Shown piece by piece: positions 1 through 64,000 of a stretch of 64,000 nucleotides of DNA; positions within the stretch are counted from its first letter, which is position 1, and the number at the start of each line of letters is the position of its first letter. The DNA comes from Candidatus Peribacterales bacterium (lineage in GTDB: Bacteria > Patescibacteriota > Gracilibacteria > Peribacterales > Peribacteraceae). The stretch lies in NCBI GenBank assembly GCA_035289645.1, contig DATDWL010000004.1, positions 29,614 through 93,613 on the forward strand, in the 5' to 3' direction. A model generated the notes under the pieces. The model did not search any database. It saw only the letters and a list, made by a program, of their open reading frames with translations, and was not told the DNA's origin. The position numbers and the translations under genes are program-made.

Positions 1-292
1 CACCATCGTTAATTTTATCTATCCACAATACGTGATGTTCATTTCCCCGAACGACTATCAGTTCCCAGCGTTTGTATTTATGGTGATGGCCATCGTTGCA
101 GGAAAACCGGGTAGCGTTCTCGGCGTTACGCTCTCCACTGTCCTCCTCATTGTCCTCAAAGAAGCACTCCGCTTTGTACCGCTTGCCCCCTCCATCCTTG
201 GACCCGTGAGACTGATCCTCTTTGGCCTCATTTTGTTTGGCGCAGTATATTGGAGAAGGGATGTGTTGTTTCCGCAGAGACGGAGTGTGTAG
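1..292 (+). CDS. Branched-chain amino acid ABC transporter permease (LivM-like), 3' part only
   Basis: Hydrophobic C-terminal segment FISP...MAIVAGKPGSVLG...EALRF...RLILFGLIL resembles the LivM C-terminus; truncated by the window edge. Confidence 0.7.
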   Translation, partial: TIVNFIYPQYVMFISPNDYQFPAFVFMVMAIVAGKPGSVLGVTLSTVLLIVLKEALRFVPLAPSILGPVRLILFGLILFGAVYWRRDVLFPQRRSV

Positions 293-328
293 GACATGGC
301 ACGCGTCCCATATGCTACTATTCCACCG

Positions 329-1297
329 ATGAACCTTGCGCAAGAGCTCCTCGGCATCCGCTTTAAAAACCCCACAGTCCTCGCCTCCGGCATTTGGGGC
401 ATTACCGCCAGCAGTTGGCAGGAAGTTGCACGGAACGGTGCGGGAGCAGTGACGACAAAATCGCTTTGGGCCAAGGAGCACAAGGGCAATCCCAATCCGA
501 CGATTATTTCCACCGAGCATTGGATGTTGAATGCCGTGGGTGTTCCAGATGCAGGACCAGAGAAAGCGCGTGAAGAAATTGGTGAATATATGAAGCAACA
601 TCCTGCTCCCTTGATCGCGAATATCATCGGACTCTCGGCTGAAGAATTTGCGGAGATCGCGCGCGCACTTGCACCACTAAAACCCGATGCATTCGAAGTG
701 AACCTCTCCACCCCGACTTTTCTCAAACTCCGTGGAAAACTGTTTGCAGAGGACGAAAAGGAAGTGGCAGAAATTCTCGGGAGTGTGAGGAAAGAAATTG
801 GTTCCATACCCATGTTCGTGAAGCTGACACCGAATGTTCCAAACATCGGAGAAATCGCGAACGCAGCAGTACGAGCGGGAGCCGATGGAATCACGGCGAT
901 TAATACTGTAGGTCCCGGCATGGCGATTGATCTAAAGAGCCGTATGCCAATTCTCGCCGCGCACAAAGGAGGACTCTCTGGTCCCGCATTAAAGCCGATC
1001 GCCATTCGCTGCATTGCAGAAATCTACGAGGCAACGGAGGGAAAGGTTCCGATCATCGGCACGGGAGGTGTGTACACGGGATTAGATGCCATCGAACTCA
1101 TGCTCGCAGGCGCATCGCTCGTTGGCATTGGAACAGCGATCGGCGATCGCGGTGCGACTATCTTTGCCGATGTCTGCCGCGAGATCGAAACATGGTGCGA
1201 TCAGGAAGGAGTGAATGACATCAAAGAACTTGTTGGCAGCATGCATGCAGAACTAAAGAAGCGCGGCATTGCAGGAACATCCATGAAGCACGCATAA
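329..1297 (+). CDS. pyrD: Dihydroorotate dehydrogenase B, catalytic subunit
   Basis: Motifs KNPTVLASG, GAVTTKS, VKLTPN, AINT, GGLSG, IIGTGGV; start placed at ATG 329 after TACTAT. Confidence 0.93.
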   Translation: MNLAQELLGIRFKNPTVLASGIWGITASSWQEVARNGAGAVTTKSLWAKEHKGNPNPTIISTEHWMLNAVGVPDAGPEKAREEIGEYMKQHPAPLIANIIGLSAEEFAEIARALAPLKPDAFEVNLSTPTFLKLRGKLFAEDEKEVAEILGSVRKEIGSIPMFVKLTPNVPNIGEIANAAVRAGADGITAINTVGPGMAIDLKSRMPILAAHKGGLSGPALKPIAIRCIAEIYEATEGKVPIIGTGGVYTGLDAIELMLAGASLVGIGTAIGDRGATIFADVCREIETWCDQEGVNDIKELVGSMHAELKKRGIAGTSMKHA

Positions 1298-1298
1298 C

Positions 1299-2204
1299 AT
1301 GGTGAAGGTGTCGCTTCAGAATAGGCTCCCCACCACCTACCGCGTCGCCGCCATACGTCAGGAAACAGAACATGTGAAGACCTTCACATTCCCCGTGAGT
1401 TTTGGTGCTCTTCCGGGACAATTCATTATGGTATGGCTCCCGGGGTTTGATGAAGTGCCGATGAGTGTTGCCATGGATGATGGCACGGTGACAAAAATGA
1501 CGTTTTTCGATGTCGGCGATTTGACGAAGGAACTTTTTAAGTTAACGAAAGGAGATCTGGTGGGGCTTCGCGGTCCGTTTGGTACGCACTACGAATGGGA
1601 GAAAAACCAGCATTTGATCCTTGTCGCCGGCGGTTATGGCGCCGCTCCCATGTACTTTGTCGCTCAGGAAGCAGTGAAGGATGGTTGCACAGTTGATTTT
1701 GTCGTCGGTGCACGCGGAAAAGAACACCTCCTCTATCTCGATGAAATCAAAGGGCTGAAGAATACGACGCTCCATATTGCAACGGATGATGGATCGGTGG
1801 GGCATAAGGGGTATAACACGGAGGTATTGGAGAAGTTGCTTCATGAAAATGCTTCGTCTCCGCGCCGCAGTGTCATGCTGAGCGAAGTGAGCGAAGCGAA
1901 CGAAGACGAAGCACATGTGCGGCGCTCCGCTCAGCATGACACTTTTTTATCAGTCTTCGCCTGCGGTCCGGAAATGATGATGAAGCGGATCTCCGTGATC
2001 TGTGCAGAACGAAATGTCCCCTGCTTTATGAGTTTGGAGCGCTACATGAAGTGCGGCTACGGCCTCTGCGGCAATTGCGTAGTGGACCCCTTAGGCATTC
2101 GCCTCTGTACTGATGGCCCCGTTGTTTCGAACGATATCATTCAAAGCATCAAAGAATTCGGCACATACCACAGGGACGCACTCGGGAAAAAACACAATTT
2201 TTAA
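1299..2204 (+). CDS. pyrK: Dihydroorotate dehydrogenase electron transfer subunit, with an in-frame palindromic insert
   Basis: PGQFIMVW, RGPFG, VAGGYGAAP, ACGP, and ERYMKCGYGLCGNC...LCTDGPV 2Fe-2S motif; adjacent to pyrD. Confidence 0.93.
   Translation: MVKVSLQNRLPTTYRVAAIRQETEHVKTFTFPVSFGALPGQFIMVWLPGFDEVPMSVAMDDGTVTKMTFFDVGDLTKELFKLTKGDLVGLRGPFGTHYEWEKNQHLILVAGGYGAAPMYFVAQEAVKDGCTVDFVVGARGKEHLLYLDEIKGLKNTTLHIATDDGSVGHKGYNTEVLEKLLHENASSPRRSVMLSEVSEANEDEAHVRRSAQHDTFLSVFACGPEMMMKRISVICAERNVPCFMSLERYMKCGYGLCGNCVVDPLGIRLCTDGPVVSNDIIQSIKEFGTYHRDALGKKHNF
1869..1943. repeat. Palindromic element, type A (GTCATGCTGAGCG ends), inside pyrK
   Basis: Perfect 16-bp inverted repeat agtgtcatgctgagcg (1869-1884) / cgctcagcatgacact (1928-1943). 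Confidence 0.9.
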
Positions 2205-2205
2205 C

Positions 2206-2304
2206 ACGTCATGCCAAGCGAAAGCACGCTTTTCTCGGGCGAGTGAATCCGCCGTGGTGGACGAATCAATCGAGAGACAATGTGCTGAAGCCAAAGCACA
2301 TCGC
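2206..2304 (+). repeat. Degenerate type A arm with a nested degenerate type B arm
   Basis: acgtcatgccaagcg ... aagcacatcgc encloses ttctcgggcgagtgaatccgccgtggtggacgaatcaatcgagagac (about 2232-2278), which resembles 25728-25775. Confidence 0.7.
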
Positions 2305-2322
2305 AACCGAAATAATATTCTC

Positions 2323-2655
2323 CTAAACCTTAGGCGATCCTTCGATTCCATCTGAATGATGGAGGAGAAAAAGCCTGCGCCATACATCCAGAGCGGCTGC
2401 TGCCACGATAAGAATCATCGCTGCGAACAGTACTCCAAACACGGCGCTCGAATTCTCTGTAACGGCATCACGCACCTGTATATACGACGCAGAATCCTTG
2501 ACGATAGAAGGCAATATCGAAGCACTCATATCCGTGGGGCTGACAGAAAATTGTGTATTACTTGTAAAGAGTCCGTAGAAGAAGAAAAGGACACCCGCAA
2601 CCGCAAGTGAAACCGCAGAGAGCCTTAAACGACGATCAACATCAATAGTGTTCAT
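2323..2655 (-). CDS. Hypothetical membrane protein (2 TM)
   Basis: 110-aa ORF with two hydrophobic segments. Confidence 0.55.
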   Translation of the reverse strand: MNTIDVDRRLRLSAVSLAVAGVLFFFYGLFTSNTQFSVSPTDMSASILPSIVKDSASYIQVRDAVTENSSAVFGVLFAAMILIVAAAALDVWRRLFLLHHSDGIEGSPKV

Positions 2656-2756
2656 GTGTGTGTTTGATATCGGGATATCATAGCAGAATCACCAGTTTTA
2701 GCCAAGAGGATGGGTACAGGAGAGTTTTACGGAGGATGCGATCTAGTAGATTTCCT

Positions 2757-2784
2757 TTGACATGCCCATTCGCTATGGCATAAT
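2757..2784 (+). promoter_or_regulatory. Sigma70-type promoter
   Basis: TTGACA (2757-2762), 16-nt spacer ending in TGg, CATAAT (2779-2784). Confidence 0.65.
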
Positions 2785-2868
2785 CGGGTCAACAGGATCC
2801 TTCGTCTAGTGCCAGTACGGTAACGGGAAGGAGAACTGTCACTCTTATTTTCCTTCTCTTTCTCTCGT

Positions 2869-3156
2869 ATGGCTGATCAGGAGATCACATGCCGCGACTG
2901 CGGCGCTACATTCACCTTCACAGAAGGTGAGCAGGAATTCTACGCGACGAAGGACCTCTCCGCTCCACAGCGGTGCAAGGCCTGTCGCGACAAGCGTAAG
3001 TCCGACCGCAATGGCGGTGGAGGACCACGCCAAATGCACGATGCCGTGTGTGCAAAATGCGGCAACTCGTGCCAAGTCCCATTTAAGCCACGTCCCGTGG
3101 AGGAAGGCGGTAAGCCTGTCCTCTGCCGCGACTGCTTTATGGCGGAGCGCGGTTAA
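2869..3156 (+). CDS. Zinc-ribbon / CxxC-x17-CxxC domain protein
   Basis: ITCRDCGATFTFTEGEQEFY...PQRCKACR and CAKCG...VPFKP...VLCRDCF. Confidence 0.88.
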   Translation: MADQEITCRDCGATFTFTEGEQEFYATKDLSAPQRCKACRDKRKSDRNGGGGPRQMHDAVCAKCGNSCQVPFKPRPVEEGGKPVLCRDCFMAERG

Positions 3157-3173
3157 TCACCACGATTCGTAAG

Positions 3174-3205
3174 AAAAAGAGGGACCGAAAGGTTCCTCTT
3201 TTTTT
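3174..3205. terminator. Rho-independent terminator, probably bidirectional
   Basis: aaaaagagggacc-gaaa-ggttcctcttttttt between convergent genes. Confidence 0.8.
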
Positions 3206-3324
3206 ATGAAGTGGTGTCTATAAGAAAAGAAGCTCAAAGATATTGAAAAAAAGCATGGCTTCTAACCATAGAGACTCCGGGGTTTCCCACTTATCCACTC
3301 TATCCGTCGTTCAGATGATAAAGC

Positions 3325-3885
3325 CTACCTCCTCTTCATCATAAAGAACGCCCCGATCGCATTCAAAAGAAATACGGTAAACGCCATGAGTGGAATCGTG
3401 ATGTAATCGAAACTGAAGAAGGGTGAGGCAGCACAGGAAACACCCGTATCATCACAGGGCTCCAACGCATCTACATTCCCTGCTTTGACTTCGAACACGG
3501 CTTGGATCTGCTCGGAGTAATGATATGCGGCGATGATTCCACCGATGACCGCGAGGATGAGGATGTACGGCGCAATGCCGCGATCCTTCTTCCAGAGTGC
3601 AAACCCAAGGAGCAGAACCTGCGGATACATAAATATTCGTTGGAGCCAACACAGCTTGCAGGGTGTCCACAGTGCGATCTCCGAGAAGTAGAGGCTCCCT
3701 GCGGTTGCGAGGGTGGCAGTGATGAGCATGAGGAGAAGTCCATGGGATGAAACCCACGAAATAACTGCGTCAGCGCGAGTGGATTTCTTTTGAAACAGGT
3801 AGGAGGCGATAAGAAGAATCGCAAGAACTTGGCCCACAATCGTGAGTATCGCGTACGACCGAACAATGACATCCGTCAGGAACAT
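3325..3885 (-). CDS. Disulfide bond formation protein (DsbB/BdbC family)
   Basis: GSLYFSE...PCKLCWLQRIFMYP, second Cys pair, TIPLMA. Confidence 0.9.
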   Translation of the reverse strand: MFLTDVIVRSYAILTIVGQVLAILLIASYLFQKKSTRADAVISWVSSHGLLLMLITATLATAGSLYFSEIALWTPCKLCWLQRIFMYPQVLLLGFALWKKDRGIAPYILILAVIGGIIAAYHYSEQIQAVFEVKAGNVDALEPCDDTGVSCAASPFFSFDYITIPLMAFTVFLLNAIGAFFMMKRR

Positions 3886-3999
3886 GCGACTATTCTATGC
3901 TCCACTGCGAAGCCGCTGCAACATGCGCTGTGTGCAGCCTCCTTGCCATGCTCTGCGTTTATGGAATATCGTACACAGGATTTCTTCCCCATCACTCCC

Positions 4000-4497
4000 A
4001 TGGATACCCCCAATGCAAATCTCACGGACGCTGCAACCAAACACATGAATGCCCTGGAATCATGGATGGCTCCGCTCTTCGCAAAAACGCCGCATCTCCC
4101 CGCTAATATCCGGGAAACATTGGCCAGCATAGCGCCATGGGCAGCACTCATCTTCGGCATTATGGGAGTACTTGGAATTTTCAGTATTTTAAGCTTCTTG
4201 CCCATGCTCACTTCAATGCCGTTCGTTGGCATGGCAGGCCTTGGAAAACTGTATCCTATGATAATCGTTGCCACTCTTATCGGCGGCTTAGCTGCGGTAC
4301 TTGATCTCCTCGCATTCAAACCGCTCAAAGCACGAAAGAAGAAAGGGTGGAGTCTGATCTTCTATGGGAATACGCTCTCCGCGCTTTCCGCAATCCTCAA
4401 CATCATCTTTGGGTACAGCGGCAACTTTGGAGGAATCATCACCGTACTCATTGGGTTCTGGCTCCTGTTTGAAGTACGCGATTTGTACCGGGAATAG
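4000..4497 (+). CDS. Hypothetical membrane protein
   Basis: Four hydrophobic segments; start chosen at ATG 4000. Confidence 0.7.
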   Translation: MDTPNANLTDAATKHMNALESWMAPLFAKTPHLPANIRETLASIAPWAALIFGIMGVLGIFSILSFLPMLTSMPFVGMAGLGKLYPMIIVATLIGGLAAVLDLLAFKPLKARKKKGWSLIFYGNTLSALSAILNIIFGYSGNFGGIITVLIGFWLLFEVRDLYRE

Positions 4498-4545
4498 AGG
4501 ATCTGCGTGATTCCGCGATTAGCAGAACAGCCGTATACTTCCGCC

Positions 4546-5235
4546 ATGTTTACGTACTTGCTCTCGTTCTTCCAAGGCCTTGCGGCCTCCATGCCGCTCG
4601 AATGGTTTGCATTCCTCGGATCGATCACAGAAGAAGTGATAGCACCGATCCCCTCCTTTGTCGTCATGGCAGTTGCAGGAATGGCCGCTACCGCTCAGCA
4701 GTATTCCCTCGCTGGCATTGTGTTCCTCGCGGTACTTGGCGCAGCAGGTAAAACTATTGGTGCGTGGCTGCTTTATATCCTCGGCGATAAGGCGGAAGAT
4801 TTTGTACTGGGACACTGGGGGAAAAAACTCGGCCTCTCGCATACGGCAGTGGAACACATGGGCGATCGGCTCGGGAAAGGATGGAAAGATGATCTCCTCC
4901 TCTTTTTTCTCCGTGCAATCCCTGCGATTCCAAGTGCGCCGATTTCGATCTTGTGTGGAGTTATTCGTCTACGACGACGAACATTCATTTTCGTGACGTT
5001 CCTCGGGTGCTTTGTCCGTGATCTTGCCTTCGTGTGTGTCGGATATTTTGGCACGGAAACTCTCATGGCAAACGCACGTCAGTTGGAGCAAATCGAAACG
5101 ATCCTCACTATCGGTGTCATTCTCCTCGTCATCGGTTTCATCGGCTGGTGCTACATGCGCCGGAGCCGCGGCAAGCCGCTCCCGTTCCTTGGAAGCCTGA
5201 GCAATGGGATAAATGGAGGCAAAGACAAATCATAG
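4546..5235 (+). CDS. DedA/VTT (SNARE-associated) family membrane protein
   Basis: EEVIAPIPS, GAWLLYILG, LRAIPAIP; TATACT 6 nt upstream of ATG 4546. Confidence 0.85.
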   Translation: MFTYLLSFFQGLAASMPLEWFAFLGSITEEVIAPIPSFVVMAVAGMAATAQQYSLAGIVFLAVLGAAGKTIGAWLLYILGDKAEDFVLGHWGKKLGLSHTAVEHMGDRLGKGWKDDLLLFFLRAIPAIPSAPISILCGVIRLRRRTFIFVTFLGCFVRDLAFVCVGYFGTETLMANARQLEQIETILTIGVILLVIGFIGWCYMRRSRGKPLPFLGSLSNGINGGKDKS

Positions 5236-5270
5236 AAGAGTATCTCAACACGTTATAATGTGTTCACAAA

Positions 5271-5478
5271 CGTCATGCTGAGCGGAGTGGAGCGCCCGAT
5301 AGGGCGCGGAGCGCAGTCGAAGCACATCGCGAGGGTGAATTATATCATCATCAGCCTTCATATGAATTATGGTACATACACCAAACGGTGATGTTTGATG
5401 GAAGTGAGTGATCAGTCGCGACGTGCTTCGACTTCGCCCTTCGTCCGCCATGGGCGGACTCGGGCTTCGCTCAGCATG
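5271..5478. repeat. Type A arm pair (REPIN/MITE-like) around an AT-rich spacer
   Basis: cgtcatgctgagcg...agtcgaagcacatcgcga [spacer] tcgcgacgtgcttcgact...cgctcagcatg. Confidence 0.9.
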
Positions 5479-5600
5479 GGCATCTCGGTCTAAAACTTTA
5501 CCTTTGAGTCCCAGACAGCGTTCTTGAGGATAGGGTTTTGGAGAACCGAGGGCAGCACGGTCGCAGCTCTAAGCCAAAAGAAAAAATCTAAAGAAAACGC

Positions 5601-5629
5601 TTGAAATACGTTTCTTCATAAAGTACCAT
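5601..5629 (+). promoter_or_regulatory. Possible sigma70 promoter
   Basis: TTGAAA, 17-nt spacer, TACCAT. Confidence 0.45.
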
Positions 5630-5673
5630 ATGTACGTATTTACGATCATTTGTACTTTATTCCACCATTCTCT

Positions 5674-6528
5674 ATGGATAACCGTGATCTGAAAATCTCA
5701 ATTTCAGGAGGAAACCTAAACTTTGAGAATTATATAGGGCTTTCTCAGGCAGGGCAAATTATGACATTTCTTGGTACTCAATCATACAGTCCGCAAAGTC
5801 AAAATTCTTCAGCAAAGCAGATGCCTGCGCAAATTGGTCTCCAGACAAATACCGTGAAACTTTCACCCAGGGAGTTTCTCGACGACTGCCAGGCGCGAAG
5901 TTATCCGCAAATCATACTTGCTCTTGGCAAATATTTCCTCACACATCGCTCTTCTGCTGGCGAGCAACATTTTTCAACGAAAGAAATTCAAGTTCTCATG
6001 CGCGAGGCGAAGGAACCACCCTCTACGAATCTCAGTAGAGATTTCGGACGAGCAGCTGAGGCTGGCTGGATTTCTGATGAAACAAAGGGGAAATATTGGA
6101 TCACGACAACAGGTGAAAAGGCTCTTGATTCCAAGTTTGAAGAACCCCGAAAAGCTGGCACTAGAAATTCAAGACCAGGTGCAGCACCCACAAGTGCTTT
6201 GCGTGCAGAAGTTGAGACCTTAGAAATCGTTGCCGAGATGGAAAATCTCCCCGAGTACTGGGCTTTCGGCAGCGAGAAGAGAGAAAAAATTCTATGGATT
6301 CTTGCTGCTGCTAAAAAACTCGGGATCAATGGCCTGACCGGTGCCGAAGTGAATTTCATTGCGACTAAAAAGCTCACCGACGAGCCATTCTCAAGTGTAA
6401 ATATGCTTGCAAAGAGTCTGCAAAAAGACAGCCTTGCCATCAACGAAAAGGGAACTTATCGGATCCTAGGCAAAGGAGAAAAATTGATGCAGGGCATAAA
6501 ATCTGAACTCCTCCCGTCGCATGAGTAG
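5674..6528 (+). CDS. Hypothetical protein, possibly two winged-helix-like modules
   Basis: Long AT-richer ORF with similar segments GKYWITTTGEKAL and GTYRILGKGEKLM. Confidence 0.65.
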   Translation: MDNRDLKISISGGNLNFENYIGLSQAGQIMTFLGTQSYSPQSQNSSAKQMPAQIGLQTNTVKLSPREFLDDCQARSYPQIILALGKYFLTHRSSAGEQHFSTKEIQVLMREAKEPPSTNLSRDFGRAAEAGWISDETKGKYWITTTGEKALDSKFEEPRKAGTRNSRPGAAPTSALRAEVETLEIVAEMENLPEYWAFGSEKREKILWILAAAKKLGINGLTGAEVNFIATKKLTDEPFSSVNMLAKSLQKDSLAINEKGTYRILGKGEKLMQGIKSELLPSHE

Positions 6529-6899
6529 TAAAAGAAAGAAATCACCGGGAGAAAATGGGGTGTGCGGCAGTACCAAATATGACGTTGATCGAGAGTTCTC
6601 AAAAAGTCATCCAAGGAAGTATTTCCTTATTCGCGTAGTTGAAGCGCTTGCAATGCCGTAGATACTTTGGTCATTAACAAAATTGCCTGCGATTGCTGCA
6701 ACATGGGAAACGGTTAAAGGTCATCTTTCTTGATGGTCTGGATCGACTATCTGTGCTCCAGAGGCAGCACGGTCGCGTGCACATGTTGGCTGACGTAAGG
6801 AGATTCTCATCTCTGGGTATCTCCCACTCAAAATCACTCAAAACCGTAACCATTCCCCTATTCAAACTCCAAAAATCGGGTAGTATGGGCGCTCTTTGT

Positions 6900-8693
6900 A
6901 TGGATATACGAAATATCGCCATCATCGCGCACGTCGATCACGGGAAAACCACCCTCGTTGATGCACTGCTGAAACAGGGCGGCGCGTATGCTGCGCACGA
7001 GGAGGCCAAAGAACTCGCGATGGACAGTAACGAACAGGAGCGCGAGCGCGGCATTACGATCTATGCAAAAAACACGTCGATTCGCTACAAAGATACGAAG
7101 ATCAATATTGTGGATACACCCGGCCATGCGGATTTTGGCAGCGAAGTAGAGCGCATCCTCCGTATGGTCGATTGCGTACTCTTGCTTGTGGATGCACAGG
7201 AAGGACCCATGCCGCAAACCAAGTTCGTGCTAAAGAAATCACTGGAACTTGGAATTAAGCCAATCGTCGTCATCAACAAAATTGATAAGCCCGCAGCAGA
7301 ACCACTGGAAGCTGTTGATATGGTGTTTGATCTCTTTGGGAAACTTGGCGCGAATGACGAGCAACTCGATTTCCCCTACATCTTCGCGATTGCGCGCCAA
7401 GGCATCGCCAAAAGAAAACTGGAGGACGAAAGCACGAACTTAAATCCCCTCTTCGATCTGATCCTCGAGCACGTACAAAAGGCGAAGCAGAACGTTGATG
7501 CACCACTGCGCATGCAACCGAGCAGTCTTGCCTACGATGAATACGTCGGACGCATGGGGGTGGGGAGAATTTACGAAGGCAAAGCAAGTGTGGGGCAAAC
7601 CGTCACCGTTCTTACGCCAAGCGGCGGCAAACGCACCGGCCGCATTACCAAAATGTTTCAGCCGATCGGCTTAAAGCGCATGGAGGTGCAGGAAGCTTTG
7701 GCAGGCGACATTGTGACGATCGCGGGCATTCCCGATATCTACGTGGGAGAAACAATTGCGAGTTCTCCCGATGTCGATCCCCTCCCGGCAATCACCGTGG
7801 ATCCGCCGACGATCAGCATGAATTTCCTCGTCAATAACTCGCCATTTGCGGGGAAGGAAGGGACAAAACTCACAACGCGCGAAATCCGCGCTCGGCTCGA
7901 GCGCGAATGCGAAACGAACGTGGGTCTCCATATCGAACCCGTTGCAGGATCGGATAGCTTTAAAGTCTCCGGCCGCGGCGAACTGCACCTTGCCGTGCTC
8001 ATCGAAGCCATGCGCCGCGAAGGATTCGAGCTACAAGTGTCGCGGCCGGAAGTGATCTTCCGTGAAATCGATGGAAAGATCTGCGAACCGATGGAACACG
8101 TGATTGTGGATACCCCGGAAGAATTTAGCGGCAACATCATTACCATGCTCTCTCGCAGGAAAGGCGAAATGCAGGACATGCGCACAAATTTGGGACACAC
8201 AAAGATGGAGTTCATCATTCCAACCCGCGGCCTCCTCGGGCTCCGTGGAGACTTTATCGTGGAGACAAAGGGCGAAGGAATTTTGAATCATTCGTTTTTG
8301 AAGTTCGAACCGGAGAAGGGTCCGATTCCCGCCCGCACTTCCGGCTCCATCATGAGCATGATCACAGGCGAAGCCGTGGCATTCGCGCTCTGGAACTTAC
8401 AGGAGCGCGGTCAACTCTTCATCAAACCGCAGACACAGGTCTACGAAGGCATGATCATCGGAGAATCGAGTAAATCCGAGGACATTGCTGTGAATCCGAT
8501 CAAAGAGAAGAAGTTGAGCAATATGCGCTCATCGGGGGCGGATGAAGCAATCAATCTGACTCCGGTGCAGGAGATGACATTGGAGCAAGCGCTCGAATAC
8601 GTCGCCGATGATGAACTCGTGGAAATTACGCCCACAACGATTCGCCTGAGGAAGAAGCTGCTGACGGAGAATGAGAGGAAACGAGCGAAATAG
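6900..8693 (+). CDS. typA: Translational GTPase TypA/BipA
   Basis: IRNIAIIAHVDHGKTTLVD, ERGITI, DTPGHADF, GRGELHL, C-terminal DELVEITP. Confidence 0.97.
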   Translation: MDIRNIAIIAHVDHGKTTLVDALLKQGGAYAAHEEAKELAMDSNEQERERGITIYAKNTSIRYKDTKINIVDTPGHADFGSEVERILRMVDCVLLLVDAQEGPMPQTKFVLKKSLELGIKPIVVINKIDKPAAEPLEAVDMVFDLFGKLGANDEQLDFPYIFAIARQGIAKRKLEDESTNLNPLFDLILEHVQKAKQNVDAPLRMQPSSLAYDEYVGRMGVGRIYEGKASVGQTVTVLTPSGGKRTGRITKMFQPIGLKRMEVQEALAGDIVTIAGIPDIYVGETIASSPDVDPLPAITVDPPTISMNFLVNNSPFAGKEGTKLTTREIRARLERECETNVGLHIEPVAGSDSFKVSGRGELHLAVLIEAMRREGFELQVSRPEVIFREIDGKICEPMEHVIVDTPEEFSGNIITMLSRRKGEMQDMRTNLGHTKMEFIIPTRGLLGLRGDFIVETKGEGILNHSFLKFEPEKGPIPARTSGSIMSMITGEAVAFALWNLQERGQLFIKPQTQVYEGMIIGESSKSEDIAVNPIKEKKLSNMRSSGADEAINLTPVQEMTLEQALEYVADDELVEITPTTIRLRKKLLTENERKRAK

Positions 8694-8765
8694 TGCTACA
8701 GAAGGCATCGATGCAATACTCGAGGAAGAAATTGAATACAACGGTATTTACGGTAGATTGCCTCT

Positions 8766-9644
8766 ATGCTCGGTCCCACTTCTGCCGCTGAGAGTGAATT
8801 GCCATTTGATATCGATACTGTGCTGCCAACAAGAGATTTTGATCATCATATAGGCGCAAAAAGAGCAAACCCCGCAGAATATTTCACTCCAACGCTAGAG
8901 CATGATGTTGTCATTACAGAGCGTCGACAAATCCTTGCAGAACATCCCGAACGTCACATAGGCATGGATGAAGACGCTGGAGATTTACTTGTGTCGACTA
9001 TTGTATGGGCAAAAGCAAATTCTATTTTGCCAGATGATGTAATACAAAAACTTGATAAGGAACAAAGCCTGCAGGAAAAACTTGCGATTCTTGCGTGTAC
9101 ATGGGAACCGGATTTTCTTCTTCTTGGACAAAATGAGAGCCAATTTTTTCTGAGGGGGGGGGTTGTCTGCTTTCCTTCAAACTGGGACTTTACACAAAAA
9201 ATTAATCATCCTCTCGAACAAATTCATCAGATTGTTCCTCGATTAAATGAATGTATAGGGAAGAATATCGCTACTTTTCTTGCTCGCATGAGGGACGGAA
9301 TATCTTGGCAACGGGTCAATTGGGGCATGAGCTCCTCACCAAAAAAAAATAATCACCCAGCATTAGGCATGCCGCGCCTACAAGCCTCAACGCCATTAGA
9401 TAGCGTGTCATTCCGAGTGGAAGAGCAATTACTGCAAAGTCTGCCATCAAACGGTCTGTTGTTTGGAATTCATGTACGACGAACAAATCTTCGCAATGTG
9501 CTCAATAATCCGAAAGCGGCAGCAGGCCTCAACCAAGCACTCGCAACTATGAATGAGGAAATGGCGCGCTACAAAGGCATCGCAGATATCCGGCAGACTA
9601 TTATTGATGATATCAACGAGCAGCCTCAAAAAAAACTGAACTGA
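8766..9644 (+). CDS. DUF3445 / heme-dependent oxidative N-demethylase alpha-subunit-like protein
   Basis: GGVVCFPSNW...KI..PLEQIH..VP, RVNW, FRVEEQ.L..LP...LFGIH. Confidence 0.75.
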   Translation: MLGPTSAAESELPFDIDTVLPTRDFDHHIGAKRANPAEYFTPTLEHDVVITERRQILAEHPERHIGMDEDAGDLLVSTIVWAKANSILPDDVIQKLDKEQSLQEKLAILACTWEPDFLLLGQNESQFFLRGGVVCFPSNWDFTQKINHPLEQIHQIVPRLNECIGKNIATFLARMRDGISWQRVNWGMSSSPKKNNHPALGMPRLQASTPLDSVSFRVEEQLLQSLPSNGLLFGIHVRRTNLRNVLNNPKAAAGLNQALATMNEEMARYKGIADIRQTIIDDINEQPQKKLN

Positions 9645-9671
9645 GTGGTCAAAAAATATTAAGAACTGACA

Positions 9672-10370
9672 ATGATCAAAACTGCTACACTGCAATCAGT
9701 CATGCACTCCCGCACCTATGCAACGGTGATGGCCGCGTTCGTCGCAACGGTGCTTGTGAGTAATATTAGCTCCGCGGCGAAGATTGTGGATTTTGGTGTG
9801 TCTCTCTACGGTATTCCACTCGCATTCGATGCCGGAACTCTCCTCTTCCCCTTAAGCTACATCTTCGGCGATATCCTCACCGAACTCTATGGATTTCGAG
9901 GATCGAGGAGGGTCATTTGGACCGGCTTTGTGCTGAGCGCCGCCATGAGCGCCTATCTCTTTCTTGTTGGCATTATGCCGGGGGAAGTAGCATGGCTCCA
10001 ATATGCGGGCAACGATGCCTATGCTGCCATTCTTGGAGGCGTGAGTTCCGGCGGCATTGTGATTGCAAGCCTGAGTGCATATTTGATGGGAGAGCTTTCG
10101 AATTCCTTCTCGATGGAGCGAATCAAACAATGGACTCAAGGAAAATTCTTGCCGCTGCGCACCATTGGCTCAACTTTGGTCGGGCAAGGAATTGATACTG
10201 TGAGTTTTGTGCTCATAGCTTGCACTTTCAACGTCTTCCCGTGGGAAATCGCGGTGAGTTTGATTCTTGCAAATTACATCTTCAAAGTTGGCATTGAGGT
10301 TCTCTTCACTCCCATGACGATTGTCGTCATCCGATGGCTTCAGAAGATCGAAACAGATCCGATTGCATAA
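9672..10370 (+). CDS. Queuosine precursor transporter (YhhQ/VUT family)
   Basis: AGTLLFPLSYIFGDILTELYG, RTIGSTLVGQGIDT. Confidence 0.9.
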   Translation: MIKTATLQSVMHSRTYATVMAAFVATVLVSNISSAAKIVDFGVSLYGIPLAFDAGTLLFPLSYIFGDILTELYGFRGSRRVIWTGFVLSAAMSAYLFLVGIMPGEVAWLQYAGNDAYAAILGGVSSGGIVIASLSAYLMGELSNSFSMERIKQWTQGKFLPLRTIGSTLVGQGIDTVSFVLIACTFNVFPWEIAVSLILANYIFKVGIEVLFTPMTIVVIRWLQKIETDPIA

Positions 10371-10387
10371 ACCGCGGACAGCATCAT

Positions 10388-10636
10388 TTATGTATCTGAT
10401 AGCGTAACGAGCTTTTCTTTTTCCGCCTTGCTCCACGTCTTCACCTCCGCCTCCCTGTGACGGGCATCTTTGAGTAATGCGAATTCTTCGTGGTAGATGA
10501 TGGCGATCGGTCTCCGAGAGCGCGTGTACTTGGCACCCTTCCCCTCGTTATGCTTTGCTTCACGGGCTTTAAGATCGATGCAGGATCCAGAGTAGAGCGA
10601 TGTATCGCTGCAGCGGGCAAGATAGAAGTAGGGCAT
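10388..10636 (-). CDS. Small GIY-YIG nuclease (UPF0213/YazA-like)
   Basis: YFYLARCSD.SLYSG...R...HNEGKGAKYTRSRRP...REAEVK. Confidence 0.9.
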   Translation of the reverse strand: MPYFYLARCSDTSLYSGSCIDLKAREAKHNEGKGAKYTRSRRPIAIIYHEEFALLKDARHREAEVKTWSKAEKEKLVTLSDT

Positions 10637-10692
10637 TGCATGAAGTATACAAGGCTTGGAATATCACATTTGTATCATGTCCTGCAGTAAAA

Positions 10693-12039
10693 TTACATGC
10701 AGCGGTGTTTTTGGGAGCAACGAGCAACTCCTTGAAACACAAGAAGGAATAGGAATGCAATAGGCAATGGAATGAGCGCCGTTTCTGGACTCAGAATATC
10801 CAACACAAACAGAGGGATGACACTCATAACAGCAAGGAAAAGACTTGCACCAACGGCTCGGTCATTCAAACGATAGGAAAAAGAGAGGAGAACGGCAGGA
10901 GCAATGGAAATCCCGATGCCACCAAGTGCAAAACCAATGGTAAGAATATCTTGGCTCACGATACTAATGAAGACGGCGAGGATAATGATCGTCACCATGA
11001 TGACTCGAGTGACAAATCGCATGGATGAATCTTTAAAGCGATGTGAATAGTTCAGAATATCTCGCGTGATAATCGACGATATGCAAAACGTCATCGTATC
11101 TGACGAAGAAAGCGAAACGGCGTACAGAAGAACCATGCCGAGCTCCATGAATCCAAGCGGCAGTAAGTGTGCAAAACCATGAACCAGCGCATCCTCTGGA
11201 ACAATGTTTGGAAAAAATTGTTTCGTTGCAAGGCCCATAATGCCAATAACAGCTGCAAGAAGCGGTATGAGGAGCGCTCCATACGTAAGCCCACGGCGGA
11301 GTGCGCGCTCATCTTTGGAGGCAAAAATACGCTGCCAAAGGTCTGGGCCCACAATGGCGCTGAGCGCGCCAAGGAAGAAGAAGCCAGTCAGATTACCGGC
11401 CCCAAGCGCCGTTGGATTAAAATCGGATGCTGAGAAGGAACTTCGTCCGACAAGAAAGAGCGCCACAGAAAGGCTCATGACAATCATAATGAAAAATTGA
11501 AAGACGTCGGTTTTGATCACAGCCTTAAGCCCTGCAAGAAAAAGATACGTGAGGATAATCACGCCTCCTGCTCCAACGGCGAGAGGATACGAAATGGGGA
11601 AGATGGTGGAGAGCACCTTACCGCTCACAATGAGGTTCACAACGAGGAGAAGTGAGAGCGCTATAACAAGAATCACCGAAAACATCACACCGCTCCACGA
11701 TCCTATGGTCTTATAAAAATACTCAGGGAGCGAATAAATGCCGCGCTCGTCGGCAATACGCTTGATGCGCGGTGCAAAATTTTTGAGCACAAGAAAACCA
11801 CAGCTGAATCCGACGAAGAGCCACAACGCGGATAAACCGAACTGATAGACATATGCGGTATATACCGCAATCGTTGCACCATCGAAAAATCCAGCGGTCA
11901 TGGTGATCGCAAGCGAAATCCCCGCCACTCTTCGATCAGCAATCATAAATCCTTCTTCAGTCTCATTCTTGGATGCGAACCACCCGATCAAAACGACAAT
12001 GGCGATGTAGAGAACAAAGAAGGAAATGCTGAGCGACAT
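10693..12039 (-). CDS. Sodium:solute symporter family protein
   Basis: About 12 TM segments; F.IADR, GLKAVIKTDVFQ, WQRIFASKD. Confidence 0.85.
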   Translation of the reverse strand: MSLSISFFVLYIAIVVLIGWFASKNETEEGFMIADRRVAGISLAITMTAGFFDGATIAVYTAYVYQFGLSALWLFVGFSCGFLVLKNFAPRIKRIADERGIYSLPEYFYKTIGSWSGVMFSVILVIALSLLLVVNLIVSGKVLSTIFPISYPLAVGAGGVIILTYLFLAGLKAVIKTDVFQFFIMIVMSLSVALFLVGRSSFSASDFNPTALGAGNLTGFFFLGALSAIVGPDLWQRIFASKDERALRRGLTYGALLIPLLAAVIGIMGLATKQFFPNIVPEDALVHGFAHLLPLGFMELGMVLLYAVSLSSSDTMTFCISSIITRDILNYSHRFKDSSMRFVTRVIMVTIIILAVFISIVSQDILTIGFALGGIGISIAPAVLLSFSYRLNDRAVGASLFLAVMSVIPLFVLDILSPETALIPLPIAFLFLLVFQGVARCSQKHRCM

Positions 12040-12136
12040 GCATGGATTGTATCATTCCAGATTGCATGATCAGCTGCGCGAAGCACACAATCGCCCCCTT
12101 AGGTCGCCCTAAGGCGACGCTTTGTACGCGCTCATG

Positions 12137-12169
12137 TTGGCAGCCCCAAGGATCCGGAGTGCAAACTCC
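12137..12169 (-). repeat. Partial duplication of the tRNA-Glu 3' end (att-like)
   Basis: ttggcagcccca (12137-12148) is identical to 13157-13168 and is followed by a degenerate cggag...aactcc. Confidence 0.6.
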
Positions 12170-12194
12170 ATAATTAGAGAAGTGATGCTTTGGT

Positions 12195-13112
12195 TTAATA
12201 TATTAACATCAATGGATGGACTAAATACCCTGCGGGAGTATACAGATAACATCCGATCGGGATGAGGCTGAACATCACAAAGATTACAGTCATCATTAAA
12301 TACCTGTTTCGTTTAACCTTAATAGAAAACAGTCCTGTTAATCCATAGGCAACTAGAATCGGCCATAACCAATATGAGGGAACGAGTATCTGCGGAGAGG
12401 TAAACATACGAGCGCCCCATTCGAGGGCATTAATCAGTCCACCACCTAAGTCATTGCGTAACTCATATACGACATCAGATGCAACAAAAGCATAAGTCGT
12501 AATTGCAAGCATTGCTATACCAATTGTCAGTGAAATTTTCTTCTTCAAAGCTGCAGCAATAGCGAAGAGGACTAGCAAAAAGACAGGAACTACTAAAATA
12601 CTACTAAAAGCCAGTAGTTCAGCTTTTTTAAAAATTTGTTTACTCCCGGCGAGTGTTTGCAATCCCGCTTCGTGCTGTTTCAAACATTGGAGACACGATG
12701 CAGAATCTCCTAACAATCCACATGCTTCTTCTGGCTGTAATTCTCGCCTGTCAGAAATGCTCTGATATATTTTCTTGTGTTCTGGAAACGCATCATAGGA
12801 AACAGTATACGATGGATCAAAAGCTGGACGATTTAAACTATACGGTTGCTGTCTTTCACAGTAACTTTTGCCGACTACGTATGCCTTAGTTACTTCATAT
12901 CTGCCGTGGTAATCGTTATAGATTGGAACTAACCAGACAAAATCATCGCCGCAGTATTGGCTCGTAAAACATGAATGCTTATCAGTGGTAGGCATTTTAT
13001 TCCACCCCAGGTTATTCAGACCAATGCTTAGCAGCAGCAATATTCCTGCTGCTAAGAGTGGTGATAATCCAACCGCAGTAAGCAATAAGAGATTTCTTTG
13101 AAAGAAACTCAT
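12195..13112 (-). CDS. Hypothetical membrane protein with a Cys-rich extracytoplasmic loop
   Basis: AT-rich ORF; start set at ATG 13112 because the longer ORF overlaps the tRNA. Confidence 0.7.
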   Translation of the reverse strand: MSFFQRNLLLLTAVGLSPLLAAGILLLLSIGLNNLGWNKMPTTDKHSCFTSQYCGDDFVWLVPIYNDYHGRYEVTKAYVVGKSYCERQQPYSLNRPAFDPSYTVSYDAFPEHKKIYQSISDRRELQPEEACGLLGDSASCLQCLKQHEAGLQTLAGSKQIFKKAELLAFSSILVVPVFLLVLFAIAAALKKKISLTIGIAMLAITTYAFVASDVVYELRNDLGGGLINALEWGARMFTSPQILVPSYWLWPILVAYGLTGLFSIKVKRNRYLMMTVIFVMFSLIPIGCYLYTPAGYLVHPLMLIY

Positions 13113-13157
13113 GGTTCCCACTGTAACACCCTGAGTATCTCTCAGCAATTTCGTAAT

Positions 13158-13232
13158 TGGCAGCCCCACGGAGAATCGAACTCCGATTAACGGATTGAAA
13201 ACCCGCTGTCCTAACCGTTAGACGATGGGGCC
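13158..13232 (-). tRNA. tRNA-Glu (TTC)
   Basis: Reverse complement GGCCCCATCGTCTAACGGTTAGGACAGCGGGTTTTCAATCCGTTAATCGGAGTTCGATTCTCCGTGGGGCTGCCA: acceptor stem, TTC anticodon, TTCGA loop, CCA end. Confidence 0.95.
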
Positions 13233-13288
13233 GTAGAATGAAAATGAACAGTAATGGATGCAATCGCCTTTCTGCGCTCCGCGCAGTA

Positions 13289-13366
13289 GTTAGACCCTCC
13301 TTCGCTCCTCGTTCCACTCGGAGCTTCGGACGGGCAGGCGATGGGGCCGTGGAATGAAAATGAACA
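13289..13366 (-). pseudogene. Duplicated tRNA-Glu 5' fragment plus upstream flank, interrupted by a 44-bp micro-element
   Basis: gttaga|cgatggggccgt(a/g)gaatgaaaatgaaca repeats 13217-13250, with 13295-13338 inserted. Confidence 0.75.
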
Positions 13367-13412
13367 AGTGGATTATACATCGTCGCCATCCCTCCGTGGA
13401 GAAAAAAGGGCT

Positions 13413-13988
13413 ATGATTCCAGCTGTGATTCTTGCAGATATCGTCCTTGTCGGCATTTTGATCCTCACGGTCATTCTGCTTGTCACCATGCTCACAAGCC
13501 TGTTTCTTTTTGTCCCCTACGTCCCAACGCCAAAAGCAGTGGTGGAATTCATGCTGGAAAGGGCAAATCTCAGCGGAAATCAAACAGTGTACGATCTTGG
13601 ATGCGGGGATGCGAGGCTGTTGATTGCCGCAAAAAAACGATGTCCGAGCATTCGCGCAATAGGGTACGAATTGCCGCTTGGAATATGGCTTCTTGCCAAA
13701 ATAAAAGTATTTCTCTCACGAAAGAATATTACTGTTCGGCTCGGTAATTATCTCCATGGGGATCTCCATGATGCTGATGTGATTTTTTTGTACCTTGTAC
13801 CGGAGGTGATGGGAAAATTGGTGAAGAAATTGGAAAAGGAACTCAAGCCCGGCACGCGCATAATCTCGCATGGGTTTGAATTGCCGGGACGATCACCAAA
13901 GAGCGTCGAACGATGTTCTCTCCCTTCGTGGCACCTCTTTAGGCCAAAGGGGAAGGTGGGGCCGCGGGTGTTTGTGTATGAGTGGTGA
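13413..13988 (+). CDS. Membrane-anchored class I SAM-dependent methyltransferase
   Basis: VPYVPTP, VYDLGCGDARLL, ADVIFLYL, ELKPGTRIISH.F. Confidence 0.88.
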   Translation: MIPAVILADIVLVGILILTVILLVTMLTSLFLFVPYVPTPKAVVEFMLERANLSGNQTVYDLGCGDARLLIAAKKRCPSIRAIGYELPLGIWLLAKIKVFLSRKNITVRLGNYLHGDLHDADVIFLYLVPEVMGKLVKKLEKELKPGTRIISHGFELPGRSPKSVERCSLPSWHLFRPKGKVGPRVFVYEW

Positions 13989-15510
13989 GGAATGGAATAC
14001 ATAAGAAGAGGATGAGCACCTCATAGTATCCCAACACATACACTCCGCTTACCCCTGCAATATTCATCGATGCATAAGGAAGATTAGAAAGAAATTGCGC
14101 AATGTTGATGACAAGCTCCAGCGCTCCGAAGCCGGGATATGCGATGAATCGCCCGAGGGGCTCCGAAAAGAAACCGACGAGCGTCCCAAGGAACCCAAAA
14201 AGCATCGCGAATGGAATGAGTGGAGCAACAAGCAAGTTCGCCAGTGGCGCAACGAGGCTGAATTTTCCGAAGAGGAGAATAACGAGCGGCACTGCGGAAA
14301 ATTGAGCAGCAAGAGTCATCGTGAGCGATTCGCGAATGCCGAGGAACACAGGGAAGAACTTCATCGGATGCTCGAGAAACGGCGACAAATACGCAAGCCC
14401 CAAAACCGAGAGGAATGAGAGTTGGAACCCGGCATCGTACCAAAGCATTTTTGGATTCCATGCGGCCATAAGCGCCGCAGTGAGGAGAATCACAATGAGA
14501 GAATGTTTCTCCCGCCCGACGTGGAGCGCAAAGAGCCCGAGCATCCCCATGAGTGCCGCACGGACAACAGATGGCGAAGCGCCAACAAAGAGTGTGAAAA
14601 AGAGAATGGCAAGAAAGGAAGGAAGAAATCTCCACTTGAGTGGCAGAAAGAAGAGCGATCCCGCGATCACTGCAATGACAATCGCAATGTTGTAACCACT
14701 GATCGCGATGATGTGCGTGAGCCCGGTTGCCTGAAAATCTTTGAGCAGGTGATCTGGAATCCCCCGCCGTGATCCTGTGAGGAGCCCCGCCATCAATGAA
14801 GCATGTGGCTCGGGCAGGAGACGATTGAGTGTGTATTCGAATCGGCTTTTGAGGTGATAGAGAAATGAAAAGAAACGAGAGCCATGCCCTGTGCTCAATG
14901 TCTCGATCTCTGCACGGTAGATCACGGCATAAATCCCATAGCGCGAGAGGTAACGATCGTAGGCGAAATCTTCGATCTGTGTCGGCTTTTCCAAGATTCC
15001 GGTGACGATGACTTCGTCCCCGTAGGCATGGAGTGGATAGAAGGCGTGATCGGTGACGAGGATTTTCCCATGTACTCGTAGGGACTCCATATAGGGCATC
15101 TCTACGATACCATTTATCTCATCCACCTCCACAACATACTTCGTCTTCATAGGCCGACGGTCCGGCTCATCGCTGATATAGCCATGAAGCATAACGCGCG
15201 GAAGATTGCCCTCCTTTGCATCGTGAGGACGATCAATGGCAAAAGAATCAACGGACTCGACGCTTGGAATGTGCGTCGTCTGCGAGACACGGAGGAATGC
15301 ACATACCGTACCAATGATAATGCACAAAAAAAGAAAGGCGATATTTGATCGTGCAATCAAACCAACACTTAAAAAGACGACGGCCGAAAGCAAAAGAATA
15401 ATCCAGATCTCTGCAGGAAACCGAGGCACCTGCCACCACTGGAGCGCTGCTGCCACGGCAAGGAATGTGAGGAAAAGCGCTATCGTGTACCAAGACTTTG
15501 GGATACCCAT
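13939..15510 (-). CDS. comEC: ComEC/Rec2 competence channel (no MBL domain)
   Basis: TGLTHIIAISGYN, PSVVRAALM, DAGFQLSF. Confidence 0.92.
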   Translation of the reverse strand: MGIPKSWYTIALFLTFLAVAAALQWWQVPRFPAEIWIILLLSAVVFLSVGLIARSNIAFLFLCIIIGTVCAFLRVSQTTHIPSVESVDSFAIDRPHDAKEGNLPRVMLHGYISDEPDRRPMKTKYVVEVDEINGIVEMPYMESLRVHGKILVTDHAFYPLHAYGDEVIVTGILEKPTQIEDFAYDRYLSRYGIYAVIYRAEIETLSTGHGSRFFSFLYHLKSRFEYTLNRLLPEPHASLMAGLLTGSRRGIPDHLLKDFQATGLTHIIAISGYNIAIVIAVIAGSLFFLPLKWRFLPSFLAILFFTLFVGASPSVVRAALMGMLGLFALHVGREKHSLIVILLTAALMAAWNPKMLWYDAGFQLSFLSVLGLAYLSPFLEHPMKFFPVFLGIRESLTMTLAAQFSAVPLVILLFGKFSLVAPLANLLVAPLIPFAMLFGFLGTLVGFFSEPLGRFIAYPGFGALELVINIAQFLSNLPYASMNIAGVSGVYVLGYYEVLILFLCIPFLTTHTQTPAAPPSPLA

Positions 15511-15562
15511 AAAGGGATGGACTGTAGCACGAGCATGCTTGGAACGTCACCCGGAGGATGGA

Positions 15563-17002
15563 TCAATACGCCTTCGCCCACAGAACCATTTCCTTCGCCG
15601 GCTTGCCTGAGTACATATCCACCATACCTTCCGCAGAAGGGCGCTCGGGGAGGAGCACGCGGATTGTTGCCTTCGTTTCCTTCTGCACTGCCTCGGCAGT
15701 TTCCACCGTACCATCCCACGGTGCCCAGATAAAGCCGGGTTTTTCTTCGAGTGTTTTTTTAAACTCATCGTAGGTCTCGACCGACGAAGTCTGATCCTCC
15801 ATAAACTGAAGCGCCTGATCGTAGAGATTTTCCTGCACAAGATCGAGCAGATTGGTAATGGCCAGCGCATCGCGTGCGGCATCGATGAGCATGTGTTCTT
15901 TTTCGCCGGTGTCGCGGCGAACGATCGTAACTTGTTTCTTCTCGATATCCTTCGGACCGATTTCGACTCGCAGCGGCACGCCTTTTACTTCCCACTCCGC
16001 GAATTTGAATCCCGGCCGTTTGCCATCGCGGCTATCGATGTGAACTCGAATCCCCTGCCCGCCCCATGCTGCTGCAAGATCTGCAGACGCCGCGAGTACG
16101 ATGTCTCGCTCGGCATCCGATTGATAGATTGGGACGATGACAACTTGGATCGGCGCAACCGCCGGAGGAAGACGCAAACCTTTTTCATCGCCATGAACAA
16201 CGATAATCGTCCCGATGAGCCGTGTGGAAACTCCCCAGCTCGTCATCCATGGGCGCTGCTCCTTTTGATTTTCATCAAGGTACGAAACGCTGTACGACTC
16301 CGAAAATCCTTGCCCGAGATTATGGGAAGTACCGGCTTGAATCGCTTTGCCATCGCGCGCCAAGGCTTCGGTTGTGAGCGTGTACAAGGCACCCGCAAAT
16401 TTATCGTGTTCTGGTTTTCGTCCATGGATCACAGGGAGTGCGAGCACATCGCGATCGAAATCCGTGTACATCTGGAGCGCCGCTTCCGCCATTTCATCCG
16501 CATCTTCCTTCGTCGCATGCACGGTATGACCCTCCTGCCAGAGGAATTCAAGCGTTCGCAGGAACGGGCGCGTGCGCATTTCCCACCGCACCACATTCGC
16601 CCACTGATTGATTTTTATGGGGAGATCGCGATACGAACCGACCCACTTTGCAAACGTTTGGTAGATGATCGTTTCCGAGGTCGGACGAATGTAGAGCTTC
16701 TCCGCAAGTTCTTTGCCGCCGCCATGCGTGACAACTGCGCACTCCGGAGCAAATCCCGCCACATGATTCGCCTCCTTTGCCATCACACTTTCTGGAATGA
16801 GGAGCGGAAAATACGCATTCTGCACGCCAAGATCTTTGATCCTCGCATTCAGCTCCTGCTGCATCATTTCCCAAATCGCATAACCATAGGGTTTAAAGAT
16901 GATACATCCCTTTACCGGCGCATACTCCGCAAGATCCGCCTGCTCGACGACATCCAAATACCACTGGGGGAAATCGTCTTTTTGGGAAGCAAGTTTAGAC
17001 AC
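15563..17002 (-). CDS. proS: Proline--tRNA ligase (archaeal/eukaryotic type)
   Basis: IRPTSET, QWANVVRWE, EFLWQEGHT, QAGTSHNLG, C-terminal AKAY. Confidence 0.96.
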   Translation of the reverse strand: MSKLASQKDDFPQWYLDVVEQADLAEYAPVKGCIIFKPYGYAIWEMMQQELNARIKDLGVQNAYFPLLIPESVMAKEANHVAGFAPECAVVTHGGGKELAEKLYIRPTSETIIYQTFAKWVGSYRDLPIKINQWANVVRWEMRTRPFLRTLEFLWQEGHTVHATKEDADEMAEAALQMYTDFDRDVLALPVIHGRKPEHDKFAGALYTLTTEALARDGKAIQAGTSHNLGQGFSESYSVSYLDENQKEQRPWMTSWGVSTRLIGTIIVVHGDEKGLRLPPAVAPIQVVIVPIYQSDAERDIVLAASADLAAAWGGQGIRVHIDSRDGKRPGFKFAEWEVKGVPLRVEIGPKDIEKKQVTIVRRDTGEKEHMLIDAARDALAITNLLDLVQENLYDQALQFMEDQTSSVETYDEFKKTLEEKPGFIWAPWDGTVETAEAVQKETKATIRVLLPERPSAEGMVDMYSGKPAKEMVLWAKAY

Positions 17003-17049
17003 TTGTACTGAGGGAAATGAAGTATGGGACTAGCATACAGCATGACGTA

Positions 17050-17490
17050 TCATGTACTGAGCCAAACACCTACCCACGTCACTACCGCCCCAAACACAAT
17101 TCCACCGAGAACTTCGATGAAGGAATGACCCACGCGAGTTTGGAACCTCTGCCAATGCTGGAGACGATTGAGAACTTCTGCCTGCAAACCGATCTCGCGG
17201 CGCGAGTTCATGGCATCGTAAAAAATGATGACGGCAAAAACCGCTGCGATCGCAAATTCCACGGAATCGAGTCCCGCCTTTTGCCACACGATGAAGAGGA
17301 GTGATGTCACAAACGCGGCATGCGAACTTGGGAATCCACCGGAGTGAAAGAAGGCATCGTAATCAACATGACCTTTCTTAAACGATGCAACGGTAAGTTT
17401 GGCAAACTCGCAGAGAAACCCAACGACAATCGGAATGAGGAAGATGTAGACAGAGAGGAGCGAGAGTGCGGTGTGGGAGGAGAGGGGCAT
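17050..17490 (-). CDS. Divergent PAP2 family protein (DUF212)
   Basis: SGGFPSSHAA, YDA...RR..G.QA..LN, GHS..EV.GG. Confidence 0.88.
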   Translation of the reverse strand: MPLSSHTALSLLSVYIFLIPIVVGFLCEFAKLTVASFKKGHVDYDAFFHSGGFPSSHAAFVTSLLFIVWQKAGLDSVEFAIAAVFAVIIFYDAMNSRREIGLQAEVLNRLQHWQRFQTRVGHSFIEVLGGIVFGAVVTWVGVWLST

Positions 17491-17498
17491 GGGAACGA

Positions 17499-17590
17499 GT
17501 TTGTTAGGTGTGTTAGGTTTATTAGGTTAGTGAGGTTCGATCAATCAACCTAACCCACTTAACCTACCTAACTCACCTAACGTACCAAAC
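17499..17590. repeat. Inverted pair of degenerate 9-mer tandem arrays
   Basis: gtttgttag gtgtgttag gtttattag gttagtgag ... aacctaacc cacttaacc tacctaact cacctaacg. Confidence 0.75.
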
Positions 17591-17633
17591 ATCATCCCAC
17601 AATCACAACTCTCCCCCTGCTACACTCTCACCC

Positions 17634-18188
17634 ATGATCCACATCCCCTCCCGCCTCGAGGAACGGCTGAAGAAGGTTTTCCCACGGGCCAAAGATCGTG
17701 AGGATTTCGTCAAAGACGCAGTGACGCAGGCACTCGAAGGGATTGAACGAACAGGTATGGATACCCTGCCCCAGGCAGTCGGCGGTACGCTCCACCTTTT
17801 TACGGATGGTGGATCGCGCGGGAATCCCGGGGAGTCGGCAATCGGCTGCGTCCTCGTGGATCCACTCACGGGAAAAGTACTGAAGGAACATAGCGAGACG
17901 ATCGGGGTTCAAACCAATAACGTCGCAGAGTATCGCGCGCTCATTGCAGGGCTTACACTGGCCAAAAATTTTCGTCCGAATCGGCTTGTATGCCATCTGG
18001 ATTCCGAGCTCATCGTCAAACAGCTCTCCGGCGCCTACAGAGTAAAAATGCAGACACTCCAGCCCCTGCTCGAGGAAATCCAAGAACTGCAGCAGGAGTT
18101 TGGGGAAGTGAGCTTTTCCCACATTCCTCGGGGGGAGAACAAACGCGCCGATCGGTTGGTGAACGAGGCGCTCGATGGTTTGAGGTAA
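17634..18188 (+). CDS. rnhA: Ribonuclease HI family protein with a short N-terminal extension
   Basis: FTDGGSRGNPG, TNNVAEY.ALI.GL, DSELIVKQ, HIPR..NKRAD.L.N. Confidence 0.9.
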   Translation: MIHIPSRLEERLKKVFPRAKDREDFVKDAVTQALEGIERTGMDTLPQAVGGTLHLFTDGGSRGNPGESAIGCVLVDPLTGKVLKEHSETIGVQTNNVAEYRALIAGLTLAKNFRPNRLVCHLDSELIVKQLSGAYRVKMQTLQPLLEEIQELQQEFGEVSFSHIPRGENKRADRLVNEALDGLR

Positions 18189-18195
18189 GATAGGA

Positions 18196-18273
18196 GTGTC
18201 ATGCTAAGCGAAGTGCCGCGAACATCGTGCCTCGTCTTTATCGCACTCCGCGCGATTTCAATCGATATGACAC
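18196..18273. repeat. Degenerate, internally deleted type A element overlapping the start of the VanW-family gene
   Basis: gtgtcatgctaagcgaagt ... gtgcctcgtctt ... atgacac. Confidence 0.6.
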
Positions 18274-19595
18274 AAGCGGCACGCAGACGGGGCATCTTCA
18301 TGACATGCATTTTTCTTTCCCTTTTTCCTTTTTCCCTTCTCCACGCCGCACCCGCATCACTCCAATATCAGTACGGTGAACAGGTCTTTACAATCGAACC
18401 GCAGAAGTCATGGCTGGAAGCGAAGGATGTACCGATGTATCGCGGCAGGGAACTTCGCTTTGCAACCGGAGAATCATTGCCACACGGCGTTGTGATGGAG
18501 AAGAAGCAAACATGGAGCAAAGCAAAAATAGCCTCCATGCTGGATCGGACCATCGGTGCGGTGATCAACCGAGAAGCGGGAAGCGTGCGCATTCACCGTG
18601 ATACAAATGACGCCATCGTCTTCGATGGTCTTGGCTTAAATGGCAGATTGCTTGATCTTGATCGAACAGCCGAACTCACGCTGCTCGCACTCGAACAGAA
18701 TATTTCCGTCATTCAACTCCCCATAACAGAAACCGAGCCAGAGGTTGTTGTGGAGGATCCGGAATTGCAGGCAATGGGAATCGCAGAGCTCATCACGATT
18801 GGCGAATCGGATTATGCGGGATCGCCGAAAAACAGAATTCACAATATCGCGGTCGGACTCGCGCGTTTTAACGGGCAAATTATCCCGAAAGACGAGGAGT
18901 TCTCGTTCGGGAAAATCCTCGGTCCTGTGAACGCGAAAACAGGCTACCTGCCGGAGCTGACGATTCTTGGAGACAAGACGCTGCCGGAATTCGGAGGCGG
19001 TCTCTGCCAAGTGAGCACGACCGCCTACCGAGGCGCATGGCGAGCGGGACTCCCGATTACGGCGCGCAGAAACCATAGCTATGCCGTGCGTTTCTACTTT
19101 CCTCCGGGAACGGATGCGACGGTGTACCCTCCATGGACCGATATGCGATTCATGAATGATACGGCGGGCGCTATTCTCGTCCAAACACATCACGAAAATA
19201 ACAAAGCATATTTCCTCTATTACGGAACAAAGCCGAAAGAACGGAGTGTCGAACTCGTTGGACCGTTTACATGGGATCCGATTGCCCCTCCGCCGGATCG
19301 CATTGAATACACGACAGAACTACCGCTCGGCGAATCACGAGTGCTGAGCAAACGCGTTCCCGGCATGAAAGCAATGTGGTACAGAATCATTACAGATGAA
19401 GGCATGGATGCGGAACCGGAGCAATTCGCGTCGTACTACGAGGCTCGTCCGTACTACGAGGAAATCGGCATGGGTGCATCTCCTCCCGGCATTGTGAAAA
19501 CGCCGGAGAAGAATGTAATTCGTCTGAGCGAAGAAACCACGATCACCCTTCCACGCGATGGGAGAACAGGACCAAGAATCAGAATACGGCGTTAA
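18267..19595 (+). CDS. VanW family protein
   Basis: NRIHNI, FSF..ILGP...TGY, GGGLCQVSTT.Y, R.NHS...Y..G.DAT. Confidence 0.9.
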   Translation: MTQAARRRGIFMTCIFLSLFPFSLLHAAPASLQYQYGEQVFTIEPQKSWLEAKDVPMYRGRELRFATGESLPHGVVMEKKQTWSKAKIASMLDRTIGAVINREAGSVRIHRDTNDAIVFDGLGLNGRLLDLDRTAELTLLALEQNISVIQLPITETEPEVVVEDPELQAMGIAELITIGESDYAGSPKNRIHNIAVGLARFNGQIIPKDEEFSFGKILGPVNAKTGYLPELTILGDKTLPEFGGGLCQVSTTAYRGAWRAGLPITARRNHSYAVRFYFPPGTDATVYPPWTDMRFMNDTAGAILVQTHHENNKAYFLYYGTKPKERSVELVGPFTWDPIAPPPDRIEYTTELPLGESRVLSKRVPGMKAMWYRIITDEGMDAEPEQFASYYEARPYYEEIGMGASPPGIVKTPEKNVIRLSEETTITLPRDGRTGPRIRIRR

Positions 19596-20214
19596 GCGCA
19601 GCCGGCGCTTTTAACGGATAGGAGAGGTGATCGCAGAGCAGCGAGTCGCACACGCGGAAGAGCGTTTGCTTCTCTGTATCATCAAGCTGCATCGCCGCTC
19701 GATCTTTGAACGAGCACGGTGCAGTAACATACGCATAAAATGCCGGCGAATGGGATGCATCGACAAAAGATGGCAAAAGACCAAGTTCCTTAAAAAGCAT
19801 CACTTGGAACGTTGGAAGTAGAATCTCGGTCGCACCAGAATGGCACTCCGCAAAAAAATCCAACGCAAGAGTAAAGATTGATTCCTGAGGTTGCGTGTCA
19901 TGCAAAAAATGAAGCAGGAGTTCGGCTCCGCGGTTCGCCAAAGAAAAGCATCGCAAATCCGAACGAATAGAATCGAAGGATTCCACGCACTGGGCAGAGC
20001 GAACGTAAAAACCGGAGGAGTGCTCTGCAAGATCAACACGAAGATGCCGAAAAGATTGCAAAGCTCCCGCGAGCTTGCTCTGCGCCTTGCGGGATCCCTT
20101 GGCAATGGCAGTCATGCGTCCGTCGGTTTTCGTGAGGAGGACGCAGAATCTATCCGCATCGCCGATATCGTATGCCTTCAAAACCAGCGCATCGGTCGTA
20201 CGAATGCGACTCAT
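19579..20214 (-). CDS. recO: DNA repair protein RecO
   Basis: ALVLKAYDIGDADRFCVLLT..DG....AKGSRK..SKL. Confidence 0.88.
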   Translation of the reverse strand: MSRIRTTDALVLKAYDIGDADRFCVLLTKTDGRMTAIAKGSRKAQSKLAGALQSFRHLRVDLAEHSSGFYVRSAQCVESFDSIRSDLRCFSLANRGAELLLHFLHDTQPQESIFTLALDFFAECHSGATEILLPTFQVMLFKELGLLPSFVDASHSPAFYAYVTAPCSFKDRAAMQLDDTEKQTLFRVCDSLLCDHLSYPLKAPAALNAVF

Positions 20215-21062
20215 ATCGCGCTCGTACGGAATAATGGATGCAGAGTGGAGGCAGCAACAAGAATGAGGAGCGCGCAAAACAAGACAGCCTCAGCGATAAT
20301 AGCAATAAAAAAATCGGTTGCGGTCGGCAACGCCATGCCGAGTGCGATCATTGCCACCCCCGCACCGATGATGGCACAGATCCACGCAGGAAGGAGAATG
20401 CGTGCGCCCTCGCGCATGCATGGAACAAGTGCCGTGCGCATACCAGCGCCAAAAAGTTGCAGGAGCCTGCTCTCGTTCACGCACTGCCGTCGCGCAATGT
20501 GGAAGAGGAGAAAAAGCGGAGTAAGGAGCAATGTCCCAAATGCAATAAATGATGCAAAGTCCGCCGTACGATTCGCATACATCATGCGATCCTCGGTTGC
20601 AACGCGCAGTGCAGGAAGAAGAGAGAGTGCGGAGGGAACAAGAATATCACGAAGTTCTGGCCGTTGGAGGAACGAAAATACCGTATCGAAATCCGCAAGC
20701 GAGCGAAGAGAAATTTCCACCTGATCGGTAGCGCTATCGACAGACCCGCCTGCGCTCGGCTCAATACTGGAGCGGGCATTCACAGTATGAATATGCGGCA
20801 ACGAAAGCAGCGCTTGCAGGAACATCTGCTTTTGTTCGGAAGTTATTCCAGAATCAAGCGCAACCACAAACGGAGTACGGTGAAGTGACCGAACCGCATC
20901 TTCACTGTGCGTTCTCATCGCGAGCGCGACATGGAAAATCGTGAGGAGGCCTGCAACAAAAAGAATCGATCCGAAAAACGCAACGCGAGTGGTTTGAGTT
21001 GCTCTTATATTTATATGACGCCGCGGAAAAATTTCGCGGAGCATTCGTTTGGAATGCCCCAT
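20211..21062 (-). CDS. FtsX-like permease family membrane protein
   Basis: TM, loop, three TM layout with E..LLQLFGA....LVP...EG. Confidence 0.55.
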   Translation of the reverse strand: MGHSKRMLREIFPRRHINIRATQTTRVAFFGSILFVAGLLTIFHVALAMRTHSEDAVRSLHRTPFVVALDSGITSEQKQMFLQALLSLPHIHTVNARSSIEPSAGGSVDSATDQVEISLRSLADFDTVFSFLQRPELRDILVPSALSLLPALRVATEDRMMYANRTADFASFIAFGTLLLTPLFLLFHIARRQCVNESRLLQLFGAGMRTALVPCMREGARILLPAWICAIIGAGVAMIALGMALPTATDFFIAIIAEAVLFCALLILVAASTLHPLFRTSAI

Positions 21063-21140
21063 GTCGGACCGCAACATGGCTGAGAGAATGGCTGGCACAG
21101 CGAAAGAATACCACGGCACAGCCAGGCGAACGAAGCCGCA

Positions 21141-21734
21141 TTAGATCGCCTTCTGTTCTATTCCTCGTATTCGCCTCATCTTCTCCAAACAATCTTTCGC
21201 GCGTTCATTCTCCGGCTCAAAATCAAGTACGCGTTCGAAAAGCGAATAGGCTTTATTCATATTTTTCGCCTCCATGTAGCACATGCCAAGATCGCATAGG
21301 CACAGCGTGCTCTCGGAATCCAAATTGAGCGCCCGCTCGAGCGTGACGATTCCCTGCACCTTCTCTCCTTTACAAAACAAAACCCACCCGAGGCAACGAA
21401 GGATCTCCGCATTGCTCGGCTTTAACTCATTCGCTTTCTTCAGTGCGGGTTCGGCCAGAACCCATTCCTTCCTGACCGAGGCAACGAATCCCAAGATGTA
21501 ATGTCCCATGTAACTTTGCGGATCGAGAGCCACGGCCTGTTTTGCTGCTTTCTCCGCACGATCATAGCGCTCGAGTGAGAGTTCGTTATCCGCAAGTTCT
21601 TCGAGTGCGGCAATATTTGCAGGATCATTAAGCAATAATCCCTCGAGCAAGGAAATTGATTCCTCATGCTGGCAACCGAGCTTTAACTTCTCCGCCTCCT
21701 CCAGAATGCGCACGGCTTGGTCATCGAATGACAT
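21141..21734 (-). CDS. Tetratricopeptide repeat protein
   Basis: Several TPR-like units (A..LDP, LG...A...L.KA..L.P). Confidence 0.88.
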   Translation of the reverse strand: MSFDDQAVRILEEAEKLKLGCQHEESISLLEGLLLNDPANIAALEELADNELSLERYDRAEKAAKQAVALDPQSYMGHYILGFVASVRKEWVLAEPALKKANELKPSNAEILRCLGWVLFCKGEKVQGIVTLERALNLDSESTLCLCDLGMCYMEAKNMNKAYSLFERVLDFEPENERAKDCLEKMRRIRGIEQKAI

Positions 21735-21886
21735 GCGTATTAGCGTAGGCTGCTGATGAAAGGGATGCAAGAAAAGAAGAGAAAAAATGAAAAATGCGGA
21801 ATTCTTAAGATTCCATTGCATACTCTATGCTCCAATCAAACTTCAGAACCCCTCTACCTCCAAACCTCTAAACCACCCCACCCCAC

Positions 21887-22684
21887 TCATCCAAGCGCCA
21901 TCACCGCTTCCCGGTATCCTGCAGGAGTCCCTGTGTCGTATCGCTTTCCTTCGAAAAGGTAACCGCAGACGGGTGTCTTCCCAAGCGATGCAACCAATCC
22001 ATCGATAATCCGCACTTCGCCTCCATGGGAAGTGCCAATGGCGGCAAGCGAATCGAATATGTTCCGCGGCAGAATATAACGACCCACAATGCCAAACGTA
22101 CTTGGCGCATTTTCGGGCAATGGTTTCTCGACCAATCCTCGAATAATTTTCAAACGGTTGTCCGATGGTTCCACATCCGCAATGCCATAGGACGATACTT
22201 TTTCGTGCGGAATATCCTCCAAGCAAAGTATGGCACCGATCGCACTATGATCTTTCAGTTGCACGAGACCCGGCGTCTGATGAACGATCAGATCATCGCC
22301 AAAGAGAACGGCAACATGATCCGATTCCACCCAGTCACGGGCTTGGAGAATGGCATGTCCATCTCCCAATTGTTCTTCCTGATACACCACATGAAAATTG
22401 ATGGAATTGTAGCGAGTCAACTCCTCCAGCAAATGGATCTTGCCGCGACGGGCAAGCTCCTCTTCCAGTGCGCTATCTTCATAAAAGTATTCCGCAATAG
22501 CCTCTTTGCCTTTACTGATGACAAAACAGATATCGGTGATGCCGGCCGAAATACATTCATCCACAAGCAGCGCCACAATCGGCTTATTGCCGATCGGCAA
22601 CATTTCCTTCGGCATGACCTTGGTCCATGGCAGAAACCGAGTGCCAAGTCCTGCAAGCGGGAGAATCGCTTGGGTGAGCTTCAT
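21887..22684 (-). CDS. galU: UTP--glucose-1-phosphate uridylyltransferase
   Basis: AILPLAGLGTRFLPWTK..PKEMLP, VEKP...APS....GRY. Confidence 0.92.
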   Translation of the reverse strand: MKLTQAILPLAGLGTRFLPWTKVMPKEMLPIGNKPIVALLVDECISAGITDICFVISKGKEAIAEYFYEDSALEEELARRGKIHLLEELTRYNSINFHVVYQEEQLGDGHAILQARDWVESDHVAVLFGDDLIVHQTPGLVQLKDHSAIGAILCLEDIPHEKVSSYGIADVEPSDNRLKIIRGLVEKPLPENAPSTFGIVGRYILPRNIFDSLAAIGTSHGGEVRIIDGLVASLGKTPVCGYLFEGKRYDTGTPAGYREAVMALG

Positions 22685-22708
22685 AGGAAGCCTATGGTAG
22701 CGGAAATG

Positions 22709-22801
22709 AGGGCTGGTGCTAGAGCTGGGGTTAGGGACACATATATAAACTGGACCGAGGCCATTGCATTTAGTTCAAGCCCTAGCCCAAGCCCTAGCCC
22801 C
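22709..22801. repeat. Inverted pair of degenerate 6-mer tandem arrays
   Basis: gggctg gtgcta gagctg gggtta ggg ... agttca agccct agccca agccct agcccc. Confidence 0.7.
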
Positions 22802-22824
22802 GTATTTATGATATAATACCTAGA

Positions 22825-24498
22825 ATGCACAAACCGAACCCAACGGCTCTCCGCGTCGCATACTTTACGATGGAAATCGGCCTCGAGAGTGATATTCCAA
22901 CCTACGCAGGGGGTCTTGGCATGCTCGCTGCGGATATCATGCGATCATGCGCGGATATGCATGTGCCGGCGCTTGGTATGACGATCTGTTGGCAACACGG
23001 CTACATGCGCCAGAAGATCAATCAGAATGGAACGCAGGCGTACGAAGATATCACATGGGACCCGTCCGGCTCTATGGAGCAGCTACAGGAGAAAGTCGTG
23101 GTAAAGATCGAAGGAAGAAACGTTGTGATTGGTGGATGGCGATATGCACTAAAAAATATCCCCATCATCTTCCTCGACACAAACCTTTCGGAAAATGCAC
23201 CGGAAGACCGCGCCATCACCGAGCACCTTTACGGCGGCGATGGCGCCATGAGGTTGAAACAAGAACTCGTCCTTGGCATCGGCGGCGTAAAAATGTTGCG
23301 CGCACTCGGCTATGGATCAGATGATGTCGGCACCTACCACATGAACGAAGGACATGCGGCTTTTCTTACGCTGGAACTTTTACGCGAGCGGGATTTTAAG
23401 GATGAGAATGTACGGAAATCCTGCGCATTCACGACGCACACCCCGATTGCAGCAGGACACGATTATTTTGATTACGACCTCGCATGGAGAATATGCGGCG
23501 ATATTCTGCCGTGGCACATTAAAAATCTCGCAGGTCAGGATCGCCTCGGTATGACACAGCTTGCGATGCACTTAAGCCATTACACGTGCGGCGTGTCGCA
23601 AGTGCATGGGGAAGTCTCCCGCAAAATGTTTCCGGGGGAAGCAATCGATGCCATCACCAACGGCATACACCACACAACATGGGTATCGCCCGAAATGGCA
23701 ACGCTCTTTGATGCACACACGAAGGGATGGAGGGAGGATCCGCTCGTTCTTGCAGCACACTGCCGCAAAATCCCTGATGCAGAATTGTGGAAGGCACACA
23801 TGAGCGCGAAGAAGCGCTTGATAGATGAAGTAAATAAACACACGGCCATTCCTTTTAATCCCGAAATCCTCACCATTGCCTCCGCACGCCGCATCGTGAG
23901 CTACAAGCGTCCCGAGCTCCTCTACGAAAACCTGGATCGCCTGCGCGAGGTCTGCCAAGGCAAGGTGCAAATCATCCACGCCGGGAACGCACACCCTGCC
24001 GATCGCTTTGCACAGGAAGTGATTCAGCGAATGATCGAGCGATCGCAGCACCTCAAAGGTGTTCTGCGCATCGTGTACCTGCCAAACTACAATCCCGATC
24101 TTGCGAAGCTCCTCGTGCAGGGGGCGGATATCTGGCTCAATACTCCCATGCGTCTGCATGAAGCCTCGGGTACCTCCGGTATGAAAGCATGTCTGAACGG
24201 AGTGATGAATTTGAGCACGCTCGACGGATGGTGGATCGAAGCGTACGAACAGGATCCAGAAGCCGGCTGGCGCATCGGTCCGCTTGCCCCTGCGCACGAT
24301 TCATCCGAACACAGGAAAATTGATGCAGAAGATATTTATACCGAACTCCAGTACCAAATCATTCCAGAGTACGAGTACGAAGGGAGAACGCGCTGGATTC
24401 GGAGGATGAAGCGCGCAATCGGACTCATCGGATACTTTAATACCAACCGATGCGTCGAGGAGTACCTCGATCGTGCGTGGAATACTCAGTCAAACTAA
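22825..24498 (+). CDS. glgP: Alpha-glucan (glycogen) phosphorylase
   Basis: YAGGLG.LA, HMNEGH, FTTHTP, EASGTSGMKA..NG. Confidence 0.94.
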   Translation: MHKPNPTALRVAYFTMEIGLESDIPTYAGGLGMLAADIMRSCADMHVPALGMTICWQHGYMRQKINQNGTQAYEDITWDPSGSMEQLQEKVVVKIEGRNVVIGGWRYALKNIPIIFLDTNLSENAPEDRAITEHLYGGDGAMRLKQELVLGIGGVKMLRALGYGSDDVGTYHMNEGHAAFLTLELLRERDFKDENVRKSCAFTTHTPIAAGHDYFDYDLAWRICGDILPWHIKNLAGQDRLGMTQLAMHLSHYTCGVSQVHGEVSRKMFPGEAIDAITNGIHHTTWVSPEMATLFDAHTKGWREDPLVLAAHCRKIPDAELWKAHMSAKKRLIDEVNKHTAIPFNPEILTIASARRIVSYKRPELLYENLDRLREVCQGKVQIIHAGNAHPADRFAQEVIQRMIERSQHLKGVLRIVYLPNYNPDLAKLLVQGADIWLNTPMRLHEASGTSGMKACLNGVMNLSTLDGWWIEAYEQDPEAGWRIGPLAPAHDSSEHRKIDAEDIYTELQYQIIPEYEYEGRTRWIRRMKRAIGLIGYFNTNRCVEEYLDRAWNTQSN

Positions 24499-24531
24499 AT
24501 TGATTGAAACCAATGTGCAAAGAAGCAGCTC

Positions 24532-25677
24532 CTATACATCAAGGAGCGCCTCCTGCATCCGCTTCATATCGCGCTTGCTCACTTCTGGTTTTGGTGCTGT
24601 TAAATCCTCGATTTCACGATCGCGCTCGTCGATATTGGCAATCAAGCGCTTGAGATCAGATGGCCGAAAGTTTGGGAGCCGCATTTTCTCCTTCTCGCGA
24701 TGTACTTCATCGGAAATCTCCGGATAGAGCTTTTTGGCATCGTAAAGCACCGCAGAGCCGCGCTGCGCCATCAAAACATCGAATGCGTTGCGCTCACTGA
24801 TGTGGTAGTCGAGCGATGCCACAAGATGGATGATCTTCTCGCGCTCTTGCGGATCAAGCTGTTCGGCAAATTCATAGGTTGTAATTTTCTTCAGTGATGC
24901 GAGGATCGGCTCAAGGCTCTCGGGGGAAATCACGTAGAACGTTAGTCCATTCTCGGTGAATGACAGTTTTTTGAGTTCGCTGATCGCATCCGTTGGAACG
25001 ACGAAGAATACGGTCGGATAGATGGAGACGTTCCCCTTGTACTTCTCGGCAGTCTTCTTCACATTCGTCGAAATATAATTTTGGAAGTTATCGGAACGGC
25101 TCACCTTGGCATCGAACACGATGTACTGCTTGAGGAACGCAATCATAAAATCAGGCTTCACGCTGCCATCAAACCCATCGGGAAGATTTTTATTATCAAA
25201 CCATGCGAAAGAGGTTTCCGGCTTTTTACAAAGATCGATGAGTGACGCAAGCACGTTTTGCTCATGATCGTTCCACAGGCGATCACGCTCCTCAAGCATT
25301 TTTTGTAAGCGTTCTTCATCGTCGTGGCGAATGCGCATCTTTTCATCCTCAAAACTCTTCTCCGCGCGATGGAGCTTTTGGAGTTGATCATCATGCTCGC
25401 GGCGGCGACGCTCCTCGGATTCTTCGTAGCGGTGGAGTGCGCTACTTTTCTCATCGCGCTCGCGTTGCAGGGATTTATGCTCTGCCTCCAAATCTTTGAA
25501 TCGAGAAAAGAGCTGCTTGCCATTGCCCGCGAGTTCATCTTTTTCCTTCTTTACCTCCTCGATCTGTGATTGGAGTCTGCCAATCTCGCGATTGACTCCT
25601 CCTTCTGTCGTTTGGGATTGTTTCCAAATGAGGAAAGCAAGTGCTGCAAGAATGAGGGCACTAAAAATATAGGTCAT
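24532..25677 (-). CDS. RmuC-like protein (TM anchor, coiled coil, PD-(D/E)XK-type domain)
   Basis: N-terminal TM, long coiled coil, KPDF......IVFDAK, FFVVPT; start at ATG 25677 after TACACT. Confidence 0.7.
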   Translation of the reverse strand: MTYIFSALILAALAFLIWKQSQTTEGGVNREIGRLQSQIEEVKKEKDELAGNGKQLFSRFKDLEAEHKSLQRERDEKSSALHRYEESEERRRREHDDQLQKLHRAEKSFEDEKMRIRHDDEERLQKMLEERDRLWNDHEQNVLASLIDLCKKPETSFAWFDNKNLPDGFDGSVKPDFMIAFLKQYIVFDAKVSRSDNFQNYISTNVKKTAEKYKGNVSIYPTVFFVVPTDAISELKKLSFTENGLTFYVISPESLEPILASLKKITTYEFAEQLDPQEREKIIHLVASLDYHISERNAFDVLMAQRGSAVLYDAKKLYPEISDEVHREKEKMRLPNFRPSDLKRLIANIDERDREIEDLTAPKPEVSKRDMKRMQEALLDV

Positions 25678-25723
25678 GGCGCGCAGTGTAGCACATGGTG
25701 AACAAATGTCCACCATAAATGAC

Positions 25724-26144
25724 ACTTTTCTCGAGCGAGTGAATCCGCCTTTGGCGGATGAACGAGTCGAGAGACAAACCGATGGTACACTGCATTCCTT
25801 ATGTCCACTGGACCCTATTACCTCTACATCATCGAATGTAGTAATGGAAAATACTACACAGGATCGACATCGAATATAGAAAAGCGATGGAAAGAGCACT
25901 GTGATGGGATGGGATGTACCTACACACGGAAATATCCACCAAAAAAACTTGCCTTTGTAAAAGAATTTCAAAGTATCTTTGAAGCTCGTGACAAGGAGAA
26001 GCAAGTGAAAGACTGGAGTCAGGAGAAAAAAAGGAAACTCATTACTGGAGAATGGGAGTAAATGACAAGTCTCTCGACTGCCCGTCACTTACATACATTA
26101 CCTCCATCGTCGGTCACATGTGATATGGATCGCTCGAGAAAAGT
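25724..26144. mobile_element. Putative mini mobile element: GIY-YIG gene between two inverted type B palindromic arms
   Basis: 15-bp perfect terminal IR acttttctcgagcga (25724-25738) / tcgctcgagaaaagt (26130-26144); 11-bp inner IR agtcgagagac (25765-25775) / gtctctcgact (26069-26079). Mobility is inferred. Confidence 0.7.
25801..26061 (+). CDS. Small GIY-YIG nuclease (UPF0213-like)
   Basis: YLYIIECSNGKYYTGST..IEKR..EH..G.G..YT.KY.P......EF.....A...EKQVK.WS..KK..LI. Confidence 0.92.
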   Translation: MSTGPYYLYIIECSNGKYYTGSTSNIEKRWKEHCDGMGCTYTRKYPPKKLAFVKEFQSIFEARDKEKQVKDWSQEKKRKLITGEWE

Positions 26145-26165
26145 TTTGTGTGGCATCAAATTAAT

Positions 26166-26975
26166 TCATCGCGCAGCCGAAGCATCGCAAATCCGCCGAA
26201 ACGGACATATCCTGCATTTCTCACGACTTGGCGTAGGAGCGTAGTCTTTCGAAGAAATCCGCTCAGTGAGGAGACTGATCGATTTTGCAGCGGTATGAAG
26301 CTCCCCTTCTCCGCGCGTTGTCGTCACTTCGACAAGACCTTCCTCCACAAGAAAGAGCATCGTGAGCTCGCTCACCTTTTTGCCAAACGCTTGCTCCGCT
26401 GCGATCGCATACACGCTGAGTTGCAGATCTTGATCGACCTCGGACTGAGAACGCATACTACCCGTTTTAAAATCGATGATACGGAGAGTGCTATCGGGAA
26501 GCTCTTCGATACGATCAAACCTTCCTGTGATGACATTATTGTCATCATGATCGATTGCCATTTTAAATCCCTTCTCCACCGCTACGACCTTCCTCCCCTC
26601 TCGCTTCCACCACTCAAAGAATTTTACGAGCAGCCTCTCGCCACGCGCACGATCAAAATCCACAGCAACTGTGGAATCGTAGCCGGCGATGACGAAGGAT
26701 TCACGCCACAATTCATGTAAGCGGTGAGCGGAAAGCAGGACGCAGTGAGCAGACTGAACACCGCTCTCTTCAAACAAGGTCGTTTGGCTATTAATCGCTA
26801 ATCGCTCTTCGCTTACCGCTTGTTCAATTTTCCCCCATTTTGAAAGGCACGAATGCATACTCACCCCAAAACATCCCTCCGGCGTTAGCGGAGCTTTGAG
26901 TTTTTTGATGAACTCGTACTCGAACTTACGTGGGCAACTGCGAAACGCAGAGAGCTGGGAATAACTGAAAGGCAT
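26166..26975 (-). CDS. PD-(D/E)XK nuclease (RecB/AddB/Cas4-like, 4 Cys)
   Basis: SYSQL..F..CPRK, GRFDRI, IIDFKTG, QL..YA, CRICPFRRIC. Confidence 0.9.
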   Translation of the reverse strand: MPFSYSQLSAFRSCPRKFEYEFIKKLKAPLTPEGCFGVSMHSCLSKWGKIEQAVSEERLAINSQTTLFEESGVQSAHCVLLSAHRLHELWRESFVIAGYDSTVAVDFDRARGERLLVKFFEWWKREGRKVVAVEKGFKMAIDHDDNNVITGRFDRIEELPDSTLRIIDFKTGSMRSQSEVDQDLQLSVYAIAAEQAFGKKVSELTMLFLVEEGLVEVTTTRGEGELHTAAKSISLLTERISSKDYAPTPSREKCRICPFRRICDASAAR

Positions 26976-27014
26976 GAAGACAGCATACCAAGCCTCACAC
27001 GCAATACGCTGAGA

Positions 27015-30000
27015 TTAAAGCGGATGCTTCTCGATCCACACGGGGTGCTCTACGAGAATCTTCTCGTAGCGCGCGAGCTTTTCCTTATTCTCGTCTCGCC
27101 TTTGACCTTGGAGATATGCATAGCGACCACCAGTGATCGGTGTTTTTGCAGCTTTTGCCACATCTGCACGCAACGACTCTATGTTTTGGAGCGCTTCCAC
27201 AAGCTCTTCCTGCTTCTTCTGGTATTCCTTAATAAGCGCAAGGCGTTCTACGTCGCTCGAAAGTTCTTCGAACCGTGCAGCGGGGCTACTGAGGGATGTC
27301 ATGATCGACATCTCCCCTTCTTTGAGGCGATTCCACAAGCCTTCGATAATATTCGCCCCTTTTGATCCTGCGGATGACGCTGCATCCATAACGGACTTCG
27401 CAAAAGCGTTCGACTCTTTCGCAATAAGCGGATCGAGTGCCGCAAGCGTATGGAGCTCCGTCCACTTTCCACGATCGCCATCCAACCCTGCGACAAAATT
27501 TGTTTCACGGGTCTTCACACGGAACGAGAGAACATGCGGCAGGCTCTTCCGATGCAAATACGTGATCATCTGCTGCCTGAGGAGTTCGTTGCCACCAGAA
27601 GCATCTCCTGATTCCATCGCGGCACTCGCTATTGCAAGCATGCCAGCAAGCATCTTTTTTTCTTCCTGCACTTCGTGCTCCTTCGCTTGGTCTTTAAGCG
27701 GAAGCGCTTCATCCGGACTGGATTCCATTTTCGATTTCTGCTTCGATCGATCGAGGACAATCGTATGCACATTTTCGATTGCAAACTTATTGTGTTGCAG
27801 TACGGCATATTCCTCGGCTTGGCTTAAGAGGAAACCAAGCTGCTCTTGTTTGCCCCCCGGTAAAAGCACTTCTTTTCCGTTCTCCCAGAGGTATTTGGTC
27901 TTCGCCTCTTCGTACACGCGCTTGCAATTATCGTAGTACATCACTTCGGCCGTATTGAGCGGACGCTCGGCGCCATTTGGATCGCGGACAGTGACCGGCA
28001 CTTTGATCATGCCGCTCTCATCCACAATTGCCCGTATTCTCTTTAGATGCATGTAATCAATTTCCGTCTGCTGCATGCTTCTTGTTTCCTCCGACTTCCA
28101 ACGATAGATCTTATCCCGAACAGGCTGAAGTGCGAGATCGAGGAAGGGCATACCGGTCGAAAGCGCCAGCGGCACCCAGTTATTATTTTTGAGGATGATG
28201 CGCGTCTCCTGTCCGACCACCTCTCCAAATTCAAGCTCGCGGATATCGACAAGCGATTCCTCGGGATCAAGTTCGCGCTTCCAATCTTCCACACTGTGCA
28301 CAAGCCCTTCCTCGAACTTATGCTTTTGGTAAAGCGCAGCGATAGACGCAGAAACAGGAAGAGTCAGGAGCATGACAGGTGTTGCAACCGCTGCTGCCGC
28401 TCCTGTCGCTGTAAGCCCCACAACACCGGCAACAAGACCAACACCTCCCACTCCGGCTTCGGCAGCAAGGTAGTAGTACCGTTCCTCATATTTTCCACGC
28501 AGTTCCGTGCTGCTCTCTGGCGTTCGAGCAATAAGCTGGTGTGTTTGGTATGCCTCGTATCCTGCAAACGCGATGGAGGCTGCATCTCCCACAATACCGA
28601 GGACATCCAGCGCTCGTGCGACTTTGCCGATGGCAGAGAGCTTCTGAACAGTTTTTGCCGCATCGCCCCCTTCGCCTGCAATCTCTGCAAGTTTCGACCA
28701 ATCTTTTGTGTCTTCGATGTGACTGAGCATCCGCACTGCATCATCACTGCCGGAAGCTTTTGCTTCCACAAGTACGGCTGTAAAAATCTCACGATGCTCT
28801 GCAGGCACGCGACTCAAGTCCGATACATGCTCGACCATGGCACCCGATGCTCCTACCGTATAGTCTCGAACAGCACCATCCGCACCAACAACACCAAGTG
28901 TGCGAGGCGGCAGAGGCGGTGCATCCGGAATAACATTCGTCTTGAGTGCTCCCGTTCCATCCGTCCGAGGAATCTCCGTACCACGAGCACTCGCTGCAAC
29001 ATCGGAAAAATCTCCTCCACGCCACCGAGGATCAGGTTTCGTCCGTGGTGATGGAGTGGGATTGCGGGATGGCGTTGATCCGACAGAACGAGACTTGCGA
29101 GGAGAAGATGTGGCGGGTCGCGGAGGCTCTCCCTCCATCGGTAGAACACCCGGCCTCTCCGGCGGAGTCGCAGAGGAAGCAGGCTTTGATTCTGGAAGCA
29201 CTTCGGCTTCGAGAACAACTTCCGCGGTGATCGCAGAATCCGCTTCCAGCATCTTATTGAGATCAGCTACCTCCTGTGCAGTCGTGTATCTTCCAGTCGT
29301 AGGATCATAGAACGCCGATTCTACAGCTGCGGCAGGAGCTTTCACCTCACTAAGAGGTTTCGCTGTTTCAGGAGATACAAATCTTCCAGTTTGTGGATCA
29401 AAGACTTCATCCACTACTTCTACTGCCGCAGCAGGTGGTGGTGTTTCAGCAGCTTTGGCGGCATCAGCAGCGGCATCCCACGTCTTGGTGGCATCCGACA
29501 CTCCAGCGCGCGCCGACTTCCCCACAGATTCTGCAGTGGCAGCTCCGCCTGCCGCTTCCTCCGTCACACCCATTCCAGAAAGAGCATTTTTTAGATTGAG
29601 ATCGCTAATATTGCCTTCTTTGATTTGAAGTGCGAGTGCGGGGTTTCTGCGAGCAAATGCTGGCATTTTTCCATTGGAAGTTTTATAGAAATCAAGGAGC
29701 GCCTTTTTAATTTCTTGTTCAATTTTATTCATATTCGCCTTCAAAGATTCCTTAAGCTTCGTCCCCGCTTTCTTGGCCGTTGCATCACTATAGAGTGATT
29801 CCATTCCTTTCCATTCCTCATTGAGAGCATCAATTGCCTCTTCCGACCATTGAAGTCCATTGCCACCCGTCAGGCGACGAGCAATACCATGTGTCACCCA
29901 GTTATGGATGAGAAAATTCTTCGTGCGTCGCGCATAAAAAAGAGGATGATGTACTAATGATTTCGTGTAGACGGGGATCACTTCGACATTGTCTTTTGTG

Positions 30001-31241
30001 GCCTTTAAAAATCCGTATGTCACAACGCCTTTCTTTACCACCTGATATGGCCACGTGATCGTCGTTCCAACAGCACGCAGTGCAGAGCCTGTGATTCCGT
30101 GCTTTGGGATCCTCGTGATAAAATCCAAGGCTGCAAAACTTGAGGCATACGCAACAGTGCCCTCTATGTATACGGAGATAAGGTCATTACGATCGCTAAG
30201 GCCAACAAGCGCCCCAAGGGCTGTTCCAACGAGTTTTACATCATCCCAAACAACCGTGACGCCAGATTTACCGATGTAGGCGATGCCATCGACAATAACG
30301 ATCCATAATCCATGTTCCACACACGTCTCGATAATGTCATCAACATTGCTTCCACAATCATCCAAAGCCTGATTCAGACCCTCTACATCATCTCCAAAGG
30401 TATTCGCAATTCTATCCTTCGCGCCTTTGAGTCCGGCATTGATACTTTGGCCGGCAGCACCTGCGCTTTCCAAGGTTCTCTCCATTGTTGTTCTTTCTTT
30501 CTTTTTCCATCCCATCCAATCATAGAACTCATCAATGATCTGCGTGGAAACTGATTTCTTTTTCGGATCATCCCCAGATTTTGGATCAGCACCTGACAAT
30601 TTTTCATAAAGATATTTTACAGGATCACTCGCAAACTTAGCTGCTTCGCTGCTCACACCTACGATTCCCCTGACCTTAAGCCACAAGTAATACCCAAGAC
30701 CGACAACAGGAATGGCAAGGAGAACGTTTCTTAAAAGATTACTTTTCCCCGATGCTCCGTTTTTACGATTAAAGAGGTAGTACAAAATTCCAAGACCGCC
30801 GACGGTCAGCGTGCCATACACTGCCAATTTTCCCACAGACAAACCTGTCACCCAGTTCTTCACTTTTTCGACGTTTTGCTTAATAAATCCCTCCTCCTCT
30901 ATCTTTGCCGGTACTTCCTTCGTCTTTTCTTCTGGAGGCTTCGTTGCATCTTCAACAACCTCATTGCATTTTTCTTCTGCCGTTTTCTTCTCCTTATTTT
31001 TCTCCTTCTCCGCTTTCTCCTTTGCTCGTGCAGCTGTCATCGCTTTGAGATCTTCGAGTGGCGTGTTTACATCGATTGCGACTTGCACCGGCAACGGCAA
31101 CACCGTCTTCAAAGATCCTTTAAGAAAATTGAGCAACATGTTCGTCTCCTTCGGTTTTTCCTCAGGCTTCTCGACATCTCTAAAGATGAGCCGCGCTTCG
31201 CGCGGGGAGAATGATTCCGGAGATGAGTGATGCAAGTACAT
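27015..31241 (-). CDS. Large hypothetical protein (1408 aa)
   Basis: Long ORF with hydrophobic hairpins and a Pro/Ala-rich linker; N-terminal REARLIFRDV. Confidence 0.85.
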   Translation of the reverse strand: MYLHHSSPESFSPREARLIFRDVEKPEEKPKETNMLLNFLKGSLKTVLPLPVQVAIDVNTPLEDLKAMTAARAKEKAEKEKNKEKKTAEEKCNEVVEDATKPPEEKTKEVPAKIEEEGFIKQNVEKVKNWVTGLSVGKLAVYGTLTVGGLGILYYLFNRKNGASGKSNLLRNVLLAIPVVGLGYYLWLKVRGIVGVSSEAAKFASDPVKYLYEKLSGADPKSGDDPKKKSVSTQIIDEFYDWMGWKKKERTTMERTLESAGAAGQSINAGLKGAKDRIANTFGDDVEGLNQALDDCGSNVDDIIETCVEHGLWIVIVDGIAYIGKSGVTVVWDDVKLVGTALGALVGLSDRNDLISVYIEGTVAYASSFAALDFITRIPKHGITGSALRAVGTTITWPYQVVKKGVVTYGFLKATKDNVEVIPVYTKSLVHHPLFYARRTKNFLIHNWVTHGIARRLTGGNGLQWSEEAIDALNEEWKGMESLYSDATAKKAGTKLKESLKANMNKIEQEIKKALLDFYKTSNGKMPAFARRNPALALQIKEGNISDLNLKNALSGMGVTEEAAGGAATAESVGKSARAGVSDATKTWDAAADAAKAAETPPPAAAVEVVDEVFDPQTGRFVSPETAKPLSEVKAPAAAVESAFYDPTTGRYTTAQEVADLNKMLEADSAITAEVVLEAEVLPESKPASSATPPERPGVLPMEGEPPRPATSSPRKSRSVGSTPSRNPTPSPRTKPDPRWRGGDFSDVAASARGTEIPRTDGTGALKTNVIPDAPPLPPRTLGVVGADGAVRDYTVGASGAMVEHVSDLSRVPAEHREIFTAVLVEAKASGSDDAVRMLSHIEDTKDWSKLAEIAGEGGDAAKTVQKLSAIGKVARALDVLGIVGDAASIAFAGYEAYQTHQLIARTPESSTELRGKYEERYYYLAAEAGVGGVGLVAGVVGLTATGAAAAVATPVMLLTLPVSASIAALYQKHKFEEGLVHSVEDWKRELDPEESLVDIRELEFGEVVGQETRIILKNNNWVPLALSTGMPFLDLALQPVRDKIYRWKSEETRSMQQTEIDYMHLKRIRAIVDESGMIKVPVTVRDPNGAERPLNTAEVMYYDNCKRVYEEAKTKYLWENGKEVLLPGGKQEQLGFLLSQAEEYAVLQHNKFAIENVHTIVLDRSKQKSKMESSPDEALPLKDQAKEHEVQEEKKMLAGMLAIASAAMESGDASGGNELLRQQMITYLHRKSLPHVLSFRVKTRETNFVAGLDGDRGKWTELHTLAALDPLIAKESNAFAKSVMDAASSAGSKGANIIEGLWNRLKEGEMSIMTSLSSPAARFEELSSDVERLALIKEYQKKQEELVEALQNIESLRADVAKAAKTPITGGRYAYLQGQRRDENKEKLARYEKILVEHPVWIEKHPL

Positions 31242-31265
31242 GGAGAAAAATGCAGAGTAAAAGAT

Positions 31266-32534
31266 TTACGAGAAGAAGCCGCGCTTTGCAGGAACAATGG
31301 AAATGACGCGATCACCAAGCGAAAGCGAGACTTTATCCTTCATGGTTTTGATCTCCCGCAAAGTGATGGAGGCGGAGGCTGCATCGTTCAGGCGGAGCAT
31401 CAGTGTTGATTCCAACCCATCCCCTGCTTTTGCGCGAAAGAGCACTTGTGTGTTTTCCGGCATATCCACGATGGAAAATGTTTTATCATTCGATTTTCCC
31501 TCGAAGAAAATCTTACCATTCTGTATGCGGCAGTATTCTTTATCTACGGGAACCAACTTCATACGCACGCCGCTTGCAGGAACGACGCGATGCGTTTCTC
31601 CCCACAGAGAATCAATGTCGTGATCCTTCTTGAGCGCTGCAAGTGATTCCGGAGTAACTGTGGATTCGTTTTTTGCATCAGCGGGTTTTGCAGCATCGGA
31701 TACCGCGGGCTTCGCTGCTTCCGGCGTCCCCGGAGCGGGAGTGACGCTGGGGAGCGGAATATCACTCATGGCAATTTCTCCTGTGAGCGCGGGATTTGCC
31801 TCCACATATTTCTTCGCAGTATCCTTGGCAAATTCCTTTGGGGTTTTTCCCGATTTTTGCTGCGCCTCTTTCCATTTTGGCCATAACTCCTGTTTCCATG
31901 TGATACTGATCTCGCGTTTCTTTGTTCGCATCTCGCGCACGAGCATAAAAAATCCCCCCTGCATTTCGAGCATGGCAATGGATTCGCGTGCGGATTCCGC
32001 TTGATCTTTAAATGAATCACCAATGTACGGAATTTTTCCAATGGCACCGTACATGCGGGCAATGATTTTATTCCACGCGATATCAGCTAATCGCAAAATT
32101 TCCTTCGCACCGTCTTCGGGAGTAATTTTAAGGATTTTGCTGACTCCCTCAAGCCCCGTGGCTCCTGCCACGGCCTTCGTAAGACCCAATTGAAGCTGCT
32201 CTCGTATCGGACCGGGAATGCCGGAAGGACCTTCCGATGCTCCGCTCATCGCTTCCATCACCTTTAATCTCGTGTCGATGACTTCCACCATGACTCGTTT
32301 TTCCGCTTCGGCCTTTACCTTCTCGGCATCGGGAAGTTTTTCGAATGTTTCGATGGTGAGTTTCTTCGCCTCATCAAGTTGTACTTTTTCTTTGAGCTCC
32401 GAAAGTTCCTGCCGCACTTCGGTCTTCACCTCATCCTTCCATTCCGGCGTACCCATCTTTCTGATCTTCGCCGAAAGCGACGCAGGAAGCCCTTCCGCTG
32501 GCACATCTTCGAAAATGAGTCTGTGTTCGCGCAT
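31266..32534 (-). CDS. Hypothetical protein (422 aa)
   Basis: Long ORF, N-terminal MREHRLIFEDV. Confidence 0.85.
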   Translation of the reverse strand: MREHRLIFEDVPAEGLPASLSAKIRKMGTPEWKDEVKTEVRQELSELKEKVQLDEAKKLTIETFEKLPDAEKVKAEAEKRVMVEVIDTRLKVMEAMSGASEGPSGIPGPIREQLQLGLTKAVAGATGLEGVSKILKITPEDGAKEILRLADIAWNKIIARMYGAIGKIPYIGDSFKDQAESARESIAMLEMQGGFFMLVREMRTKKREISITWKQELWPKWKEAQQKSGKTPKEFAKDTAKKYVEANPALTGEIAMSDIPLPSVTPAPGTPEAAKPAVSDAAKPADAKNESTVTPESLAALKKDHDIDSLWGETHRVVPASGVRMKLVPVDKEYCRIQNGKIFFEGKSNDKTFSIVDMPENTQVLFRAKAGDGLESTLMLRLNDAASASITLREIKTMKDKVSLSLGDRVISIVPAKRGFFS

Positions 32535-32595
32535 GGATTTGTTTGGATGTGTTTTCGATAAGAATTATACCATATTTGCCTCTTTTTATGAAGGG

Positions 32596-33060
32596 TTACT
32601 CGTGATGATACTTTCCTCCTCTTCCTCTATCCAAAGCCCTGTAGAGCGCCTCGAAGAAGATGAGTCGGCAGAGTTCGTGCGGCAAGGTCATGGAGGAGAG
32701 CCGAAGGAGGAGATCTGCCTTCTCGCGCACTCTCTCATCAAATCCATACGCACCACCGATCACGAATGTCACAGAGCGACCGAAATCTTTGTGCTCCACC
32801 AAAAACTCTGCAAAGGCATCGGTCGTTAAATCTTTCCCATGCTCATCGAGGAGAACGAGGACATCCTCGCCGCCAAATGATTTGAGCAGACGATCGGATT
32901 CTTCGCGTACCTGTCGCTCGGGTCTGTTTTCTTTGCTTGCAGGGAGCTCTTCCACATCGAACATGGCCATCGGGGAGAATCGCTTACGATAATCGCTGCA
33001 GCCATCACGAACCCATGAGGTTTTGAGCGTGCCAACGGTGATGAGGCGGATGCGTTGCAT
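32596..33060 (-). CDS. rlmH: 23S rRNA (pseudouridine-1915-N3)-methyltransferase
   Basis: LITVG.LK, LDE.GK, F.IGGAYG, LS.MTLPH.L.R....EALYRA......YH; start at ATG 33060. Confidence 0.93.
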   Translation of the reverse strand: MQRIRLITVGTLKTSWVRDGCSDYRKRFSPMAMFDVEELPASKENRPERQVREESDRLLKSFGGEDVLVLLDEHGKDLTTDAFAEFLVEHKDFGRSVTFVIGGAYGFDERVREKADLLLRLSSMTLPHELCRLIFFEALYRALDRGRGGKYHHE

Positions 33061-34589
33061 TATGGCTTTCCTCGAGCGAATGAATCCGAACGGAGTGAGG
33101 ATGAATGAGTCGAGAGGCCTCTCGACTCGTCCGTCGCGACGGACTCGCTCGAGGAAAGCAAAACACCCACCAATCCCCACACTGTATATGCCACAGCCGA
33201 ATCTTCCCACGCATGGAGGAAGAGCGACGCGATGCTGATTCCCAAAAATGCAAGAAAAGCCGGTGAAACATTGATGATGGAAAGCCGTTTGAGAATTATG
33301 AAGCAGAGCGCAAGAAAGAGCGCAAAACCAAGAATCCCAAGTTCGAGACCGATTTGAATGTACCAATTTTCCGGGAGAAGCGGACAATGACACTCTTTTT
33401 GATCAATGGTTGGCTGAACCTGGGTGCGGCCAATAAAAAGACAGAGATCAGACCGATCCTTCGCCCAGCTTGTATCCGCTCCTTCATCAAAGTACAAGCA
33501 TGTATCACTGACTCTATTACTCGCAGGACCAGCAGAACCAAGACCAAACCCGAGTGGATTCTGAATCATGGTCACGATCCCCTCTCGTACGCGCTCGATA
33601 TGATGGCGATTCGAAATACTGCGCTCGATAAGTGATGGCATCGTAGCCATGAGAGTGATAATCGCGAGTATCACAATGGAAAAAAGTGTCATCAATATGT
33701 GCATTCTCCGCTTTCCGTGAATATTCACACTGATCGCAATGACCGTGATCACAAATGCAGCAATCCATGCGGAGCGGGAGAAAGTGAGAAGGAGGGCGAA
33801 TGCGATGAGAAGAAGGAATGGAATGTTTCGTCTTCGGCGCGCTGTGTCATCCTGAGCGAAGCCGGAGCGAAGCGACGGCGAAGACGAAGGGCGGTACAGC
33901 GCGCCTTCGCTCAGCATGACACATAGTCCCACACTCCAAGGTATCAGCAGCCATAATCCAAATTGATTCGGTCCGGAAAACGTGGACTGGATGCGACGAA
34001 TGCCGGTATTCGAGATATGCTGAAATGCGGAAAGGGATGAGCCCGGCGCATAGATGGAATGCGCATCGCTGTAGCCGAGTGTCGTGAAGAATCCCTGCGG
34101 GAGGAAAAATGTAAGAATACCATACGCAGCAACAATTCCTCCGATGATGAATACAGCTGGATACATTCTCTTCTCTAAAAAATCCTGATCCCATGGGAGC
34201 CACGCGAGGAGGAGGAAAAAAATGAGCGGAATAAAATCATACTTAAACCCAAACACAAATTGTGTGAGTGACGATGGCGCGCCATTGATGAAAAGAATAA
34301 TGGCAACAGCGAGCAGACCAAGAATGCACCACGTCGGTGCATCGAGACGAAACTTCCATCGTCCACCCTTGATCATTATGAGAACACTCTTCCAATCTGC
34401 CATCGCAAGCTCAACAATGCCAACGAGAAAAATGAACGCAATAAGCACCTCCTTCCAGATTGCAAGAAGTGGCATCGGCGCATGGCCGTATCCTTCGATC
34501 AACCGAGTTCCCACTGTCACAAAGAGTGCATGGAGCGGGAGGAGGACGAAGAGGATCAGGAGGAAATGATGACGTAGTTTGCGGAGCAC
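33060..34589 (-). CDS. O-antigen ligase (WaaL/Wzy_C) family membrane protein with two palindromic inserts
   Basis: RI.STFSGPN..G, LTFSRSAW, P.G.GLG, ENWY.Q...E.G..G; GTG start 6 nt after TATACT. Confidence 0.85.
   Translation of the reverse strand: MLRKLRHHFLLILFVLLPLHALFVTVGTRLIEGYGHAPMPLLAIWKEVLIAFIFLVGIVELAMADWKSVLIMIKGGRWKFRLDAPTWCILGLLAVAIILFINGAPSSLTQFVFGFKYDFIPLIFFLLLAWLPWDQDFLEKRMYPAVFIIGGIVAAYGILTFFLPQGFFTTLGYSDAHSIYAPGSSLSAFQHISNTGIRRIQSTFSGPNQFGLWLLIPWSVGLCVMLSEGALYRPSSSPSLRSGFAQDDTARRRRNIPFLLLIAFALLLTFSRSAWIAAFVITVIAISVNIHGKRRMHILMTLFSIVILAIITLMATMPSLIERSISNRHHIERVREGIVTMIQNPLGFGLGSAGPASNRVSDTCLYFDEGADTSWAKDRSDLCLFIGRTQVQPTIDQKECHCPLLPENWYIQIGLELGILGFALFLALCFIILKRLSIINVSPAFLAFLGISIASLFLHAWEDSAVAYTVWGLVGVLLSSSESVATDESRGLSTHSSSLRSDSFARGKP
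33065..33159. repeat. Empty type B arm pair (no GIY-YIG), encoding the ligase C-terminus
   Basis: gctttcctcgagcga (33065-33079) / tcgctcgaggaaagc (33145-33159); centre gagtcgagag-gc-ctctcgactc. Confidence 0.9.
33843..33923. repeat. Type A element inside the O-antigen ligase gene
   Basis: tgtgtcatcctgagcgaag / cttcgctcagcatgacaca, one mismatch. Confidence 0.88.
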
Positions 34590-34637
34590 AACGAAAGTAT
34601 AGCGTGTCACAGTGTCACACAATTCCTAGCCCCAACC

Positions 34638-36023
34638 CTAGCCCACATTCAATCTCCCCTCCTCCGTCCTATACACTTCCCCACTTTCAAGCACCTTCAT
34701 CACAATATCGATCGATTTCTTGCTCACGTCGTTGCCATAAATCTTCGGCGCTTTCTTCATGGCCTCATTCCCCCACGCGTATTTGATAATATTCGCGATT
34801 GCGGTGGAATCGACCGGCGGCGCGATGAGGTTGCCTCCACCGAGAATACTCTCCGATCGATCCGATCCAAAGCGGAGCGTCACGCAGGGAATGCCAAGTG
34901 CATTCATTTCTTCCTGCATCGATCCGCTATCCGTTGCGCACACGGCGGCTCTGCTCATTGCAGCAATAACATCCACGTACTCCGGCCACACATCCGAGAG
35001 AATAAAGTGTGGATATTTTTTAGCAAGCATTTCGATTTCGGTGGTGAGCCCAAAGCGTTCGAATGCCATCTTCGTTTGATTCATGTTGATGAGGAGAACT
35101 TTTCTCCCCTCTTCGATGAGCATCTTCATAGCGCCATAGATCGCCATGAATCTCTTTTGATCTGTGCAGTTCTCTCGGCGGTGGATGCAGAATCGTACAA
35201 AGTCGCCGTCCTTGAGTATGGGATACCGATCAAACACCGTTGATTGATCGATACGACTCATCGCTTCCTCCATGGCATCGGCAACGGAATTTCCAACGAC
35301 AAAAATGCGATCCTCTGGAAACCCCTCCGCAAGCAGAAACTCTCGATCGAGTTCTACCGGTGCAAAATGGATGCCCGTCGCGCACTCACTGCAACGCGTA
35401 TTAAATTGCTCGGGATAAGGCTCGAGTGACCCACGCGTCCAGTTCTTCCGATCCATGAGGAATGTCCTCCACAAGTCGCCGAGCTCTACTACGTCATGCT
35501 GAGCGAAGTCCGAGGCATGAGCCGAGGACGAAGTCGAAGCACGTCGCGAGGACATCACTTTTTTCCACTCGCTGTAATCCGGCGTCAGTGTCCTAATCCC
35601 CGCCTCCACATGGACTGATGCACATTGATGGCAGTAGCCGGCATTACTTGCCGCCATCGCCGTTGTTGTATCGCCATGGACATACGGAATGACAATTTTG
35701 CCGCGAGCTTTGAGCTCGGCGATGATATGCCCAAGGCGTCCGATGATCTGCGAGACAACTTCGTGCATGTGCCCGCGCACATTCAAATTAAAATCCGGCT
35801 CCACGCCGAATTCTTTCAACATTCCTCCGCTTAAGTTTTCATCGTAGTGCTGACCTGTGTGGCCGAGGAGAACGCACGCCCCGCGCTTTTTGAGTTCTTT
35901 GTAGAGTGGGATTTGTTTGATGATATCCGGCTTCGTTGCAATCATGATGAGGTGCACATGGGCATCTGTATGATTGGCGCAATCATCGTAGAACCTCTGT
36001 GAGCGGTAGGTAATATCTTCCAT
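34638..36023 (-). CDS. wecB: UDP-N-acetylglucosamine 2-epimerase, with an in-frame insert
   Basis: ATKPDIIK, HTGQHYD, VHGDT, HVEAGIRT, PE.FN, HRREN, TDSG.MQEE. Confidence 0.9.
   Translation of the reverse strand: MEDITYRSQRFYDDCANHTDAHVHLIMIATKPDIIKQIPLYKELKKRGACVLLGHTGQHYDENLSGGMLKEFGVEPDFNLNVRGHMHEVVSQIIGRLGHIIAELKARGKIVIPYVHGDTTTAMAASNAGYCHQCASVHVEAGIRTLTPDYSEWKKVMSSRRASTSSSAHASDFAQHDVVELGDLWRTFLMDRKNWTRGSLEPYPEQFNTRCSECATGIHFAPVELDREFLLAEGFPEDRIFVVGNSVADAMEEAMSRIDQSTVFDRYPILKDGDFVRFCIHRRENCTDQKRFMAIYGAMKMLIEEGRKVLLINMNQTKMAFERFGLTTEIEMLAKKYPHFILSDVWPEYVDVIAAMSRAAVCATDSGSMQEEMNALGIPCVTLRFGSDRSESILGGGNLIAPPVDSTAIANIIKYAWGNEAMKKAPKIYGNDVSKKSIDIVMKVLESGEVYRTEEGRLNVG
35491..35549. repeat. Single type A arm inside wecB
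   Basis: acgtcatgctgagcgaag...gaagtcgaagcacgtcgcga. Confidence 0.88.
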
Positions 36024-36097
36024 GCAACAAGCAGAATAGCGGATAAAGTGAGGATCTTCACGCTTGAACCCACCAAAATGAAGGGCATACTCATGGC

Positions 36098-36436
36098 ATG
36101 GAAAATCAGTTCCGCATGAGGACCGTTATCATGACGGCAGAAGAATTGGGCGCGAGAATGGATAGGTGCATGTCGATTCATCCTACCCTTGTATCAAATG
36201 ATGACGCGAAAAGACCCCTCGAAAATCTTATTATGACCGCATCACTTTTAAACCGTCGAAATCAAATTTGGAGTTTTATGGGCGCTCATGCTGTAGAAAT
36301 TGCTGCACAATTGGATGGAGTAATGGAATTCACTGGCACGCGAGAATCGCTCTACAAACTTTTCCTCCTTCTCGAACAATTAGAATGGGGACCGTTTTCA
36401 CAAAAAGGAAACTCTGCATCTTCTTCATCCGAGTAG
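36098..36436 (+). CDS. Hypothetical protein
   Basis: 112-aa ORF filling the gap; CATACT 6 nt upstream of ATG. Confidence 0.5.
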   Translation: MENQFRMRTVIMTAEELGARMDRCMSIHPTLVSNDDAKRPLENLIMTASLLNRRNQIWSFMGAHAVEIAAQLDGVMEFTGTRESLYKLFLLLEQLEWGPFSQKGNSASSSSE

Positions 36437-36448
36437 AACACGTCATCA

Positions 36449-37966
36449 TCATCCCTTCATTTCTTTTGGGACTGGAATCTCCATCATCCGGAGAATGAGC
36501 GGAGCGATGTCTTTGAGACCAGTACATGATGCAAGTTGAGCGGATGAGGTGATAAGCGACGAGTGCACAAACGTTTGCACTTTGTTCTTCGAATGGCTCG
36601 GACAAATGAGATCTGTCCCCGGGTAGTACATTTCTTCCGCATTCCCGTGATCCGCAGTGATGATCCAGTCGTATCCCTCTTCTTGGAGAACGGGGAGCAG
36701 ACGAAGAAGATTTCGATCAACTGCTTCGCACGCGGAAACGGCTGCATCGATTCTCCCGCCGTGTCCCACGACATCTGGATTTGCAAAGTTCACAACAATC
36801 AGATCTTTGTCCCCTTTCTTCGCCACTTTAATCACAGCATCGCAGACATCGTTCGCCGCCATATCCGGCGCATCCGCCATATTGGGAACATCGGGCGTGC
36901 GCACATGAATGTGTTCCTCGCCGGGGAATGGATCCATTCTCTGTTGATTAAAGAAGTATGTCACATGGACGTATTTTTCGGTTTCCGAAATTCTCACTTG
37001 CTTCTTCCCCGCATTCGAAACAACTTCGCCAAGACTGTTGACTGCGGAAGTCGGTGGAAATGCGATCGGTAAATGTTCCGAATACGGACCCATGCACACC
37101 ACGTCTTTGATCCGCACAGGGCGCTTGAATTTGTCGAATGTTTCATCCGCAAGCGCGCTCACAATCTGGAGCATCCTGTCTTTGCGGAAATTGATTGCAA
37201 CAACAACATCGTCCTCCCGCATCGGTTGGTACTTCGATGTTTTGAGCGGACGGATATAGAGATCGGTTTTTTCGCTCTTTGGAGCCTGCGCATACCACGC
37301 CCTCACACCATCGCAGAAATCATCACAGAGTTCTCCTTTTCCCTGTGTGAGGAGTTCGTATGTTGCTTTCGTCCGCGTATCGAACCGAAGATCACGATCC
37401 ATCGCAAACCAGCGACCAATGAGTGATGCAAGCGTACCAAGGGCGAGCGTGGAAATCTCTGCTTTTAAAAGATCAAAGTCGACGCAGAAGTGTTGCTCTG
37501 CAACATCGCGACCATCCGAAAAGAGGTGGAGGAGAACCTTCTTGAGCCCGCGATCTTTCGCAAGTTTCAGCATGGCATGCCAGTGTTCTGTGGAGCCATG
37601 TACATTGCCCGTGGAATAGATGCCCATGAGGTGCAGTGGCACATCTTTCTTCTTGGCACGATCGCATGCAGCGACAAGCACCTCATTTTCGAAAAAAGCC
37701 CCCGATCGAATTGTGCGATTAATTTCCTCGAGCGGCTGCCATACAACGCGCCCGGCACCGATCGTCATATGCCCGGGCTCGGATGCTCCCTGTTGTCCCA
37801 CGGGAAGACCGACAGCATTCTCCGCCGCCTCCATGAGGCAATTGGGCGTCACCTCCTCCATCTTTTTGATTGTCGGCATCTCCGCGAGTGTCCGCGCATT
37901 CCCGGGACCCGGAGGCGCAACGCCGAAGCCATCGATGATGATGAGGCAGACTTTACTCACGTGCAT
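36449..37966 (-). CDS. gpmI: 2,3-bisphosphoglycerate-independent phosphoglycerate mutase
   Basis: IIDGFG, VGLP.GQ.G.SE.GH..IGAGR, DGRD, ETEKY.HVTYF, TADHGNAE. Confidence 0.95.
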   Translation of the reverse strand: MHVSKVCLIIIDGFGVAPPGPGNARTLAEMPTIKKMEEVTPNCLMEAAENAVGLPVGQQGASEPGHMTIGAGRVVWQPLEEINRTIRSGAFFENEVLVAACDRAKKKDVPLHLMGIYSTGNVHGSTEHWHAMLKLAKDRGLKKVLLHLFSDGRDVAEQHFCVDFDLLKAEISTLALGTLASLIGRWFAMDRDLRFDTRTKATYELLTQGKGELCDDFCDGVRAWYAQAPKSEKTDLYIRPLKTSKYQPMREDDVVVAINFRKDRMLQIVSALADETFDKFKRPVRIKDVVCMGPYSEHLPIAFPPTSAVNSLGEVVSNAGKKQVRISETEKYVHVTYFFNQQRMDPFPGEEHIHVRTPDVPNMADAPDMAANDVCDAVIKVAKKGDKDLIVVNFANPDVVGHGGRIDAAVSACEAVDRNLLRLLPVLQEEGYDWIITADHGNAEEMYYPGTDLICPSHSKNKVQTFVHSSLITSSAQLASCTGLKDIAPLILRMMEIPVPKEMKG

Positions 37967-38147
37967 TCAGCATACCCTGCAATAACTTTTTTGAATAGAA
38001 AGAGAGATGAAATGCTTCCTGTCAACGGAGGTTTGGAACATCACAAACAACGATTGATTGCATCGCACTCGGAAGAAAATGAGAAAAACAGGAAAAGTTT
38101 TCTCTTGGCATTCACGCAGTGGCTCAACGAGCAAAGAACTCAGCAAT

Positions 38148-38178
38148 AAAAAACGCCCTCGATTTATGGAGGGCGTTT
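38148..38178 (-). terminator. Rho-independent terminator downstream of hup
   Basis: aaacgccctc...gagggcgttt hairpin followed by a T-tract on the minus strand. Confidence 0.75.
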
Positions 38179-38200
38179 CTGATGACTACAAAAACAGCGA

Positions 38201-38476
38201 TTAACGAATGGCGTCCTTCAAAGTCTTTCCTGCTTTGAATGCAGGAACCTTCATCGCCGGGATCGAAATCCTCTGATTCGGATCGCGTGGGTTCACACCC
38301 ATGCGAGCTGCACGGTGTGAAACGCGGAATGTACCGAAGCCTGTGAGCGTTACCGGGTTACCCTTCTTGAGCTCGGAAGTAATGGTGCCCATAAGAGTCT
38401 CGAGCGCATCTGCGGCTGCACGCTTGGTGATGCCAGCACGCTTTGCGATGAGATCAATAAGATCCTGTTTGGACAT
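38201..38476 (-). CDS. hup: DNA-binding protein HU
   Basis: MSKQDLID, V.L.GFGTF....RAAR.G.NP, VPAFKAGK.LK. Confidence 0.96.
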   Translation of the reverse strand: MSKQDLIDLIAKRAGITKRAAADALETLMGTITSELKKGNPVTLTGFGTFRVSHRAARMGVNPRDPNQRISIPAMKVPAFKAGKTLKDAIR

Positions 38477-38798
38477 AGAGATGTGGGGAATGAGGTAGAA
38501 ACCGGAATTCAGTGTAATCCTCCTTTGGCATTCGAAAAGTACTCTTGGCTTGCAGAAGCGAAGGAAAGGCTGAGGAATGAAAGTACAGATTTATTGAACA
38601 CAAAATTTGTTCAAGAAATGAGGAATGTCTATAATGTCGAGAAAAGCATGATTATTGATATTTATTTGAATGATAGGAAAATCGAATGTCTCCAATTTTC
38701 CACATTTTCCCTCACTCTTCTGTTCAGCAATTTTGACAAACAAAATCCCTCCACCCTACCCTCCCCACTCGTTCTACCTTCCATACTCACTTTCTTAC

Positions 38799-41120
38799 GT
38801 GCCAGCGAATCTCGTCATTGTGGAATCTCCTGCAAAGGCAAAAACCATTAAAAAATTTCTTGGGAAGGATTTCGCCGTGGAAGCAAGCATGGGTCATGTG
38901 CGCGATTTGCAGGAGAAAAAATTGAGCGTCGATGTGAAGAATAATTACGAGCCGACCTACGAAATTCCCGAGGGGAAAAAAACAGTGATCAAAAATCTAC
39001 AGAAAGCGATGAAGACTGCCGAGCACCTCTGGATCGCGACTGATGAAGACCGCGAAGGGGAGGCAATCGGTTGGCATCTTCTCCACGCGCTCAAAGTGCC
39101 GGTGAAGGAACATAAGAGCGTCAAACGCATCGTCTTCCACGAGATCACGAAGGAAGCGATCGAAGCAGCGATAGGAAACCCGCGCACGATTGATCAAAAA
39201 CTCGTAGAGGCGCAGCAAGCACGGCGCATTCTCGATCGCTTGGTGGGGTACACGCTCTCGCCATTCCTCTGGGCGAAAGTATACCGAGGCCTTTCGGCAG
39301 GCCGCGTGCAATCTGTTGCCGTGCGGATTATTGTGGATCGCGAGAAGGAGATTCAAGCATTCAAATCAGATGAATACTGGACGATTGATGCGGAACTGCA
39401 AACGAGTGGTAAAGAAATTTTTCAAGCATCACTCACAAAGCTCAATGGAAAAAAGTACGTACCGGACAACGAGAAGGATGCAACAGCCGTAGTCGAAGCG
39501 GTGCAGGGGAAAAAGTTTTCCGTCCACGAGATCGAAGAAAAGAAGGTGCAGAAAAATCCTTCTCCTCCGTACACAACGTCCACTCTCCAGCAGGATGCTT
39601 CGAATAAACTTGGCTTCTCGGTAAAGCAAACCATGGTCGTCGCCCAGCAACTCTACGAAGGCGTGAACCTTGGGAAGGGCGAGGGGCAGACCGGTCTCAT
39701 CACCTACATGCGTACGGATTCCGTGAATTTGAGCGCGAAGGCTCTCACCGATTCCGAAGAGATGATTCAGAAACTCTTTGGACGCGAATATATTTTAAGC
39801 AAGCCCCGCACGTTCCAAACGAAAAGTAAAAATGCACAAGAGGCCCACGAAGCGATTCGTCCAACAGAGCTCCACAGAACGCCCGAAAGTCTTGCCGGAG
39901 TGCTCGATGATCCTCAACTCAAACTCTATACGCTGATCTGGAAGCGAACGATGGCAACGCAAATGCCCGCAGCGGAATTGAAGCGCGTGGGAGCCGATAT
40001 TGCCGCCGCGGAGTATATGTTTCGCGCAACGGGACAGACGGTGGAATTTGATGGGTATTTGAGGGTGTATGAAGAAGAGGATGATACCCAGAGCTTAGGT
40101 GAAAAATTCCTCCCCAAGCTTGCAGAGGGACAGGAACTCACGTGCACCGGAATACTGCCGGAGCAGCACTTCACTCAGCCGCCGGCTCGCTACACAGAGG
40201 CTTCACTCGTGAAGAAGTTGGAAGAAGAAGGCATCGGCCGTCCGAGCACCTATGCTCCAACGATCAGTACCGTTCAACAGCGCGGCTATATTCGGAAAGA
40301 TGGAAGACAGCTCATTCCAGAAACCGTCGCATTTACGGTCACCGATCTTTTGATCGCGCACTTCCCCGATATTGTCGACCTCAAATTCACCGCCAAAGTC
40401 GAGGACTCGCTCGATGAAATCGCAACGGGAAAAGTGGAATGGGTACCCTTTATGGATTCATTTTTTAAACCGTTTAGCGCCCTCATCGAAAAAAAGAAGG
40501 AGGAAGTAAAGAAGGAAGATGTCCTCAAAGAAGCAATTCTTGGCAACGATCCGAAGACCGGATTCGAAGTCATCGTGCGCACGGGAAGATTCGGCAACTA
40601 CGTGCAGCTTGGTCGGCCGGAAGATTACAAAGGCACCAAGAATAAGCCGAAGAGTGCATCACTCCCGAAAGGTATCGTGAAGGAAGAGGCAACGCTCGAG
40701 CAGGCGCTGTCGCTCCTCAGCTTCCCAAGAATCCTCGGGGAAAAGGATGGTCAGGATGTCTCGGCAAATCTTGGCCGCTTTGGTCCGTATCTGCGGTGGG
40801 GAACAGTGACAGTCACGCTGCCGCCCGAGGTCGATCCCACACATGTGACGCTTCAGGAGGCTGAAACATTGATTGCAGAAGCAGCGGAGAAGCGGAAGCA
40901 AATGGCTGAACCAATCCAGAAGCTTGGCGCTGATCCAACGAGCAGTGGAGAAATTCTGGTGAAGACCGGCCGCTACGGGCCGTACGTCACCGATGGCAAA
41001 ACGAACGCATCGCTTGGGAAGAAATTTGATCCGAAGACTCTCACCCGTGACGAAGCAATCGAGATCTTGGTAAAAAAGCGCGCCCGCGGTCCCGGAAGAA
41101 AATGGGGGAAGAAGAAGTAA
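38799..41120 (+). CDS. topA: DNA topoisomerase I
   Basis: LVIVESPAKAKTI, ATDEDREGE, SAGRVQS, ITYMRTDS, GRFGPY C-terminal repeats. Confidence 0.97.
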   Translation: MPANLVIVESPAKAKTIKKFLGKDFAVEASMGHVRDLQEKKLSVDVKNNYEPTYEIPEGKKTVIKNLQKAMKTAEHLWIATDEDREGEAIGWHLLHALKVPVKEHKSVKRIVFHEITKEAIEAAIGNPRTIDQKLVEAQQARRILDRLVGYTLSPFLWAKVYRGLSAGRVQSVAVRIIVDREKEIQAFKSDEYWTIDAELQTSGKEIFQASLTKLNGKKYVPDNEKDATAVVEAVQGKKFSVHEIEEKKVQKNPSPPYTTSTLQQDASNKLGFSVKQTMVVAQQLYEGVNLGKGEGQTGLITYMRTDSVNLSAKALTDSEEMIQKLFGREYILSKPRTFQTKSKNAQEAHEAIRPTELHRTPESLAGVLDDPQLKLYTLIWKRTMATQMPAAELKRVGADIAAAEYMFRATGQTVEFDGYLRVYEEEDDTQSLGEKFLPKLAEGQELTCTGILPEQHFTQPPARYTEASLVKKLEEEGIGRPSTYAPTISTVQQRGYIRKDGRQLIPETVAFTVTDLLIAHFPDIVDLKFTAKVEDSLDEIATGKVEWVPFMDSFFKPFSALIEKKKEEVKKEDVLKEAILGNDPKTGFEVIVRTGRFGNYVQLGRPEDYKGTKNKPKSASLPKGIVKEEATLEQALSLLSFPRILGEKDGQDVSANLGRFGPYLRWGTVTVTLPPEVDPTHVTLQEAETLIAEAAEKRKQMAEPIQKLGADPTSSGEILVKTGRYGPYVTDGKTNASLGKKFDPKTLTRDEAIEILVKKRARGPGRKWGKKK

Positions 41121-41123
41121 CCG

Positions 41124-41229
41124 CTTTTCTCGCCTGCCCGCCGAGGTGGGAGCGAGTGCTGAGCGAGTCCGCCTTTGGCGGACGAGTCGAAGAACGAGTC
41201 GAGAGACGGTGCAATCTCGCTCGAGAAAA
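41124..41229. repeat. Composite type B element with a nested inner arm and an 18-bp micro-element
   Basis: ttttctcg[cctgcccgccgaggtggg]agcgagt gctgagcg...agtcgaag aacgagtcgagagac ... ctcgctcgagaaaa. Confidence 0.85.
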
Positions 41230-41233
41230 ATTA

Positions 41234-41566
41234 TCAGTCGTGCACCCTCTCGATTTTGGTCACCTCCCACACCCCATCAACAGGTTTTGATTCCACAAGG
41301 TAATCGTAGGGAGCACACGTGAGTATGTGGAAGCGAGATTCCTCTGTGCTTTGGATTCGTTCTACTCTTGTACAATCTCGCAACATGAAGAGTCGAGCAA
41401 GATCGCTGCTATCTCCCGCACCAAGTACTTCCCCCGAAAGGCGTAATTCCGATCGCGAAAGTAGTGCAATCACGAAGACTGCAGCAACCGAAAGGAGCGA
41501 GATGCCGAGGAATTGCAGGCGTATTGCCTTGCGTGCGGGGATGTGTTTGGATCGTTTGTTTGTCAT
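41234..41566 (-). CDS. Hypothetical single-TM protein
   Basis: 110-aa ORF; TATAAT 6 nt upstream of ATG. Confidence 0.65.
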   Translation of the reverse strand: MTNKRSKHIPARKAIRLQFLGISLLSVAAVFVIALLSRSELRLSGEVLGAGDSSDLARLFMLRDCTRVERIQSTEESRFHILTCAPYDYLVESKPVDGVWEVTKIERVHD

Positions 41567-41622
41567 CTCCCCATTATATCACTTGACGGAGTTCCCCGCT
41601 ATTCCATAGAGTTCCCTGCGTT

Positions 41623-41751
41623 ATGCTCAGCAAAGGAAACAAACGCAAGCGGCACAAGCGGCACGGCTTCCTCACTAGGATGAAAACCAAGAAGGGGTCG
41701 CAGGTGCTCGGACGTCGCCGCAGAAAGGGTAGGAAGCGCCTCGGGCAATAA
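41623..41751 (+). CDS. rpmH: 50S ribosomal protein L34 (absent from the ORF track)
   Basis: Translates MLSKGNKRKRHKRHGFLTRMKTKKGSQVLGRRRRKGRKRLGQ; directly upstream of rnpA-yidC-jag. Confidence 0.93.
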   Translation: MLSKGNKRKRHKRHGFLTRMKTKKGSQVLGRRRRKGRKRLGQ

Positions 41752-41767
41752 GAGATACAATGCCTGT

Positions 41768-42223
41768 ATGCAGCTCTCGCACCTTCGTGGCCGCAAGATT
41801 GTTGATCGCGTACGCAGTAAAGGCGCACGTTTTCGCGGAAAACACATGAATATCACATATGTCATGGGAATGCCTCGCACGACAATGGGGAAGAACCTCT
41901 CGACTCACTCATCCTTCGACGGACGCTACGCGTCCGCTCAGGATTCGTTCGCTCCCACCTCGGTGGGCAGGCAAGGAAAGCATTTTTTCGTCGGCACCAC
42001 CGCTTCCACCAAGCTCGATAAATCTGCAGTGAGGAGAAATCGCATGCGTCGACGCTGCCGTGAAGCACTCAGACTTACTGCGAAAGAACGACAAAAATTA
42101 CCTGTATGCCAATTGCTCATCTCGCCGCGTTCCTCTAGCCTAGATTGCGCATTCCAAGAGCTCCAGCGCGATGCGGTGGAATTTCTTACGTCGCTGGAGA
42201 AGACGCATATACACCGTTCGTAA
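41768..42223 (+). CDS. rnpA: Ribonuclease P protein component, with a roughly 28-aa repeat-derived insert
   Basis: VG...STKLDKSAVRRNRMRRRCREA (RNR motif); position between rpmH and yidC. Confidence 0.92.
   Translation: MQLSHLRGRKIVDRVRSKGARFRGKHMNITYVMGMPRTTMGKNLSTHSSFDGRYASAQDSFAPTSVGRQGKHFFVGTTASTKLDKSAVRRNRMRRRCREALRLTAKERQKLPVCQLLISPRSSSLDCAFQELQRDAVEFLTSLEKTHIHRS
41896..41981 (-). repeat. Composite type B arm inside rnpA
   Basis: Reverse complement gctttccttg[cctgcccaccgaggtggg]agcgaacga atcctgagcg...gtcgaaggat gagtgagtcgagagg. Confidence 0.85.
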
Positions 42224-42248
42224 TTTGCACCATCTCTCCCCTCTCAGC

Positions 42249-43520
42249 ATGTCTCCACAGACCCACCCTCGCAATCAAAAGATCTTCCAGTTCCTTCTGA
42301 CCTTTGCCGTCGTGTATCTCGTGAGCACGCTCGGCCTGCAATTCCTCTTCCCCAATCGTTTCCAAAAGAACGCAGAGGTGCCGCAACTTCTCAGTTTTCT
42401 CATTCCCAAAAAAGCTGTTCCAATGGGACGCAATATCACCGTTATCGTGCAGAACAACGCGCAAACCGGTGTGACACTCGCGAATCGTTGTCCCGAGCCT
42501 CCGGTCATCATCGAACGTGAAATAGGGGACAAACTGTACCAAGTGGAAATGAAACAATCGAATGGTGCGTGCGTGCCACTCACCGAATTGCAGGGCAAAA
42601 AAAGTACGACGATAGATTTGAGTCCATGGAAATATTCCGCATTTGGCGAAGAAGGCGTCTATCGCATTTCTCTCCCCATCGAAAGCACGCGTCCATTTGC
42701 CGGAGAAGAAGTCATCAGCGGAAAACTAACGATCAAAAAACCGGGAGTATTTATCTCGCTCTTCCGTGCATTCATCAGCAAACCGCTTCTAAATAGCCTC
42801 GTCCTTATTGCATCGCTGCTCCCGGGGCATAGCCTTGGTTGGTCCATCGTACTCATTACCCTCCTCGTTCGGCTTCTCCTCTTCTTCCCAAGCCAACACG
42901 CGCTCCATAGCCAAAAGAAAATGCAATTGATCCAGCCAAAGATCGAAGAAATTAAACGCAAACATTCCGGTGATCAGCAGCGCATCACGAAGGAAACAAT
43001 GGAGTTGTGGAAGCGCGAAAAGATCAATCCCCTGCAGTCATGTCTTCCCACATTCATCCAAATTCCTATTCTCCTCGGACTCTTCTTCATTATCCGCGAC
43101 AGCAGCACGATCGAATTCTCTCGCCATCTCCTGTATCCCCCATTCCTTGATCTTGCATGGTCATTTAACACCGTGTTCCTCGGCTTTTTGGATCTCCACT
43201 ACATTCCTTTCGCAGGCTCAACGGGATGGATTCCCACGCCCACGAACCTCGCAATTATGATGACAAACGCGTGGATCCCGCTCACGATCGCGCTCCTTCA
43301 GTTCGCCCAGATGAAGCTCTCGTTTGCTATGAAGAAGGTGAAGACGCAGGATAAGAAGACGCTTGCAGAGAAGCTCGATACACAAACCATGATGACCTAC
43401 ATGCTTCCGATCATGATCTTCTTCATTGCAGGAGGCATGCCAGCGGCGATCAGTGTGTACTGGGGGGCATCGACCCTCTTTGGGATCGGGCAGCAGGTGA
43501 TTGTGAATAGGAAAAAGTAA
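42249..43520 (+). CDS. yidC: Membrane protein insertase YidC
   Basis: GWSIV.IT..VRL, MQLIQPKIEEI, INPL.SCLP..IQIP, YW..S.LF...QQ. Confidence 0.94.
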   Translation: MSPQTHPRNQKIFQFLLTFAVVYLVSTLGLQFLFPNRFQKNAEVPQLLSFLIPKKAVPMGRNITVIVQNNAQTGVTLANRCPEPPVIIEREIGDKLYQVEMKQSNGACVPLTELQGKKSTTIDLSPWKYSAFGEEGVYRISLPIESTRPFAGEEVISGKLTIKKPGVFISLFRAFISKPLLNSLVLIASLLPGHSLGWSIVLITLLVRLLLFFPSQHALHSQKKMQLIQPKIEEIKRKHSGDQQRITKETMELWKREKINPLQSCLPTFIQIPILLGLFFIIRDSSTIEFSRHLLYPPFLDLAWSFNTVFLGFLDLHYIPFAGSTGWIPTPTNLAIMMTNAWIPLTIALLQFAQMKLSFAMKKVKTQDKKTLAEKLDTQTMMTYMLPIMIFFIAGGMPAAISVYWGASTLFGIGQQVIVNRKK

Positions 43521-44093
43521 ATGTACTCTTCCTCCCCGATGCAGGACATAATCAAAGATACCCTCGGCACACTCCTCAAAGAGCTTCAACTCGAATTCTC
43601 CGAAATCACGGTCGATGCGAGCGATAGCTCGATGATCCGGGTAAATATCGTCTCTGCAAATCCAAGCCGCCTCATCGGTTGGCATGGGGAAACACTCAAT
43701 GCACTTCAGCACCTCATCAAATCAATCGCACGGACGAAGGAGAAAACAGAGAGGGCGCCATTCATTGTGCTGGATGTGGATGGCTACAGGAAGGATCAGG
43801 AAGAGAAAGTCTGCCGCATCGCAGAACAGAAAGTGGATTTTGTGCGGAGGAAGAAGACGCGCGTCGCTCTCCCACCCATGTCACCCTACTTCCGCAGGGT
43901 CGTGCACCTCTTTATTTCCAGCCACAAGGATTATCAAGACATCACGACGGAGAGCGTCGGCGAGGGCGAGTACCGTCAAATCGTGCTGAAGTTGAAGGAG
44001 GGTGGCATGGATGATGGCGAAGAGTTGCAACCGGTGATCTCGACGGGAGATGAGGGCAGCCTCGTGACTGGGTTTGATAATTTGGATATTTGA
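43521..44093 (+). CDS. jag: Jag/KhpB RNA-binding protein (KH + R3H)
   Basis: LIG.HGETLNALQHL, LDVDGYR, LPPM....RRVVH, TES.GEG..R. Confidence 0.9.
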   Translation: MYSSSPMQDIIKDTLGTLLKELQLEFSEITVDASDSSMIRVNIVSANPSRLIGWHGETLNALQHLIKSIARTKEKTERAPFIVLDVDGYRKDQEEKVCRIAEQKVDFVRRKKTRVALPPMSPYFRRVVHLFISSHKDYQDITTESVGEGEYRQIVLKLKEGGMDDGEELQPVISTGDEGSLVTGFDNLDI

Positions 44094-44138
44094 TTCACAG
44101 AGATGACACGCGCAGGAGCAGCCTGCTAGTCTTTCGCT

Positions 44139-44648
44139 ATGCAAGTCATCAGCCTTCTCCTCGGTGTTACACTCCTCGCCATCGTCGTCACATGGAATCT
44201 GAAGCTCTTTGGATCATCGATCGAGCAGAGCACAACAACATTGAATCCTCCTGCGGCTGAGGATTCAACGGCGAATGAGAGGAGAAAACCATCCCCCATT
44301 GCAGCCACACCCCTTCTCGTCCCCGGCATCGAATCGAGAAACGCAAGACGGCAATCGGATGTGAAGGCTATTCTGGATGCGCTCTTCCAATACTCTCTGG
44401 AAAATGGAATGTATCCCGAGGGAATCACTAACTCTTTCACAGAAATCTGCAAGCAGGGAGCAGCATCCTGTAGCGGTCTTATTGATCTCACTGTACTTTC
44501 GGATACGTATCTTGCAGCTCTCCCCGTCGATCCAAGAGCGGAAGCCAAAGGAAACGGAACCCGCTATGCCGTGATGCAAGTGGGATCTCGCATCACCGTG
44601 AGCGCTTTGGATGCTGAAGGGGGAGTGGTGATTGAGGGAACGCGGTAG
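44139..44648 (+). CDS. Pilin/pseudopilin-like protein
   Basis: N-terminal TM, RNARRQSDVKAI..AL.QY..ENG.YP, YL..LP.DP; no clear prepilin cleavage site. Confidence 0.6.
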   Translation: MQVISLLLGVTLLAIVVTWNLKLFGSSIEQSTTTLNPPAAEDSTANERRKPSPIAATPLLVPGIESRNARRQSDVKAILDALFQYSLENGMYPEGITNSFTEICKQGAASCSGLIDLTVLSDTYLAALPVDPRAEAKGNGTRYAVMQVGSRITVSALDAEGGVVIEGTR

Positions 44649-44650
44649 TT

Positions 44651-45130
44651 TTATTGCTTAAATAGCGTACGCATCTTCTCGGACATGCTGCGACTGCGAT
44701 GCGCAATGTGATAGATCGGCATAATGATAGCAATCACGACCGCGGTTGGCAGAGTGGAAAGCGCTGGTTCAGAAGATGGCTCTCGCAGGTATGGAATCCC
44801 TAGTTTATGTATGAGGTAGCATACGGACGTTGTGAGGACAGCCGGCACAACAATAGGAATGCACTCTTGAGTGAGTGTTCGAACTTTTCTTGCAAGAACC
44901 TCATGAATTTTTATAAGTGATGCAGCAGAAATTCCACTATGGATCATCTGATTCACAGCTGCATGCTGAACTTCGTTCCATCCATGATCAGCATTCATGA
45001 GGCCGGAAATCGCAGACATTCCTAATACTCCCGTAGCAGCAATAGCATACTTGTACTTTACAAGAAATTCACCAATACGTGCCGTGACGGAAGACTTTGG
45101 TTCACATTCATGCTGATCGCAATTGCTCAT
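44651..45130 (-). CDS. Hypothetical membrane protein
   Basis: 159-aa ORF with hydrophobic segments. Confidence 0.6.
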   Translation of the reverse strand: MSNCDQHECEPKSSVTARIGEFLVKYKYAIAATGVLGMSAISGLMNADHGWNEVQHAAVNQMIHSGISAASLIKIHEVLARKVRTLTQECIPIVVPAVLTTSVCYLIHKLGIPYLREPSSEPALSTLPTAVVIAIIMPIYHIAHRSRSMSEKMRTLFKQ

Positions 45131-45147
45131 AAGTGAAATAGTGTGCT

Positions 45148-46509
45148 CTACACCATCCTTTCTGGATCCAACATTTTCTTAAGTTTCGCTTTGGGAATAG
45201 TCGTTCTCCACGATGCAACCTCCAGAATCGTCTCTCCTTTCGCCATAGCCTCTTTCGCAATCTCCGCTGCTTTTTCGTACCCGATCAGAGGCGTAAGAGC
45301 TGTGACAAGCATTGGGCTCCTCTCCAGGCGATATTTGATACTCACAGAATTCGCTTTGAGCCCATGCATGCATTTTGTTGCAAAAACATGAGTGACATTC
45401 GTGAGAAGCATCATGGTGGTATGGAGCTTGGAAGCAATGACTGGATATCCTGTACAAAGCTCAAATCTGCTTATATACGCAATAGATTGCGTAATCGTAA
45501 CATCGCCCCCCATGATGAACGCAGCGACTTGCTCCACGCTTTCGCAGAGAACAGGGTTTACTTTGCCGGGCATGATGGAGGATCCCGCTTGAAGCTCTGG
45601 AAGGATGAGTTCGGCAATGGCATCCGATCCCATCAGGCGGATATCACTCGCAATCTTTGTGAGGACGATGGCGACTTCGATAAGAGCAGAGCTGAGAGAT
45701 TTGAGTGCGAGAGGACAGGACTGCGCTGCGATATGATCCTCGGCTTCGTCGAGCGGAAGCTGTGTCTCTTTTTTGAGTGCCGCAATGACTCGCTTTGCAA
45801 ACTGGGGATGTGCATTGATCCCTGTGCCAACCGCCGTACCGCCGAGCGGAAGAATGCAGAGCTTTTCTATAGCCTGTGTGAGTGATTCAATCACCTGTAC
45901 AAGGAGTGATGAGTACGATCGGAATTCATCGGAAAGCCGAATGGGGGCTGCATCCATAAGGTGCGTACGACCGACTTTGATGATGGGAGCAAACTCTTTC
46001 TCCTTCCTCGAAAGCTCTTTGATGAGGAGCATAAGCGCAGGAATGAGTTCATCACGAACCTTGAGTGCACTGCTGATCTGCAGAGCGCTTGGAATCACAT
46101 CATTACTCGATTGGCATCGATTTACATGATCGTTGGGGTGAATTTGAGCCGCTTTTCTCGAGCGAGCGAATCCGCCATCAGCGGATGAGCGAGTCGAGAG
46201 ACCTATCGACTGATTGGCAAGCTCTGCAATCACCTCATTCATATTCATATTCGTGCTCGTCCCCGACCCTGTCTGGAAAATATCCACAGGGAATTGATCG
46301 AGGTGGCTCCCTCTTTTGATCGAAGAAGCAGCCTTTGTGATAGCTGCAGCATGACTCTTTGGGATTTCTCCGAGCGCTCCATTCACCATCGCTGCATGCG
46401 CTTTTATAAGCGCAAGCGCCATGAGGAATTGGGGCGGCATCCGCCATCCGGAGATGGGGAAGTTCTTCATTGCAGCCTCCGTATGCTTTCCGTAGGGTTT
46501 TTTTGGCAC
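45148..46509 (-). CDS. fumC: Class II fumarate hydratase (FumC/AspA family), with an in-frame insert
   Basis: QTGSGTSTNMNMNEV, HPNDHVN..QSSND, GRTHLMDA, GSSIMPGKVNP. Confidence 0.88.
   Translation of the reverse strand: MPKKPYGKHTEAAMKNFPISGWRMPPQFLMALALIKAHAAMVNGALGEIPKSHAAAITKAASSIKRGSHLDQFPVDIFQTGSGTSTNMNMNEVIAELANQSIGLSTRSSADGGFARSRKAAQIHPNDHVNRCQSSNDVIPSALQISSALKVRDELIPALMLLIKELSRKEKEFAPIIKVGRTHLMDAAPIRLSDEFRSYSSLLVQVIESLTQAIEKLCILPLGGTAVGTGINAHPQFAKRVIAALKKETQLPLDEAEDHIAAQSCPLALKSLSSALIEVAIVLTKIASDIRLMGSDAIAELILPELQAGSSIMPGKVNPVLCESVEQVAAFIMGGDVTITQSIAYISRFELCTGYPVIASKLHTTMMLLTNVTHVFATKCMHGLKANSVSIKYRLERSPMLVTALTPLIGYEKAAEIAKEAMAKGETILEVASWRTTIPKAKLKKMLDPERMV
46151..46202. repeat. Single type B arm inside fumC
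   Basis: gcttttctcgagcgagcgaatccgccatcagcggatgagcgagtcgagagac, closely similar to 25725-25775. Confidence 0.9.
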
Positions 46510-46614
46510 AGAAGGGAAAATAAATGCTGCCTGATGGTACCAGAGTTGCTAATGTATTTTATAGAATAATTTGACATTTTTATCAAAAAATTGTATTATT
46601 CAACATAAAGGGAT

Positions 46615-47373
46615 ATGCATCACAAACACCACCATCATCACATTGGAGCTATTTCACTCGTACCGCTCCTCCTTCTCCTCATTGTACCGCAATGGGGCAA
46701 AGCGACGATGGCACCGACAATCGAACACTATCGCACACTCGCAGAGCGCGCGGAGCAGGAGATGCAGGTTCTCGATTTCACATTCGCCAACTTGCAGCGA
46801 TCAACAAGCCTCCTGAAAAATGCTGAGGAGACAGTCTCGTTCCCCTCTGTGGTACGGCAACACAACTTGCATTCATTTTCATCCGAAACAGATCGGTACG
46901 ATCTTGCATCGGCTCGAAATAGCACACTCAAACAGCGCATTGATGTGATGCGGAAACGACAGGAGGAAGAACTAGGGAATCTGCGTGGTATCTATATTGA
47001 TCTGAGCGAACAAGAAGCAACACTGTTTGATGAAAACGGCATCCGCACAAAGTATCGCGTAAGCTCCGGCGCCGCGGATACCCCCACTCCTCGCGGACAA
47101 TTTAAAATTCATAGGAAACAAACGCTCCGAGTGAGCAGCCAAGATGTCCCCTACCGCATGCCCAATTATATGGCATTTACGGAAAGCGAAAGTCATGGAC
47201 TCCATGCCTTGCCGTACCTTGGCAACGGACCTGAGTCTTCGGCATTTTGGCACGAAGCGCGCACTCACATTGGGCGACCTGTCAGCCATGGATGCGTGCG
47301 ACTATTGCCGGAAGATGCAGCAGCGCTGTTTGAATGGGCAGAGGTGGGGATGCCGGTGATTATTCATAGTTGA
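46615..47373 (+). CDS. L,D-transpeptidase (YkuD family)
   Basis: IDLSEQ, VSSG...TPTP.G.F, GLH, G.PVSHGCVRL. Confidence 0.9.
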   Translation: MHHKHHHHHIGAISLVPLLLLLIVPQWGKATMAPTIEHYRTLAERAEQEMQVLDFTFANLQRSTSLLKNAEETVSFPSVVRQHNLHSFSSETDRYDLASARNSTLKQRIDVMRKRQEEELGNLRGIYIDLSEQEATLFDENGIRTKYRVSSGAADTPTPRGQFKIHRKQTLRVSSQDVPYRMPNYMAFTESESHGLHALPYLGNGPESSAFWHEARTHIGRPVSHGCVRLLPEDAAALFEWAEVGMPVIIHS

Positions 47374-47376
47374 AAT

Positions 47377-47437
47377 GGGTATCTGGTATTAGGCAGGCAA
47401 CATGGATGATGCCTAATACTTAATACCTAATACTTAG
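47377..47437. repeat. Inverted pair of 7-mer tandem arrays
   Basis: gggtatc tggtatt aggca ... tgcctaa tacttaa tacctaa tacttag. Confidence 0.7.
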
Positions 47438-47466
47438 TCGCTCTTCGCGCTACACTACACACGAAT

Positions 47467-48270
47467 ATGCGCCGCATCTTCCTCACTATTATTTGGCTCA
47501 TAACAGATGCACTCATCTTCGTCGGTGCCTACAGCGTGGCATACTTCCTTAAGGTCGGTTGGATTTTTTCGAGTGATCTTCCGTTCGAAACATTTTTTAC
47601 AGCAACACTGATGACCGTTGGCGGCTGGCTGATCGTCATGATCACCATGCGTAACCTCGCGCTCAGCCGTATTCAAATGAGCCCGCGGAACTTCGCCTAC
47701 ATCGCCTATGCCTGCATTATTGGCATGGCAGGGTTCGCTCTTTCCTTCTATTTCCTCAAACAAACCTTATTCTCGCGATTGCTGCTCCTCCTCGCAGGAA
47801 CGCTCTCACTCATCTTTGTCTGTATGTGGCACATCCTCTTCGATCAGATTCAGCGGAGAATTTTAAGGATGAATCCCCCTACGTACCCTCTCCTTGTGAT
47901 CGGGACGAATCGCGAAGCAGAGCGACTCATCGAGAAGCTCCAAAGGAAGCGGTCTCCCATCGTTCCCGTTGCGATTCTGGATGGCAAAGGCACATCGAAA
48001 ACGAACATCGATGGGATCCCCGTGCTCGGGAAGCTCGATAAACTGGAGCAAACGATTGATGAGAAAAAGATCACACACCTCGTGCAGTGCGATCAGATCG
48101 AGCACTCGCTCAATCTTCTCTCCGTATGTCGATCGAAGGGAATTACCTACATGCTCCTCCCCTACACGCTCGGCATCATCGAAGATCGGGTCCCTGCAGA
48201 AGCACTCGAAGGAAAACAGGTTGTGGCGGTGCCACGGGGAACGTCACGACTCGGATGGTTCTTCCGGTGA
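47467..48270 (+). CDS. WcaJ/WbaP-like N-terminal membrane and Rossmann-like region without the catalytic transferase domain
   Basis: Four TM, FSRL, LLVIGT, GIPVLG.LD.L. Confidence 0.7.
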   Translation: MRRIFLTIIWLITDALIFVGAYSVAYFLKVGWIFSSDLPFETFFTATLMTVGGWLIVMITMRNLALSRIQMSPRNFAYIAYACIIGMAGFALSFYFLKQTLFSRLLLLLAGTLSLIFVCMWHILFDQIQRRILRMNPPTYPLLVIGTNREAERLIEKLQRKRSPIVPVAILDGKGTSKTNIDGIPVLGKLDKLEQTIDEKKITHLVQCDQIEHSLNLLSVCRSKGITYMLLPYTLGIIEDRVPAEALEGKQVVAVPRGTSRLGWFFR

Positions 48271-48285
48271 GGTAGACTGTCACTG

Positions 48286-49377
48286 ATGCACGCCTTCATC
48301 CTCGCCGGTGGATTTGCCACACGACTGTGGCCGCTCACGGAAAAGAGAGCAAAGCCTCTCTTGCCGCTTGCGGGGGTTCCTCTCCTCACCCATCTTGTCG
48401 AAAAGATTCCTGCAGGAATTCCAATCACAGTGAGTACGAATGCAAGATTTGCAGAGGATTTTGAGGAGTGGAAACATTCACGTCATGCTGAGCGGAGTGA
48501 AGCTTCGCAGAGCGAAGCGGAACGAAGTCGAAGCACGTCGCAAGGATCAGAAGAATCAGCACCGAACTCAATGCGAGATGCTTCGACTCCGCCCTTGCAG
48601 GGCTCCGCTCAGCATGACGTATCTATACTTATTGAAGACTCCGGCCACGAAGATGAAAAATTGGGAGCACTCGGCGCTGTTGCAAAATGGATCGTGGAGG
48701 AAAAAATCGATGATGATGTTCTGCTCCTCGCAGGGGATAACTACATGGGATTTTCGATTGCATCGTTCATTGAACGCTTCACGGGGAAACCTCTCCTTGC
48801 CGCATACGATATTCGATCAAAGGAAGCGGCAAAAAAGTTCGGCATTGTTCTTACGGAGAACTCATCGAATGCATCCGGGACAATTCGTGTAACGGGATTC
48901 CAAGAAAAACCGGCGGAGCCTCAATCGACTCTCATTTCCACTGGATGCTATTTGCTTCCTGCGGAATCGCTCCAAGAGCTCATGAGTTTTTCTCAATCGC
49001 ATCCCGATAACATCGGTGGTGTCTTCGAGCATTTCCTCAGCGAAGGAACGGAAGTGGAATGCGTCTCCTTTGGAGAACCGTGGTTTGATATCGGATCATT
49101 CGACGCATATTTGGAAGCAACAAAAGTTCTCGTGGGAGAGCGGGTGCTGCGCGGGGAAAAAACTCTCGAGCGCGATACGGAGTTCCACGGGAGCAATGTC
49201 ATCGGCGATAACTCCAAAATCGCCCGATCAACGCTCACGAACGTCGTACTGTTTGAACACTGCGAGGTGGAAGACTGCGTGCTCGAAAACTGCATCGTGG
49301 ATGATGGATGCATCCTGCGTGGGGTGGATTTGAGCGGAAAGATGCTACGGGCTGGAACACACCTTGTGCAACGTTAG
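48286..49377 (+). CDS. NDP-sugar pyrophosphorylase (nucleotidyltransferase), with a roughly 47-aa insert
   Basis: ILAGGFATRLWPLT...AKPLLP, AGDN, FQEKP, WFDIG, C-terminal hexapeptide repeats. Confidence 0.92.
   Translation: MHAFILAGGFATRLWPLTEKRAKPLLPLAGVPLLTHLVEKIPAGIPITVSTNARFAEDFEEWKHSRHAERSEASQSEAERSRSTSQGSEESAPNSMRDASTPPLQGSAQHDVSILIEDSGHEDEKLGALGAVAKWIVEEKIDDDVLLLAGDNYMGFSIASFIERFTGKPLLAAYDIRSKEAAKKFGIVLTENSSNASGTIRVTGFQEKPAEPQSTLISTGCYLLPAESLQELMSFSQSHPDNIGGVFEHFLSEGTEVECVSFGEPWFDIGSFDAYLEATKVLVGERVLRGEKTLERDTEFHGSNVIGDNSKIARSTLTNVVLFEHCEVEDCVLENCIVDDGCILRGVDLSGKMLRAGTHLVQR
48480..48620. repeat. Complete type A arm pair inside the nucleotidyltransferase gene
   Basis: 18-bp perfect IR acgtcatgctgagcggag / ctccgctcagcatgacgt; inner agtcgaagca / tgcttcgact. 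Confidence 0.92.
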
Positions 49378-49378
49378 C

Positions 49379-49556
49379 TACGTCATGCTGCCTGCCCTCC
49401 GGAGCAAGAGCGAAGGTGGGAGCGGAGCCCCGAGCTCGGCGAGAGGCGAAGTCGAAGCACCTCGCTAGGCTTACACCATTTCAGAAATCGCGACGTGCTT
49501 CGACTTCATCCTACGCATCCTAAACGGATGCTCCGGATTTCGCTCAGCATGACGTA
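49379..49556. repeat. Intergenic type A arm pair with a 30-bp micro-element in the left end
   Basis: tacgtcatgctg[49391-49420]agcgga...gaagtcgaagcac ... gtgcttcgacttc...cgctcagcatgacgta. Confidence 0.9.
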
Positions 49557-49612
49557 TTTGGTGTAGTTTCTGCGTTTCCTTCCATCCATTTTCCACTTAC
49601 ACTGTCCCAGAC

Positions 49613-52600
49613 ATGGTGGATTCCAAGCTCCGCACCTACGGCTATCCCGCGGCGATTATCCTCGTCGCACTATGGATTTCGGTCATCGCTCTGCCTTCGG
49701 GGTGGAAGGGGTCCGCACCGGCGTTCTTAAAGCCCTCGCTCCATTTGGGACTGGATTTACAGGGCGGAACTCAGCTTGATTTTAGGATCAGCGAGGCAGA
49801 AATGGAGAAGCAAATTGAGCAACTAAAGACGGAAATTGCCGCGATCGAGGCTGCCGATGGATCCTCAACGGAAATCGCCGATAAACGAGCGCAAATCAGC
49901 AACATCGAATACCAACAGCAGAATATCGTGGAAGCGATTCGCACTGTTTTGGAACGGCGCGTGAATGCCCTTGGCGTTTCGGAAGCGGTGATTACTCCGT
50001 CGTACTATGGGAACGAGAAGCACTTCCTTGTGGAATGTCCCGGCGTTGTGGATGTGCAGCAGTGCATCAATACCGTAGGGAAAACAATCCTCCTTGAATT
50101 CAAAGAGCAATTCGAAGGCGAGGATGAATCGCACATTGCGGCGATGCGCGCGCTCGCGGAAAAGGTTAATAAGCGCATCACGCAGTCCGGCGAGACGCTT
50201 GCAACCGCAGGACAGGATGTCAGTTCCACGCTTGGCGTGTTCTACACCGACGAAGCATCATTCTTCCGCAGCGAACTTCCGGAAAGCATTGCGGATGTAT
50301 GGAACCGCACCGTCGATTCGCCCATTCTGATGCGCGAAGTGAACCTGGGTCCCGTGCCCGTCGGTGACGGTACGGTCGAAAACAGAGGCATGATGTTTGT
50401 GGAGGTCACGGGCGGAAAAATCGAAGCAGAGCGCGCACTCTCCGATCCAATTGCTGCCATGGGCTATCTTGCGGAAATGGAGGAAGCAATCACATTGAAG
50501 AAACATACGAATGAAGATCCAGCATCAATCGATGCAAGCGTGCGCGCCACCCTTGGCGATAACACGGATGTCGGCACTCTGCTCAAAGCAGAGAACACAA
50601 AGAAGGAGCCCGTTGTCCTGCTTGTCACAAGATATGTGGAGCCGGTCGAAACAATCGAAGCAAGTCACATTTTGATTGCGTATCAAGGGGCAGTGCGAGC
50701 GGAGCCTACCGTCACTCGTGCAAAAGAACGAGCCGAGCAGCTTGCGCGGGAAGTGATGAAACGAGTTCAGAATGGCGAAAATTTCGAGAAACTCGCACGC
50801 GAATTGAGCGATGGTACTTCCGCCAAAGAATCAGGAAGACTTGGTGAATTCGGGCGCGGAGAACAGGCGTCAGCGTTCGAAAACGCCGTCTGGGATCTTG
50901 GCGTCGGAGATGTCACCGGTCCGGTCGAAACAGAATTCGGTTACCACATCATCCGAAAAGATCGCGGCATAAAGACGAAACCGGGTTCCATTGATTACGA
51001 GGAATTGGTCTTCACAGGAGAGAACGCCGCAACGCTTCAGGCGGATACCTTCACGAAGCTCCAAAACCGCGCTGTGACGAAGAAAGATGAACAGATGAAG
51101 CTTCGCACACTCTTCTTTTCGTTCCTCCCAACAGGATGGAAGGACACCGCTCTCGATGGCAAACATTTCCGCAGAGCATCGGTAACAACGGATCCGACAA
51201 TTGGCGTGCCTGTCGTCCAAATTGTTTTCGATGAGGAAGGCGGCAAACTCTTCCAAGAGCTCACGAAGAAAAATATTGGCAAGCCGATTGCGATCTTCGT
51301 TGGCGGCGAGCTCGTCTCGGCCCCCAATGTCCAACAGGAAATCGCGGGCGGCACGGCGGTGATCACGGGATCAAATAATTTTGATGAGGCGAACCGCCTC
51401 GCGCAGGATTTGAATACAGGAGCAATCCCCGCTCCCATTCACCTCATGGGGCAAACGACGATCGAAGCGTCACTCGGCGGCGCTGCATTGCAGAAATCAA
51501 TCATTGCGGCGCTCATCGGCTTTGCGCTTGTCGGTCTCTACATGATTGCTTCGTATCGCATCCTCGGCGTCGTTGCCATGCTCTCGCTGTTTGTGTACGC
51601 CGTTATTTACCTTGCCATCGTCAAGCTCCCGCTCTTCCTCTTTACGCAGCAATACATCGTTCTCACGCTCGCCGGTGTCGCCGGAGTCATCCTCAGCATC
51701 GGCATGGCTGTGGATGCAAATATCCTCATTTTTGAGCGCCTGAAGGAGGAACTGAGGAAAGGAAAACTCTTCACAACCGCAGTGGATATCGCATTCCGAA
51801 GAACATGGGCTCCCATCCGCGATTCGAACCTCTCCATCATCATCACCTCGGCAGTGCTCTTTTTGATCGGGACATCGATCGTGCGCGGCTTTGCGGTCAC
51901 ACTCGCCATGGGAGTGCCTATCTCCATGTTCACGGCAATCATCGTCACGCGCTTCTTCGTCTCGCTCCTCGCACATTCACCCATCAGCCAAAATCTTGCT
52001 GCGTTTGGAGTGGAACTAAAATCAGAAGAACAGAAAGTTGATGATGCCGCTCCGGTTCGCATCATCTTCGTCAAATTCGCAAAACTCTTCCTTCCTGTCT
52101 CCACAATCCTCTGCGTGTTCGCGCTCATTCTCCTCGTTTACCCGGGTCCAAAACTTGGGATCGAATTCATGGGAGGAACACTCATGGAAATTCAGATTGA
52201 TGCGGAAAATACGAAAGACGATCTTACCGCCTCCCTTGCTGCATTCCCGTCCGAAGATCCTCTCGATAATGTGTCGATCTTCGCAGCAGAGAATGCAGCG
52301 GGCCCCTCGTACCTCATGCGGTTCCGCCTGCTCACGAACGAAGAGCACCTTGCACTCCTTAAACACCTTGGCACGGAACTTGGCACGGTAAAGGAGCTCA
52401 AGTTCACAACAATTGGCCCTAGTGTCTCCGCGACACTCAAGGAGAAATCGTTCATCGCGCTTGCCTGTGCCTCGGCTGCCATCATTTGCTACCTCGCGCT
52501 CGCATTTAGGAAAATCCCTCGACGTCTGAGTTCGTTCAGGTTTGGTGTCGTCGCGATCGTCGCTCCACTCCACACGATTCTCCTCATGGTGCTGCTCTTT

Positions 52601-52972
52601 ACAGGTCTTAGCTACTGGACGACGTTCCAGGTCGATACGCTCTTTGTGACGGCGCTCCTGAGCGTTATGGGCTACTCGGTGAACGATGTCATCGTCATCC
52701 TCGACCGTGTGCGGGATAACGTGCTCGATACCCGCGGCAAGGGCGAGTTTGCCGAACTTGTGGAACGCAGCCTTCGTCAGACTCTGCGACGCACGCTGAA
52801 TACGGGCTTTGGCGCTCTCATCATGCTCTTTGTCCTTCTCTTCTTTGGATCCGAAAGTATCTTCTGGTTCATCCTCGCGATGATCGTCGGCACGTTCGTC
52901 GGCACGTACTCCTCGTACTTTGTCGCGACTCCCCTCCTCGTCCTGTGGCAAAAATACGGCAAGCAGCGATGA
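49613..52972 (+). CDS. secDF: SecD-SecF fusion with an internal parvulin-type PPIase domain
   Basis: LGLDLQGG, GMAVDANILIFER, GIEFMGG, GYSVND.IV..DR.R; parvulin ASHILI...FE.LARE.S...G.LG.F...ETEFGYHII. Confidence 0.93.
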   Translation: MVDSKLRTYGYPAAIILVALWISVIALPSGWKGSAPAFLKPSLHLGLDLQGGTQLDFRISEAEMEKQIEQLKTEIAAIEAADGSSTEIADKRAQISNIEYQQQNIVEAIRTVLERRVNALGVSEAVITPSYYGNEKHFLVECPGVVDVQQCINTVGKTILLEFKEQFEGEDESHIAAMRALAEKVNKRITQSGETLATAGQDVSSTLGVFYTDEASFFRSELPESIADVWNRTVDSPILMREVNLGPVPVGDGTVENRGMMFVEVTGGKIEAERALSDPIAAMGYLAEMEEAITLKKHTNEDPASIDASVRATLGDNTDVGTLLKAENTKKEPVVLLVTRYVEPVETIEASHILIAYQGAVRAEPTVTRAKERAEQLAREVMKRVQNGENFEKLARELSDGTSAKESGRLGEFGRGEQASAFENAVWDLGVGDVTGPVETEFGYHIIRKDRGIKTKPGSIDYEELVFTGENAATLQADTFTKLQNRAVTKKDEQMKLRTLFFSFLPTGWKDTALDGKHFRRASVTTDPTIGVPVVQIVFDEEGGKLFQELTKKNIGKPIAIFVGGELVSAPNVQQEIAGGTAVITGSNNFDEANRLAQDLNTGAIPAPIHLMGQTTIEASLGGAALQKSIIAALIGFALVGLYMIASYRILGVVAMLSLFVYAVIYLAIVKLPLFLFTQQYIVLTLAGVAGVILSIGMAVDANILIFERLKEELRKGKLFTTAVDIAFRRTWAPIRDSNLSIIITSAVLFLIGTSIVRGFAVTLAMGVPISMFTAIIVTRFFVSLLAHSPISQNLAAFGVELKSEEQKVDDAAPVRIIFVKFAKLFLPVSTILCVFALILLVYPGPKLGIEFMGGTLMEIQIDAENTKDDLTASLAAFPSEDPLDNVSIFAAENAAGPSYLMRFRLLTNEEHLALLKHLGTELGTVKELKFTTIGPSVSATLKEKSFIALACASAAIICYLALAFRKIPRRLSSFRFGVVAIVAPLHTILLMVLLFTGLSYWTTFQVDTLFVTALLSVMGYSVNDVIVILDRVRDNVLDTRGKGEFAELVERSLRQTLRRTLNTGFGALIMLFVLLFFGSESIFWFILAMIVGTFVGTYSSYFVATPLLVLWQKYGKQR

Positions 52973-53004
52973 TGATCGAGCGATCACAAGAATTGTTTGG
53001 GCGG

Positions 53005-53694
53005 ATGATCTTTGCTTTGCCTCTTTTTTTCCTTGTTCCCCTCTTCCTTTCTGCGTGCGCACCCAATGGAGAAGATGGAAATGATGAACCGGATATTATT
53101 TCATCATCATCGTCATCAATTGTGTCCTCCTCATCCTCTCAAAAAGAGGATGTAAAGCCTCCACTCACACTCTCCTCACTCGCTCCATACCTCACTGAAT
53201 GGACGAGTATATGGAGCGCTATGATCCCGGGGTTCACAGTCGAAAGCATGCACAAAACTTCGACGAAGGAGATGAAGGCGCAAATCTCTGATGCACTCGT
53301 GAATCACGAAGACATCCTTGCACGACAAAAGGAGCTCGATTATCCCATCCTCTTTCCCTCAAATGATGGCAAGACACTGATCTATATTTCTTCGGGAGAA
53401 GAGCCGGATTCGGAAGTTTCGATCATTCGACCGGATCTGAATCTCTACGAGCGTCACCTCTTCTGCGGCACGCCCTGCGGATTTGATTCCGCGGTGTGGG
53501 TTGATGATGATCATGTCATTATCACAGGCTTCAGCGAATACTATCCTCCCAATGGAGAACCACGCTGCAGCGAAGGGACGATCTGTACATTCGTTCCTGT
53601 TTTGTATCTCTTTGATCTTGGTGCGAAGACAATCACACGGTACGAAGGTGCAGAGGTGGAGGCGGCAATTTTCCTCAATATGGGAGTGGAGTAA
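53005..53694 (+). CDS. Putative lipoprotein
   Basis: Hydrophobic leader, LSAC lipobox, Ser-rich linker; exact start uncertain. Confidence 0.7.
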   Translation: MIFALPLFFLVPLFLSACAPNGEDGNDEPDIISSSSSSIVSSSSSQKEDVKPPLTLSSLAPYLTEWTSIWSAMIPGFTVESMHKTSTKEMKAQISDALVNHEDILARQKELDYPILFPSNDGKTLIYISSGEEPDSEVSIIRPDLNLYERHLFCGTPCGFDSAVWVDDDHVIITGFSEYYPPNGEPRCSEGTICTFVPVLYLFDLGAKTITRYEGAEVEAAIFLNMGVE

Positions 53695-53707
53695 TGCCAA
53701 ACATTCA

Positions 53708-53735
53708 TTGACATGCCACAAAAAATGTATAGAAT
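53708..53735 (+). promoter_or_regulatory. Sigma70-type promoter
   Basis: TTGACA (53708-53713), 16-nt spacer, TAGAAT (53730-53735). Confidence 0.6.
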
Positions 53736-54055
53736 GCTAATCACATAATGTGTATTGCAACGACAACCTACCGCTATTCCACTTCCCTTCACGCGAGGAG
53801 CAGCTAATCATGTACCTGTAGATCGTTGATATGCTCGCCTCCCCGCCGGAGGCATTTTTGTATTCTTTTTTCTCACCATGCTTTTCTGCCACTGTTCCAA
53901 TCGGCTGTATTACGCAAAGCACCTTCGCGGGAAGAGGGTGGCTCGTGCGTAAAAAAAGAATGCACAAAGCCGGTTCACCCCCTCTCCGCGAGGAGAGGAA
54001 TGTTTTCGGATGTTCCGAAAACAGTGTGTGATCGGTCTTTGAAACCACAGGAGAA

Positions 54056-54421
54056 ATGTATATGAGGATTGTCTTTTCGAAGCAGATGTTTGATGAGTGC
54101 GGATACATTATGGATCGCCTATCTCGGAACAAATCCCAGCCTTTCAAAGTAAAGGGGTTCAGTCGAAAAATTGAGGTTATGGTTATCGACGAATCGGATG
54201 ACGATCTCTTGAGCAGAGTCGGAGCAAGTCTTGATGGTGTTATTCTTCTCAAAACTGCATCCAGTAGCGAACAAGCGTTCAATCTACGAAATCTACTAAG
54301 AAGAGATGGCCCGATTCCATACCTCTTTTATTCAGGGAATTTGAAGGATGAGGAAAAAATGGCGCTCCACAAGTTTGCGCTCACCCTGATGGGATCAAGA
54401 CAAGTCTTCAGAGGGTATTAA
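54056..54421 (+). CDS. Hypothetical protein
   Basis: 121-aa ORF preceded by AGGAG. Confidence 0.5.
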   Translation: MYMRIVFSKQMFDECGYIMDRLSRNKSQPFKVKGFSRKIEVMVIDESDDDLLSRVGASLDGVILLKTASSSEQAFNLRNLLRRDGPIPYLFYSGNLKDEEKMALHKFALTLMGSRQVFRGY

Positions 54422-54446
54422 GTTTCTCTAGCATAAGGAAAAGATC

Positions 54447-54650
54447 ATGAAGCCTACGACTGACTTACAAACTGCCTTCTTTTGCATCATCGTCGATGCA
54501 AATGCCACAACAAATCTGCAGGATCATGCTGAAGAGCATGGTTCTGGTGCGTGGGGTTGGGAAGATAGTGACGATGACGATTATGATCCTGGTATGTGGG
54601 GTTGGGGAGATAGCGGTGACTGTGGAGAGGGGCCTGGCCTGAACTGGTGA
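54447..54650 (+). CDS. Small acidic Gly/Trp-rich peptide
   Basis: 67-aa ORF preceded by TAAGGA; G.WGW.DS.D occurs twice. Confidence 0.45.
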   Translation: MKPTTDLQTAFFCIIVDANATTNLQDHAEEHGSGAWGWEDSDDDDYDPGMWGWGDSGDCGEGPGLNW

Positions 54651-54700
54651 AGGCGAGACACCGATTCTACATGATATTAGTTAGATCGATCACACACGTT

Positions 54701-54738
54701 ACCCCGAGTCCGTCATGCACGGATTCGGGGTTTTTCTT
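54701..54738 (+). terminator. Rho-independent terminator
   Basis: accccgagtccgt-catgc-acggattcggggt followed by ttttctt. Confidence 0.7.
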
Positions 54739-55067
54739 ATACCCCTCCATCAAATGCGGAGAGCGTGTGGCACGGCATACCCGAGACTTAACATTAATCA
54801 CGGAGACATCTAATTCGAATAATGATCTCCGAGGTAGGCCGTGCAGAGCCAGATTGTCCCAAAGCGTAGATGGTGTTGTCTCTGCACGGGCCACATCGGA
54901 GATACAAGACCACGATGAAGTGCTGAAAAACTATATCTCCACTTTCGTGTGTCCCGTGACACACTTCATCAATCTTCCACGATGGGCTGTTAAAAAACAT
55001 CAATAAATCCCAAAAACTATCATTCCTCTATCTCGTGCCCGTGCCATACGCGCTACACTGCTCTTCC

Positions 55068-55676
55068 ATGCCGCAATTCAATGCTCACGTCCGGCAAGGA
55101 GCATATCTGCCCCACTGGACGAAGGAGGGGGCAACGTACCATGTGCGATTTCGACTGGCAGATTCGATGCCGCAGCACATCCTGAAGGAATGGCAGGAGG
55201 AAAAGAAGGAACTCCTGCTCAAAAGAGAGCAGAAAAAGGGAGGGCTTACAAAATCAGAGGAGGAGAGACTCCGTGAACTCTCATCCGAAAAAGTTGAGCA
55301 CTATTTGCATCAAGGATATGGCGCCTGTTTTCTCAGGCAGGATCTTGTTGCTAAGATTGTTGCAAATGCTTTACGAAAGAACGATGGAAAACAATACCGT
55401 CTTATCGCATGGTGCATCATGCCAAATCATGTGCATGTTATTCTCACTCCACTGACTCAGGAACTCCATCGAATTGTGAACACATGGAAAAGTGCATCCG
55501 CACGGAAATCAAACAGATTTCTCAAACGAGCAGGAGCATTTTGGCAAACTGAATACTTCGATCATTTGATCAGAAATGAGGAGAACTTCCATCATGCAAT
55601 CGAATACGTCTGGAATAATCCTACCGAAGCTGGCTTAAAAGAATGGAAATGGCGATGGAAAGCAGAAGAGTATTGA
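55068..55676 (+). CDS. REP-associated tyrosine transposase (RAYT)-like HUH Y1 transposase
   Basis: LPHW...GATY.V.FRLADS, WCIMPNHVH (HUH), FWQ.EYFDH.IR, Y..NNP. Confidence 0.9.
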   Translation: MPQFNAHVRQGAYLPHWTKEGATYHVRFRLADSMPQHILKEWQEEKKELLLKREQKKGGLTKSEEERLRELSSEKVEHYLHQGYGACFLRQDLVAKIVANALRKNDGKQYRLIAWCIMPNHVHVILTPLTQELHRIVNTWKSASARKSNRFLKRAGAFWQTEYFDHLIRNEENFHHAIEYVWNNPTEAGLKEWKWRWKAEEY

Positions 55677-55680
55677 TTAA

Positions 55681-56199
55681 TCACATCCCCTCGTTGATTT
55701 TGACGATCCGTACCTTGCGAGCCTCGTCCCTCGGAACGAAAATCTTTAGGACATTATCGCGACTGAATGTGGCACGGACTTTGGCAGGATTCACCGTGCA
55801 CGGGAGAGTCACCTTGCGCTCAAAATCGCCAAAGTAGCATTCACGGAGGATGTACTGCGCATCATCAACGACATCGGTCTGCTCTCTGCGGCCACGGATC
55901 GTGACGACATTCTCCGCAACATCGATATCAAGATCCCCCAGTTTTACCCCTGCAATCGGCGTCCGAATGATGAAGTATCCATCTTCCTCGAAGATATCGA
56001 CGGCAATTTGGCCTTTTTTCAATTGAATCGAAGTGCCTTCCTCCGCAAGCACGCTGTCATCATCCAAAACGGGGATAGAGGAAACTTCCCGTTTTAAAGC
56101 CGAGGAAACTCCACCAAGATTGGATGATTGCTCTTTGAGGAGCGCGCCGAAGATACCGTGCATTCGCGAATTCGCCATAGCGTGGTCATAAGGGTACAC
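55681..56199 (-). CDS. Hsp20/alpha-crystallin small heat shock protein
   Basis: AVDIFE, IAGVK, TIRG.R, ECYFGDFER.V.LP..V, VLKI.VP. Confidence 0.9.
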   Translation of the reverse strand: MYPYDHAMANSRMHGIFGALLKEQSSNLGGVSSALKREVSSIPVLDDDSVLAEEGTSIQLKKGQIAVDIFEEDGYFIIRTPIAGVKLGDLDIDVAENVVTIRGRREQTDVVDDAQYILRECYFGDFERKVTLPCTVNPAKVRATFSRDNVLKIFVPRDEARKVRIVKINEGM

Positions 56200-56366
56200 A
56201 AAGAAGAACAGGCAAACAAGGCATTTTGAATGAACGAGGGCGAGTGGGTTATGATCGATGATGAAATGATGATGGAGTACGAGCGGAAGAAATCACACTG
56301 CACCATAGAATCTTTATTTCGGAAACTGGCGATGAGAGCATAAACCGCCGAAACTCTCGGCTATAC

Positions 56367-57662
56367 ATGAGCTTCTACGACGCATTCATTCTTGGCATCC
56401 TGCAGGGAATGATGGAATTCCTTCCCATCAGTTCCAGTGGCCACTTGGTGCTTATGGAGCGATACCTCGGACTCAGTCTTGCGCCGGATGTTCTTTTGCA
56501 CTTCGACATTGCGCTTCATGGGGGATCGTTTATTGCTCTCCTTCTGTACTTTGGGAAAACATGGCTCGCGATTCTCCGATCGCCGTTCAAGCGGCAAAAT
56601 GATGGAGGCCCACCACTCCTCTTCCTCCTTGTCATTGGAACGGTTCCTGTTGGTATCGCAGGGTTCTTCGGAATAGATTGGATTATCGAGAATACGCGTG
56701 GAGCGCTCTTTGTCGCATTCGGCTTTATTTTTACCGGCGCCTTTCTCATCCTTTCCTCTTGGTTCGAATCTCGCTTTGCCGCGCGGGAAGGATTCGGATG
56801 GAAACAGGTAATCGGAGCAGGCATTGGTCAGGCTATTGCTGTATTCCCCGGCTTCTCTCGTTCTGGCATAACCCTCGCAAGCGGTCGGTTTATGGGACTC
56901 ACGGCAAGGAGTGCCACCGAGCTTTCGTTCCTCCTTGGGACGCCAGCCCTCGCTGGCGCACTCATACTCAGTCTCGCCGAAGGCAAAGATATGCTCACGA
57001 TCGTTGGTTCACTCCAAGTTCTTATTGGATTCACCGCAAGCCTCTTTGTCAGCCTTGCAGTCATCCATCTCTTCCTCATGACCGTCCGACGCTTTGGCGT
57101 ATGGCTCTGGGCTGCATATCTTTTCGTCGCAGCCGTCCTTATCCTCGCGGATGAGATGTTGCCACTCATCACAGCGCTCCCCCACATTATGGACAAGGTG
57201 GATGTTCCGGTTGTTGCCGGGGTGATTTTTATTGCCATGCTGCTCTCCTCTGCACCTTTTACATCGTTCTTCGTACCAAGTGCCGCAACACTCGCTGCCG
57301 CAACACTTTTTTTCCGGAATGAACCCATGAATATTGTTGCAATGATTCCGATTGCCAGTGTTGGAATGATTTTAGGAAATCTCCTCGGCTACATTCCGGC
57401 ACGACAGGCTCGCATGGTGATTCGGTGGAGCGAAGATGCGGACGAGCGACTGACACGCATTCAACATTTTTTCCGTAAGTGGGGAATTGCCACAGTCATC
57501 ATTGGGGAATTCTCCGCCTTCCTCCGTCCATGGATTGCGATTGCGGCAGGCATCGGCAACATGCGCCCACTCCCGTATGTTCTCAGCATGATCGTAGGAT
57601 CCATCGCTCTTGTTTGTGGCATCATCGGTATCACTGCTGCTCTCGAAAAAGTTATCTTTTGA
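56367..57662 (+). CDS. uppP: Undecaprenyl-diphosphatase UppP/BacA fused to a C-terminal DedA-like domain
   Basis: LGILQG..EFLPISSSGHL, PGFSRSG.T; C-terminal FFVPS, GNLLGY, FF.KWG, LRP....AAG...M. Confidence 0.88.
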   Translation: MSFYDAFILGILQGMMEFLPISSSGHLVLMERYLGLSLAPDVLLHFDIALHGGSFIALLLYFGKTWLAILRSPFKRQNDGGPPLLFLLVIGTVPVGIAGFFGIDWIIENTRGALFVAFGFIFTGAFLILSSWFESRFAAREGFGWKQVIGAGIGQAIAVFPGFSRSGITLASGRFMGLTARSATELSFLLGTPALAGALILSLAEGKDMLTIVGSLQVLIGFTASLFVSLAVIHLFLMTVRRFGVWLWAAYLFVAAVLILADEMLPLITALPHIMDKVDVPVVAGVIFIAMLLSSAPFTSFFVPSAATLAAATLFFRNEPMNIVAMIPIASVGMILGNLLGYIPARQARMVIRWSEDADERLTRIQHFFRKWGIATVIIGEFSAFLRPWIAIAAGIGNMRPLPYVLSMIVGSIALVCGIIGITAALEKVIF

Positions 57663-57765
57663 TATTGATTGAATAGATTATTATTACGCCCTTACTCAAC
57701 ATTCCTAGCCTACCAAACCTACTTAGCTCAATTCACCTCCCTAATCCCAGCCCTACCCCCACTTC

Positions 57766-59607
57766 ATGCCCCTCCTCCATCCGCGCTCCATCGTCATCCT
57801 CGACTTCGGCGGGCAGTATGCGCACCTCATTGGGAACCGTGTGCGCAAGCTCGGAGCGTTTTCGGAAATCCATGATCCGGAAATCTCCGCAACCGAACTG
57901 AAAGGCGCTGCCGGCATTATCCTCTCCGGCGGTCCGCAGAGCGTGTATGACCCGAACTCGCCAAAAACAGATCCAAAAATTTTTGACCTTGGCATCCCCG
58001 TCCTCGGCATCTGCTACGGCCACCAGTGGATGGCGCAGGCACTCGGCGGCGAAGTACATGAAGGAAAAATGAAGGAGTACGGCTACAGTGAAATTCAAAT
58101 AGTGGAAAAGGGTGGCGCACTCTTCGATGGACTCAAGACTGATTTTACCGTCTGGATGTCACATGGGGATGAAGTCACCAGACTTCCCGCAGGATTTGTA
58201 AAAACAGCGACTTCGGAGATCTGCACTATCGCCGCAATGGCCGATGAAAAGCGAAAATTCTTCGGTGTGCAATTTCATCCGGAAGTCGCACACACCGAAA
58301 ACGGATTGGAGATTCTTCGGAGGTTTCTTGATTACTGTAATGCAGCCCACTGGGAACTGAGTAACGTGCTCGATCATCTGGAAAAAGAGATTGAAGCAGA
58401 AACAAAAGGCCGCAATGTCTTCATCCTAGTTTCCGGCGGCGTAGATTCCACCGTGGCATTCGCCCTGCTCAATAAGACACTGGGGGTCGATCGTGTGTAC
58501 GGCCTCCTCATCGATCACGGACTCATGCGTAAAGGGGAAATGCACGAAATCGCAGATTCATTCGCAGAGCTCGGATTCACCAATCTCCATATCGAGGATG
58601 CTTCCGCGCAATTTCTGGAGAAGTTGAAGGGGATCACGGATCCCGAACAGAAGCGTCAACTCATTGGTGATACGTTTCTGGCGGTACAAGCGGAAGTGGC
58701 GAAACGCCTCAATTTGGATGGACCCCAATGGATGCTCGGACAGGGAACAATTTATCCCGATACCATCGAAACCGGCGGCACCAAACATGCCGATCATATT
58801 AAAACCCACCACAACCGCGTCGCAGCAATCGAAAAAATGATCGCGGAGAAAAGAGTGATAGAGCCGCTGAAGGAACTGTATAAAGATGAAGTGAGGGTTG
58901 TCGGCGAAAGCCTCGGACTCCCGCACCACCTCGTGCATCGGCATCCGTTTCCGGGACCCGGTCTTGGGGTACGCATCCTCTGCGCTCAAAAACCATCACC
59001 GCTTACGAAGAAGGAAGAAGATGAGATTGCCGTCGATTCAAAAATCTATGTCTTCCGTTCCCTTCCCATCCTCTCTGTTGGAGTACAGGGTGATAGCAGA
59101 AGCTACAAACATCCACTTGCCGTCTTCCTCCAAAAACCATTTTCGGATCTCCGTTCTATACACGGACTTGCAACGGCAATCCCCAACACCCACAAACAGA
59201 TTAATCGAGTTCTCGTTTGTGTTTCCCATCAGAAGGTTCCGGAATTCATCTTCACGCCCACCACAATCACCCGTGATCTCGCAGAGACGCTGCGCGAGGC
59301 AGATCACATTGTGAGTCGAGAAATGCGTGAAGAGGGATTGGAGGATAAGATCTGGCAATTTCCGGTTATCCTGATCCCCATTGGAGTAAAAAAAGAGGGA
59401 CGACTTGCCGGCTGCAGCTCGACGAGCGAAGGCCGGTCAATTGTGCTCCGCCCAGTGGAATCGCAGGAAGCCATGACGGCAAATGCATTCCACTTGACCG
59501 AAAAGTTCCTCGTGCGCGTGACGAAGAAAATCCTCGAAATCGAGGGGATTGATATGGTGTTTTATGACGTCACGAATAAGCCGCCCGCAACAATTGAGTG
59601 GGAATAA
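57766..59607 (+). CDS. guaA: GMP synthase (glutamine-hydrolysing)
   Basis: ILDFGGQY, LGICYG, QFHPEV, SGGVDS, IKTHHN, RHPFPGPGL, KPPATIEWE. Confidence 0.97.
   Translation: MPLLHPRSIVILDFGGQYAHLIGNRVRKLGAFSEIHDPEISATELKGAAGIILSGGPQSVYDPNSPKTDPKIFDLGIPVLGICYGHQWMAQALGGEVHEGKMKEYGYSEIQIVEKGGALFDGLKTDFTVWMSHGDEVTRLPAGFVKTATSEICTIAAMADEKRKFFGVQFHPEVAHTENGLEILRRFLDYCNAAHWELSNVLDHLEKEIEAETKGRNVFILVSGGVDSTVAFALLNKTLGVDRVYGLLIDHGLMRKGEMHEIADSFAELGFTNLHIEDASAQFLEKLKGITDPEQKRQLIGDTFLAVQAEVAKRLNLDGPQWMLGQGTIYPDTIETGGTKHADHIKTHHNRVAAIEKMIAEKRVIEPLKELYKDEVRVVGESLGLPHHLVHRHPFPGPGLGVRILCAQKPSPLTKKEEDEIAVDSKIYVFRSLPILSVGVQGDSRSYKHPLAVFLQKPFSDLRSIHGLATAIPNTHKQINRVLVCVSHQKVPEFIFTPTTITRDLAETLREADHIVSREMREEGLEDKIWQFPVILIPIGVKKEGRLAGCSSTSEGRSIVLRPVESQEAMTANAFHLTEKFLVRVTKKILEIEGIDMVFYDVTNKPPATIEWE
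59404..59436 (+). repeat. 33-bp micro-element in frame in guaA
   Basis: cttgccggctgcagctcgacgagcgaaggccgg resembles 49391-49420; removing it gives EGR|SIVLRPVES. Confidence 0.65.
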
Positions 59608-59698
59608 ACATTGTTGAGCATAATGACAAGCAAAGCAGTCCTTCGGCACTCCACAGGCGCTACCAAGCCATCCAGTTTCCGCTACAATAGTTGCCACT

Positions 59699-60730
59699 GT
59701 GGCACTGCTACGCACCACTTCCGCAACACGCGGTAAAACCGGAATCCTTGGCGCCGTTGCCATCATCGAACGCGATGGAAAAATCTTGCTGCAGCGACGA
59801 CGAGAGCACATTGCAGATTCCGGAACATGGGTGCTGCCGGGTGGCGCATGCAGAAAGGGGGAAGAAACCCGCGATGCGCTGGTGAGAGTCTGTGCAGAAG
59901 AACTTGGCGTGAGCGTACGGCCGAGCAAGGAAATTGGAATCATGATGGTGGCAGAGACCGCCTGCCCGGTTTGGCATGTGATTTGGAAGGGTGAAGAAAT
60001 AAAGTTTGTTGGAAAAGATACCGTTGGCATTGGATGGTTTACACCGGAGGAGCTTTTAGAACTCGAGCCTGTGCGTGAACAAGAAGCCGTGCGAACATTT
60101 TTAGAGGAGAACCAATCCCTCCAGAGTATTATTGCGGGAGCCTCACACCATGTGCATACGGAAGAACAGAAGGTGGAGCACGCTAAAATTCTTACGCTCG
60201 TTTCTAAAGCAAAAGAAGGAAACCATGAGGCATTCGCTGAAATTTACGATGCCTACGTGACCCCTATTCATCGCTACGTTGCGTTCCGCCTTCCTCCTGC
60301 AGTTGTGGAAGACATTGTCGCCGATGTCTTCGTGAAGGCATGGGAGAAACTCGATTCATTTCAAGAACGGAAAAATATCCCCTTCAGCTCGTGGTTGTTC
60401 CGTATTGCAAAACACGTCGTCATCGATTCCTATAGGACACAGAAGGAGGTTGTTGAGCTTGATGAGTTCCACATTGATGAGGATCGATGGAACGATCCCG
60501 CACTCAAAATTACGCAGGATGTTCAGGGCATCCTTTTGCGACAGGCAATGAATAAGCTGCCGCATCGCTACCGCGAAGTCCTACTCCTCTCTTTTATGAG
60601 CGGTCTTGATCATGCGGAGATTGCACGGACGATGCGCTCCCGTGAAGGAAGTGTGAGGATTTTAAAACACAGAGCATTAAAGAAATTGGGGGAGCTCTTA
60701 CCTGCGTCTATGAGAGAAGAGCTGCCATAG
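59699..60730 (+). CDS. Nudix domain fused to an ECF sigma factor
   Basis: W.LPGG....GE....A..R...EELG, then sigma2 (EDIVADVF.KAW, FSSWLFRIA) and sigma4 (LP.RYREV..L....GL...EIA). Confidence 0.88.
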   Translation: MALLRTTSATRGKTGILGAVAIIERDGKILLQRRREHIADSGTWVLPGGACRKGEETRDALVRVCAEELGVSVRPSKEIGIMMVAETACPVWHVIWKGEEIKFVGKDTVGIGWFTPEELLELEPVREQEAVRTFLEENQSLQSIIAGASHHVHTEEQKVEHAKILTLVSKAKEGNHEAFAEIYDAYVTPIHRYVAFRLPPAVVEDIVADVFVKAWEKLDSFQERKNIPFSSWLFRIAKHVVIDSYRTQKEVVELDEFHIDEDRWNDPALKITQDVQGILLRQAMNKLPHRYREVLLLSFMSGLDHAEIARTMRSREGSVRILKHRALKKLGELLPASMREELP

Positions 60731-60734
60731 ACGG

Positions 60735-60917
60735 ATGATGTGCGGAGATGATGTAAGGAAGGTAACGGAAGTAAGGTAAGTAACGGAAGTAAGGAAAATA
60801 AAGAACAGAACGAAAATCTCCTCCGTCCCACCTTCGTTACTCCCCCTACCCCCCTTACTCCCTCTACCTCGCCTACCTCCCTTACCGCATTTACCTCCGT
60901 TACCTTTCCTCACCTCC
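60735..60917. repeat. Inverted pair of 9-mer tandem arrays
   Basis: gtaaggaag gtaacggaa gtaaggtaa gtaacggaa gtaaggaaa ... about ten (t/c)tac-containing pyrimidine-rich 9-mers. Confidence 0.8.
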
Positions 60918-61005
60918 TGAATACAAAAAAGCCTCAAGAATCCCGACTTTCCCTGTAACGATCCCCCATCCGTTCCGTTTTACCCATCGCAAGAGCTCTC
61001 GAAAA

Positions 61006-62937
61006 ATGCCACGAGAACACCTCCTCGAGCGACATGCAAAAACCGCTTCACCAAGCGGAAAATCTCGCATGCGTGCTGAAGTATTGCAGCGCATCGAGGG
61101 AAGGCTCCTCACGAGCCTTGCCTCACGGCATTCATTAGATGAAAACAGATTGAAGCAAGCCATTCTCTCTCGCATTACCTCCCGCGGTACGGAGCGAGCG
61201 CTCCGTGATGTACGGACGATCTTCAGCCCATCATTTGCCCGCATGATGGAGCTCCGTGCGACAATCCTCGAACGCATCATCGATTGGCAACCCATTCCCA
61301 TCCCCCTTTGGCAAAGAGCGATGAGACCTCTTGCTGTGGCTGCGCTCTTTTTGTGCGTACTTCGCCTTGCACCGATCCCATTCCTCGCCACTCCGATTCA
61401 AGCCTCTTCAGAATCATTGCTGATGCCGACACAGGGAACAGTCTCTCTCACGGATGGCGCCGAGTGGAGCATCGTGACAGAAGAGCTCCCGCTGACTGAA
61501 TCTGTCACTCTGCGCACCGGTCCCGAAAGTGCGGCAACAATTGTCACGCGGGATACCATCATTCGCTTGGGAGAAAATGCAGAAATTACTTTAGGGCAAG
61601 CAGCGTTCGATTCCCATGTCCCAGGTCCGATCGCGCGTCTTGCTTACGGCGAAGCATGGGTCTCTGGCTTTTTGCCGGAGGCGCTCCTTTCTGGAATCAC
61701 GATTACGCTTCCCCAAGGCACCTTGGCGCTCAAGGAAGGAAGCGTGAGTATTCTTGCCGATCCGCAGCAAAGTACTGTGCAAGTCTTTGATCGCTATGCG
61801 CGGGTATTGCCGACCGGCGAAGAACCTATTCATCTCATCCAAGGAGATCAGCTTGTCTTGCTTCCAGATAGTAAAACACAGCGCCACCTCATTACTCCTG
61901 CCATGCAGAGGGAAGAATGGGTTCGCGAAAATCTCGCGCGCGATGCCTCACACAGGATCGAAATCGTCGAAAAGAGGCACCACGATGCGGAAACGGTTGC
62001 CGGCATTCTGCCGGATTCCGCATTCTACCTTCTGAAAATCGCTTCCGAGAACATCGATCTTGGACTCACTATCGGCAGCAAGGCTCGACAGGAAAAGCGT
62101 CTGCAGCATGCTGCAACCAGAATGAACGAAGCTGTCGCGCTCTTAAAGGCAGGCAAAAAAGAGGAGGCAAAACTACCGCTCGAAGCCTACAAAGAAGCAA
62201 TTCGCTCACTCGCCTCCGTGAGCGAAGATGAAGCCAAGGCACTCCTTGCGGAAACAATCGTGCTGTCGACAAGCGCTGTCTCCGACGCTCTCCCCCATTC
62301 CGATCTCTTCATTGCAAAAGAAGCCGCTCTCGAAACAGCTGCAGAAACAAATACCGCCGAGATTGCCGTTACCGATGTTGATCTATATCTCTTAAGCGAT
62401 GCCCTGCTCGAAATCGAGAGCCTCGTGACACAGGGAAGAATCACAGAAGCAAATATCGCATGGAACGGTATCGAAGGAGCTGTAGCAAGCGTGATCGATA
62501 ACCAACGATTAGGGGAAATGATTATCGAAAAAGATTCTCTGAAGGCTACGAAAACTATCCTTCGCTCCATTGCACTCAGCCTCACGCAGGCGGAAGAGAT
62601 CGTCCAAGGGAAACAGGCTGATCTTTTGGCAACGCTCCGCACAAGGATCGAGCACCTCTCCCCATTGCCAACGCCGATCTCAGTCGCCTCCATCCCACAA
62701 TTAACCGGCCCCTGCATGACGCTCCAGGATATTACGCGACAAACGAATCAGTTCCTTGCAGCAGTCTTCACCTACCAAACTTCCCGCGCACAAAGGAATG
62801 CAGTCCTGCAACAAATTGCGCTTCTCCCAGATTGTCCAGAGAGCGGCAGAGTCCTTTCCAAAGTAATGAACAAAGTACCAGTATTTACGCGAAGCTTCGT
62901 GTGGGAAGCTCTCCAAAAAACAGGAACCGACATCTAA
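61006..62937 (+). CDS. Putative anti-sigma factor (TM, FecR-like beta region, DUF5667-like domain)
   Basis: Follows the ECF gene; single TM; LRTGPESAA.I......IRLGENAEI; GILPDS.FY.LK...E.I...L. Confidence 0.65.
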   Translation: MPREHLLERHAKTASPSGKSRMRAEVLQRIEGRLLTSLASRHSLDENRLKQAILSRITSRGTERALRDVRTIFSPSFARMMELRATILERIIDWQPIPIPLWQRAMRPLAVAALFLCVLRLAPIPFLATPIQASSESLLMPTQGTVSLTDGAEWSIVTEELPLTESVTLRTGPESAATIVTRDTIIRLGENAEITLGQAAFDSHVPGPIARLAYGEAWVSGFLPEALLSGITITLPQGTLALKEGSVSILADPQQSTVQVFDRYARVLPTGEEPIHLIQGDQLVLLPDSKTQRHLITPAMQREEWVRENLARDASHRIEIVEKRHHDAETVAGILPDSAFYLLKIASENIDLGLTIGSKARQEKRLQHAATRMNEAVALLKAGKKEEAKLPLEAYKEAIRSLASVSEDEAKALLAETIVLSTSAVSDALPHSDLFIAKEAALETAAETNTAEIAVTDVDLYLLSDALLEIESLVTQGRITEANIAWNGIEGAVASVIDNQRLGEMIIEKDSLKATKTILRSIALSLTQAEEIVQGKQADLLATLRTRIEHLSPLPTPISVASIPQLTGPCMTLQDITRQTNQFLAAVFTYQTSRAQRNAVLQQIALLPDCPESGRVLSKVMNKVPVFTRSFVWEALQKTGTDI

Positions 62938-62938
62938 T

Positions 62939-63544
62939 ATGCCTCCCATTAACCACCAAGTAAGGCTTGTCATGAATAGGCTCGCACCTTGGATAATGAG
63001 CGTCGTTGCTTTCATGGCGGGCGCAAGAGTCCTGAAGCATTGGGGCTTCGGCGACATCATCGGCTTTCCCGGAGCGGCTTTCATTGGCATTGACAATCGG
63101 GGGTTCGACGAGACTTTTACAGCCCAGTTTATTACTGCACTTCTCCTCACATGGATGTTTGTGCTTCCCCGTTCTTCCATTGTTGCTTCGCTGGGAGTTC
63201 TTATCGCATCAGCACCGGTTCTACGGTGCTACTTTGGGCAGATAGACTGCGATTTTGGCATTGTGTTGTTCCCCATCTACAGTCTTGCGATTATCGGGTG
63301 TTACCGTCTCCGCAAGGATATCTCAAAGGAGAAGTGGTACGTTGGCTCCATCGCGCTTGGCATTGCTCCGCTGGCAATTGTCTTCCCGCTCACATTGCTT
63401 GCTTTAAACACAATGGGTGGTCTCTCACTGTTTGGAGAGTCCGCTAATGTGCTGATCCCGGTTGGGGCAGTAGCTTGGTTCGTCACCTCGATCTTCTGGA
63501 ATGTACAGACCCGGAGAAAACGATCCGAGACATTGTTACGGTAA
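62939..63544 (+). CDS. Hypothetical membrane protein
   Basis: 201-aa hydrophobic ORF starting right after the upstream stop. Confidence 0.65.
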   Translation: MPPINHQVRLVMNRLAPWIMSVVAFMAGARVLKHWGFGDIIGFPGAAFIGIDNRGFDETFTAQFITALLLTWMFVLPRSSIVASLGVLIASAPVLRCYFGQIDCDFGIVLFPIYSLAIIGCYRLRKDISKEKWYVGSIALGIAPLAIVFPLTLLALNTMGGLSLFGESANVLIPVGAVAWFVTSIFWNVQTRRKRSETLLR

Positions 63545-64000
63545 CAATAACTCCGCAAGGTCGACTAGCCATTCATCTAGCCGCACCGCTGACAGAAAAA
63601 TGATGCAAAAGACTATCATGCAAGAGTGTATGAGAGAGTATCCGATAACGGACGGCGTGATCGCAAATCGAGCGGTGAGTAGAAGTCTCTTCCAAACTGA
63701 CCAAATAGACTCTCGGAAATATGTTCAATAGAACTCAGAAGAATGACGCTTTTTTGCAGTCGATATGATTTTTTTAAAATAGGTTCAAAGATCCCCGCTC
63801 ATTTTGAGAGCTTCTTTATAGAACACACGATTTTCCCTTTTAGAATCCAATGGGATACCCATTGTGTTGCGCAACGATGAGCACGGCGAACGCTGCCTGA
63901 AGCAACGGAATAATATGGAGCGTCACGCGATGGATAGGAGAAAGAGCAGCGATCTGCTTATGGGATGAAGTGATGTTCATATTGGTGTTGGAATACTTTC

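Follow-up and report, generated by a model that had tools for sequence, protein, structure and literature searches.

Type A and type B repeats in the window (the whole 64-kb stretch of DNA analysed) proved to be real hairpin-forming DNA units that share one purine-rich core, and the new point is that this core is common to both. We consider it likely (probability roughly 0.7) that their arms are two Ssn-related hairpin sub-families of the CGTC/TGTC-tagged REP superfamily, each the single-stranded DNA (ssDNA) target of its own GIY-YIG nuclease. The observation made in an earlier note on this DNA was confirmed, and its interpretation, that both types follow one grammar under selection for a folded shape, was partly supported.

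Enrichment of the core motif and copy number

The window contains 16 matches to GAGCG-N(4-30)-AGTCGA against a mean of 1.46 expected from 100 dinucleotide shuffles, none of which reached 16. The variant AGACGA, reported in the earlier note at 1.9 and 33.85 kb, was found at both places and accounts for four matches against 1.48 expected, which is not significant alone since four of the 100 shuffles also reach four. A scan of the 1.17-Mb genome for GAGCG-N(3-70)-AG[TA]CGA, with the flanks left unconstrained, returned 263 overlapping matches, 86 of them with at least three perfectly complementary flanking pairs compared with about three expected (five mononucleotide shuffles of the genome, 14 summed). 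Approximately 20 arms lie in the window (Table 1), against about 15 previously claimed, the extras being the decayed nested copy at 2204-2306, the long form at 26062-26147 and the outer arms of two composites. Together with a GTCAT tag, this core also recurs in many phyla (scan of 185,579 species' genomes). In a check set by the earlier note itself, models built from type A only and from type B only recover each other's copies weakly, indicating two separate families that share the core module as one chassis; the shared core of the proposed single grammar stands and the single family does not.

Table 1. Arms and associated nuclease gene in the window (R2 and R3, models scoring type A and type B arms, respectively).
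Position	Strand	Feature	Score	Context
1841..1944	-	Composite type A arm, TGTC-tagged subfamily, AGACGA	R2 28.1 bits	In frame in PyrK-like gene (ORF 1299-2204), which continues through the arm
1868-1921	+	Inverted inner arm in apical part of 1841..1944	R2 42.8 bits	
2204..2306	+	Decayed nested copy, type B remnant within type A remnants	R2 22.6 bits	
2225-2285		Degenerate type B inside 2204..2306 (GGGCG for GAGCG, AATCGA for AGTCGA)	R3 33.4 bits	
5268..5332	+	Type A, CGTCAT tag, TGCT/AGCA	R2 66.9 bits	Left of convergent pair
5416..5485	-	Type A	R2 56.6 bits	Right of convergent pair
25721..25782	+	Type B, GCTYTYCTC-GAGCGAGTGA-hairpin-GAACGAGTCGA-GAGAC, three G.A steps	R3 62.8 bits	Left cassette arm
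25801..26061	+	Gene for Ssn-like GIY-YIG nuclease of B-type (single domain, 86 aa)	Pfam PF01541, E 3.3e-19	Best solved relative 1zg2, UPF0213 protein, E 4e-14
26062..26147	-	Long-form type B; ends as other type B, interior 62 nt, AT-richer, no clean hairpin	R3 33.2 bits	Right cassette arm
33062..33125	+	Type B, CCTC/GAGG	R3 61.9 bits	Left of tight convergent pair
33110..33162	-	Type B, CCTC/GAGG	R3 60.6 bits	Right of tight pair
33816..33924	-	Composite TGTC-tagged arm, AGACGA	R2 17.5 bits	In frame in membrane-protein ORF (33060-34622)
33842-33899	+	Inverted inner arm within 33816..33924, stem TCCT/AGG	R2 22.5 bits	
35489..35549	+	Solo type A	R2 65.6 bits	In frame, antisense, in UDP-GlcNAc 2-epimerase-like gene (34638-36023)
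41120..41214	+	Type B, nested inner unit, extra hairpin (CTGCCCGCC..GGTGGGAG) between basal stem and GAGCG	R3 27.7 bits	
41896..41986	-	Type B, same extra hairpin as 41120..41214, nested ATCCT/AGGAT unit	R3 17 bits	In frame in rnpA (41768-42223)
46148..46209	+	Solo type B	R3 62.8 bits	In frame, antisense, in fumarase/aspartase-family gene (45148-46509); 18 residues added
48478..48543	+	Type A	R2 71 bits	Left of convergent pair; in frame in nucleotidyltransferase gene (48286-49377)
48571..48622	-	Type A	R2 54.4 bits	Right of 48.5-kb pair
49378..49467	+	Type A, extra CTGCCC..GGTGGGAG hairpin	R2 26.7 bits	Left of pair
49488..49557	-	Type A	R2 71.2 bits	Right of 49.4-kb pair

Stem types and covariation

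Among the 86 arms, the basal stem is TGCT/AGCA in 46, TCTC/GAGA in 19, CCTC/GAGG in eight, CCCT/AGGG in six, TCCT/AGGA in two and CTTC/GAAG in one; the other four have three-pair flanks, each seen once, and at least two of these are probably chance matches. Within the window, where each stem named in the earlier note was located at its place, TGCT/AGCA occurs at 1.9, 5.3, 5.4, 35.5, 48.5, 48.6, 49.4 and 49.5 kb, TCTC/GAGA at 25.7, 26.1, 41.1 and 46.2 kb, CCTC/GAGG in two copies at 33.1 kb and (T)CCT/AGG at 33.85 kb. The unit nested within the 41.9-kb copy in rnpA has the stem ATCCT/AGGAT, and the 3' motif there reads CGTCGA. A congener contributes GTTC/GAAC as an extra type, and other genera TACT/AGTA, CCAT/ATGG and TCCC/GGGA. 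The stem-closing pair is Y-R in all 82 arms of this genome for which it was scored. When one stem pair was left free in the cross-phylum scan, 148 arms were obtained, and the free pair was Watson-Crick in 140, wobble in four and mismatched in four, with four pair types represented. Judged from these sequences, the stems covary, including in the unbiased cross-phylum sample, supporting the contention that selection acts on a single-strand fold.

Architecture of the helix

The fixed internal loop of the earlier note was retained as a core and abandoned as an isolated loop, since the motif reads better as the base of a helix built upward from 5'-Y-GA-R-3' blocks. GAGCGA opposite GAG(T)CGA would form two tandem G.A steps that enclose GC/CG and leave a single base bulged, presumably in sheared geometry, in keeping with the opposing GA/GA formerly proposed next to the stem, and additional G.A steps occur higher up. 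The apical part, said to vary freely, instead stays helical, being assembled from G.A blocks like those below it and from a restricted set of modules. Over 74 arms, the opposed positions comprise 1124 Watson-Crick, 439 G.A, 22 G.T, 13 A.C and 26 other combinations. The G.A count in the cross-phylum arms is 649 on the top strand versus 19 on the bottom strand, and the complementary strand turns each G.A into C.T, so that a continuous helix would be available to one strand only.

Consecutive CGAG blocks (C:G, sheared G:A, A:G, G:C) in a pyrimidine-GA-purine context form stable ssDNA hairpin stems by NMR (PMC10085684), and the arms resemble such CGAG-block and mini-hairpin DNA (PMC10085684, PMC13037366) in stem composition and context and in the recurrence of GCGAAGC-type sequences. 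Those molecules are human promoter or synthetic oligonucleotides, and the available text of both papers describes no tie to nucleases or mobile repeats; for the present arms the geometry is predicted from sequence. Nearest-neighbour DNA folding of 10 window arms, in which sheared G.A pairs are uncredited, gave modest stability (Z +0.3 to -3.2), with the top strand only 0.3-1.8 kcal/mol better than the bottom, and preferred for type B a slid register, TCTCGA/TCGAGA; CCTC/GAGG, CTTC/GAAG and GTTC/GAAC are compatible with the G.A-block register only, such variants being few. The base directly after the palindrome is a C in 43 of the 44 type A arms, in all 21 type B arms and in 140 of the 148 arms from the cross-phylum scan; the available text of PMC11893778 describes this base as the most crucial for SsnA binding.

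GIY-YIG genes and their cassettes

The linkage between arms and GIY-YIG genes holds for this genome, its relatives and other phyla. Convergent arms flank three of the four Ssn-like GIY-YIG genes of this genome, including the window gene at 25801-26061 with type B arms on both sides; the Ssn-like paralogue at window positions 10388-10636 has no arms. Type A arms flank a paralogue on another contig (G000:C2:2920-3410), an arrangement that the earlier note had envisaged, and this cassette is retained in the congener G001 (protein 80% identical), while the type B cassette is retained in G101, where the type B-flanked orthologue is 85% identical. In other phyla, an A-type GIY-YIG gene directly adjoins an arm in four of 120 loci, two of which have the order arm(+)-gene-arm(-). 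Neighbouring arms are oriented as in the cassettes, 18 of 20 pairs being convergent.

Residence in genes and turnover between relatives

Open reading frames contain 34 of 82 arms (41%), including rnpA and genes for core enzymes, with 18 in the same sense as the gene and 16 opposite, that is, with no orientation bias. In the congener G001, the sites occupied here are vacant or contain different elements, which shows turnover and speaks for mobility: the 33.1-kb pair is represented there by an unrelated palindrome, the composite at 33816..33924 and the pair at 48478..48622 are missing, and the loop of the epimerase-like gene occupied here by 35489..35549 has a type B pair instead, while 27 other orthologues have something else or nothing there. 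The 18-residue stretch encoded by 46148..46209 is missing in all three orthologues found to cover the site, each from another genus. We only infer transposition, since neither a target-site duplication nor a precise empty site could be delimited.

Relationship to known systems

Among known systems, the Ssn nuclease and the SRM/NTS hairpins that go with it (Chenal et al., Nat Commun 2025, PMC11893778) come closest. This system succeeds the "CGTC-tagged REPs", for which the earlier note knew of no established mobilising enzyme; the Ssn nuclease is an associated enzyme and at most a putative mobiliser. Both systems have a GIY-YIG protein with one domain and roughly 90 aa, oriented hairpin repeats on both sides of it, a CGTCAT/TGTCAT 5' tag (here on type A arms), a C straight after the palindrome, many gene-less copies and a strand-specific motif. 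The arms described here differ in that the stem has only 4 bp and leads into a conserved G.A-block core containing a bulged base, beyond which comes a long variable extension; none of the 86 arms matched the search pattern published for SRM, type B is without the GTC tag that SsnA requires for cutting, and 41% of arms are intragenic compared with 2% for NTS (PMC11893778). The activity of SsnA has been characterised (PMC11893778); for the present proteins, both activity and homology to SsnA are putative.

The suggested kinship of type A with CGTC-tagged REPs (Di Nocera et al., BMC Genomics 2013, PMC3733652) was borne out by the unpaired CGTC/TGTC tag, followed by AT at the stem start, the predominance of inverted dimers, the intragenic copies and the occurrence in many phyla. 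The REPs differ, in the available text, by perfect stems of 8-9 bp, loops of 4-5 nt and no associated enzyme, and neither GAGCG nor GIY-YIG occurs in that text. REP/REPIN elements with RAYT share short hairpin repeats as inverted doublets, a single-copy, repeat-flanked enzyme gene (PMC3733652, PMC11893778) and presumed ssDNA recognition. Their enzyme, as portrayed in those sources, is an HUH/Y1 transposase, in contrast to the GIY-YIG nuclease here, and their GTAG tag is missing from our arms.

Rickettsia palindromic elements (RPE) are in-frame insertions in protein genes, translated as extra loops, as are the in-frame arms of this genome, although the units here are shorter (~50-70 nt; pairs ~140-190 nt), belong to another host phylum and are linked to a nuclease cassette. 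CGTC-1 and CGTC-4 have been equated with RPE-6 and RPE-4, respectively, in the available text of PMC3733652.

Proposed mechanism and alternative explanations

Under the Ssn-related reading, the nuclease gene sits in an arm(+)-gene-arm(-) cassette, and gene-less convergent pairs and solo arms would be non-autonomous derivatives, spread genome-wide by a putative copying route and often in frame in genes. Each arm has a 4-bp Watson-Crick basal stem, always Y-R closed, surmounted by GAGCGA versus GAG(T)CGA with a bulged T (A in the TGTC subfamily), then often by more G.A or G-N-A steps, and an ordinary hairpin at the apex. Folding of one strand only would confer polarity on the arm and should make cruciforms unfavourable in duplex DNA. 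Binding by the nuclease may take place when replication, repair or uptake leaves the DNA single-stranded and the strand folded; the enzyme would recognise the invariant core together with the C that follows the stem and nick upstream of the arm, with the tag and basal stem probably determining which paralogue acts. Counting against this reading are the missing GTC tag of type B, the SRM pattern without a match, the modest computed stability and slid type B register, the weak cross-recovery by the two models, the armless paralogue, and the target-site duplication and empty site that could not be defined.

The arms could instead be host-kept control sites that mark ssDNA for the nuclease and modulate uptake or recombination, as proposed for Neisseria NTS. 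Conservation of the core across phyla agrees with this, as does the precedent of SsnA and NTS modulating natural transformation in N. meningitidis (PMC11893778, available text), but the many intra-ORF arms, set against just 2% intragenic NTS in Neisseria (PMC11893778), the differing positions among congeners and the nested and decayed copies make it unlikely. Host control and selfish mobility are compatible and not exclusive.

It is quite unlikely that the arms act as RNA, with the tandem G.A core as a protein-binding or stabilising motif, such as a kink-turn-like element, a terminator or an mRNA stabiliser, that the DNA repeats simply encode. Tandem G.A steps are frequent in RNA, many of the arms fall within transcribed genes, and the strand asymmetry suits RNA as well as ssDNA; yet the ORF-internal arms face both ways, the pairs are convergent, which always puts one member in antisense, a nuclease gene is bracketed by arms in the manner of a transposon, and Rfam gave no family at gathering score within the window. 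The relative SsnA acts on ssDNA only and does not bind RNA (PMC11893778, available text). Given this and the lack of orientation bias, DNA is favoured over RNA as the acting form, and of the folded "ssDNA or RNA" shape formerly proposed we keep the single-strand fold and set RNA aside.

Movement of the arms as REP-like elements by a Y1 (IS200/RAYT-type) transposase, with the GIY-YIG genes as bystanders, is very improbable. In its favour, REP/RAYT is the textbook case of hairpin repeats, and PF01797 has two members in this genome, one of them at window positions 55035-55676, but arms of both types are missing from the flanks of either Y1 gene, the arms have no GTAG tag, and it is GIY-YIG genes that are arm-flanked here, in two relatives and at four loci in other phyla. 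No transposase was reported beside CGTC REPs in the available text of Di Nocera et al. (PMC3733652).

Hardly credible is inheritance of GAGCG/AGTCGA from a recent A/B ancestor, or its origin by recombination, without structural selection: independent stem types are few within this genome, many counted compensations are inherited because copies within a family are related, and models of one type alone hardly detect copies of the other, but the core persists in many phyla with the free pair complementary in 140 of 148 arms over four pair types, helix mismatches are nearly all G.A, and the Y-R closing pair is invariant.

Repeat frequency, basal stems and covariation

The GAGCG/AGTCGA motif proved to be a genuine repeat, since the window contains GAGCG-N(4-30)-AGTCGA 16 times, whereas 100 dinucleotide shuffles averaged 1.46 matches and none had as many as 16. 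All basal stems named in the earlier note were present at their positions in the window and, as stated there, the AGACGA variant was confined to 1.9 and 33.85 kb; taken alone, this variant was not significant in the window. In the source genome (G000; 1.17 Mb, 19 contigs, scored as 99.5% complete), the pattern GAGCG-N(3-70)-AG[TA]CGA with unconstrained flanks gave 263 overlapping matches, and at least three perfectly complementary flanking pairs were found in 86 of these, compared with 14 in total in five mononucleotide shuffles. Stems comprised TGCT/AGCA (46 copies), TCTC/GAGA (19), CCTC/GAGG (8), CCCT/AGGG (6), TCCT/AGGA (2) and CTTC/GAAG (1), together with four flanks of three pairs, each found a single time (CCT/AGG, CCC/GGG, AAA/TTT and GCA/TGC), at least the last two of which are probably chance matches.

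The four basal pairs were 100% paired in the arm alignment A1, but as complementary flanks had been the basis for selecting these arms, this pairing is descriptive and weight is placed on the unconstrained-flank count and on a scan with one stem pair left free, which is the cleanest covariation test of the analysis. Genomes of 185,579 species were scanned with GTCAT-N-CT-GAGCG-N(3-33)-AGTCGA-AG-N-A, yielding at least 120 loci, with those listed coming from Acidobacteriota, Eremiobacterota, Verrucomicrobiota, Bacteroidota, Clostridia, Gammaproteobacteria, Rickettsiales, Thermotogota, Patescibacteria and others. The free pair in 148 arms among the matches listed was Watson-Crick in 140 (C-G 114, T-A 13, G-C 12, A-T 1), wobble in four and mismatched in four. 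The exact type A pattern was limited to the genus (45 matches in G000, eight in the congener G001 and none in 39 other relatives). A pooled covariance model built from 75 arms gave 102 matches in G000 at E <= 1 and, with at most 33 candidates scored per genome, matched at least 92 of the 151 genomes of the order (G000 included) at E <= 0.001; stems in these relatives included TCCT/AGGA, CCCT/AGGG, TACT/AGTA, CCAT/ATGG and TCCC/GGGA, and their tags differed too.

Two families with a common core

The type A consensus is aCGTCA-TGCT-GAGCG-R-AG...CG-N-AGTCGA-AGCA-C-nTCGCrAGG and that of type B is GCTyTy-CTC-GAGCG-A...G-AGTCGA-GAG-r-C. Separate covariance models for the two, which address the refuting condition set in the earlier note, were each run on the window together with the loci of the opposite family and those with other stem types. 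Both recovered copies of their own family at 50–70 bits, but they did not unify A and B: the type A model, which found its own family in the window, recovered 8 of 10 copies with other stems, but of the 21 type B copies it detected only five at E <= 1. The type B model reached E <= 1 for about nine of the 44 type A copies, with no value under 0.01. Types A and B are therefore distinct families, and what they have in common is the core module and the stem rule.

A strand-specific helix of G.A steps

When 74 arms were paired from the base upward, permitting Watson-Crick, G.T and G.A oppositions and single bulges, the continuous helices contained 1124 Watson-Crick, 439 G.A, 22 G.T, 13 A.C and 26 other oppositions. 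The G.A oppositions form tandem steps or, in type A, G-N-A triples, with one or two Watson-Crick pairs between them. The order of the core is invariant (G.A, A.G, G-C, bulged T, C-G, G.A, A.G; that is, GAGCGA opposite GAG(T)CGA), and many type B arms have a third G.A step, GTGA opposite GAAC. The pair closing the basal stem is Y-R in all 82 arms, so that on either strand each G.A step has the sequence context 5'-Y-GA-R-3'. The "CGAG block" has this context, and for it ssDNA hairpin stems of G:C and sheared G:A pairs are described as stable by NMR (PMC10085684). Mini-hairpins of the GCGAAGC type, described as unusually stable as DNA (PMC13037366), are frequent in the arms.

As the pairing score favoured G.A over other mismatches, the complementary strand served as control. 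Among the cross-phylum arms listed, the top strand gave 649 G.A and 87 other mismatches (43 G.T wobbles were counted apart), whereas the bottom strand gave 19 G.A and 26 A.C, along with 496 mismatches of the pyrimidine or like-with-like kind; the fold is thus specific to one strand. Nearest-neighbour DNA folding with ViennaRNA, which gives no credit for sheared pairs, rated ten window arms as modestly stable (z +0.3 to -3.2), and as these z-scores are weak, published work is relied on for how stable the G.A blocks are. The top strand nevertheless folded better than the bottom in all ten (margin 0.3–1.8 kcal/mol) and in 66 of 74 arms of the wider set. For type B, nearest-neighbour folding preferred the slid register TCTCGA/TCGAGA; CCTC/GAGG, CTTC/GAAG and the GTTC/GAAC stem of the congener are complementary solely in the G.A-block register. 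The structural inference of the earlier note, that selection acts on a folded single-strand shape, was largely right, and we read the helix of the arms as a strand-specific purine zipper.

Within G000, the tag CGTCAT goes with AGTCGA and TGTCAT with AGACGA. Pairing between the tag base and the bulged base was considered and rejected, since this association breaks down in other genera; in G000 it marks a subfamily. Two variations in arm architecture were also observed. A small hairpin module, CTGCCC-N-CC ... GGTGGGAG, sits exactly between basal stem and GAGCG in arms of both types (9 copies in G000) and stands alone twice on contig C11. Long-form type B arms retain the usual ends, with the apical hairpin replaced by an AT-richer, poorly conserved interior of 62–65 nt; one adjoins the window nuclease gene, and in the further relative G101 the long arm lies on the opposite side of the gene.

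GIY-YIG nuclease genes between convergent arms

Nine PF01541 matches were identified in G000, four of them small Ssn-like genes, so called after the GIY-YIG ssDNA nucleases that include SsnA of N. meningitidis. The protein encoded beside the long-form arm in the window (86 aa; paralogues 78–87 aa) matches PF01541 over residues 6–77 (E 3.3e-19), and among solved structures the UPF0213 protein 1zg2 is its best relative. Convergent arms, that is an arm (+) followed by an arm (-), lie on both sides of three of the four genes, and no recognisable arms were found within 260 nt of the fourth. The earlier note had predicted type A arms around another GIY-YIG paralogue, and such a gene was indeed located on contig C2. 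This type A cassette is kept in the congener on contig C78 (protein 80% identical, arms on both sides) and the type B cassette in G101 (85% identical, arms on both sides). Among the 120 cross-phylum loci listed, an A-type GIY-YIG gene (43–53% identical) directly adjoins the arm in four, with the arm(+)-gene-arm(-) layout in two of these. Neighbouring arm pairs in G000 were convergent, like the cassettes, in 18 of 20 cases, so that the pairs look like gene-less cassettes.

Locations of genes and repeat features (G000, genome containing the window; C2 to C18, its contigs)
Feature	Location	Strand	Description
Ssn-like gene	window 25801-26061		between type B arm (+) and long-form type B arm (-)
Ssn-like paralogue, 62% identical	G000:C7:207370-207624		between type B-like arms, stem CCTC/GAGG
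Ssn-like paralogue, 40% identical	G000:C2:3050-3295		between convergent type A arms
Fourth Ssn-like GIY-YIG gene	window 10388-10636	(-)	82-aa ORF, PF01541 E 3e-13
GIY-YIG copies with in-frame TAG	G000:C17:34-243; C18:34-243		near-identical, at contig ends, beside tRNA gene
tRNA-Val-like array	G000:C2:66580-67340	reverse	second class of small GIY-YIG gene between copies
CTGCCC-N-CC hairpin module	window 41134-41153; 41951-41970; 49392-49431		
Long-form type B arms	window 26062-26147; G000:C7:327170-327250; C7:329320-329400; C11:23650-23840; C11:33515-33600		
Y1 (IS200/RAYT-type, PF01797) transposase-like gene	window 55035-55676	(+)	213 aa
Second Y1 transposase gene	G000:C7:222337-223041		
27-nt inverted repeat	window 54825-54903		85% complementary, unrelated sequence, ~130 nt upstream of window Y1 gene
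UDP-GlcNAc 2-epimerase-like (WecB) surface loop	window 35440-35590		
824-aa ORF	G000:C7:301480-302100		in-frame type B arm, stem CCTC/GAGG

The interrupted GIY-YIG copies on C17 and C18 probably represent a broken element, present in several copies, at which the assembly is interrupted. In the tRNA-Val-like array on C2, one copy looks normal, and two more have hairpins inserted in the regions of the D-loop and the variable loop; the small GIY-YIG gene of a second class found there has a C-terminal FLK-G-G motif. Other genera likewise have GIY-YIG genes beside tRNA genes, with the tRNA 3' ends duplicated (loci L143, L146, L149 and L161).

Relationship to known hairpin systems

Single-domain GIY-YIG proteins of the Ssn group (cd10448) are described as having NTS/SRM hairpin repeats on both sides (Chenal et al. 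2025; PMC11893778). According to the same source, the hairpin is bound solely in its ssDNA form and the cut falls a few bases upstream of it, the reverse strand, duplex DNA and RNA being inactive, with binding dependent most on the C just 3' of the palindrome and cutting on three bases upstream of it (PMC11893778). The system described here resembles Ssn in its single-domain GIY-YIG protein (86 aa in the window, compared with about 90–100 aa for Ssn) and in the NTS-ssnA-NTS layout, which was observed in G000, G001, G101 and two cross-phylum loci. A C directly follows the palindrome in 43 of the 44 type A arms (with stems extended by a single A-T pair included), all 21 type B arms and 140 of the 148 cross-phylum arms listed. 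Type A has the 5' tag of the Ssn hairpins, HGTCWY, in the form CGTCAT or TGTCAT and so retains the GTC, whereas type B (GCTYTYCTC) lacks it. The published degenerate SRM search pattern, however, matches none of the 86 arms and only two places in G000, compared with two to eight in five shuffles.

Our best reading of the arms is that they form a widespread and so far unrecognised variant of Ssn-related hairpins, although the supplementary lists of Chenal et al. may already include such arms, and G000 is best read as having two arm families, each with its own nuclease paralogue; arm binding, cutting by the nuclease and the copying mechanism we infer. Beyond this, we put at roughly one in three the probability that the purine zipper serves as a conserved docking module for Ssn-like ssDNA nucleases forming one pan-bacterial clade, with the covarying basal stem and 5' tag serving as an exchangeable address that chooses the paralogue. 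If so, a single 1.17 Mb genome would hold two orthogonal nuclease-hairpin pairs on one structural chassis, and nature would possess a modular code for cutting ssDNA at specific sites that the published SRM definition misses wholly. Ssn nucleases are the first site-specific endonucleases acting on ssDNA only and are under development as tools, and their natural target range has so far been set by a search pattern for perfect hairpins. As the strand-specific G.A-block core is kept across phyla yet unseen by the SRM pattern, part of the natural specificity space has been overlooked, and the core offers a concrete structural hypothesis for how a 90-residue protein might read a folded DNA strand.

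Other known systems were compared as well. The CGTC-tagged REPs, with an unpaired CGTC/TGTC tag, an 8–9 bp stem and a 4–5 nt loop, share their tag with type A, but the arms differ in having a 4-bp basal stem, the G.A core and a variable extension. The stems of these REPs are described as perfect over 8–9 bp, and GAGCG and GIY-YIG are both absent from that paper (Di Nocera et al. 2013; PMC3733652). For such REPs, for which the earlier note knew of no established mobilising enzyme, associated enzymes have since been described in the Ssn nucleases (PMC11893778), which are not known to mobilise them. A REP/RAYT system would place Y1 transposases as partners of the arms; the genome does contain two PF01797 genes, but neither has adjoining arms and the arms have no GTAG tag, and this candidate was rejected. 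A hammerhead ribozyme, which the type A consensus resembles by eye (GUC, CUGA, GAA), was dismissed because the core positions misfit. Rfam 15 at gathering score identified one tRNA and nothing else in the window, a literature search for the arm consensus as a string returned unrelated primers only, and no literature joining GIY-YIG with REP and transposase was found.

Arms within genes and turnover between relatives

Of 82 arms, 34 lie inside ORFs that extend for 60 residues or more to either side of the arm, 18 in the same sense and 16 in the opposite sense. Window ORFs reading through arms encode PyrK-like, membrane, UDP-GlcNAc 2-epimerase-like, rnpA, fumarase-family and nucleotidyltransferase proteins; by predicted translation, small-genome bacteria thus bear such elements in frame within essential proteins. 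That only one strand can fold may explain how duplex DNA, and genes in particular, can accommodate such palindromes.

The arm in the fumarase-family gene adds 18 residues (54 nt) and is missing from all three orthologues found to cover the site, where the 54-nt insertion is visible but its exact ends are not readable. The nucleotidyltransferase arm pair is missing from the congener, in which two more window arm sites hold unrelated sequence. A MITE has terminal inverted repeats and a target-site duplication; the convergent pairs supply inverted ends. Across four window sites compared with the congener and the epimerase loop in 29 orthologues, the sites were too diverged or held other palindromes, so that no clean empty site, and hence no target-site duplication, could be read. 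The epimerase surface loop varies in length among these 29 orthologues (loci L106-L134), has a type B pair in the congener compared with a solo type A arm in G000, and in at least five genera holds different palindromic or tandem repeats, all in frame; it is a recurrent landing place. An in-frame type B arm also occurs in the 824-aa ORF on contig C7, the N-terminal part of which holds the genome's ninth PF01541 match and which, from its layout, we take to be a putative UvrC.

Follow-up and report, generated by a model that had tools for sequence, protein, structure and literature searches.

Seven protein-coding genes in the 64-kb window (the whole stretch of DNA analysed, to which coordinates refer unless one of the contigs C2, C4, C7 or C17 is named) contain in-frame insertions. 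An earlier note on this DNA had quoted a peptide from each of these genes as the product of a palindromic element; all seven peptides are indeed encoded where it placed them, in open frames, and alignment with orthologues, which could have revealed segments of equal length, instead identified all seven as insertions. However, only six of them (in pyrK, the O-antigen ligase gene, wecB, rnpA, fumC and a nucleotidyltransferase gene) belong to two dispersed repeat families, A and B. The seventh, in guaA (57766-59607, + strand), is a 33-nt insertion on the + strand at 59401..59436, identified by orthologue alignment, that adds 11 aa relative to 5 of 5 orthologues; it is not demonstrably a member of A or B, had no other copy in the genome by blastn or nhmmer, and does not fold unusually well (z −1.2).

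The six family members differ in how much of an element they contain. Strands are given below for half elements, and full elements are listed unstranded; the genome under study (G000) was compared with that of a congener (G001). In pyrK (1299-2204, + strand), a short full family A element, a hairpin, occupies 1868..1944, as recognised by a motif pair and nhmmer matches to both halves (C4:31462-31558); relative to G001, PyrK has 25 additional aa, and all 11 aligned orthologues lack the segment or have a far shorter one. The O-antigen ligase ORF (33060-34622, − strand) hosts two elements. A short full family A element at 33842..33924 (motif pair, nhmmer and orthologue alignment) gives the protein at least 21 aa more than four family orthologues have; the excess over G001, whose segment at this place is unrelated, is only 9 aa. 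A full family B element at 33062..33162 (nhmmer and orthologue alignment), which the earlier list had omitted, lies at the 3′ end of the ORF and encodes the last ~31 residues, with a C-terminal extension of 22 aa. The family A element in wecB (34638-36023, − strand) consists of the left half only (35489..35553, + strand; nhmmer C4:65101-65164, E 1.2e-15), and WecB is ~20 aa longer than three orthologues, with a different, longer insert at the same site in G001; the A and B profiles found no match in the G001 inserts in wecB and the ligase gene. Family B half elements are present in rnpA (41768-42223, + strand) at 41893..41985 on the − strand (nhmmer C4:71505-71597), where the protein is 29 aa longer than in G001 (five orthologues aligned), and in fumC (45148-46509, − strand) at 46148..46219 on the + strand (nhmmer C4:75763-75816, E 7e-14). 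The latter corresponds to an unaligned insert of ~16 aa relative to PDB chain 3rrp_A, the gene of the sole relative that has it ending at a contig edge before the insert site. Finally, the nucleotidyltransferase gene (48286-49377, + strand) contains a full family A element with outer and inner repeats and no nuclease gene (48478..48622; nhmmer and alignments), which encodes a 46-aa insert and makes the protein 39 to 41 aa longer than 5 of 5 orthologues.

The description of the inserts as palindromes applies to the full copies: those in pyrK (z −5.0), within the ligase ORF (family A, z −4.1) and in the nucleotidyltransferase gene (z −7.6) fold far better than shuffled sequences, no shuffle out of 200 folding as well in any of the three cases, and the terminal ligase element has a z of −6.9. 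In comparison, the half elements in wecB, rnpA and fumC are not palindromes on their own, their folds being not unusual (wecB, z +0.3) or weakly unusual at most (rnpA, z −2.0; fumC, z −2.4).

Further elements in the window lie between genes. Specifically, a family B half element on the + strand (2225..2282; nhmmer C4:31840-31894, E 6e-11, and alignment of halves) is found shortly 3′ of the pyrK stop codon, and a full family A element with outer and inner inverted repeats around a centre of ~80 nt at 5268..5484 (inverted repeats and nhmmer). A full family B element begins 3 nt past the topA stop codon (41119..41234; inverted repeats, alignment and nhmmer), and a full family A element begins at the stop codon of the nucleotidyltransferase ORF (49376..49557; inverted repeats and nhmmer). 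A motif search also placed the family A terminal motif alone (16 nt, one mismatch) on the + strand over the first ATG of a VanW-domain ORF (18198..18213), which we regard as a fragment only, because nhmmer does not recover it.

Both families are dispersed across the 1.17-Mb genome of this groundwater bacterium. Family A ends in GTCATGCTGAGCGRAG and family B in CTTTTCTCGAGCGAG; the elements have terminal inverted repeats, and A-type ends open with (A)CGTCAT. Their numbers are far above chance, with 65 genome matches to the A terminal motif versus 0 in shuffled sequences and 51 to the B motif versus 2.7. By nhmmer (E ≤ 0.01), 66 A and 44 B half-elements, 110 altogether, were found in 78 loci. 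Long open frames hold 32 of the 78 loci (~40%), and ~30 loci lie in frame within conserved genes, often genes for DNA repair; ~25 conserved genes encode an extra peptide. Outside the window, Pfam domains were found in 26 of the 28 host ORFs tested, often on either side of the element. The large effect on the proteome that had been proposed from the window is borne out by these counts.

The repeats of both families proved to be the ends of cassettes that measure 420-490 bp and contain a gene for a single-domain GIY-YIG nuclease of 86-94 aa, in the arrangement [outer box - variable hairpin - inner box] - GIY-YIG gene - [inner box′ - hairpin′ - outer box′]. A complete B-type cassette lies in the window at 25724..26144, bounded by outer inverted repeats ACTTTTCTCGAGCGA and inner inverted repeats AGTCGAGAGAC (inverted-repeat search), with its nuclease ORF at 25801-26058 on the + strand (Pfam GIY-YIG, E 4.9e-19). 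An A-type cassette (C2:2922-3411) and a B-variant cassette (C7:207322-207693) were recognised elsewhere by the same combination of nested inverted repeats and a GIY-YIG gene. A- and B-type nucleases each occur with ends of their own type, and the two B-flanked nucleases are closer to each other than either is to the A-flanked one. The halves of the short copies match the cassette ends box for box in alignment; in a short element the two cassette ends meet with no gene between them, and many copies comprise one half only. This parent was likewise missing from the earlier note. Counting against the cassette reading, five of the eight small GIY-YIG ORFs of the genome are without recognisable ends, and nested inverted repeats surround the other three. 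In the window, an 82-aa GIY-YIG ORF related to the A-type nuclease (10388..10636, − strand; PF01541 at C4:40028-40249, and alignment) has no recognisable inverted repeat around it.

The B-type cassette also overlaps a 518-aa ORF (24532-26088, − strand). We considered and rejected the idea that it is inserted in frame within this ORF: the G001 orthologue begins at about residue 137, and the cassette lies 5′ of the neighbouring gene, the ORF call being over-extended through it.

The gene-plus-hairpin layout extends to relatives of these nucleases. Of 80 relatives drawn from many phyla, 76 had sufficient flanking sequence for a test, and inverted repeats scoring ≥14 flank 39 of these 76 loci versus 0 of 76 shuffled controls. 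The same loop motif, YTGAGC-N2-8-GTCGAAG, recurs at 30 of the 80 loci versus 0 of 80 shuffled ones. An NCBIfam search gave no useful name for the cassette nucleases; the solved structures nearest to them are the UPF0213 chains 1zg2 and 1ywl, and UPF0213 proteins were grouped with bacterial Slx1-like proteins in a 2006 classification.

We consider it probable, taking the explanation as a whole with its inferred steps included, that the inserts are copies of two related, non-autonomous hairpin-repeat families derived from selfish GIY-YIG cassettes. The model for the enzyme is SsnA, a 94-aa GIY-YIG protein whose gene is flanked by NTS hairpins starting with CGTCAT, and which in experiments cleaves ssDNA immediately upstream of that hairpin (Chenal et al. 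2025, PMC11893778, in part). By analogy, the single-domain nuclease of the cassettes would recognise the terminal hairpins as ssDNA and cut beside them, and cutting would drive copying or transposition of the cassette and, in trans, of gene-less copies. Insertion could occur anywhere; within genes, however, a copy would survive only if it kept the frame, was free of stops and fell in a tolerant loop or at a terminus, and it would then be translated as a disordered peptide rich in Ser, Ala, Glu and Arg. The transfer of Ssn biochemistry is an analogy because the nearest solved structures are UPF0213 proteins, and mobilisation by the nuclease is a proposal.

A different enzyme could also be responsible. 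Two homologues of IS200-like Y1 transposases are encoded in the genome, one in the window (55035-55676; Pfam Y1_Tnp, E 3e-9) and one at C7:222517-222858, and no DDE_Tnp_1 transposase was found there. DNA hairpins are substrates of Y1 transposases (PMC11893778, in part), and these RAYT-like enzymes could mobilise the A and B hairpins in trans, as is thought for REP/BIME, with the GIY-YIG genes as passengers or homing-type invaders of the loop. However, a RAYT gene usually has its own REPs on either side, according to the cited part of the same paper, and A or B elements flank neither of the Y1 genes here, with more than 2 kb to the closest nhmmer match. The physical association is instead with GIY-YIG genes, both here and at the 39 of 76 loci from other phyla, and we regard mobilisation by the Y1 enzymes as unlikely.

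The comparison with G001 bears on whether the elements move at all. The sites in pyrK, rnpA and the nucleotidyltransferase gene are empty in G001. G001 also has one cassette, at a different genomic site: the sequences on its two sides adjoin each other in G000 (C17 ~81213-81268), while the G000 cassette is on C2. Presence thus varies between two congeneric genomes for short copies and the full cassette alike, although filled and empty DNA sites are ~73-80% identical, too diverged for exact insertion boundaries. In contrast, the inserts in priA, in a gene for a beta-CASP RNase and in one spacer are common to both genomes, with the elements 77-81% identical and the flanks only 72-74%. The frequent insertion that the earlier note had proposed therefore holds only with a qualification: the inserts in priA and the beta-CASP RNase gene are old, because they are common to a congener whose flanks are only ~73% identical. 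The A-motif G-variant is present without mismatch in G000 and G001 and, in a sample of 301 genomes of the phylum, exact only in G000, a distribution that points to expansion within this genus.

These common inserts, with elements more similar than their flanks, would also fit old relics that no longer move and stay alike through gene conversion, or because the hairpins serve the host (for instance, as targets for a nuclease in the control of DNA uptake or recombination, as proposed for NTS in Neisseria), the copies in genes being tolerated remnants. Contigs from four other samples covering 31000-50500 bridge elements A4, B4 and B6 unchanged, including the family A element of the ligase gene (contigs from two samples) and the fumC element (one contig). 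No joint skipping an element, and no empty-site variant, was found among the 15 of 34 joints listed for these samples, at a depth of ~3x and in contigs rather than reads. The flanks of 20 A and 10 B pairs have in common only (T)AC...GT(A), possibly part of the repeat itself, and no clear target-site duplication exceeding 2 bp can be made out, a point to weigh against the cassette explanation; domestication is argued for in the cited part of the Ssn paper (PMC11893778). Against this reading, however, stand the differences in presence between G000 and G001 (three in-gene copies of the window as well as the full cassette), the distribution of the G-variant and the nuclease ORFs, which are still intact. 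We therefore judge wholly immobile relics to be very unlikely.

The reading frame provides a further line of evidence. Among full copies of the ACGTCATG type, the motif-to-motif length was 2 modulo 3 in 7 of 7 intragenic versus 6 of 11 intergenic copies, and all intragenic copies are stop-free in the host frame. Structure models of the nucleotidyltransferase and of RnpA contain no long stretch of low confidence other than the inserts, which form loops between confident core elements; in RnpA, the insert loop comprises residues 39-69 with pLDDT < 50. This agrees with the earlier suggestion that insertions survive in surface loops, as far as the two modelled proteins go. Judging from the frame statistics, the inserts are probably translated rather than removed. 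Removal before or after translation by an intron-, intein- or hairpin-excision-like process, leaving normal mature proteins, could draw on the very stable hairpins of the full copies as possible substrates of double-strand-specific RNases, but it would need neither the frame nor the freedom from stops that intragenic copies always keep, half elements without unusual folding are also kept in frame, Rfam found only tRNA in the window at gathering thresholds (hence no intron family) and no match in seven cassette loci at E ≤ 0.1, and no intein-like domain was among the Pfam results, all of which makes it extremely improbable.

Derivation of the inserts from GIY-YIG cassettes, our preferred explanation, changes which known system is the closest. 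The Rickettsia palindromic elements (RPEs), named by the earlier note, were reportedly first described by Ogata et al. in 2000. As summarised in a MITE review (PMC10969869, in part), they are dispersed palindromic repeats of many copies and roughly 100-150 bp in a small genome; a large share of them are in-frame insertions in housekeeping genes unrelated to one another, where the peptides they add seem compatible with the fold. Families A and B are likewise dispersed palindromic repeats of many copies, with ~70-180 bp covering both systems, that insert in frame and leave the ORF open, and the likeness in behaviour, that of dispersed selfish repeats surviving in genes only where the frame stays open, is upheld. 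However, the organism belongs to a different phylum, one of very small genomes, and the sequence families are presumably different, so we liken A and B to RPEs by behaviour rather than filing them as such; moreover, A and B have a visible, autonomous-looking parent in the hairpin-flanked GIY-YIG cassette, and many of their in-gene copies are single halves.

The Ssn/NTS system resembles the cassettes more closely in layout. According to the cited part of PMC11893778, it comprises the gene for a single-domain GIY-YIG protein of ~94 aa from CDD family cd10448, with hairpin repeats on both sides that are also dispersed genome-wide, nuclease and hairpin co-vary, and its layout was already remarked to be IS-like. 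Here, too, single-domain GIY-YIG genes of about this size are flanked by repeats (three cassettes in this genome, one in G001 and 39 of 76 relatives), and the CGTCAT box at A-type ends is the box preceding the NTS hairpin. In contrast, A and B ends are composite, with two conserved boxes around a variable hairpin; ~40% of A/B loci are intragenic versus 2% for NTS in N. meningitidis (same source, in part); and the nucleases are nearest to UPF0213/bacterial Slx1-like proteins in solved structures. The published degenerate SRM motif, which recovered 24 of 24 positive controls on the NTS consensus, had 2 genome matches versus 5-9 in shuffled sequences, with none in A/B loci and 0 in the 80 relative loci. 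Beyond the Ssn paper, whose supplement may list related motifs or taxa, we found no literature on intragenic, palindromic-ended GIY-YIG cassettes, nor on elements of this kind in bacteria of candidate phyla.

REPs are extragenic by definition. REP/BIME-RAYT systems share with A and B the short, many-copy hairpin repeats linked to one small DNA-cutting enzyme gene, but the Y1 homologues here are not repeat-flanked. MITEs, including the QMITEs of Coxiella burnetii (PMC5896051, in part) and the small mobile sequences reviewed by Delihas (PMC2229807 and PMC3184786, in part), similarly have terminal inverted repeats, are non-coding and occasionally form translational fusions. However, insertion sequences with a transposase are the source of classical MITEs, which duplicate their target site; for A and B, no duplication of more than 2 bp is seen, and the parent cassette encodes a GIY-YIG nuclease rather than a known transposase.

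More tentatively, and with more doubt than confidence, we suggest that small GIY-YIG nucleases of the bacterial Slx1/UPF0213-like kind might serve as transposases for an undescribed class of mobile cassettes with hairpin ends that spans phyla, is marked by the conserved loop TGAGC...GTCGAAG and is distinct from the Ssn/SRM pairs defined to date. Gene-less derivatives of this class might be a general source of coding palindromes in housekeeping genes, including those of ultra-small groundwater bacteria and possibly Rickettsia.

To our knowledge, palindromic inserts that keep the frame have been regarded mainly as a peculiarity of Rickettsia, and their parent element was not known. Here, such a parent can be seen, a cassette in which two composite hairpins enclose a single small nuclease gene, a layout that recurs among nuclease relatives in many phyla. 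This joins two separate literatures, on RPE-like coding repeats and on hairpin-associated GIY-YIG ssDNA nucleases, and offers a testable route for how such repeats spread. Annotation, orthologue alignment and structure prediction of such genomes should reckon with these elements: ~25 conserved genes encode added peptides, an element takes the place of one C-terminus, and reading through a cassette inflates at least one ORF call. The nuclease-hairpin pairs may also enlarge the set of sequence-specific ssDNA cutters.

Repeat finding resolved two families of dispersed hairpin repeats in the 1.17-Mb source genome of the window (19 contigs, 50% G+C, 99.5% estimated completeness; sampled genomes of the phylum range from 0.4 to 2.1 Mb): family A, with the terminal inverted repeat (T)ACGTCATGCTGAGCGRAG and the inner inverted repeat GAAGTCGAAGCAC, and family B, with the terminal repeat GCTTTTCTCGAGCGAG and the inner repeat GAGTCGAGAG. 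With up to two mismatches, the genome contained 65 A and 51 B terminal motifs, compared with 0 and 2.7, respectively, after shuffling. Profiles of the half element (i.e., one end of a two-half full copy) gave 66 A and 44 B matches (nhmmer, E ≤ 0.01), which merged into 78 loci totaling 7.5 kb. The window also holds repeats outside these families, namely a 31-nt direct repeat adjoining a tRNA gene (13220-13366), a 39-nt tandem pair (54530-54613), and a 33-nt inverted repeat within a spacer (60759-60906). Groundwater and soil metagenomes also contained DNA of the window.

Two long pairs of terminal motifs each enclosed a small ORF. Pfam GIY-YIG domains occur in eight small ORFs of the genome and in UvrC, and nested inverted repeats bracket three of the eight: an A-type cassette on contig C2 (C2:2922-3411), a B-type cassette in the window (25724-26144; nuclease ORF 25801-26058, Pfam GIY-YIG E = 4.9e-19), and a B-variant cassette on contig C7 (C7:207322-207693). 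When the halves were aligned, each box of the short elements had its counterpart in the cassette ends, in the order outer box, variable small hairpin, inner box. Full short elements are thus gene-less cassettes, and many copies are single cassette ends. The two B-flanked nucleases are closer to each other than either is to the A-flanked one, indicating that enzyme and ends vary together. On the opposite strand, a 518-aa ORF (24532-26088, [−] strand) crosses the window cassette, with its initial ~120 codons running antisense to the cassette in a frame that is open by chance. Since its orthologue in a same-genus genome (the congener) starts at about residue 137, this ORF call extends too far and the cassette is upstream of the gene. 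One more small ORF with a GIY-YIG domain (82 aa; window 10388-10636, [−] strand) is nearest to the A-type nuclease but lacks recognizable terminal repeats, and may have arisen by decay or domestication of a copy. Another small GIY-YIG type is present as near-identical copies, both with a TAG in frame, at the extreme ends of two contigs (G000:C17:1-372 and G000:C18:1-354), which suggests a repeat that breaks the assembly.

The congener carries 19 A termini (control, 1), exact copies among them, and a genome of another genus in the same family carries 53 termini of variant forms; family B outside the source genome was at control level, except for a few near-exact matches in the congener. The A-type cassette of the congener encodes the same MRTFWVYI... 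nuclease and sits between sequences that are adjacent in the source genome (C17 ~81213-81268), where the cassette is on a different contig. Inserts in priA, in a beta-CASP RNase gene, and in one spacer are common to both congeners, with flanks 72–74% identical and elements 77–81% identical, so in-frame copies can persist for long. These common inserts agree with the view that the elements are relics only, but that view is at odds with the presence differences between the two congeners, among them the pyrK, rnpA, and nucleotidyltransferase sites, which are empty in the congener. In contigs of four other runs (low depth, contigs only), none of the joints listed skipped an element, and three copies within window 31000-50500 (A4, B4, and B6) were unchanged. 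Within a conserved topA segment (window 38812-40113), contigs of other samples reached ~10 times the depth seen elsewhere in the stretch, with many skipping joints, most likely reflecting topA of other organisms rather than of the source genome.

We infer that the cassette nuclease mobilizes these elements. IS200-like Y1 transposases could instead be the actors, since Y1 enzymes act on hairpins and the genome has two homologues, one in the window (55035-55676, [+] strand; Pfam Y1_Tnp E = 3e-9) and one at G000:C7:222517-222858, but no A/B element flanks or lies near either gene. No DDE_Tnp_1 transposase was found in the genome. A separate hairpin with 27-nt arms (54825-54903) lies directly upstream of the window Y1 gene.

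The earlier note had read peptides in seven window genes as palindromic elements carried in frame. That observation holds in part: all seven peptides were found in place and six belong to the two families, three of those six being halves, and the guaA insert stands apart. Alignment with orthologues from related genomes, or with a solved structure for fumC, showed added residues in each gene. The pyrK insert, a full copy, adds 25 residues relative to the congener, is present in 0 of 11 orthologues, and is a strong palindrome (fold z = −5.0, with 0 of 200 shuffles as good). In the nucleotidyltransferase gene, a full copy (window 48478-48622; z = −7.6, 0 of 200) adds 39–41 residues relative to all five orthologues and stands in place of 7–8 aa found in each of them; thus, the addition was not clean, and a small deletion accompanied insertion. 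The O-antigen ligase gene hosts two full copies, both strong palindromes (z = −4.1 and −6.9, 0 of 200 each): an internal A element, whose site is shorter by 21 residues or more in four family orthologues but by just 9 in the congener, where the segment is unrelated, and a B element (33062-33162) that codes for the last ~31 residues and makes the ORF 22 residues longer than its orthologues.

The inserts of rnpA, fumC, and wecB (window 35489-35553) are single half elements and not notable palindromes (z = −2.0, −2.4, and +0.3, respectively). RnpA gains 29 residues relative to the congener, and FumC has a 16-residue unaligned insert relative to the fumarase structure 3rrp_A; fumC occurs in one of five relatives, the congener, where it ends at a contig edge. 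For wecB, three other orthologues are ~20 residues shorter, and the same loop holds inserts of differing sequence in the window and in the congener (locus L032), the latter being longer. Neither this congener insert nor that at its O-antigen ligase site matched the A/B profiles, and the wecB loop may be an insertion hot spot or hold a replaced element. The guaA insert adds 11 residues (exactly 33 nt) relative to five of five orthologues, folds no better than shuffles (z = −1.2), and has no second copy in the genome by blastn or nhmmer; it is a genuine insertion but separate from the two families. The first ATG of a VanW-domain ORF call comes from an isolated 16-nt A-type terminal motif (window 18198-18213), so the true start of this ORF may be further downstream.

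Among full copies with ACGTCATG ends, all seven that are intragenic measure 2 mod 3 from motif to motif, which together with AC and GT makes whole codons, compared with only 6 of 11 intergenic copies, and all seven lack stops in the host frame; as read from the sequence, TGA occurs in one of three frames at each element end. Half elements without unusual folding are likewise retained in frame, and no Rfam intron family matched in the window. Removal of the inserts at the RNA or protein level would require none of these features and is unlikely, so translation is, on this sequence evidence, the better reading. AlphaFold models of the nucleotidyltransferase and RnpA, for which the orthologue alignments served as input, show no long low-confidence stretch other than the insert, and both inserts are predicted to fall between strands, in line with the loop placement suggested earlier. 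The former model (mean pLDDT 79.8) has a helix lengthened to residue 83 and residues 84–107 at pLDDT <50, between strands 47–52 and 112–117; in the latter (mean 75.9), residues 39–69 are at pLDDT <50, between strands 27–33 and 72–76.

Genome-wide, 32 of the 78 loci lie within open frames (at least 30 codons on either side of the element and at least 150 in total), a count that holds two false cases (the B cassette at 25724-26144 and an additional frame that covers the ligase terminus) and leaves out rnpA, which is below the length rule. Pfam domains (E ≤ 1e-5) were found in 26 of 28 host ORFs tested outside the window, including PriA, LeuRS, an AddA-like helicase-nuclease, DinB, RecG, UvrA, UvrC, PcrA/UvrD, an HhH-GPD glycosylase, SecA, CarA, CarB, ATCase, phosphoglucomutase, a beta-CASP RNase, a Mur ligase, and several glycosyltransferases. 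Restricted to nhmmer-supported loci, a tally made by hand from the Pfam and open-frame results gives ~19 such genes outside the window and six inside (~25). DNA repair and replication genes account for 8 of the ~19 (priA, recG, uvrA, uvrC, pcrA/uvrD, addA-like, dinB, and the HhH-GPD glycosylase; loci L135-L162), and either long tolerant linkers or a targeting bias could explain this share.

Across the phylum, 49 of 301 sampled genomes contained the A motif (≤1 mismatch), mainly in the form of GTCATC/GTCATT variants; a reversed-motif control matched in seven genomes, once each (twice in one case). A scan of one genome per species returned at least 590 relatives of the cassette nucleases; the best 80 (48–64% identity) come from Bacteroidota, Ignavibacteria, Nitrospirota, Nitrospinota, Pseudomonadota, Chloroflexota, candidate-phyla bacteria, and others. 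Inverted repeats scoring ≥14 bracket the genes of 39 of the 76 best-80 relatives with enough flank, compared with 0 of 76 shuffled controls. A hairpin whose loop is conserved and whose stem varies is common to the ends; YTGAGC-N2-8-GTCGAAG is found at 30 of 80 loci (shuffled, 0 of 80), and 14 loci have it on each side of the gene.

The closest solved structures to the cassette nucleases are the UPF0213 proteins 1zg2 (E = 9.5e-23) and 1ywl (E = 4.8e-17), grouped with bacterial Slx1-like proteins in a 2006 classification (PMC1564403). In architecture, the cassettes equal the Ssn system as described in PMC11893778, in which Neisseria meningitidis SsnA, a 94-aa single-domain GIY-YIG protein whose gene is flanked by NTS hairpins (CGTCATTCCCGCG...GCGGGAATC), requires the hairpin to be single-stranded DNA for binding and cleaves upstream of it; flanking on both sides applies to 42% of homologues. 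The authors, whose list of repeat-rich genomes includes Rickettsia and Wolbachia, remark that the layout is IS-like. The cassette ends described here are composite, however, and ~40% of loci lie in genes, compared with 2% for NTS (PMC11893778). The published degenerate SRM sequence, which matched 24 of 24 NTS-consensus instances, had no match in the A/B repeats or the 80 related loci. In behavior, the repeats equal the Rickettsia palindromic elements, as the earlier note had proposed: PMC10969869 describes these as ~150-bp repeats of ten families, with 44 insertions in R. conorii and nearly half within ORFs as in-frame fusions. We found no description in the literature of such cassettes as a source of in-gene palindromes, or of such elements in candidate-phyla bacteria. 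The core of the earlier interpretation is supported, and the element works like the Ssn nuclease-hairpin pair and like the Rickettsia elements while being classed as a member of neither. To that interpretation we add a nuclease cassette, spread across phyla, as the parent of the in-gene repeats.

Follow-up and report, generated by a model that had tools for sequence, protein, structure and literature searches.

Tagged hairpin repeats of 18-44 nt in Candidatus Peribacteria: a conserved family and a probable mobile micro-element

The window analysed here (the whole stretch of 64,000 nucleotides) carries five copies of an 18-44-nt sequence, which we call the C element. We found that the C element is a REP-like tagged hairpin DNA repeat specific to Candidatus Peribacteria, and that it is a conserved family with covarying stems, far larger and older than the five copies. 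Its junctions, its empty sites and its nesting in other repeats suggest that it is a non-autonomous mobile micro-element. We put the probability of this reading at about 0.7, and this value applies to the mobile hairpin as a whole, the enzyme not included.

When the coordinates were re-read, they were as first given, and all five copies read as described in the first-pass annotation. Each consists of a 4-nt tag (CYTG), a GC-rich outer stem of 6 bp, a 3x3 loop of purines (GNA/GAA) and an inner hairpin that varies; the element as a whole is one hairpin with one internal loop. The copies and their immediate surroundings are the following:

13158..13232, minus strand: intact tRNA-Glu(ttc)
13289..13294, minus strand: TCTAAC, corresponding to tRNA-Glu nt 11-16; the duplicate resumes here directly past the element
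13295..13338, minus strand: C element of 44 nt, with CCTG, a CCC(G)TCC / GGAGGG outer stem, a GAA/GAA loop and an inner hairpin
13339..13370, minus strand: duplicated upstream region of tRNA-Glu together with tRNA nt 1-10 (repeat family D20), its end directly abutting the 5' end of the element
41133..41150, plus strand: short (18-nt) C element separating TTCTCG from AGCGAG in a type B repeat (~41120-41207), just past the topA stop codon
41894..41980, plus strand: stretch of rnpA (ORF 41768-42223) holding a B+C unit, an in-frame insertion of ~84 nt (28 codons)
41954..41971, minus strand: short (18-nt) C element hosted by a type B repeat (~41896-41971, minus strand); element and host both lie inside the rnpA reading frame
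49391..49420, plus strand: C element of 30 nt, separating CATGCTG from AGCG in a type A repeat (49378-49470)
59404..59436, plus strand: C element of 33 nt, CTTG variant (CTTG CCGGCT GCA GCTC-GAC-GAGC GAA GGCCGG), in guaA (57766-59607)

A strict structural census yielded 41 copies in this genome (G000, 1.17 Mb) and 4 in the reversed genome, and these data confirm the existence of a real ultra-small repeat. The bare 7-mer CCTGCCC was not enriched (126 observed vs ~143 expected), but the pattern CCTGCCCNCC..GGNGGG had 15 matches in G000 and none when reversed; the enriched feature is the tag together with the structure, not the 7-mer. When the tag was ignored in scoring, CCTG (11) and CTTG (10) led among the 5' tags of the structural hits, with 5 for the third best. 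The architecture was compared in 48 distinct copies, 26 from G000 and 23 from five other genera with one sequence in common. Their tags were CCTG (33), CTTG (11), CTCG (3) and CCCG (1), their loops carried GTA, GAA or GGA opposite GAA, and the fourth pair of the outer stem varied between GC (14), AT (8), CG (6), TA (6) and GT (7). Lengths in the larger set ranged from 18 to 49 nt. The CTTG variant in guaA is a full member of the family and a true in-frame insertion. No Rfam family matched the element. Its core pattern was present in 48 of 60 other genera of the bacterial family, with reversed-pattern controls giving 0-2 matches per strand and at most 4 per genome. The Peribacteria that host it are tiny groundwater bacteria.

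The preferred insertion site is YTG|AGC, and insertion is precise and leaves no target duplication. This sequence occurs in the left arm of type A repeats, in type B repeats and on the complementary strand of the tRNA D-arm (nt 12|13). In all five type A hosts the break falls at one bond (CATGCTG|AGCG), and the inserted copies have at least three different inner hairpins. Among 34 type B repeats, 10 carry a C element, and in 10/10 the interruption lies at TTCTCG|AGCGA. Seven 5' duplicates, each of a different tRNA, are split at nt 12|13, where the strand reads CTG|AGCTA, and again the inner hairpins differ. Over the 41 census copies, CTG (9) and TCG (8) were counted on the left flank and AGC (16) on the right, and junction ambiguity was 0-2 nt. 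The precise, duplication-free junctions described by the first-pass annotation were thus recovered in a larger set. Its claim that the motif is interrupted at G|AGCG also held: removal of the 49391 copy restores the type A consensus CATGCTG|AGCG, and removal of the 41133 and 41954 copies restores the type B consensus TTCTCG|AGCGA. The copy at 13295 splits the partial tRNA-Glu duplicate between nt 10 and 11 and does not interrupt GAGCG. As for the proposed preference for structured DNA, repeat arms are indeed favoured, but structure alone does not seem to define the target, which looks like the sequence YTG|AGC found in type A, in type B and in the D-arm of tRNAs.

C elements are also nested in one another (C7:301942 and C11:41633), and near-identical copies with a TCCCYC stem occupy five unrelated loci, upstream of tRNA-Thr, tRNA-Cys and tRNA-Pro, downstream of tRNA-Lys and inside another copy. 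The expected enrichment near tRNA genes was observed, with 9 of the 41 census copies lying within 200 nt of such a gene, a neighbourhood that makes up 2% of the genome. Eight of these nine are upstream of the gene and seven are antisense to the tRNA. Partial tRNA-gene duplicates are strongly associated with C copies, and many copies are surrounded by short partial duplications and 8-40 nt of filler. Orientation relative to local GC skew was split 12 vs 20 (p = 0.22), no significant strand bias on unordered contigs with a weak skew.

Empty sites, which the first-pass annotation had called for, were found for guaA, rnpA and tRNA duplicates within G000. The 33-bp copy in guaA is an 11-codon insertion that is absent from 4/4 homologues. 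In the same-genus relative G001, the halves of rnpA on either side of the B+C unit are contiguous; in other relatives, a two-sided match was obtained for seven of nine, and in the five of these that were measured the stretch spans 4-9 codons. A tRNA-Val duplicate of 92 nt that is 100% identical apart from the insertion provides one empty and one filled site, and the intact tRNA-Glu serves as the empty site for the split duplicate at 13289..13370.

If the C element is mobile, its folded single strand would be recognised by a protein supplied in trans, and a clean cut-and-join reaction would insert it without target duplication, mainly between the G and the A of YTG|AGC. Such insertion may proceed through a single-stranded intermediate. 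One alternative is that the hairpin is immobile on its own and has spread passively as an optional module of larger repeats or local duplications, by amplification of A+C and B+C subfamilies, gene conversion among repeats sharing GAGCG, or tandem duplication. The form of the element does track its host: all 18-bp copies were in type B hosts and most 30-bp copies in type A, which fits a small number of insertions that were then amplified along with the host repeat. The two 18-bp copies of the window, for which a common origin had been suspected, belong to a 10-member B+C subfamily, which probably dispersed as one unit. Moreover, identical copies in G012, G047 and G072 have long flanks in common and are parts of larger repeats rather than independent insertions, and G049 carries a tandem unit of a C element and a tRNA 5' piece twice. 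No polymorphic empty allele was found in four public runs (contigs alone, which matched the window exactly over three copies), which likewise counts against the mobile-hairpin reading. However, the guaA copy stands alone in coding sequence, with no type A or B host; duplicates of seven different tRNAs are split at one bond by differing inner hairpins; and neither the C-in-C nesting nor the otherwise identical tRNA-Val duplicate fits passive spread, which we consider very unlikely as the whole explanation.

We assign a similarly small chance to the hairpin being a selected structural signal rather than a parasite, held in place as a site of protein binding or of processing, on RNA or DNA, for instance in tRNA leaders or at gene ends. 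Sequence and structure are kept across 48 genera with compensatory changes, the tRNA-linked copies lie mostly upstream of the gene, and the 3x3 GNA/GAA loop would be a plausible protein-recognition motif. Against such a role, orientation relative to transcription is mixed (antisense to the tRNA in seven of nine, sense in guaA and upstream of tRNA-Glu), copies lie inside coding frames and inside other repeats, Rfam holds no corresponding family, and the orthologous intergenic site of the closest relative is without the repeats.

For the enzyme that would move the hairpin, Y1 transposases and small GIY-YIG nucleases are equally good candidates, each possible but doubtful, and some other catalyst has slightly higher odds that also stay below even. 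Three candidate genes lie in the window:

10415..10636, minus strand: second small GIY-YIG gene of the window, with A, B and C repeats absent within 450 nt
25801..26061, plus strand: single-domain GIY-YIG gene (86 aa), candidate Ssn-like nuclease, flanked by type B repeats (25725-25782, plus strand; ~26140, minus strand)
55035..55676, plus strand: RAYT-like Y1 (HUH) ORF, candidate catalyst, with no adjoining C copy

For the joining chemistry, a Y1 HUH (RAYT-like) transposase is tentatively our first choice of a single enzyme because, to our knowledge, hairpin-guided, site-specific and duplication-free insertions are known from that class alone. IS200/IS605 elements move by a peel-and-paste mechanism, inserting without duplication beside a short specific sequence, and they have two distinct ends and hairpins with a guide-like tetranucleotide. 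The C element resembles them and their hairpin-only derivatives in its fixed-target, duplication-free insertion, in its hairpin with a guide-like tetranucleotide and in the presence of Y1 genes. G000 has two RAYT-like Y1 genes whose top NCBIfam match is REP_Tyr_transpos (77.5 and 64.7 bits, both below the cut-off of 80), and a C copy lies 34 nt before the Y1 ORF on C7. However, the C element is a single hairpin of 18-44 nt instead of two different subterminal hairpins, which counts against Y1, and it lacks a detected strand bias. The short duplications and filler are unlike what clean HUH transposition leaves and count against mobility via Y1. Among the 48 element-carrying genomes, 37 had a Y1_Tnp (PF01797) match and 11 had none, the latter including G020 and G041, which is 99% complete and has the most copies. 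At the Y1 loci of other genera, no C copy was found within 700 nt upstream (0/11); instead, 9 of the 11 have a strong GC-rich palindrome with GTTAAC/GTTAGC-type feet 65-160 nt upstream, and its counterpart in G000 is a different hairpin that is single-copy there. Since Y1 is absent from part of the carriers and C copies are absent from the Y1 loci of other genera, the link is weak, and the suggestion that the element is an HUH/RAYT substrate could not be established.

Alternatively, the hairpin is likewise mobile but its cognate protein is a multi-copy single-domain GIY-YIG nuclease (Ssn/UPF0213-like). Such an enzyme would bind the folded hairpin in single-stranded DNA and nick nearby, and repair copying from another copy would spread the hairpin, leaving the short duplications and filler found at tRNA genes. 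G000 has eight small GIY-YIG genes in two sequence groups. In group 1, three of four genes have flanking type A or B repeats, comparable to the SRM-ssnA-SRM layout, and the CGTCAT start of type A is like that of NTS, as far as the available text of the NTS/SRM study goes (PMC11893778). In group 2, three of four have a C-type hairpin within 450 nt (C2:66867, C18:34 and near C17:34), and relatives in other genera lie within 400 nt of a tRNA gene in 25/29 genera, matching the tRNA enrichment of C copies. At least two GIY-YIG hits were present in 48/48 element-carrying genomes, and the only two single-hit genomes are without the element. These genes are, however, nearly universal in the bacterial family, so that co-occurrence is uninformative; the Spearman correlation with the element (0.36) equals that of Y1, and in other genera only 4-5 of the 29 group 2 loci lie within 400 nt of a C-type hairpin. 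Same-bond precision would be hard to obtain by repair, we know of no joining activity in the GIY-YIG family, and the best solved relatives are the UPF0213 proteins 1zg2 and 1ywl.

The closest known sequences are the tagged REP and SRM hairpin repeats. Judging from the available text of Di Nocera et al. 2013 (PMC3733652), tagged REPs of the GTAG and CGTC superfamilies are 20-40-nt palindromes with an unpaired conserved tetranucleotide at one end; like C elements, they have frequent G-T pairs in their stems, and some families occur inside other palindromes and some copies in frame in ORFs. The C element differs in its tag (CYTG, not GTAG/CGTC), in its copy number (tens per genome instead of hundreds), in hypervariable stems around a conserved 3x3 purine loop, in a defined target that includes the tRNA D-arm, and in having no REPtron, its copies not flanking the Y1 gene in 11/11 other genera. 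The Rickettsia palindromic elements, ~100-150 bp long as cited there, also insert in frame into conserved protein genes, but their sequences are unrelated, and the inserts described here measure 33 nt (guaA) and ~84 nt (rnpA, with type B). NTS/SRM repeats (consensus CGTCAT + palindrome + ATCYRG) are the partners of Ssn nucleases, single-domain GIY-YIG enzymes of the CDD clade cd10448 that cut ssDNA upstream of the hairpin (Chenal et al. 2025, PMC11893778). Within the accessible part of that paper, they share with the C element an oriented 20-50-nt hairpin whose palindrome is bordered by conserved bases on either side, and their Ssn association resembles the multi-copy GIY-YIG genes (81-94 aa) and flanking hairpin repeats of G000. 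The CGTCAT start is, however, common to host type A only, C elements start with CYTG and have no NTS match, they only partly adjoin GIY-YIG genes whose Ssn likeness is putative, and their insertion into tRNA duplicates and ORFs finds no mention for SRM in the same text. Full-text searches of the literature on Peribacteria, Patescibacteria and CPR repeats, palindromic elements, RAYT and GIY-YIG returned no description of such CPR repeats.

At 18-44 nt, few DNA elements with demonstrated site-specific insertion would be smaller than the C element. Its natural filled and empty pairs are usable for testing which enzyme moves tagged hairpin repeats, a question also asked for CGTC-type REPs and Ssn nucleases, and, should the cognate protein be identified, the defined target together with the hairpin might find use as a tool for work on single-stranded DNA. 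A further, rather unlikely joint reading is that Peribacteria, and probably other CPR too, host undescribed mobile hairpins of this size that home to a hexamer common to tRNA D-arms and hairpin repeats and are driven by minimal GIY-YIG nucleases; these nucleases would live between tRNA gene copies, and short partial duplications arising in the same event would rescue hits in essential genes. If true, insertion would here follow a new mechanism that is neither HUH transposition nor integrase-mediated integration, and tRNA genes and proteins would have a route to extra arms and loops. For the organism itself, the finding means that short duplications and in-frame inserts let a 1.2-Mb genome withstand hits in its tRNA genes and in the essential guaA and rnpA proteins.

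The C element, a tagged hairpin repeat of 18-44 nt in the window, is real, conserved and structured; its insertions are precise, fall in a short sequence target and leave this target unduplicated. When the sequence was re-read, all five copies reported in the first-pass annotation were found (starting at 13295, 41133, 41954, 49391 and 59404). The source genome (G000) comprises 1.17 Mb on 19 contigs (C2, C7 and so on) with a GC content of 50%, and the window covers C4:29614-93613. The hosts of three window copies belong to two larger repeat families, types A and B.

Host repeats, empty targets and tRNA-associated sites in the source genome
Type A repeat: ACGTCATGCTGAGCG-(variable hairpin)-GAAGTCGAAGCACGTCGC, about 55 copies
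Type B repeat: CTTTTCTCGAGCGAG-(hairpin)-GAGTCGAGAGAC, 34 copies
Empty targets of the C element: CATGCTGAGCG and the tRNA D-arm
tRNAs with an upstream duplicate split between nt 12 and 13: Pro(ggg), Ile(tat), Gln(ctg), Thr(cgt), Lys(ctt), Thr(tgt), Trp(cca)
Upstream duplicate of tRNA-Arg(cct): split between nt 19 and 20
Hairpins and duplicates 3' of tRNA-Gln(ttg), tRNA-Ser(gct) and tRNA-Gly(ccc): C7:29795-29922, C7:137594-137720, C7:322740-322851

Every C copy has the same layout, in which a 4-nt tag (CCTG or CTTG) is followed by a GC-rich outer stem of 6 bp. The loop is symmetric (3x3, G-N-A facing G-A-A) and the inner hairpin varies in sequence; in the 18-nt form the outer stem is capped by GA(G) alone. 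We compared 48 distinct copies. G000 contributed 26 of them and five other genera 23, one sequence being common to both. Here, the tag was CCTG in 33 copies, CTTG in 11, CTCG in three and CCCG in one. The 5' side of the loop read GTA in 31, GAA in 11 and GGA in four, and its 3' side GAA in 36. At outer pair 4 we found GC (14), AT (8), CG (6), TA (6), GT (7) and non-pairs (7), and inner pair 3 was mainly TA (22) or CG (19). Since pairing at five of the six outer positions had been a criterion for selecting the copies, information can be drawn from the covariation at pair 4 but not from the overall percentage of paired bases. An integron attC-like site has a similar two-stem layout, but the element is too small for this assignment.

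Bare CCTGCCC was not enriched in G000 (126 counted, about 143 expected), so counts of the motif by itself are of no use. The pattern CCTGCCCNCC-N(2-40)-GGNGGG yielded 15 matches, compared with none for the reversed pattern. A structure-only scan, which ignored the tag, gave 229 matches in G000 and 122 in the reversed genome, and the most frequent 5' tags among these matches were CCTG (11) and CTTG (10), followed by a runner-up with 5. A loose census of short and long forms (about 1,675 matches vs. 1,522 in the control) was non-specific and was replaced by strict definitions. When both tag and structure were required, 41 matches were obtained in G000 and four in the reversed genome. This strict census leaves out copies that are real by eye (C7:211243, C18:25237, the C9 nested pair, C15:56782, C17:387, C12:65456 and a copy upstream of the Thr(cgt) gene on C18) and takes in four chance-looking matches (C7:104282, C7:69913, C15:100296, C15:25485), which were excluded from the strand-bias and covariation analyses. 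Thus, the family has roughly 40-50 members in G000. Its strand bias relative to GC skew was not significant. In Rfam searches only tRNA reached the gathering score, and at E-values up to 10 the matches to the region 49360-49570 were weak (best E 0.028) and without exception far under the gathering scores of their families. For type A, a hammerhead-like ribozyme was rejected, with the core motif absent by eye and no match in Rfam. G000 also carries GGTATTA-like heptamer runs (e.g. on C17 at about 73,480), to which GTATTAGGTA belongs, with 32 copies one of the commonest 10-mers of the genome.

Of 60 further genera of the family, 48 contained the C pattern (1-18 matches per genome), and the reversed-pattern controls in other genera gave 0-2 matches per strand and a maximum of four per genome. 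The consensus CCTGCCCNCCGTAGC..GCGAAGGNGGG persists in genera with coding DNA only about 70% identical to that of G000. The flanks of the G000 copies recur in other genera, in one case as a type A host (G070).

Inspection of the junctions indicated that four type A copies, the one in the window and those at C7:211243, C13:2258 and C13:185, are split between CATGCTG and AGCG, and that a fifth A-hosted copy (C12:64867) splits a CATCCTG variant. At least three different inner hairpins occur among these five copies. Of the 34 type B copies, 10 are split between TTCTCG and AGCGA; nine of the inserts are a near-identical 18-nt form and one is a nested 45-nt form. The 18-nt B-hosted form looks like the product of one event, after which B and C spread together. 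For the strict census (n = 41), the 5' flank ended with CTG in nine cases and with TCG in eight, and the 3' flank started with AGC in 16. At the orthologous intergenic site of a same-genus relative (G001) the type A repeat is wholly absent, so that the 49391 copy cannot be compared with an empty counterpart there.

Stand-alone sites split between CTG and AGCTAA turned out to be tRNA D-arms on the opposite strand. Seven tRNAs are preceded by a partial duplicate of the tRNA 5'-end, which is cut exactly at the bond listed by a reverse-oriented C element. The window copy at 13295 lies on the tRNA strand, between nt 10 and 11 of a duplicate that comprises the upstream region and nt 1-16 of tRNA-Glu. 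On C2, a tRNA-Val-like gene duplicate (92 nt, 100% identical) carries the C element between GTGCGA and TTCACA, and its uninterrupted counterpart is located 27 nt upstream of the duplicate, which puts about 120 nt between it and the insertion point. Nine of 41 strict matches lie no more than 200 nt from a tRNA gene called by ARAGORN, compared with 2% of the genome. Partial self-duplicates (score 11 or more) were detected within 350 nt of 16 of the 48 G000 tRNA genes, and many of them end at tRNA nt 12-13. For 10 of 57 C copies scanned the flank-repeat score exceeded the 99th percentile of random positions, and several more were above the 95th. The arrangement of C element and tRNA duplicate was also found in two other genera (G012, G049). 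An attP/attB integrase footprint was rejected, since the C element is located inside one duplication copy and not between the copies.

Other layouts were seen at tRNA genes. tRNA-Gln(ttg) and tRNA-Ser(gct) are each followed by a type-B-like hairpin of 53 nt, identical at the two genes, and directly behind it the final 18-20 nt of the respective tRNA are repeated; tRNA-Gly(ccc) has the same downstream layout with a different hairpin. Locus L058 (C2:66560-67169) opens with an intact tRNA-Val(cac), which is followed first by a GIY-YIG gene for 84 aa and then by a tRNA-Val-like copy that ARAGORN does not call and that bears hairpins in both the D-loop and the variable loop; a 5'-truncated copy containing the 44-nt element comes last.

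Coding genes are also interrupted. In guaA, the CTTG copy (59404-59436) adds 11 codons in frame (product RLAGCSSTSEG), which are missing from all four homologues compared, including two from Peribacteria with 82% and 72% identity; the junction, at which GGACG(A/G) would meet TCAATT in the empty gene (59403/59437), has an ambiguity of 2 nt. The copy at 41954 and its type B host sit in-frame within rnpA (RNase P protein; window 41768-42223). Here, G000 has 28 extra codons; both protein halves are contiguous in G001, and seven other relatives matching on both sides have short spacers only (4-9 codons in the five measured). At der (engA), roughly the first 29 nt including the start codon are duplicated and, as is the case at tRNA genes, the spare copy is split by a hairpin, here CTTG-tagged (C7:222190-222340; locus L041 1195-1320). 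The precise insertion claimed in the first-pass annotation held in this larger set, with precise junctions, existing empty alleles and enrichment in arms or tRNAs.

Independent insertion is supported by the host-less guaA copy, by the variety of inner hairpins found at one and the same bond, by C-in-C nesting in G000 and by a TCCCYC-stem subfamily at five unrelated loci. Against current activity, identical C copies in three other genera (G012, G047, G072) have long flanks in common, and the single origin that the 18-nt B-hosted form seems to have points the same way. The contigs of four public runs, in which rare variants cannot show, were identical to the window over the copies at 41133, 49391 and 59404, and no joint skipping a copy was found; the listing of public runs named no RNA data set with this sequence.

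The evidence for the attribution to an HUH enzyme made in the first-pass annotation is mixed. G000 has two RAYT-like Y1 genes, at window 55035-55676 and C7:222340-223041, whose products score best against the NCBIfam model of the REP-associated tyrosine transposase (77.5 and 64.7 bits; cut-off 80), and one of them has a C copy 34 nt before its ORF, within the der 5'-end duplicate. However, no Y1 match was obtained in 11 of the 48 element-bearing genomes, and the 700 nt scanned upstream of 11 Y1 loci in other genera contained no C copy. At nine of these loci the Y1 domain is preceded, at a distance of 65-160 nt, by a strong GC-rich palindrome, mostly with GTTAAC/GTTAGC-type feet, which also argues against Y1. 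The upstream hairpin of G000's own Y1 is different in sequence and single-copy in this genome. The RAYT-like gene at C7:222340-223041 (L041 1324-2025) lies directly before leuS, and in eight other genera, represented among loci L047-L057, the frame that contains the Y1 domain stays open for about 1,000 aa and possibly represents a LeuRS fusion.

A second candidate is a small GIY-YIG nuclease. According to Chenal et al. (2025; PMC11893778), Ssn single-domain GIY-YIG nucleases bind to single-stranded DNA at oriented hairpin repeats and cleave it immediately upstream, and their genes have the same hairpin repeats on both flanks. Type A has its CGTCAT start in common with the NTS described there and, as small GIY-YIG genes are bracketed by type A or B repeats, these larger repeats are probably Ssn-related motifs. 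G000 carries eight small GIY-YIG genes, among them those at window 25801-26061 and 10415-10636, C2:66828-67079 and C7:314959-315186, and the best solved relatives of their products are UPF0213 proteins. Type A or B repeats flank three of four genes of the first sequence group, and a C-type hairpin is found near three of four genes of the second. Relatives of this second group in other genera (loci L063-L091) have a tRNA gene, of many types, within 400 nt at 25 of 29 loci, but a C-type hairpin at this distance at only 4-5 of 29. To our knowledge, the small GIY-YIG family has no joining activity. Inverted type B or type A repeats bracket small GIY-YIG genes at window 25725-26176 and C2:2927-3405, and the contig starts C17:34-243 and C18:34-243 hold 99% identical GIY-YIG copies with one in-frame TAG each. 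Neither the Spearman coefficients with C counts (0.36 for Y1, 0.36 for GIY-YIG) nor Fisher's test of Y1 presence against the C element (p = 0.08), all uncorrected for kinship, discriminate between the candidates. With evidence on both sides, HUH chemistry is kept as most likely; as the catalyst itself, we regard Y1 and GIY-YIG as equally tentative candidates and some other enzyme as more probable than either, at less than even odds.

The C element resembles tagged REP or SRM repeats in the way it works. From the GTAG/CGTC REP families it differs in the defining tag and REPtron tests, and from IS200/IS605 in the two-end test. Thus, the C element is a variant of the tagged REP/SRM kind rather than a member of it.
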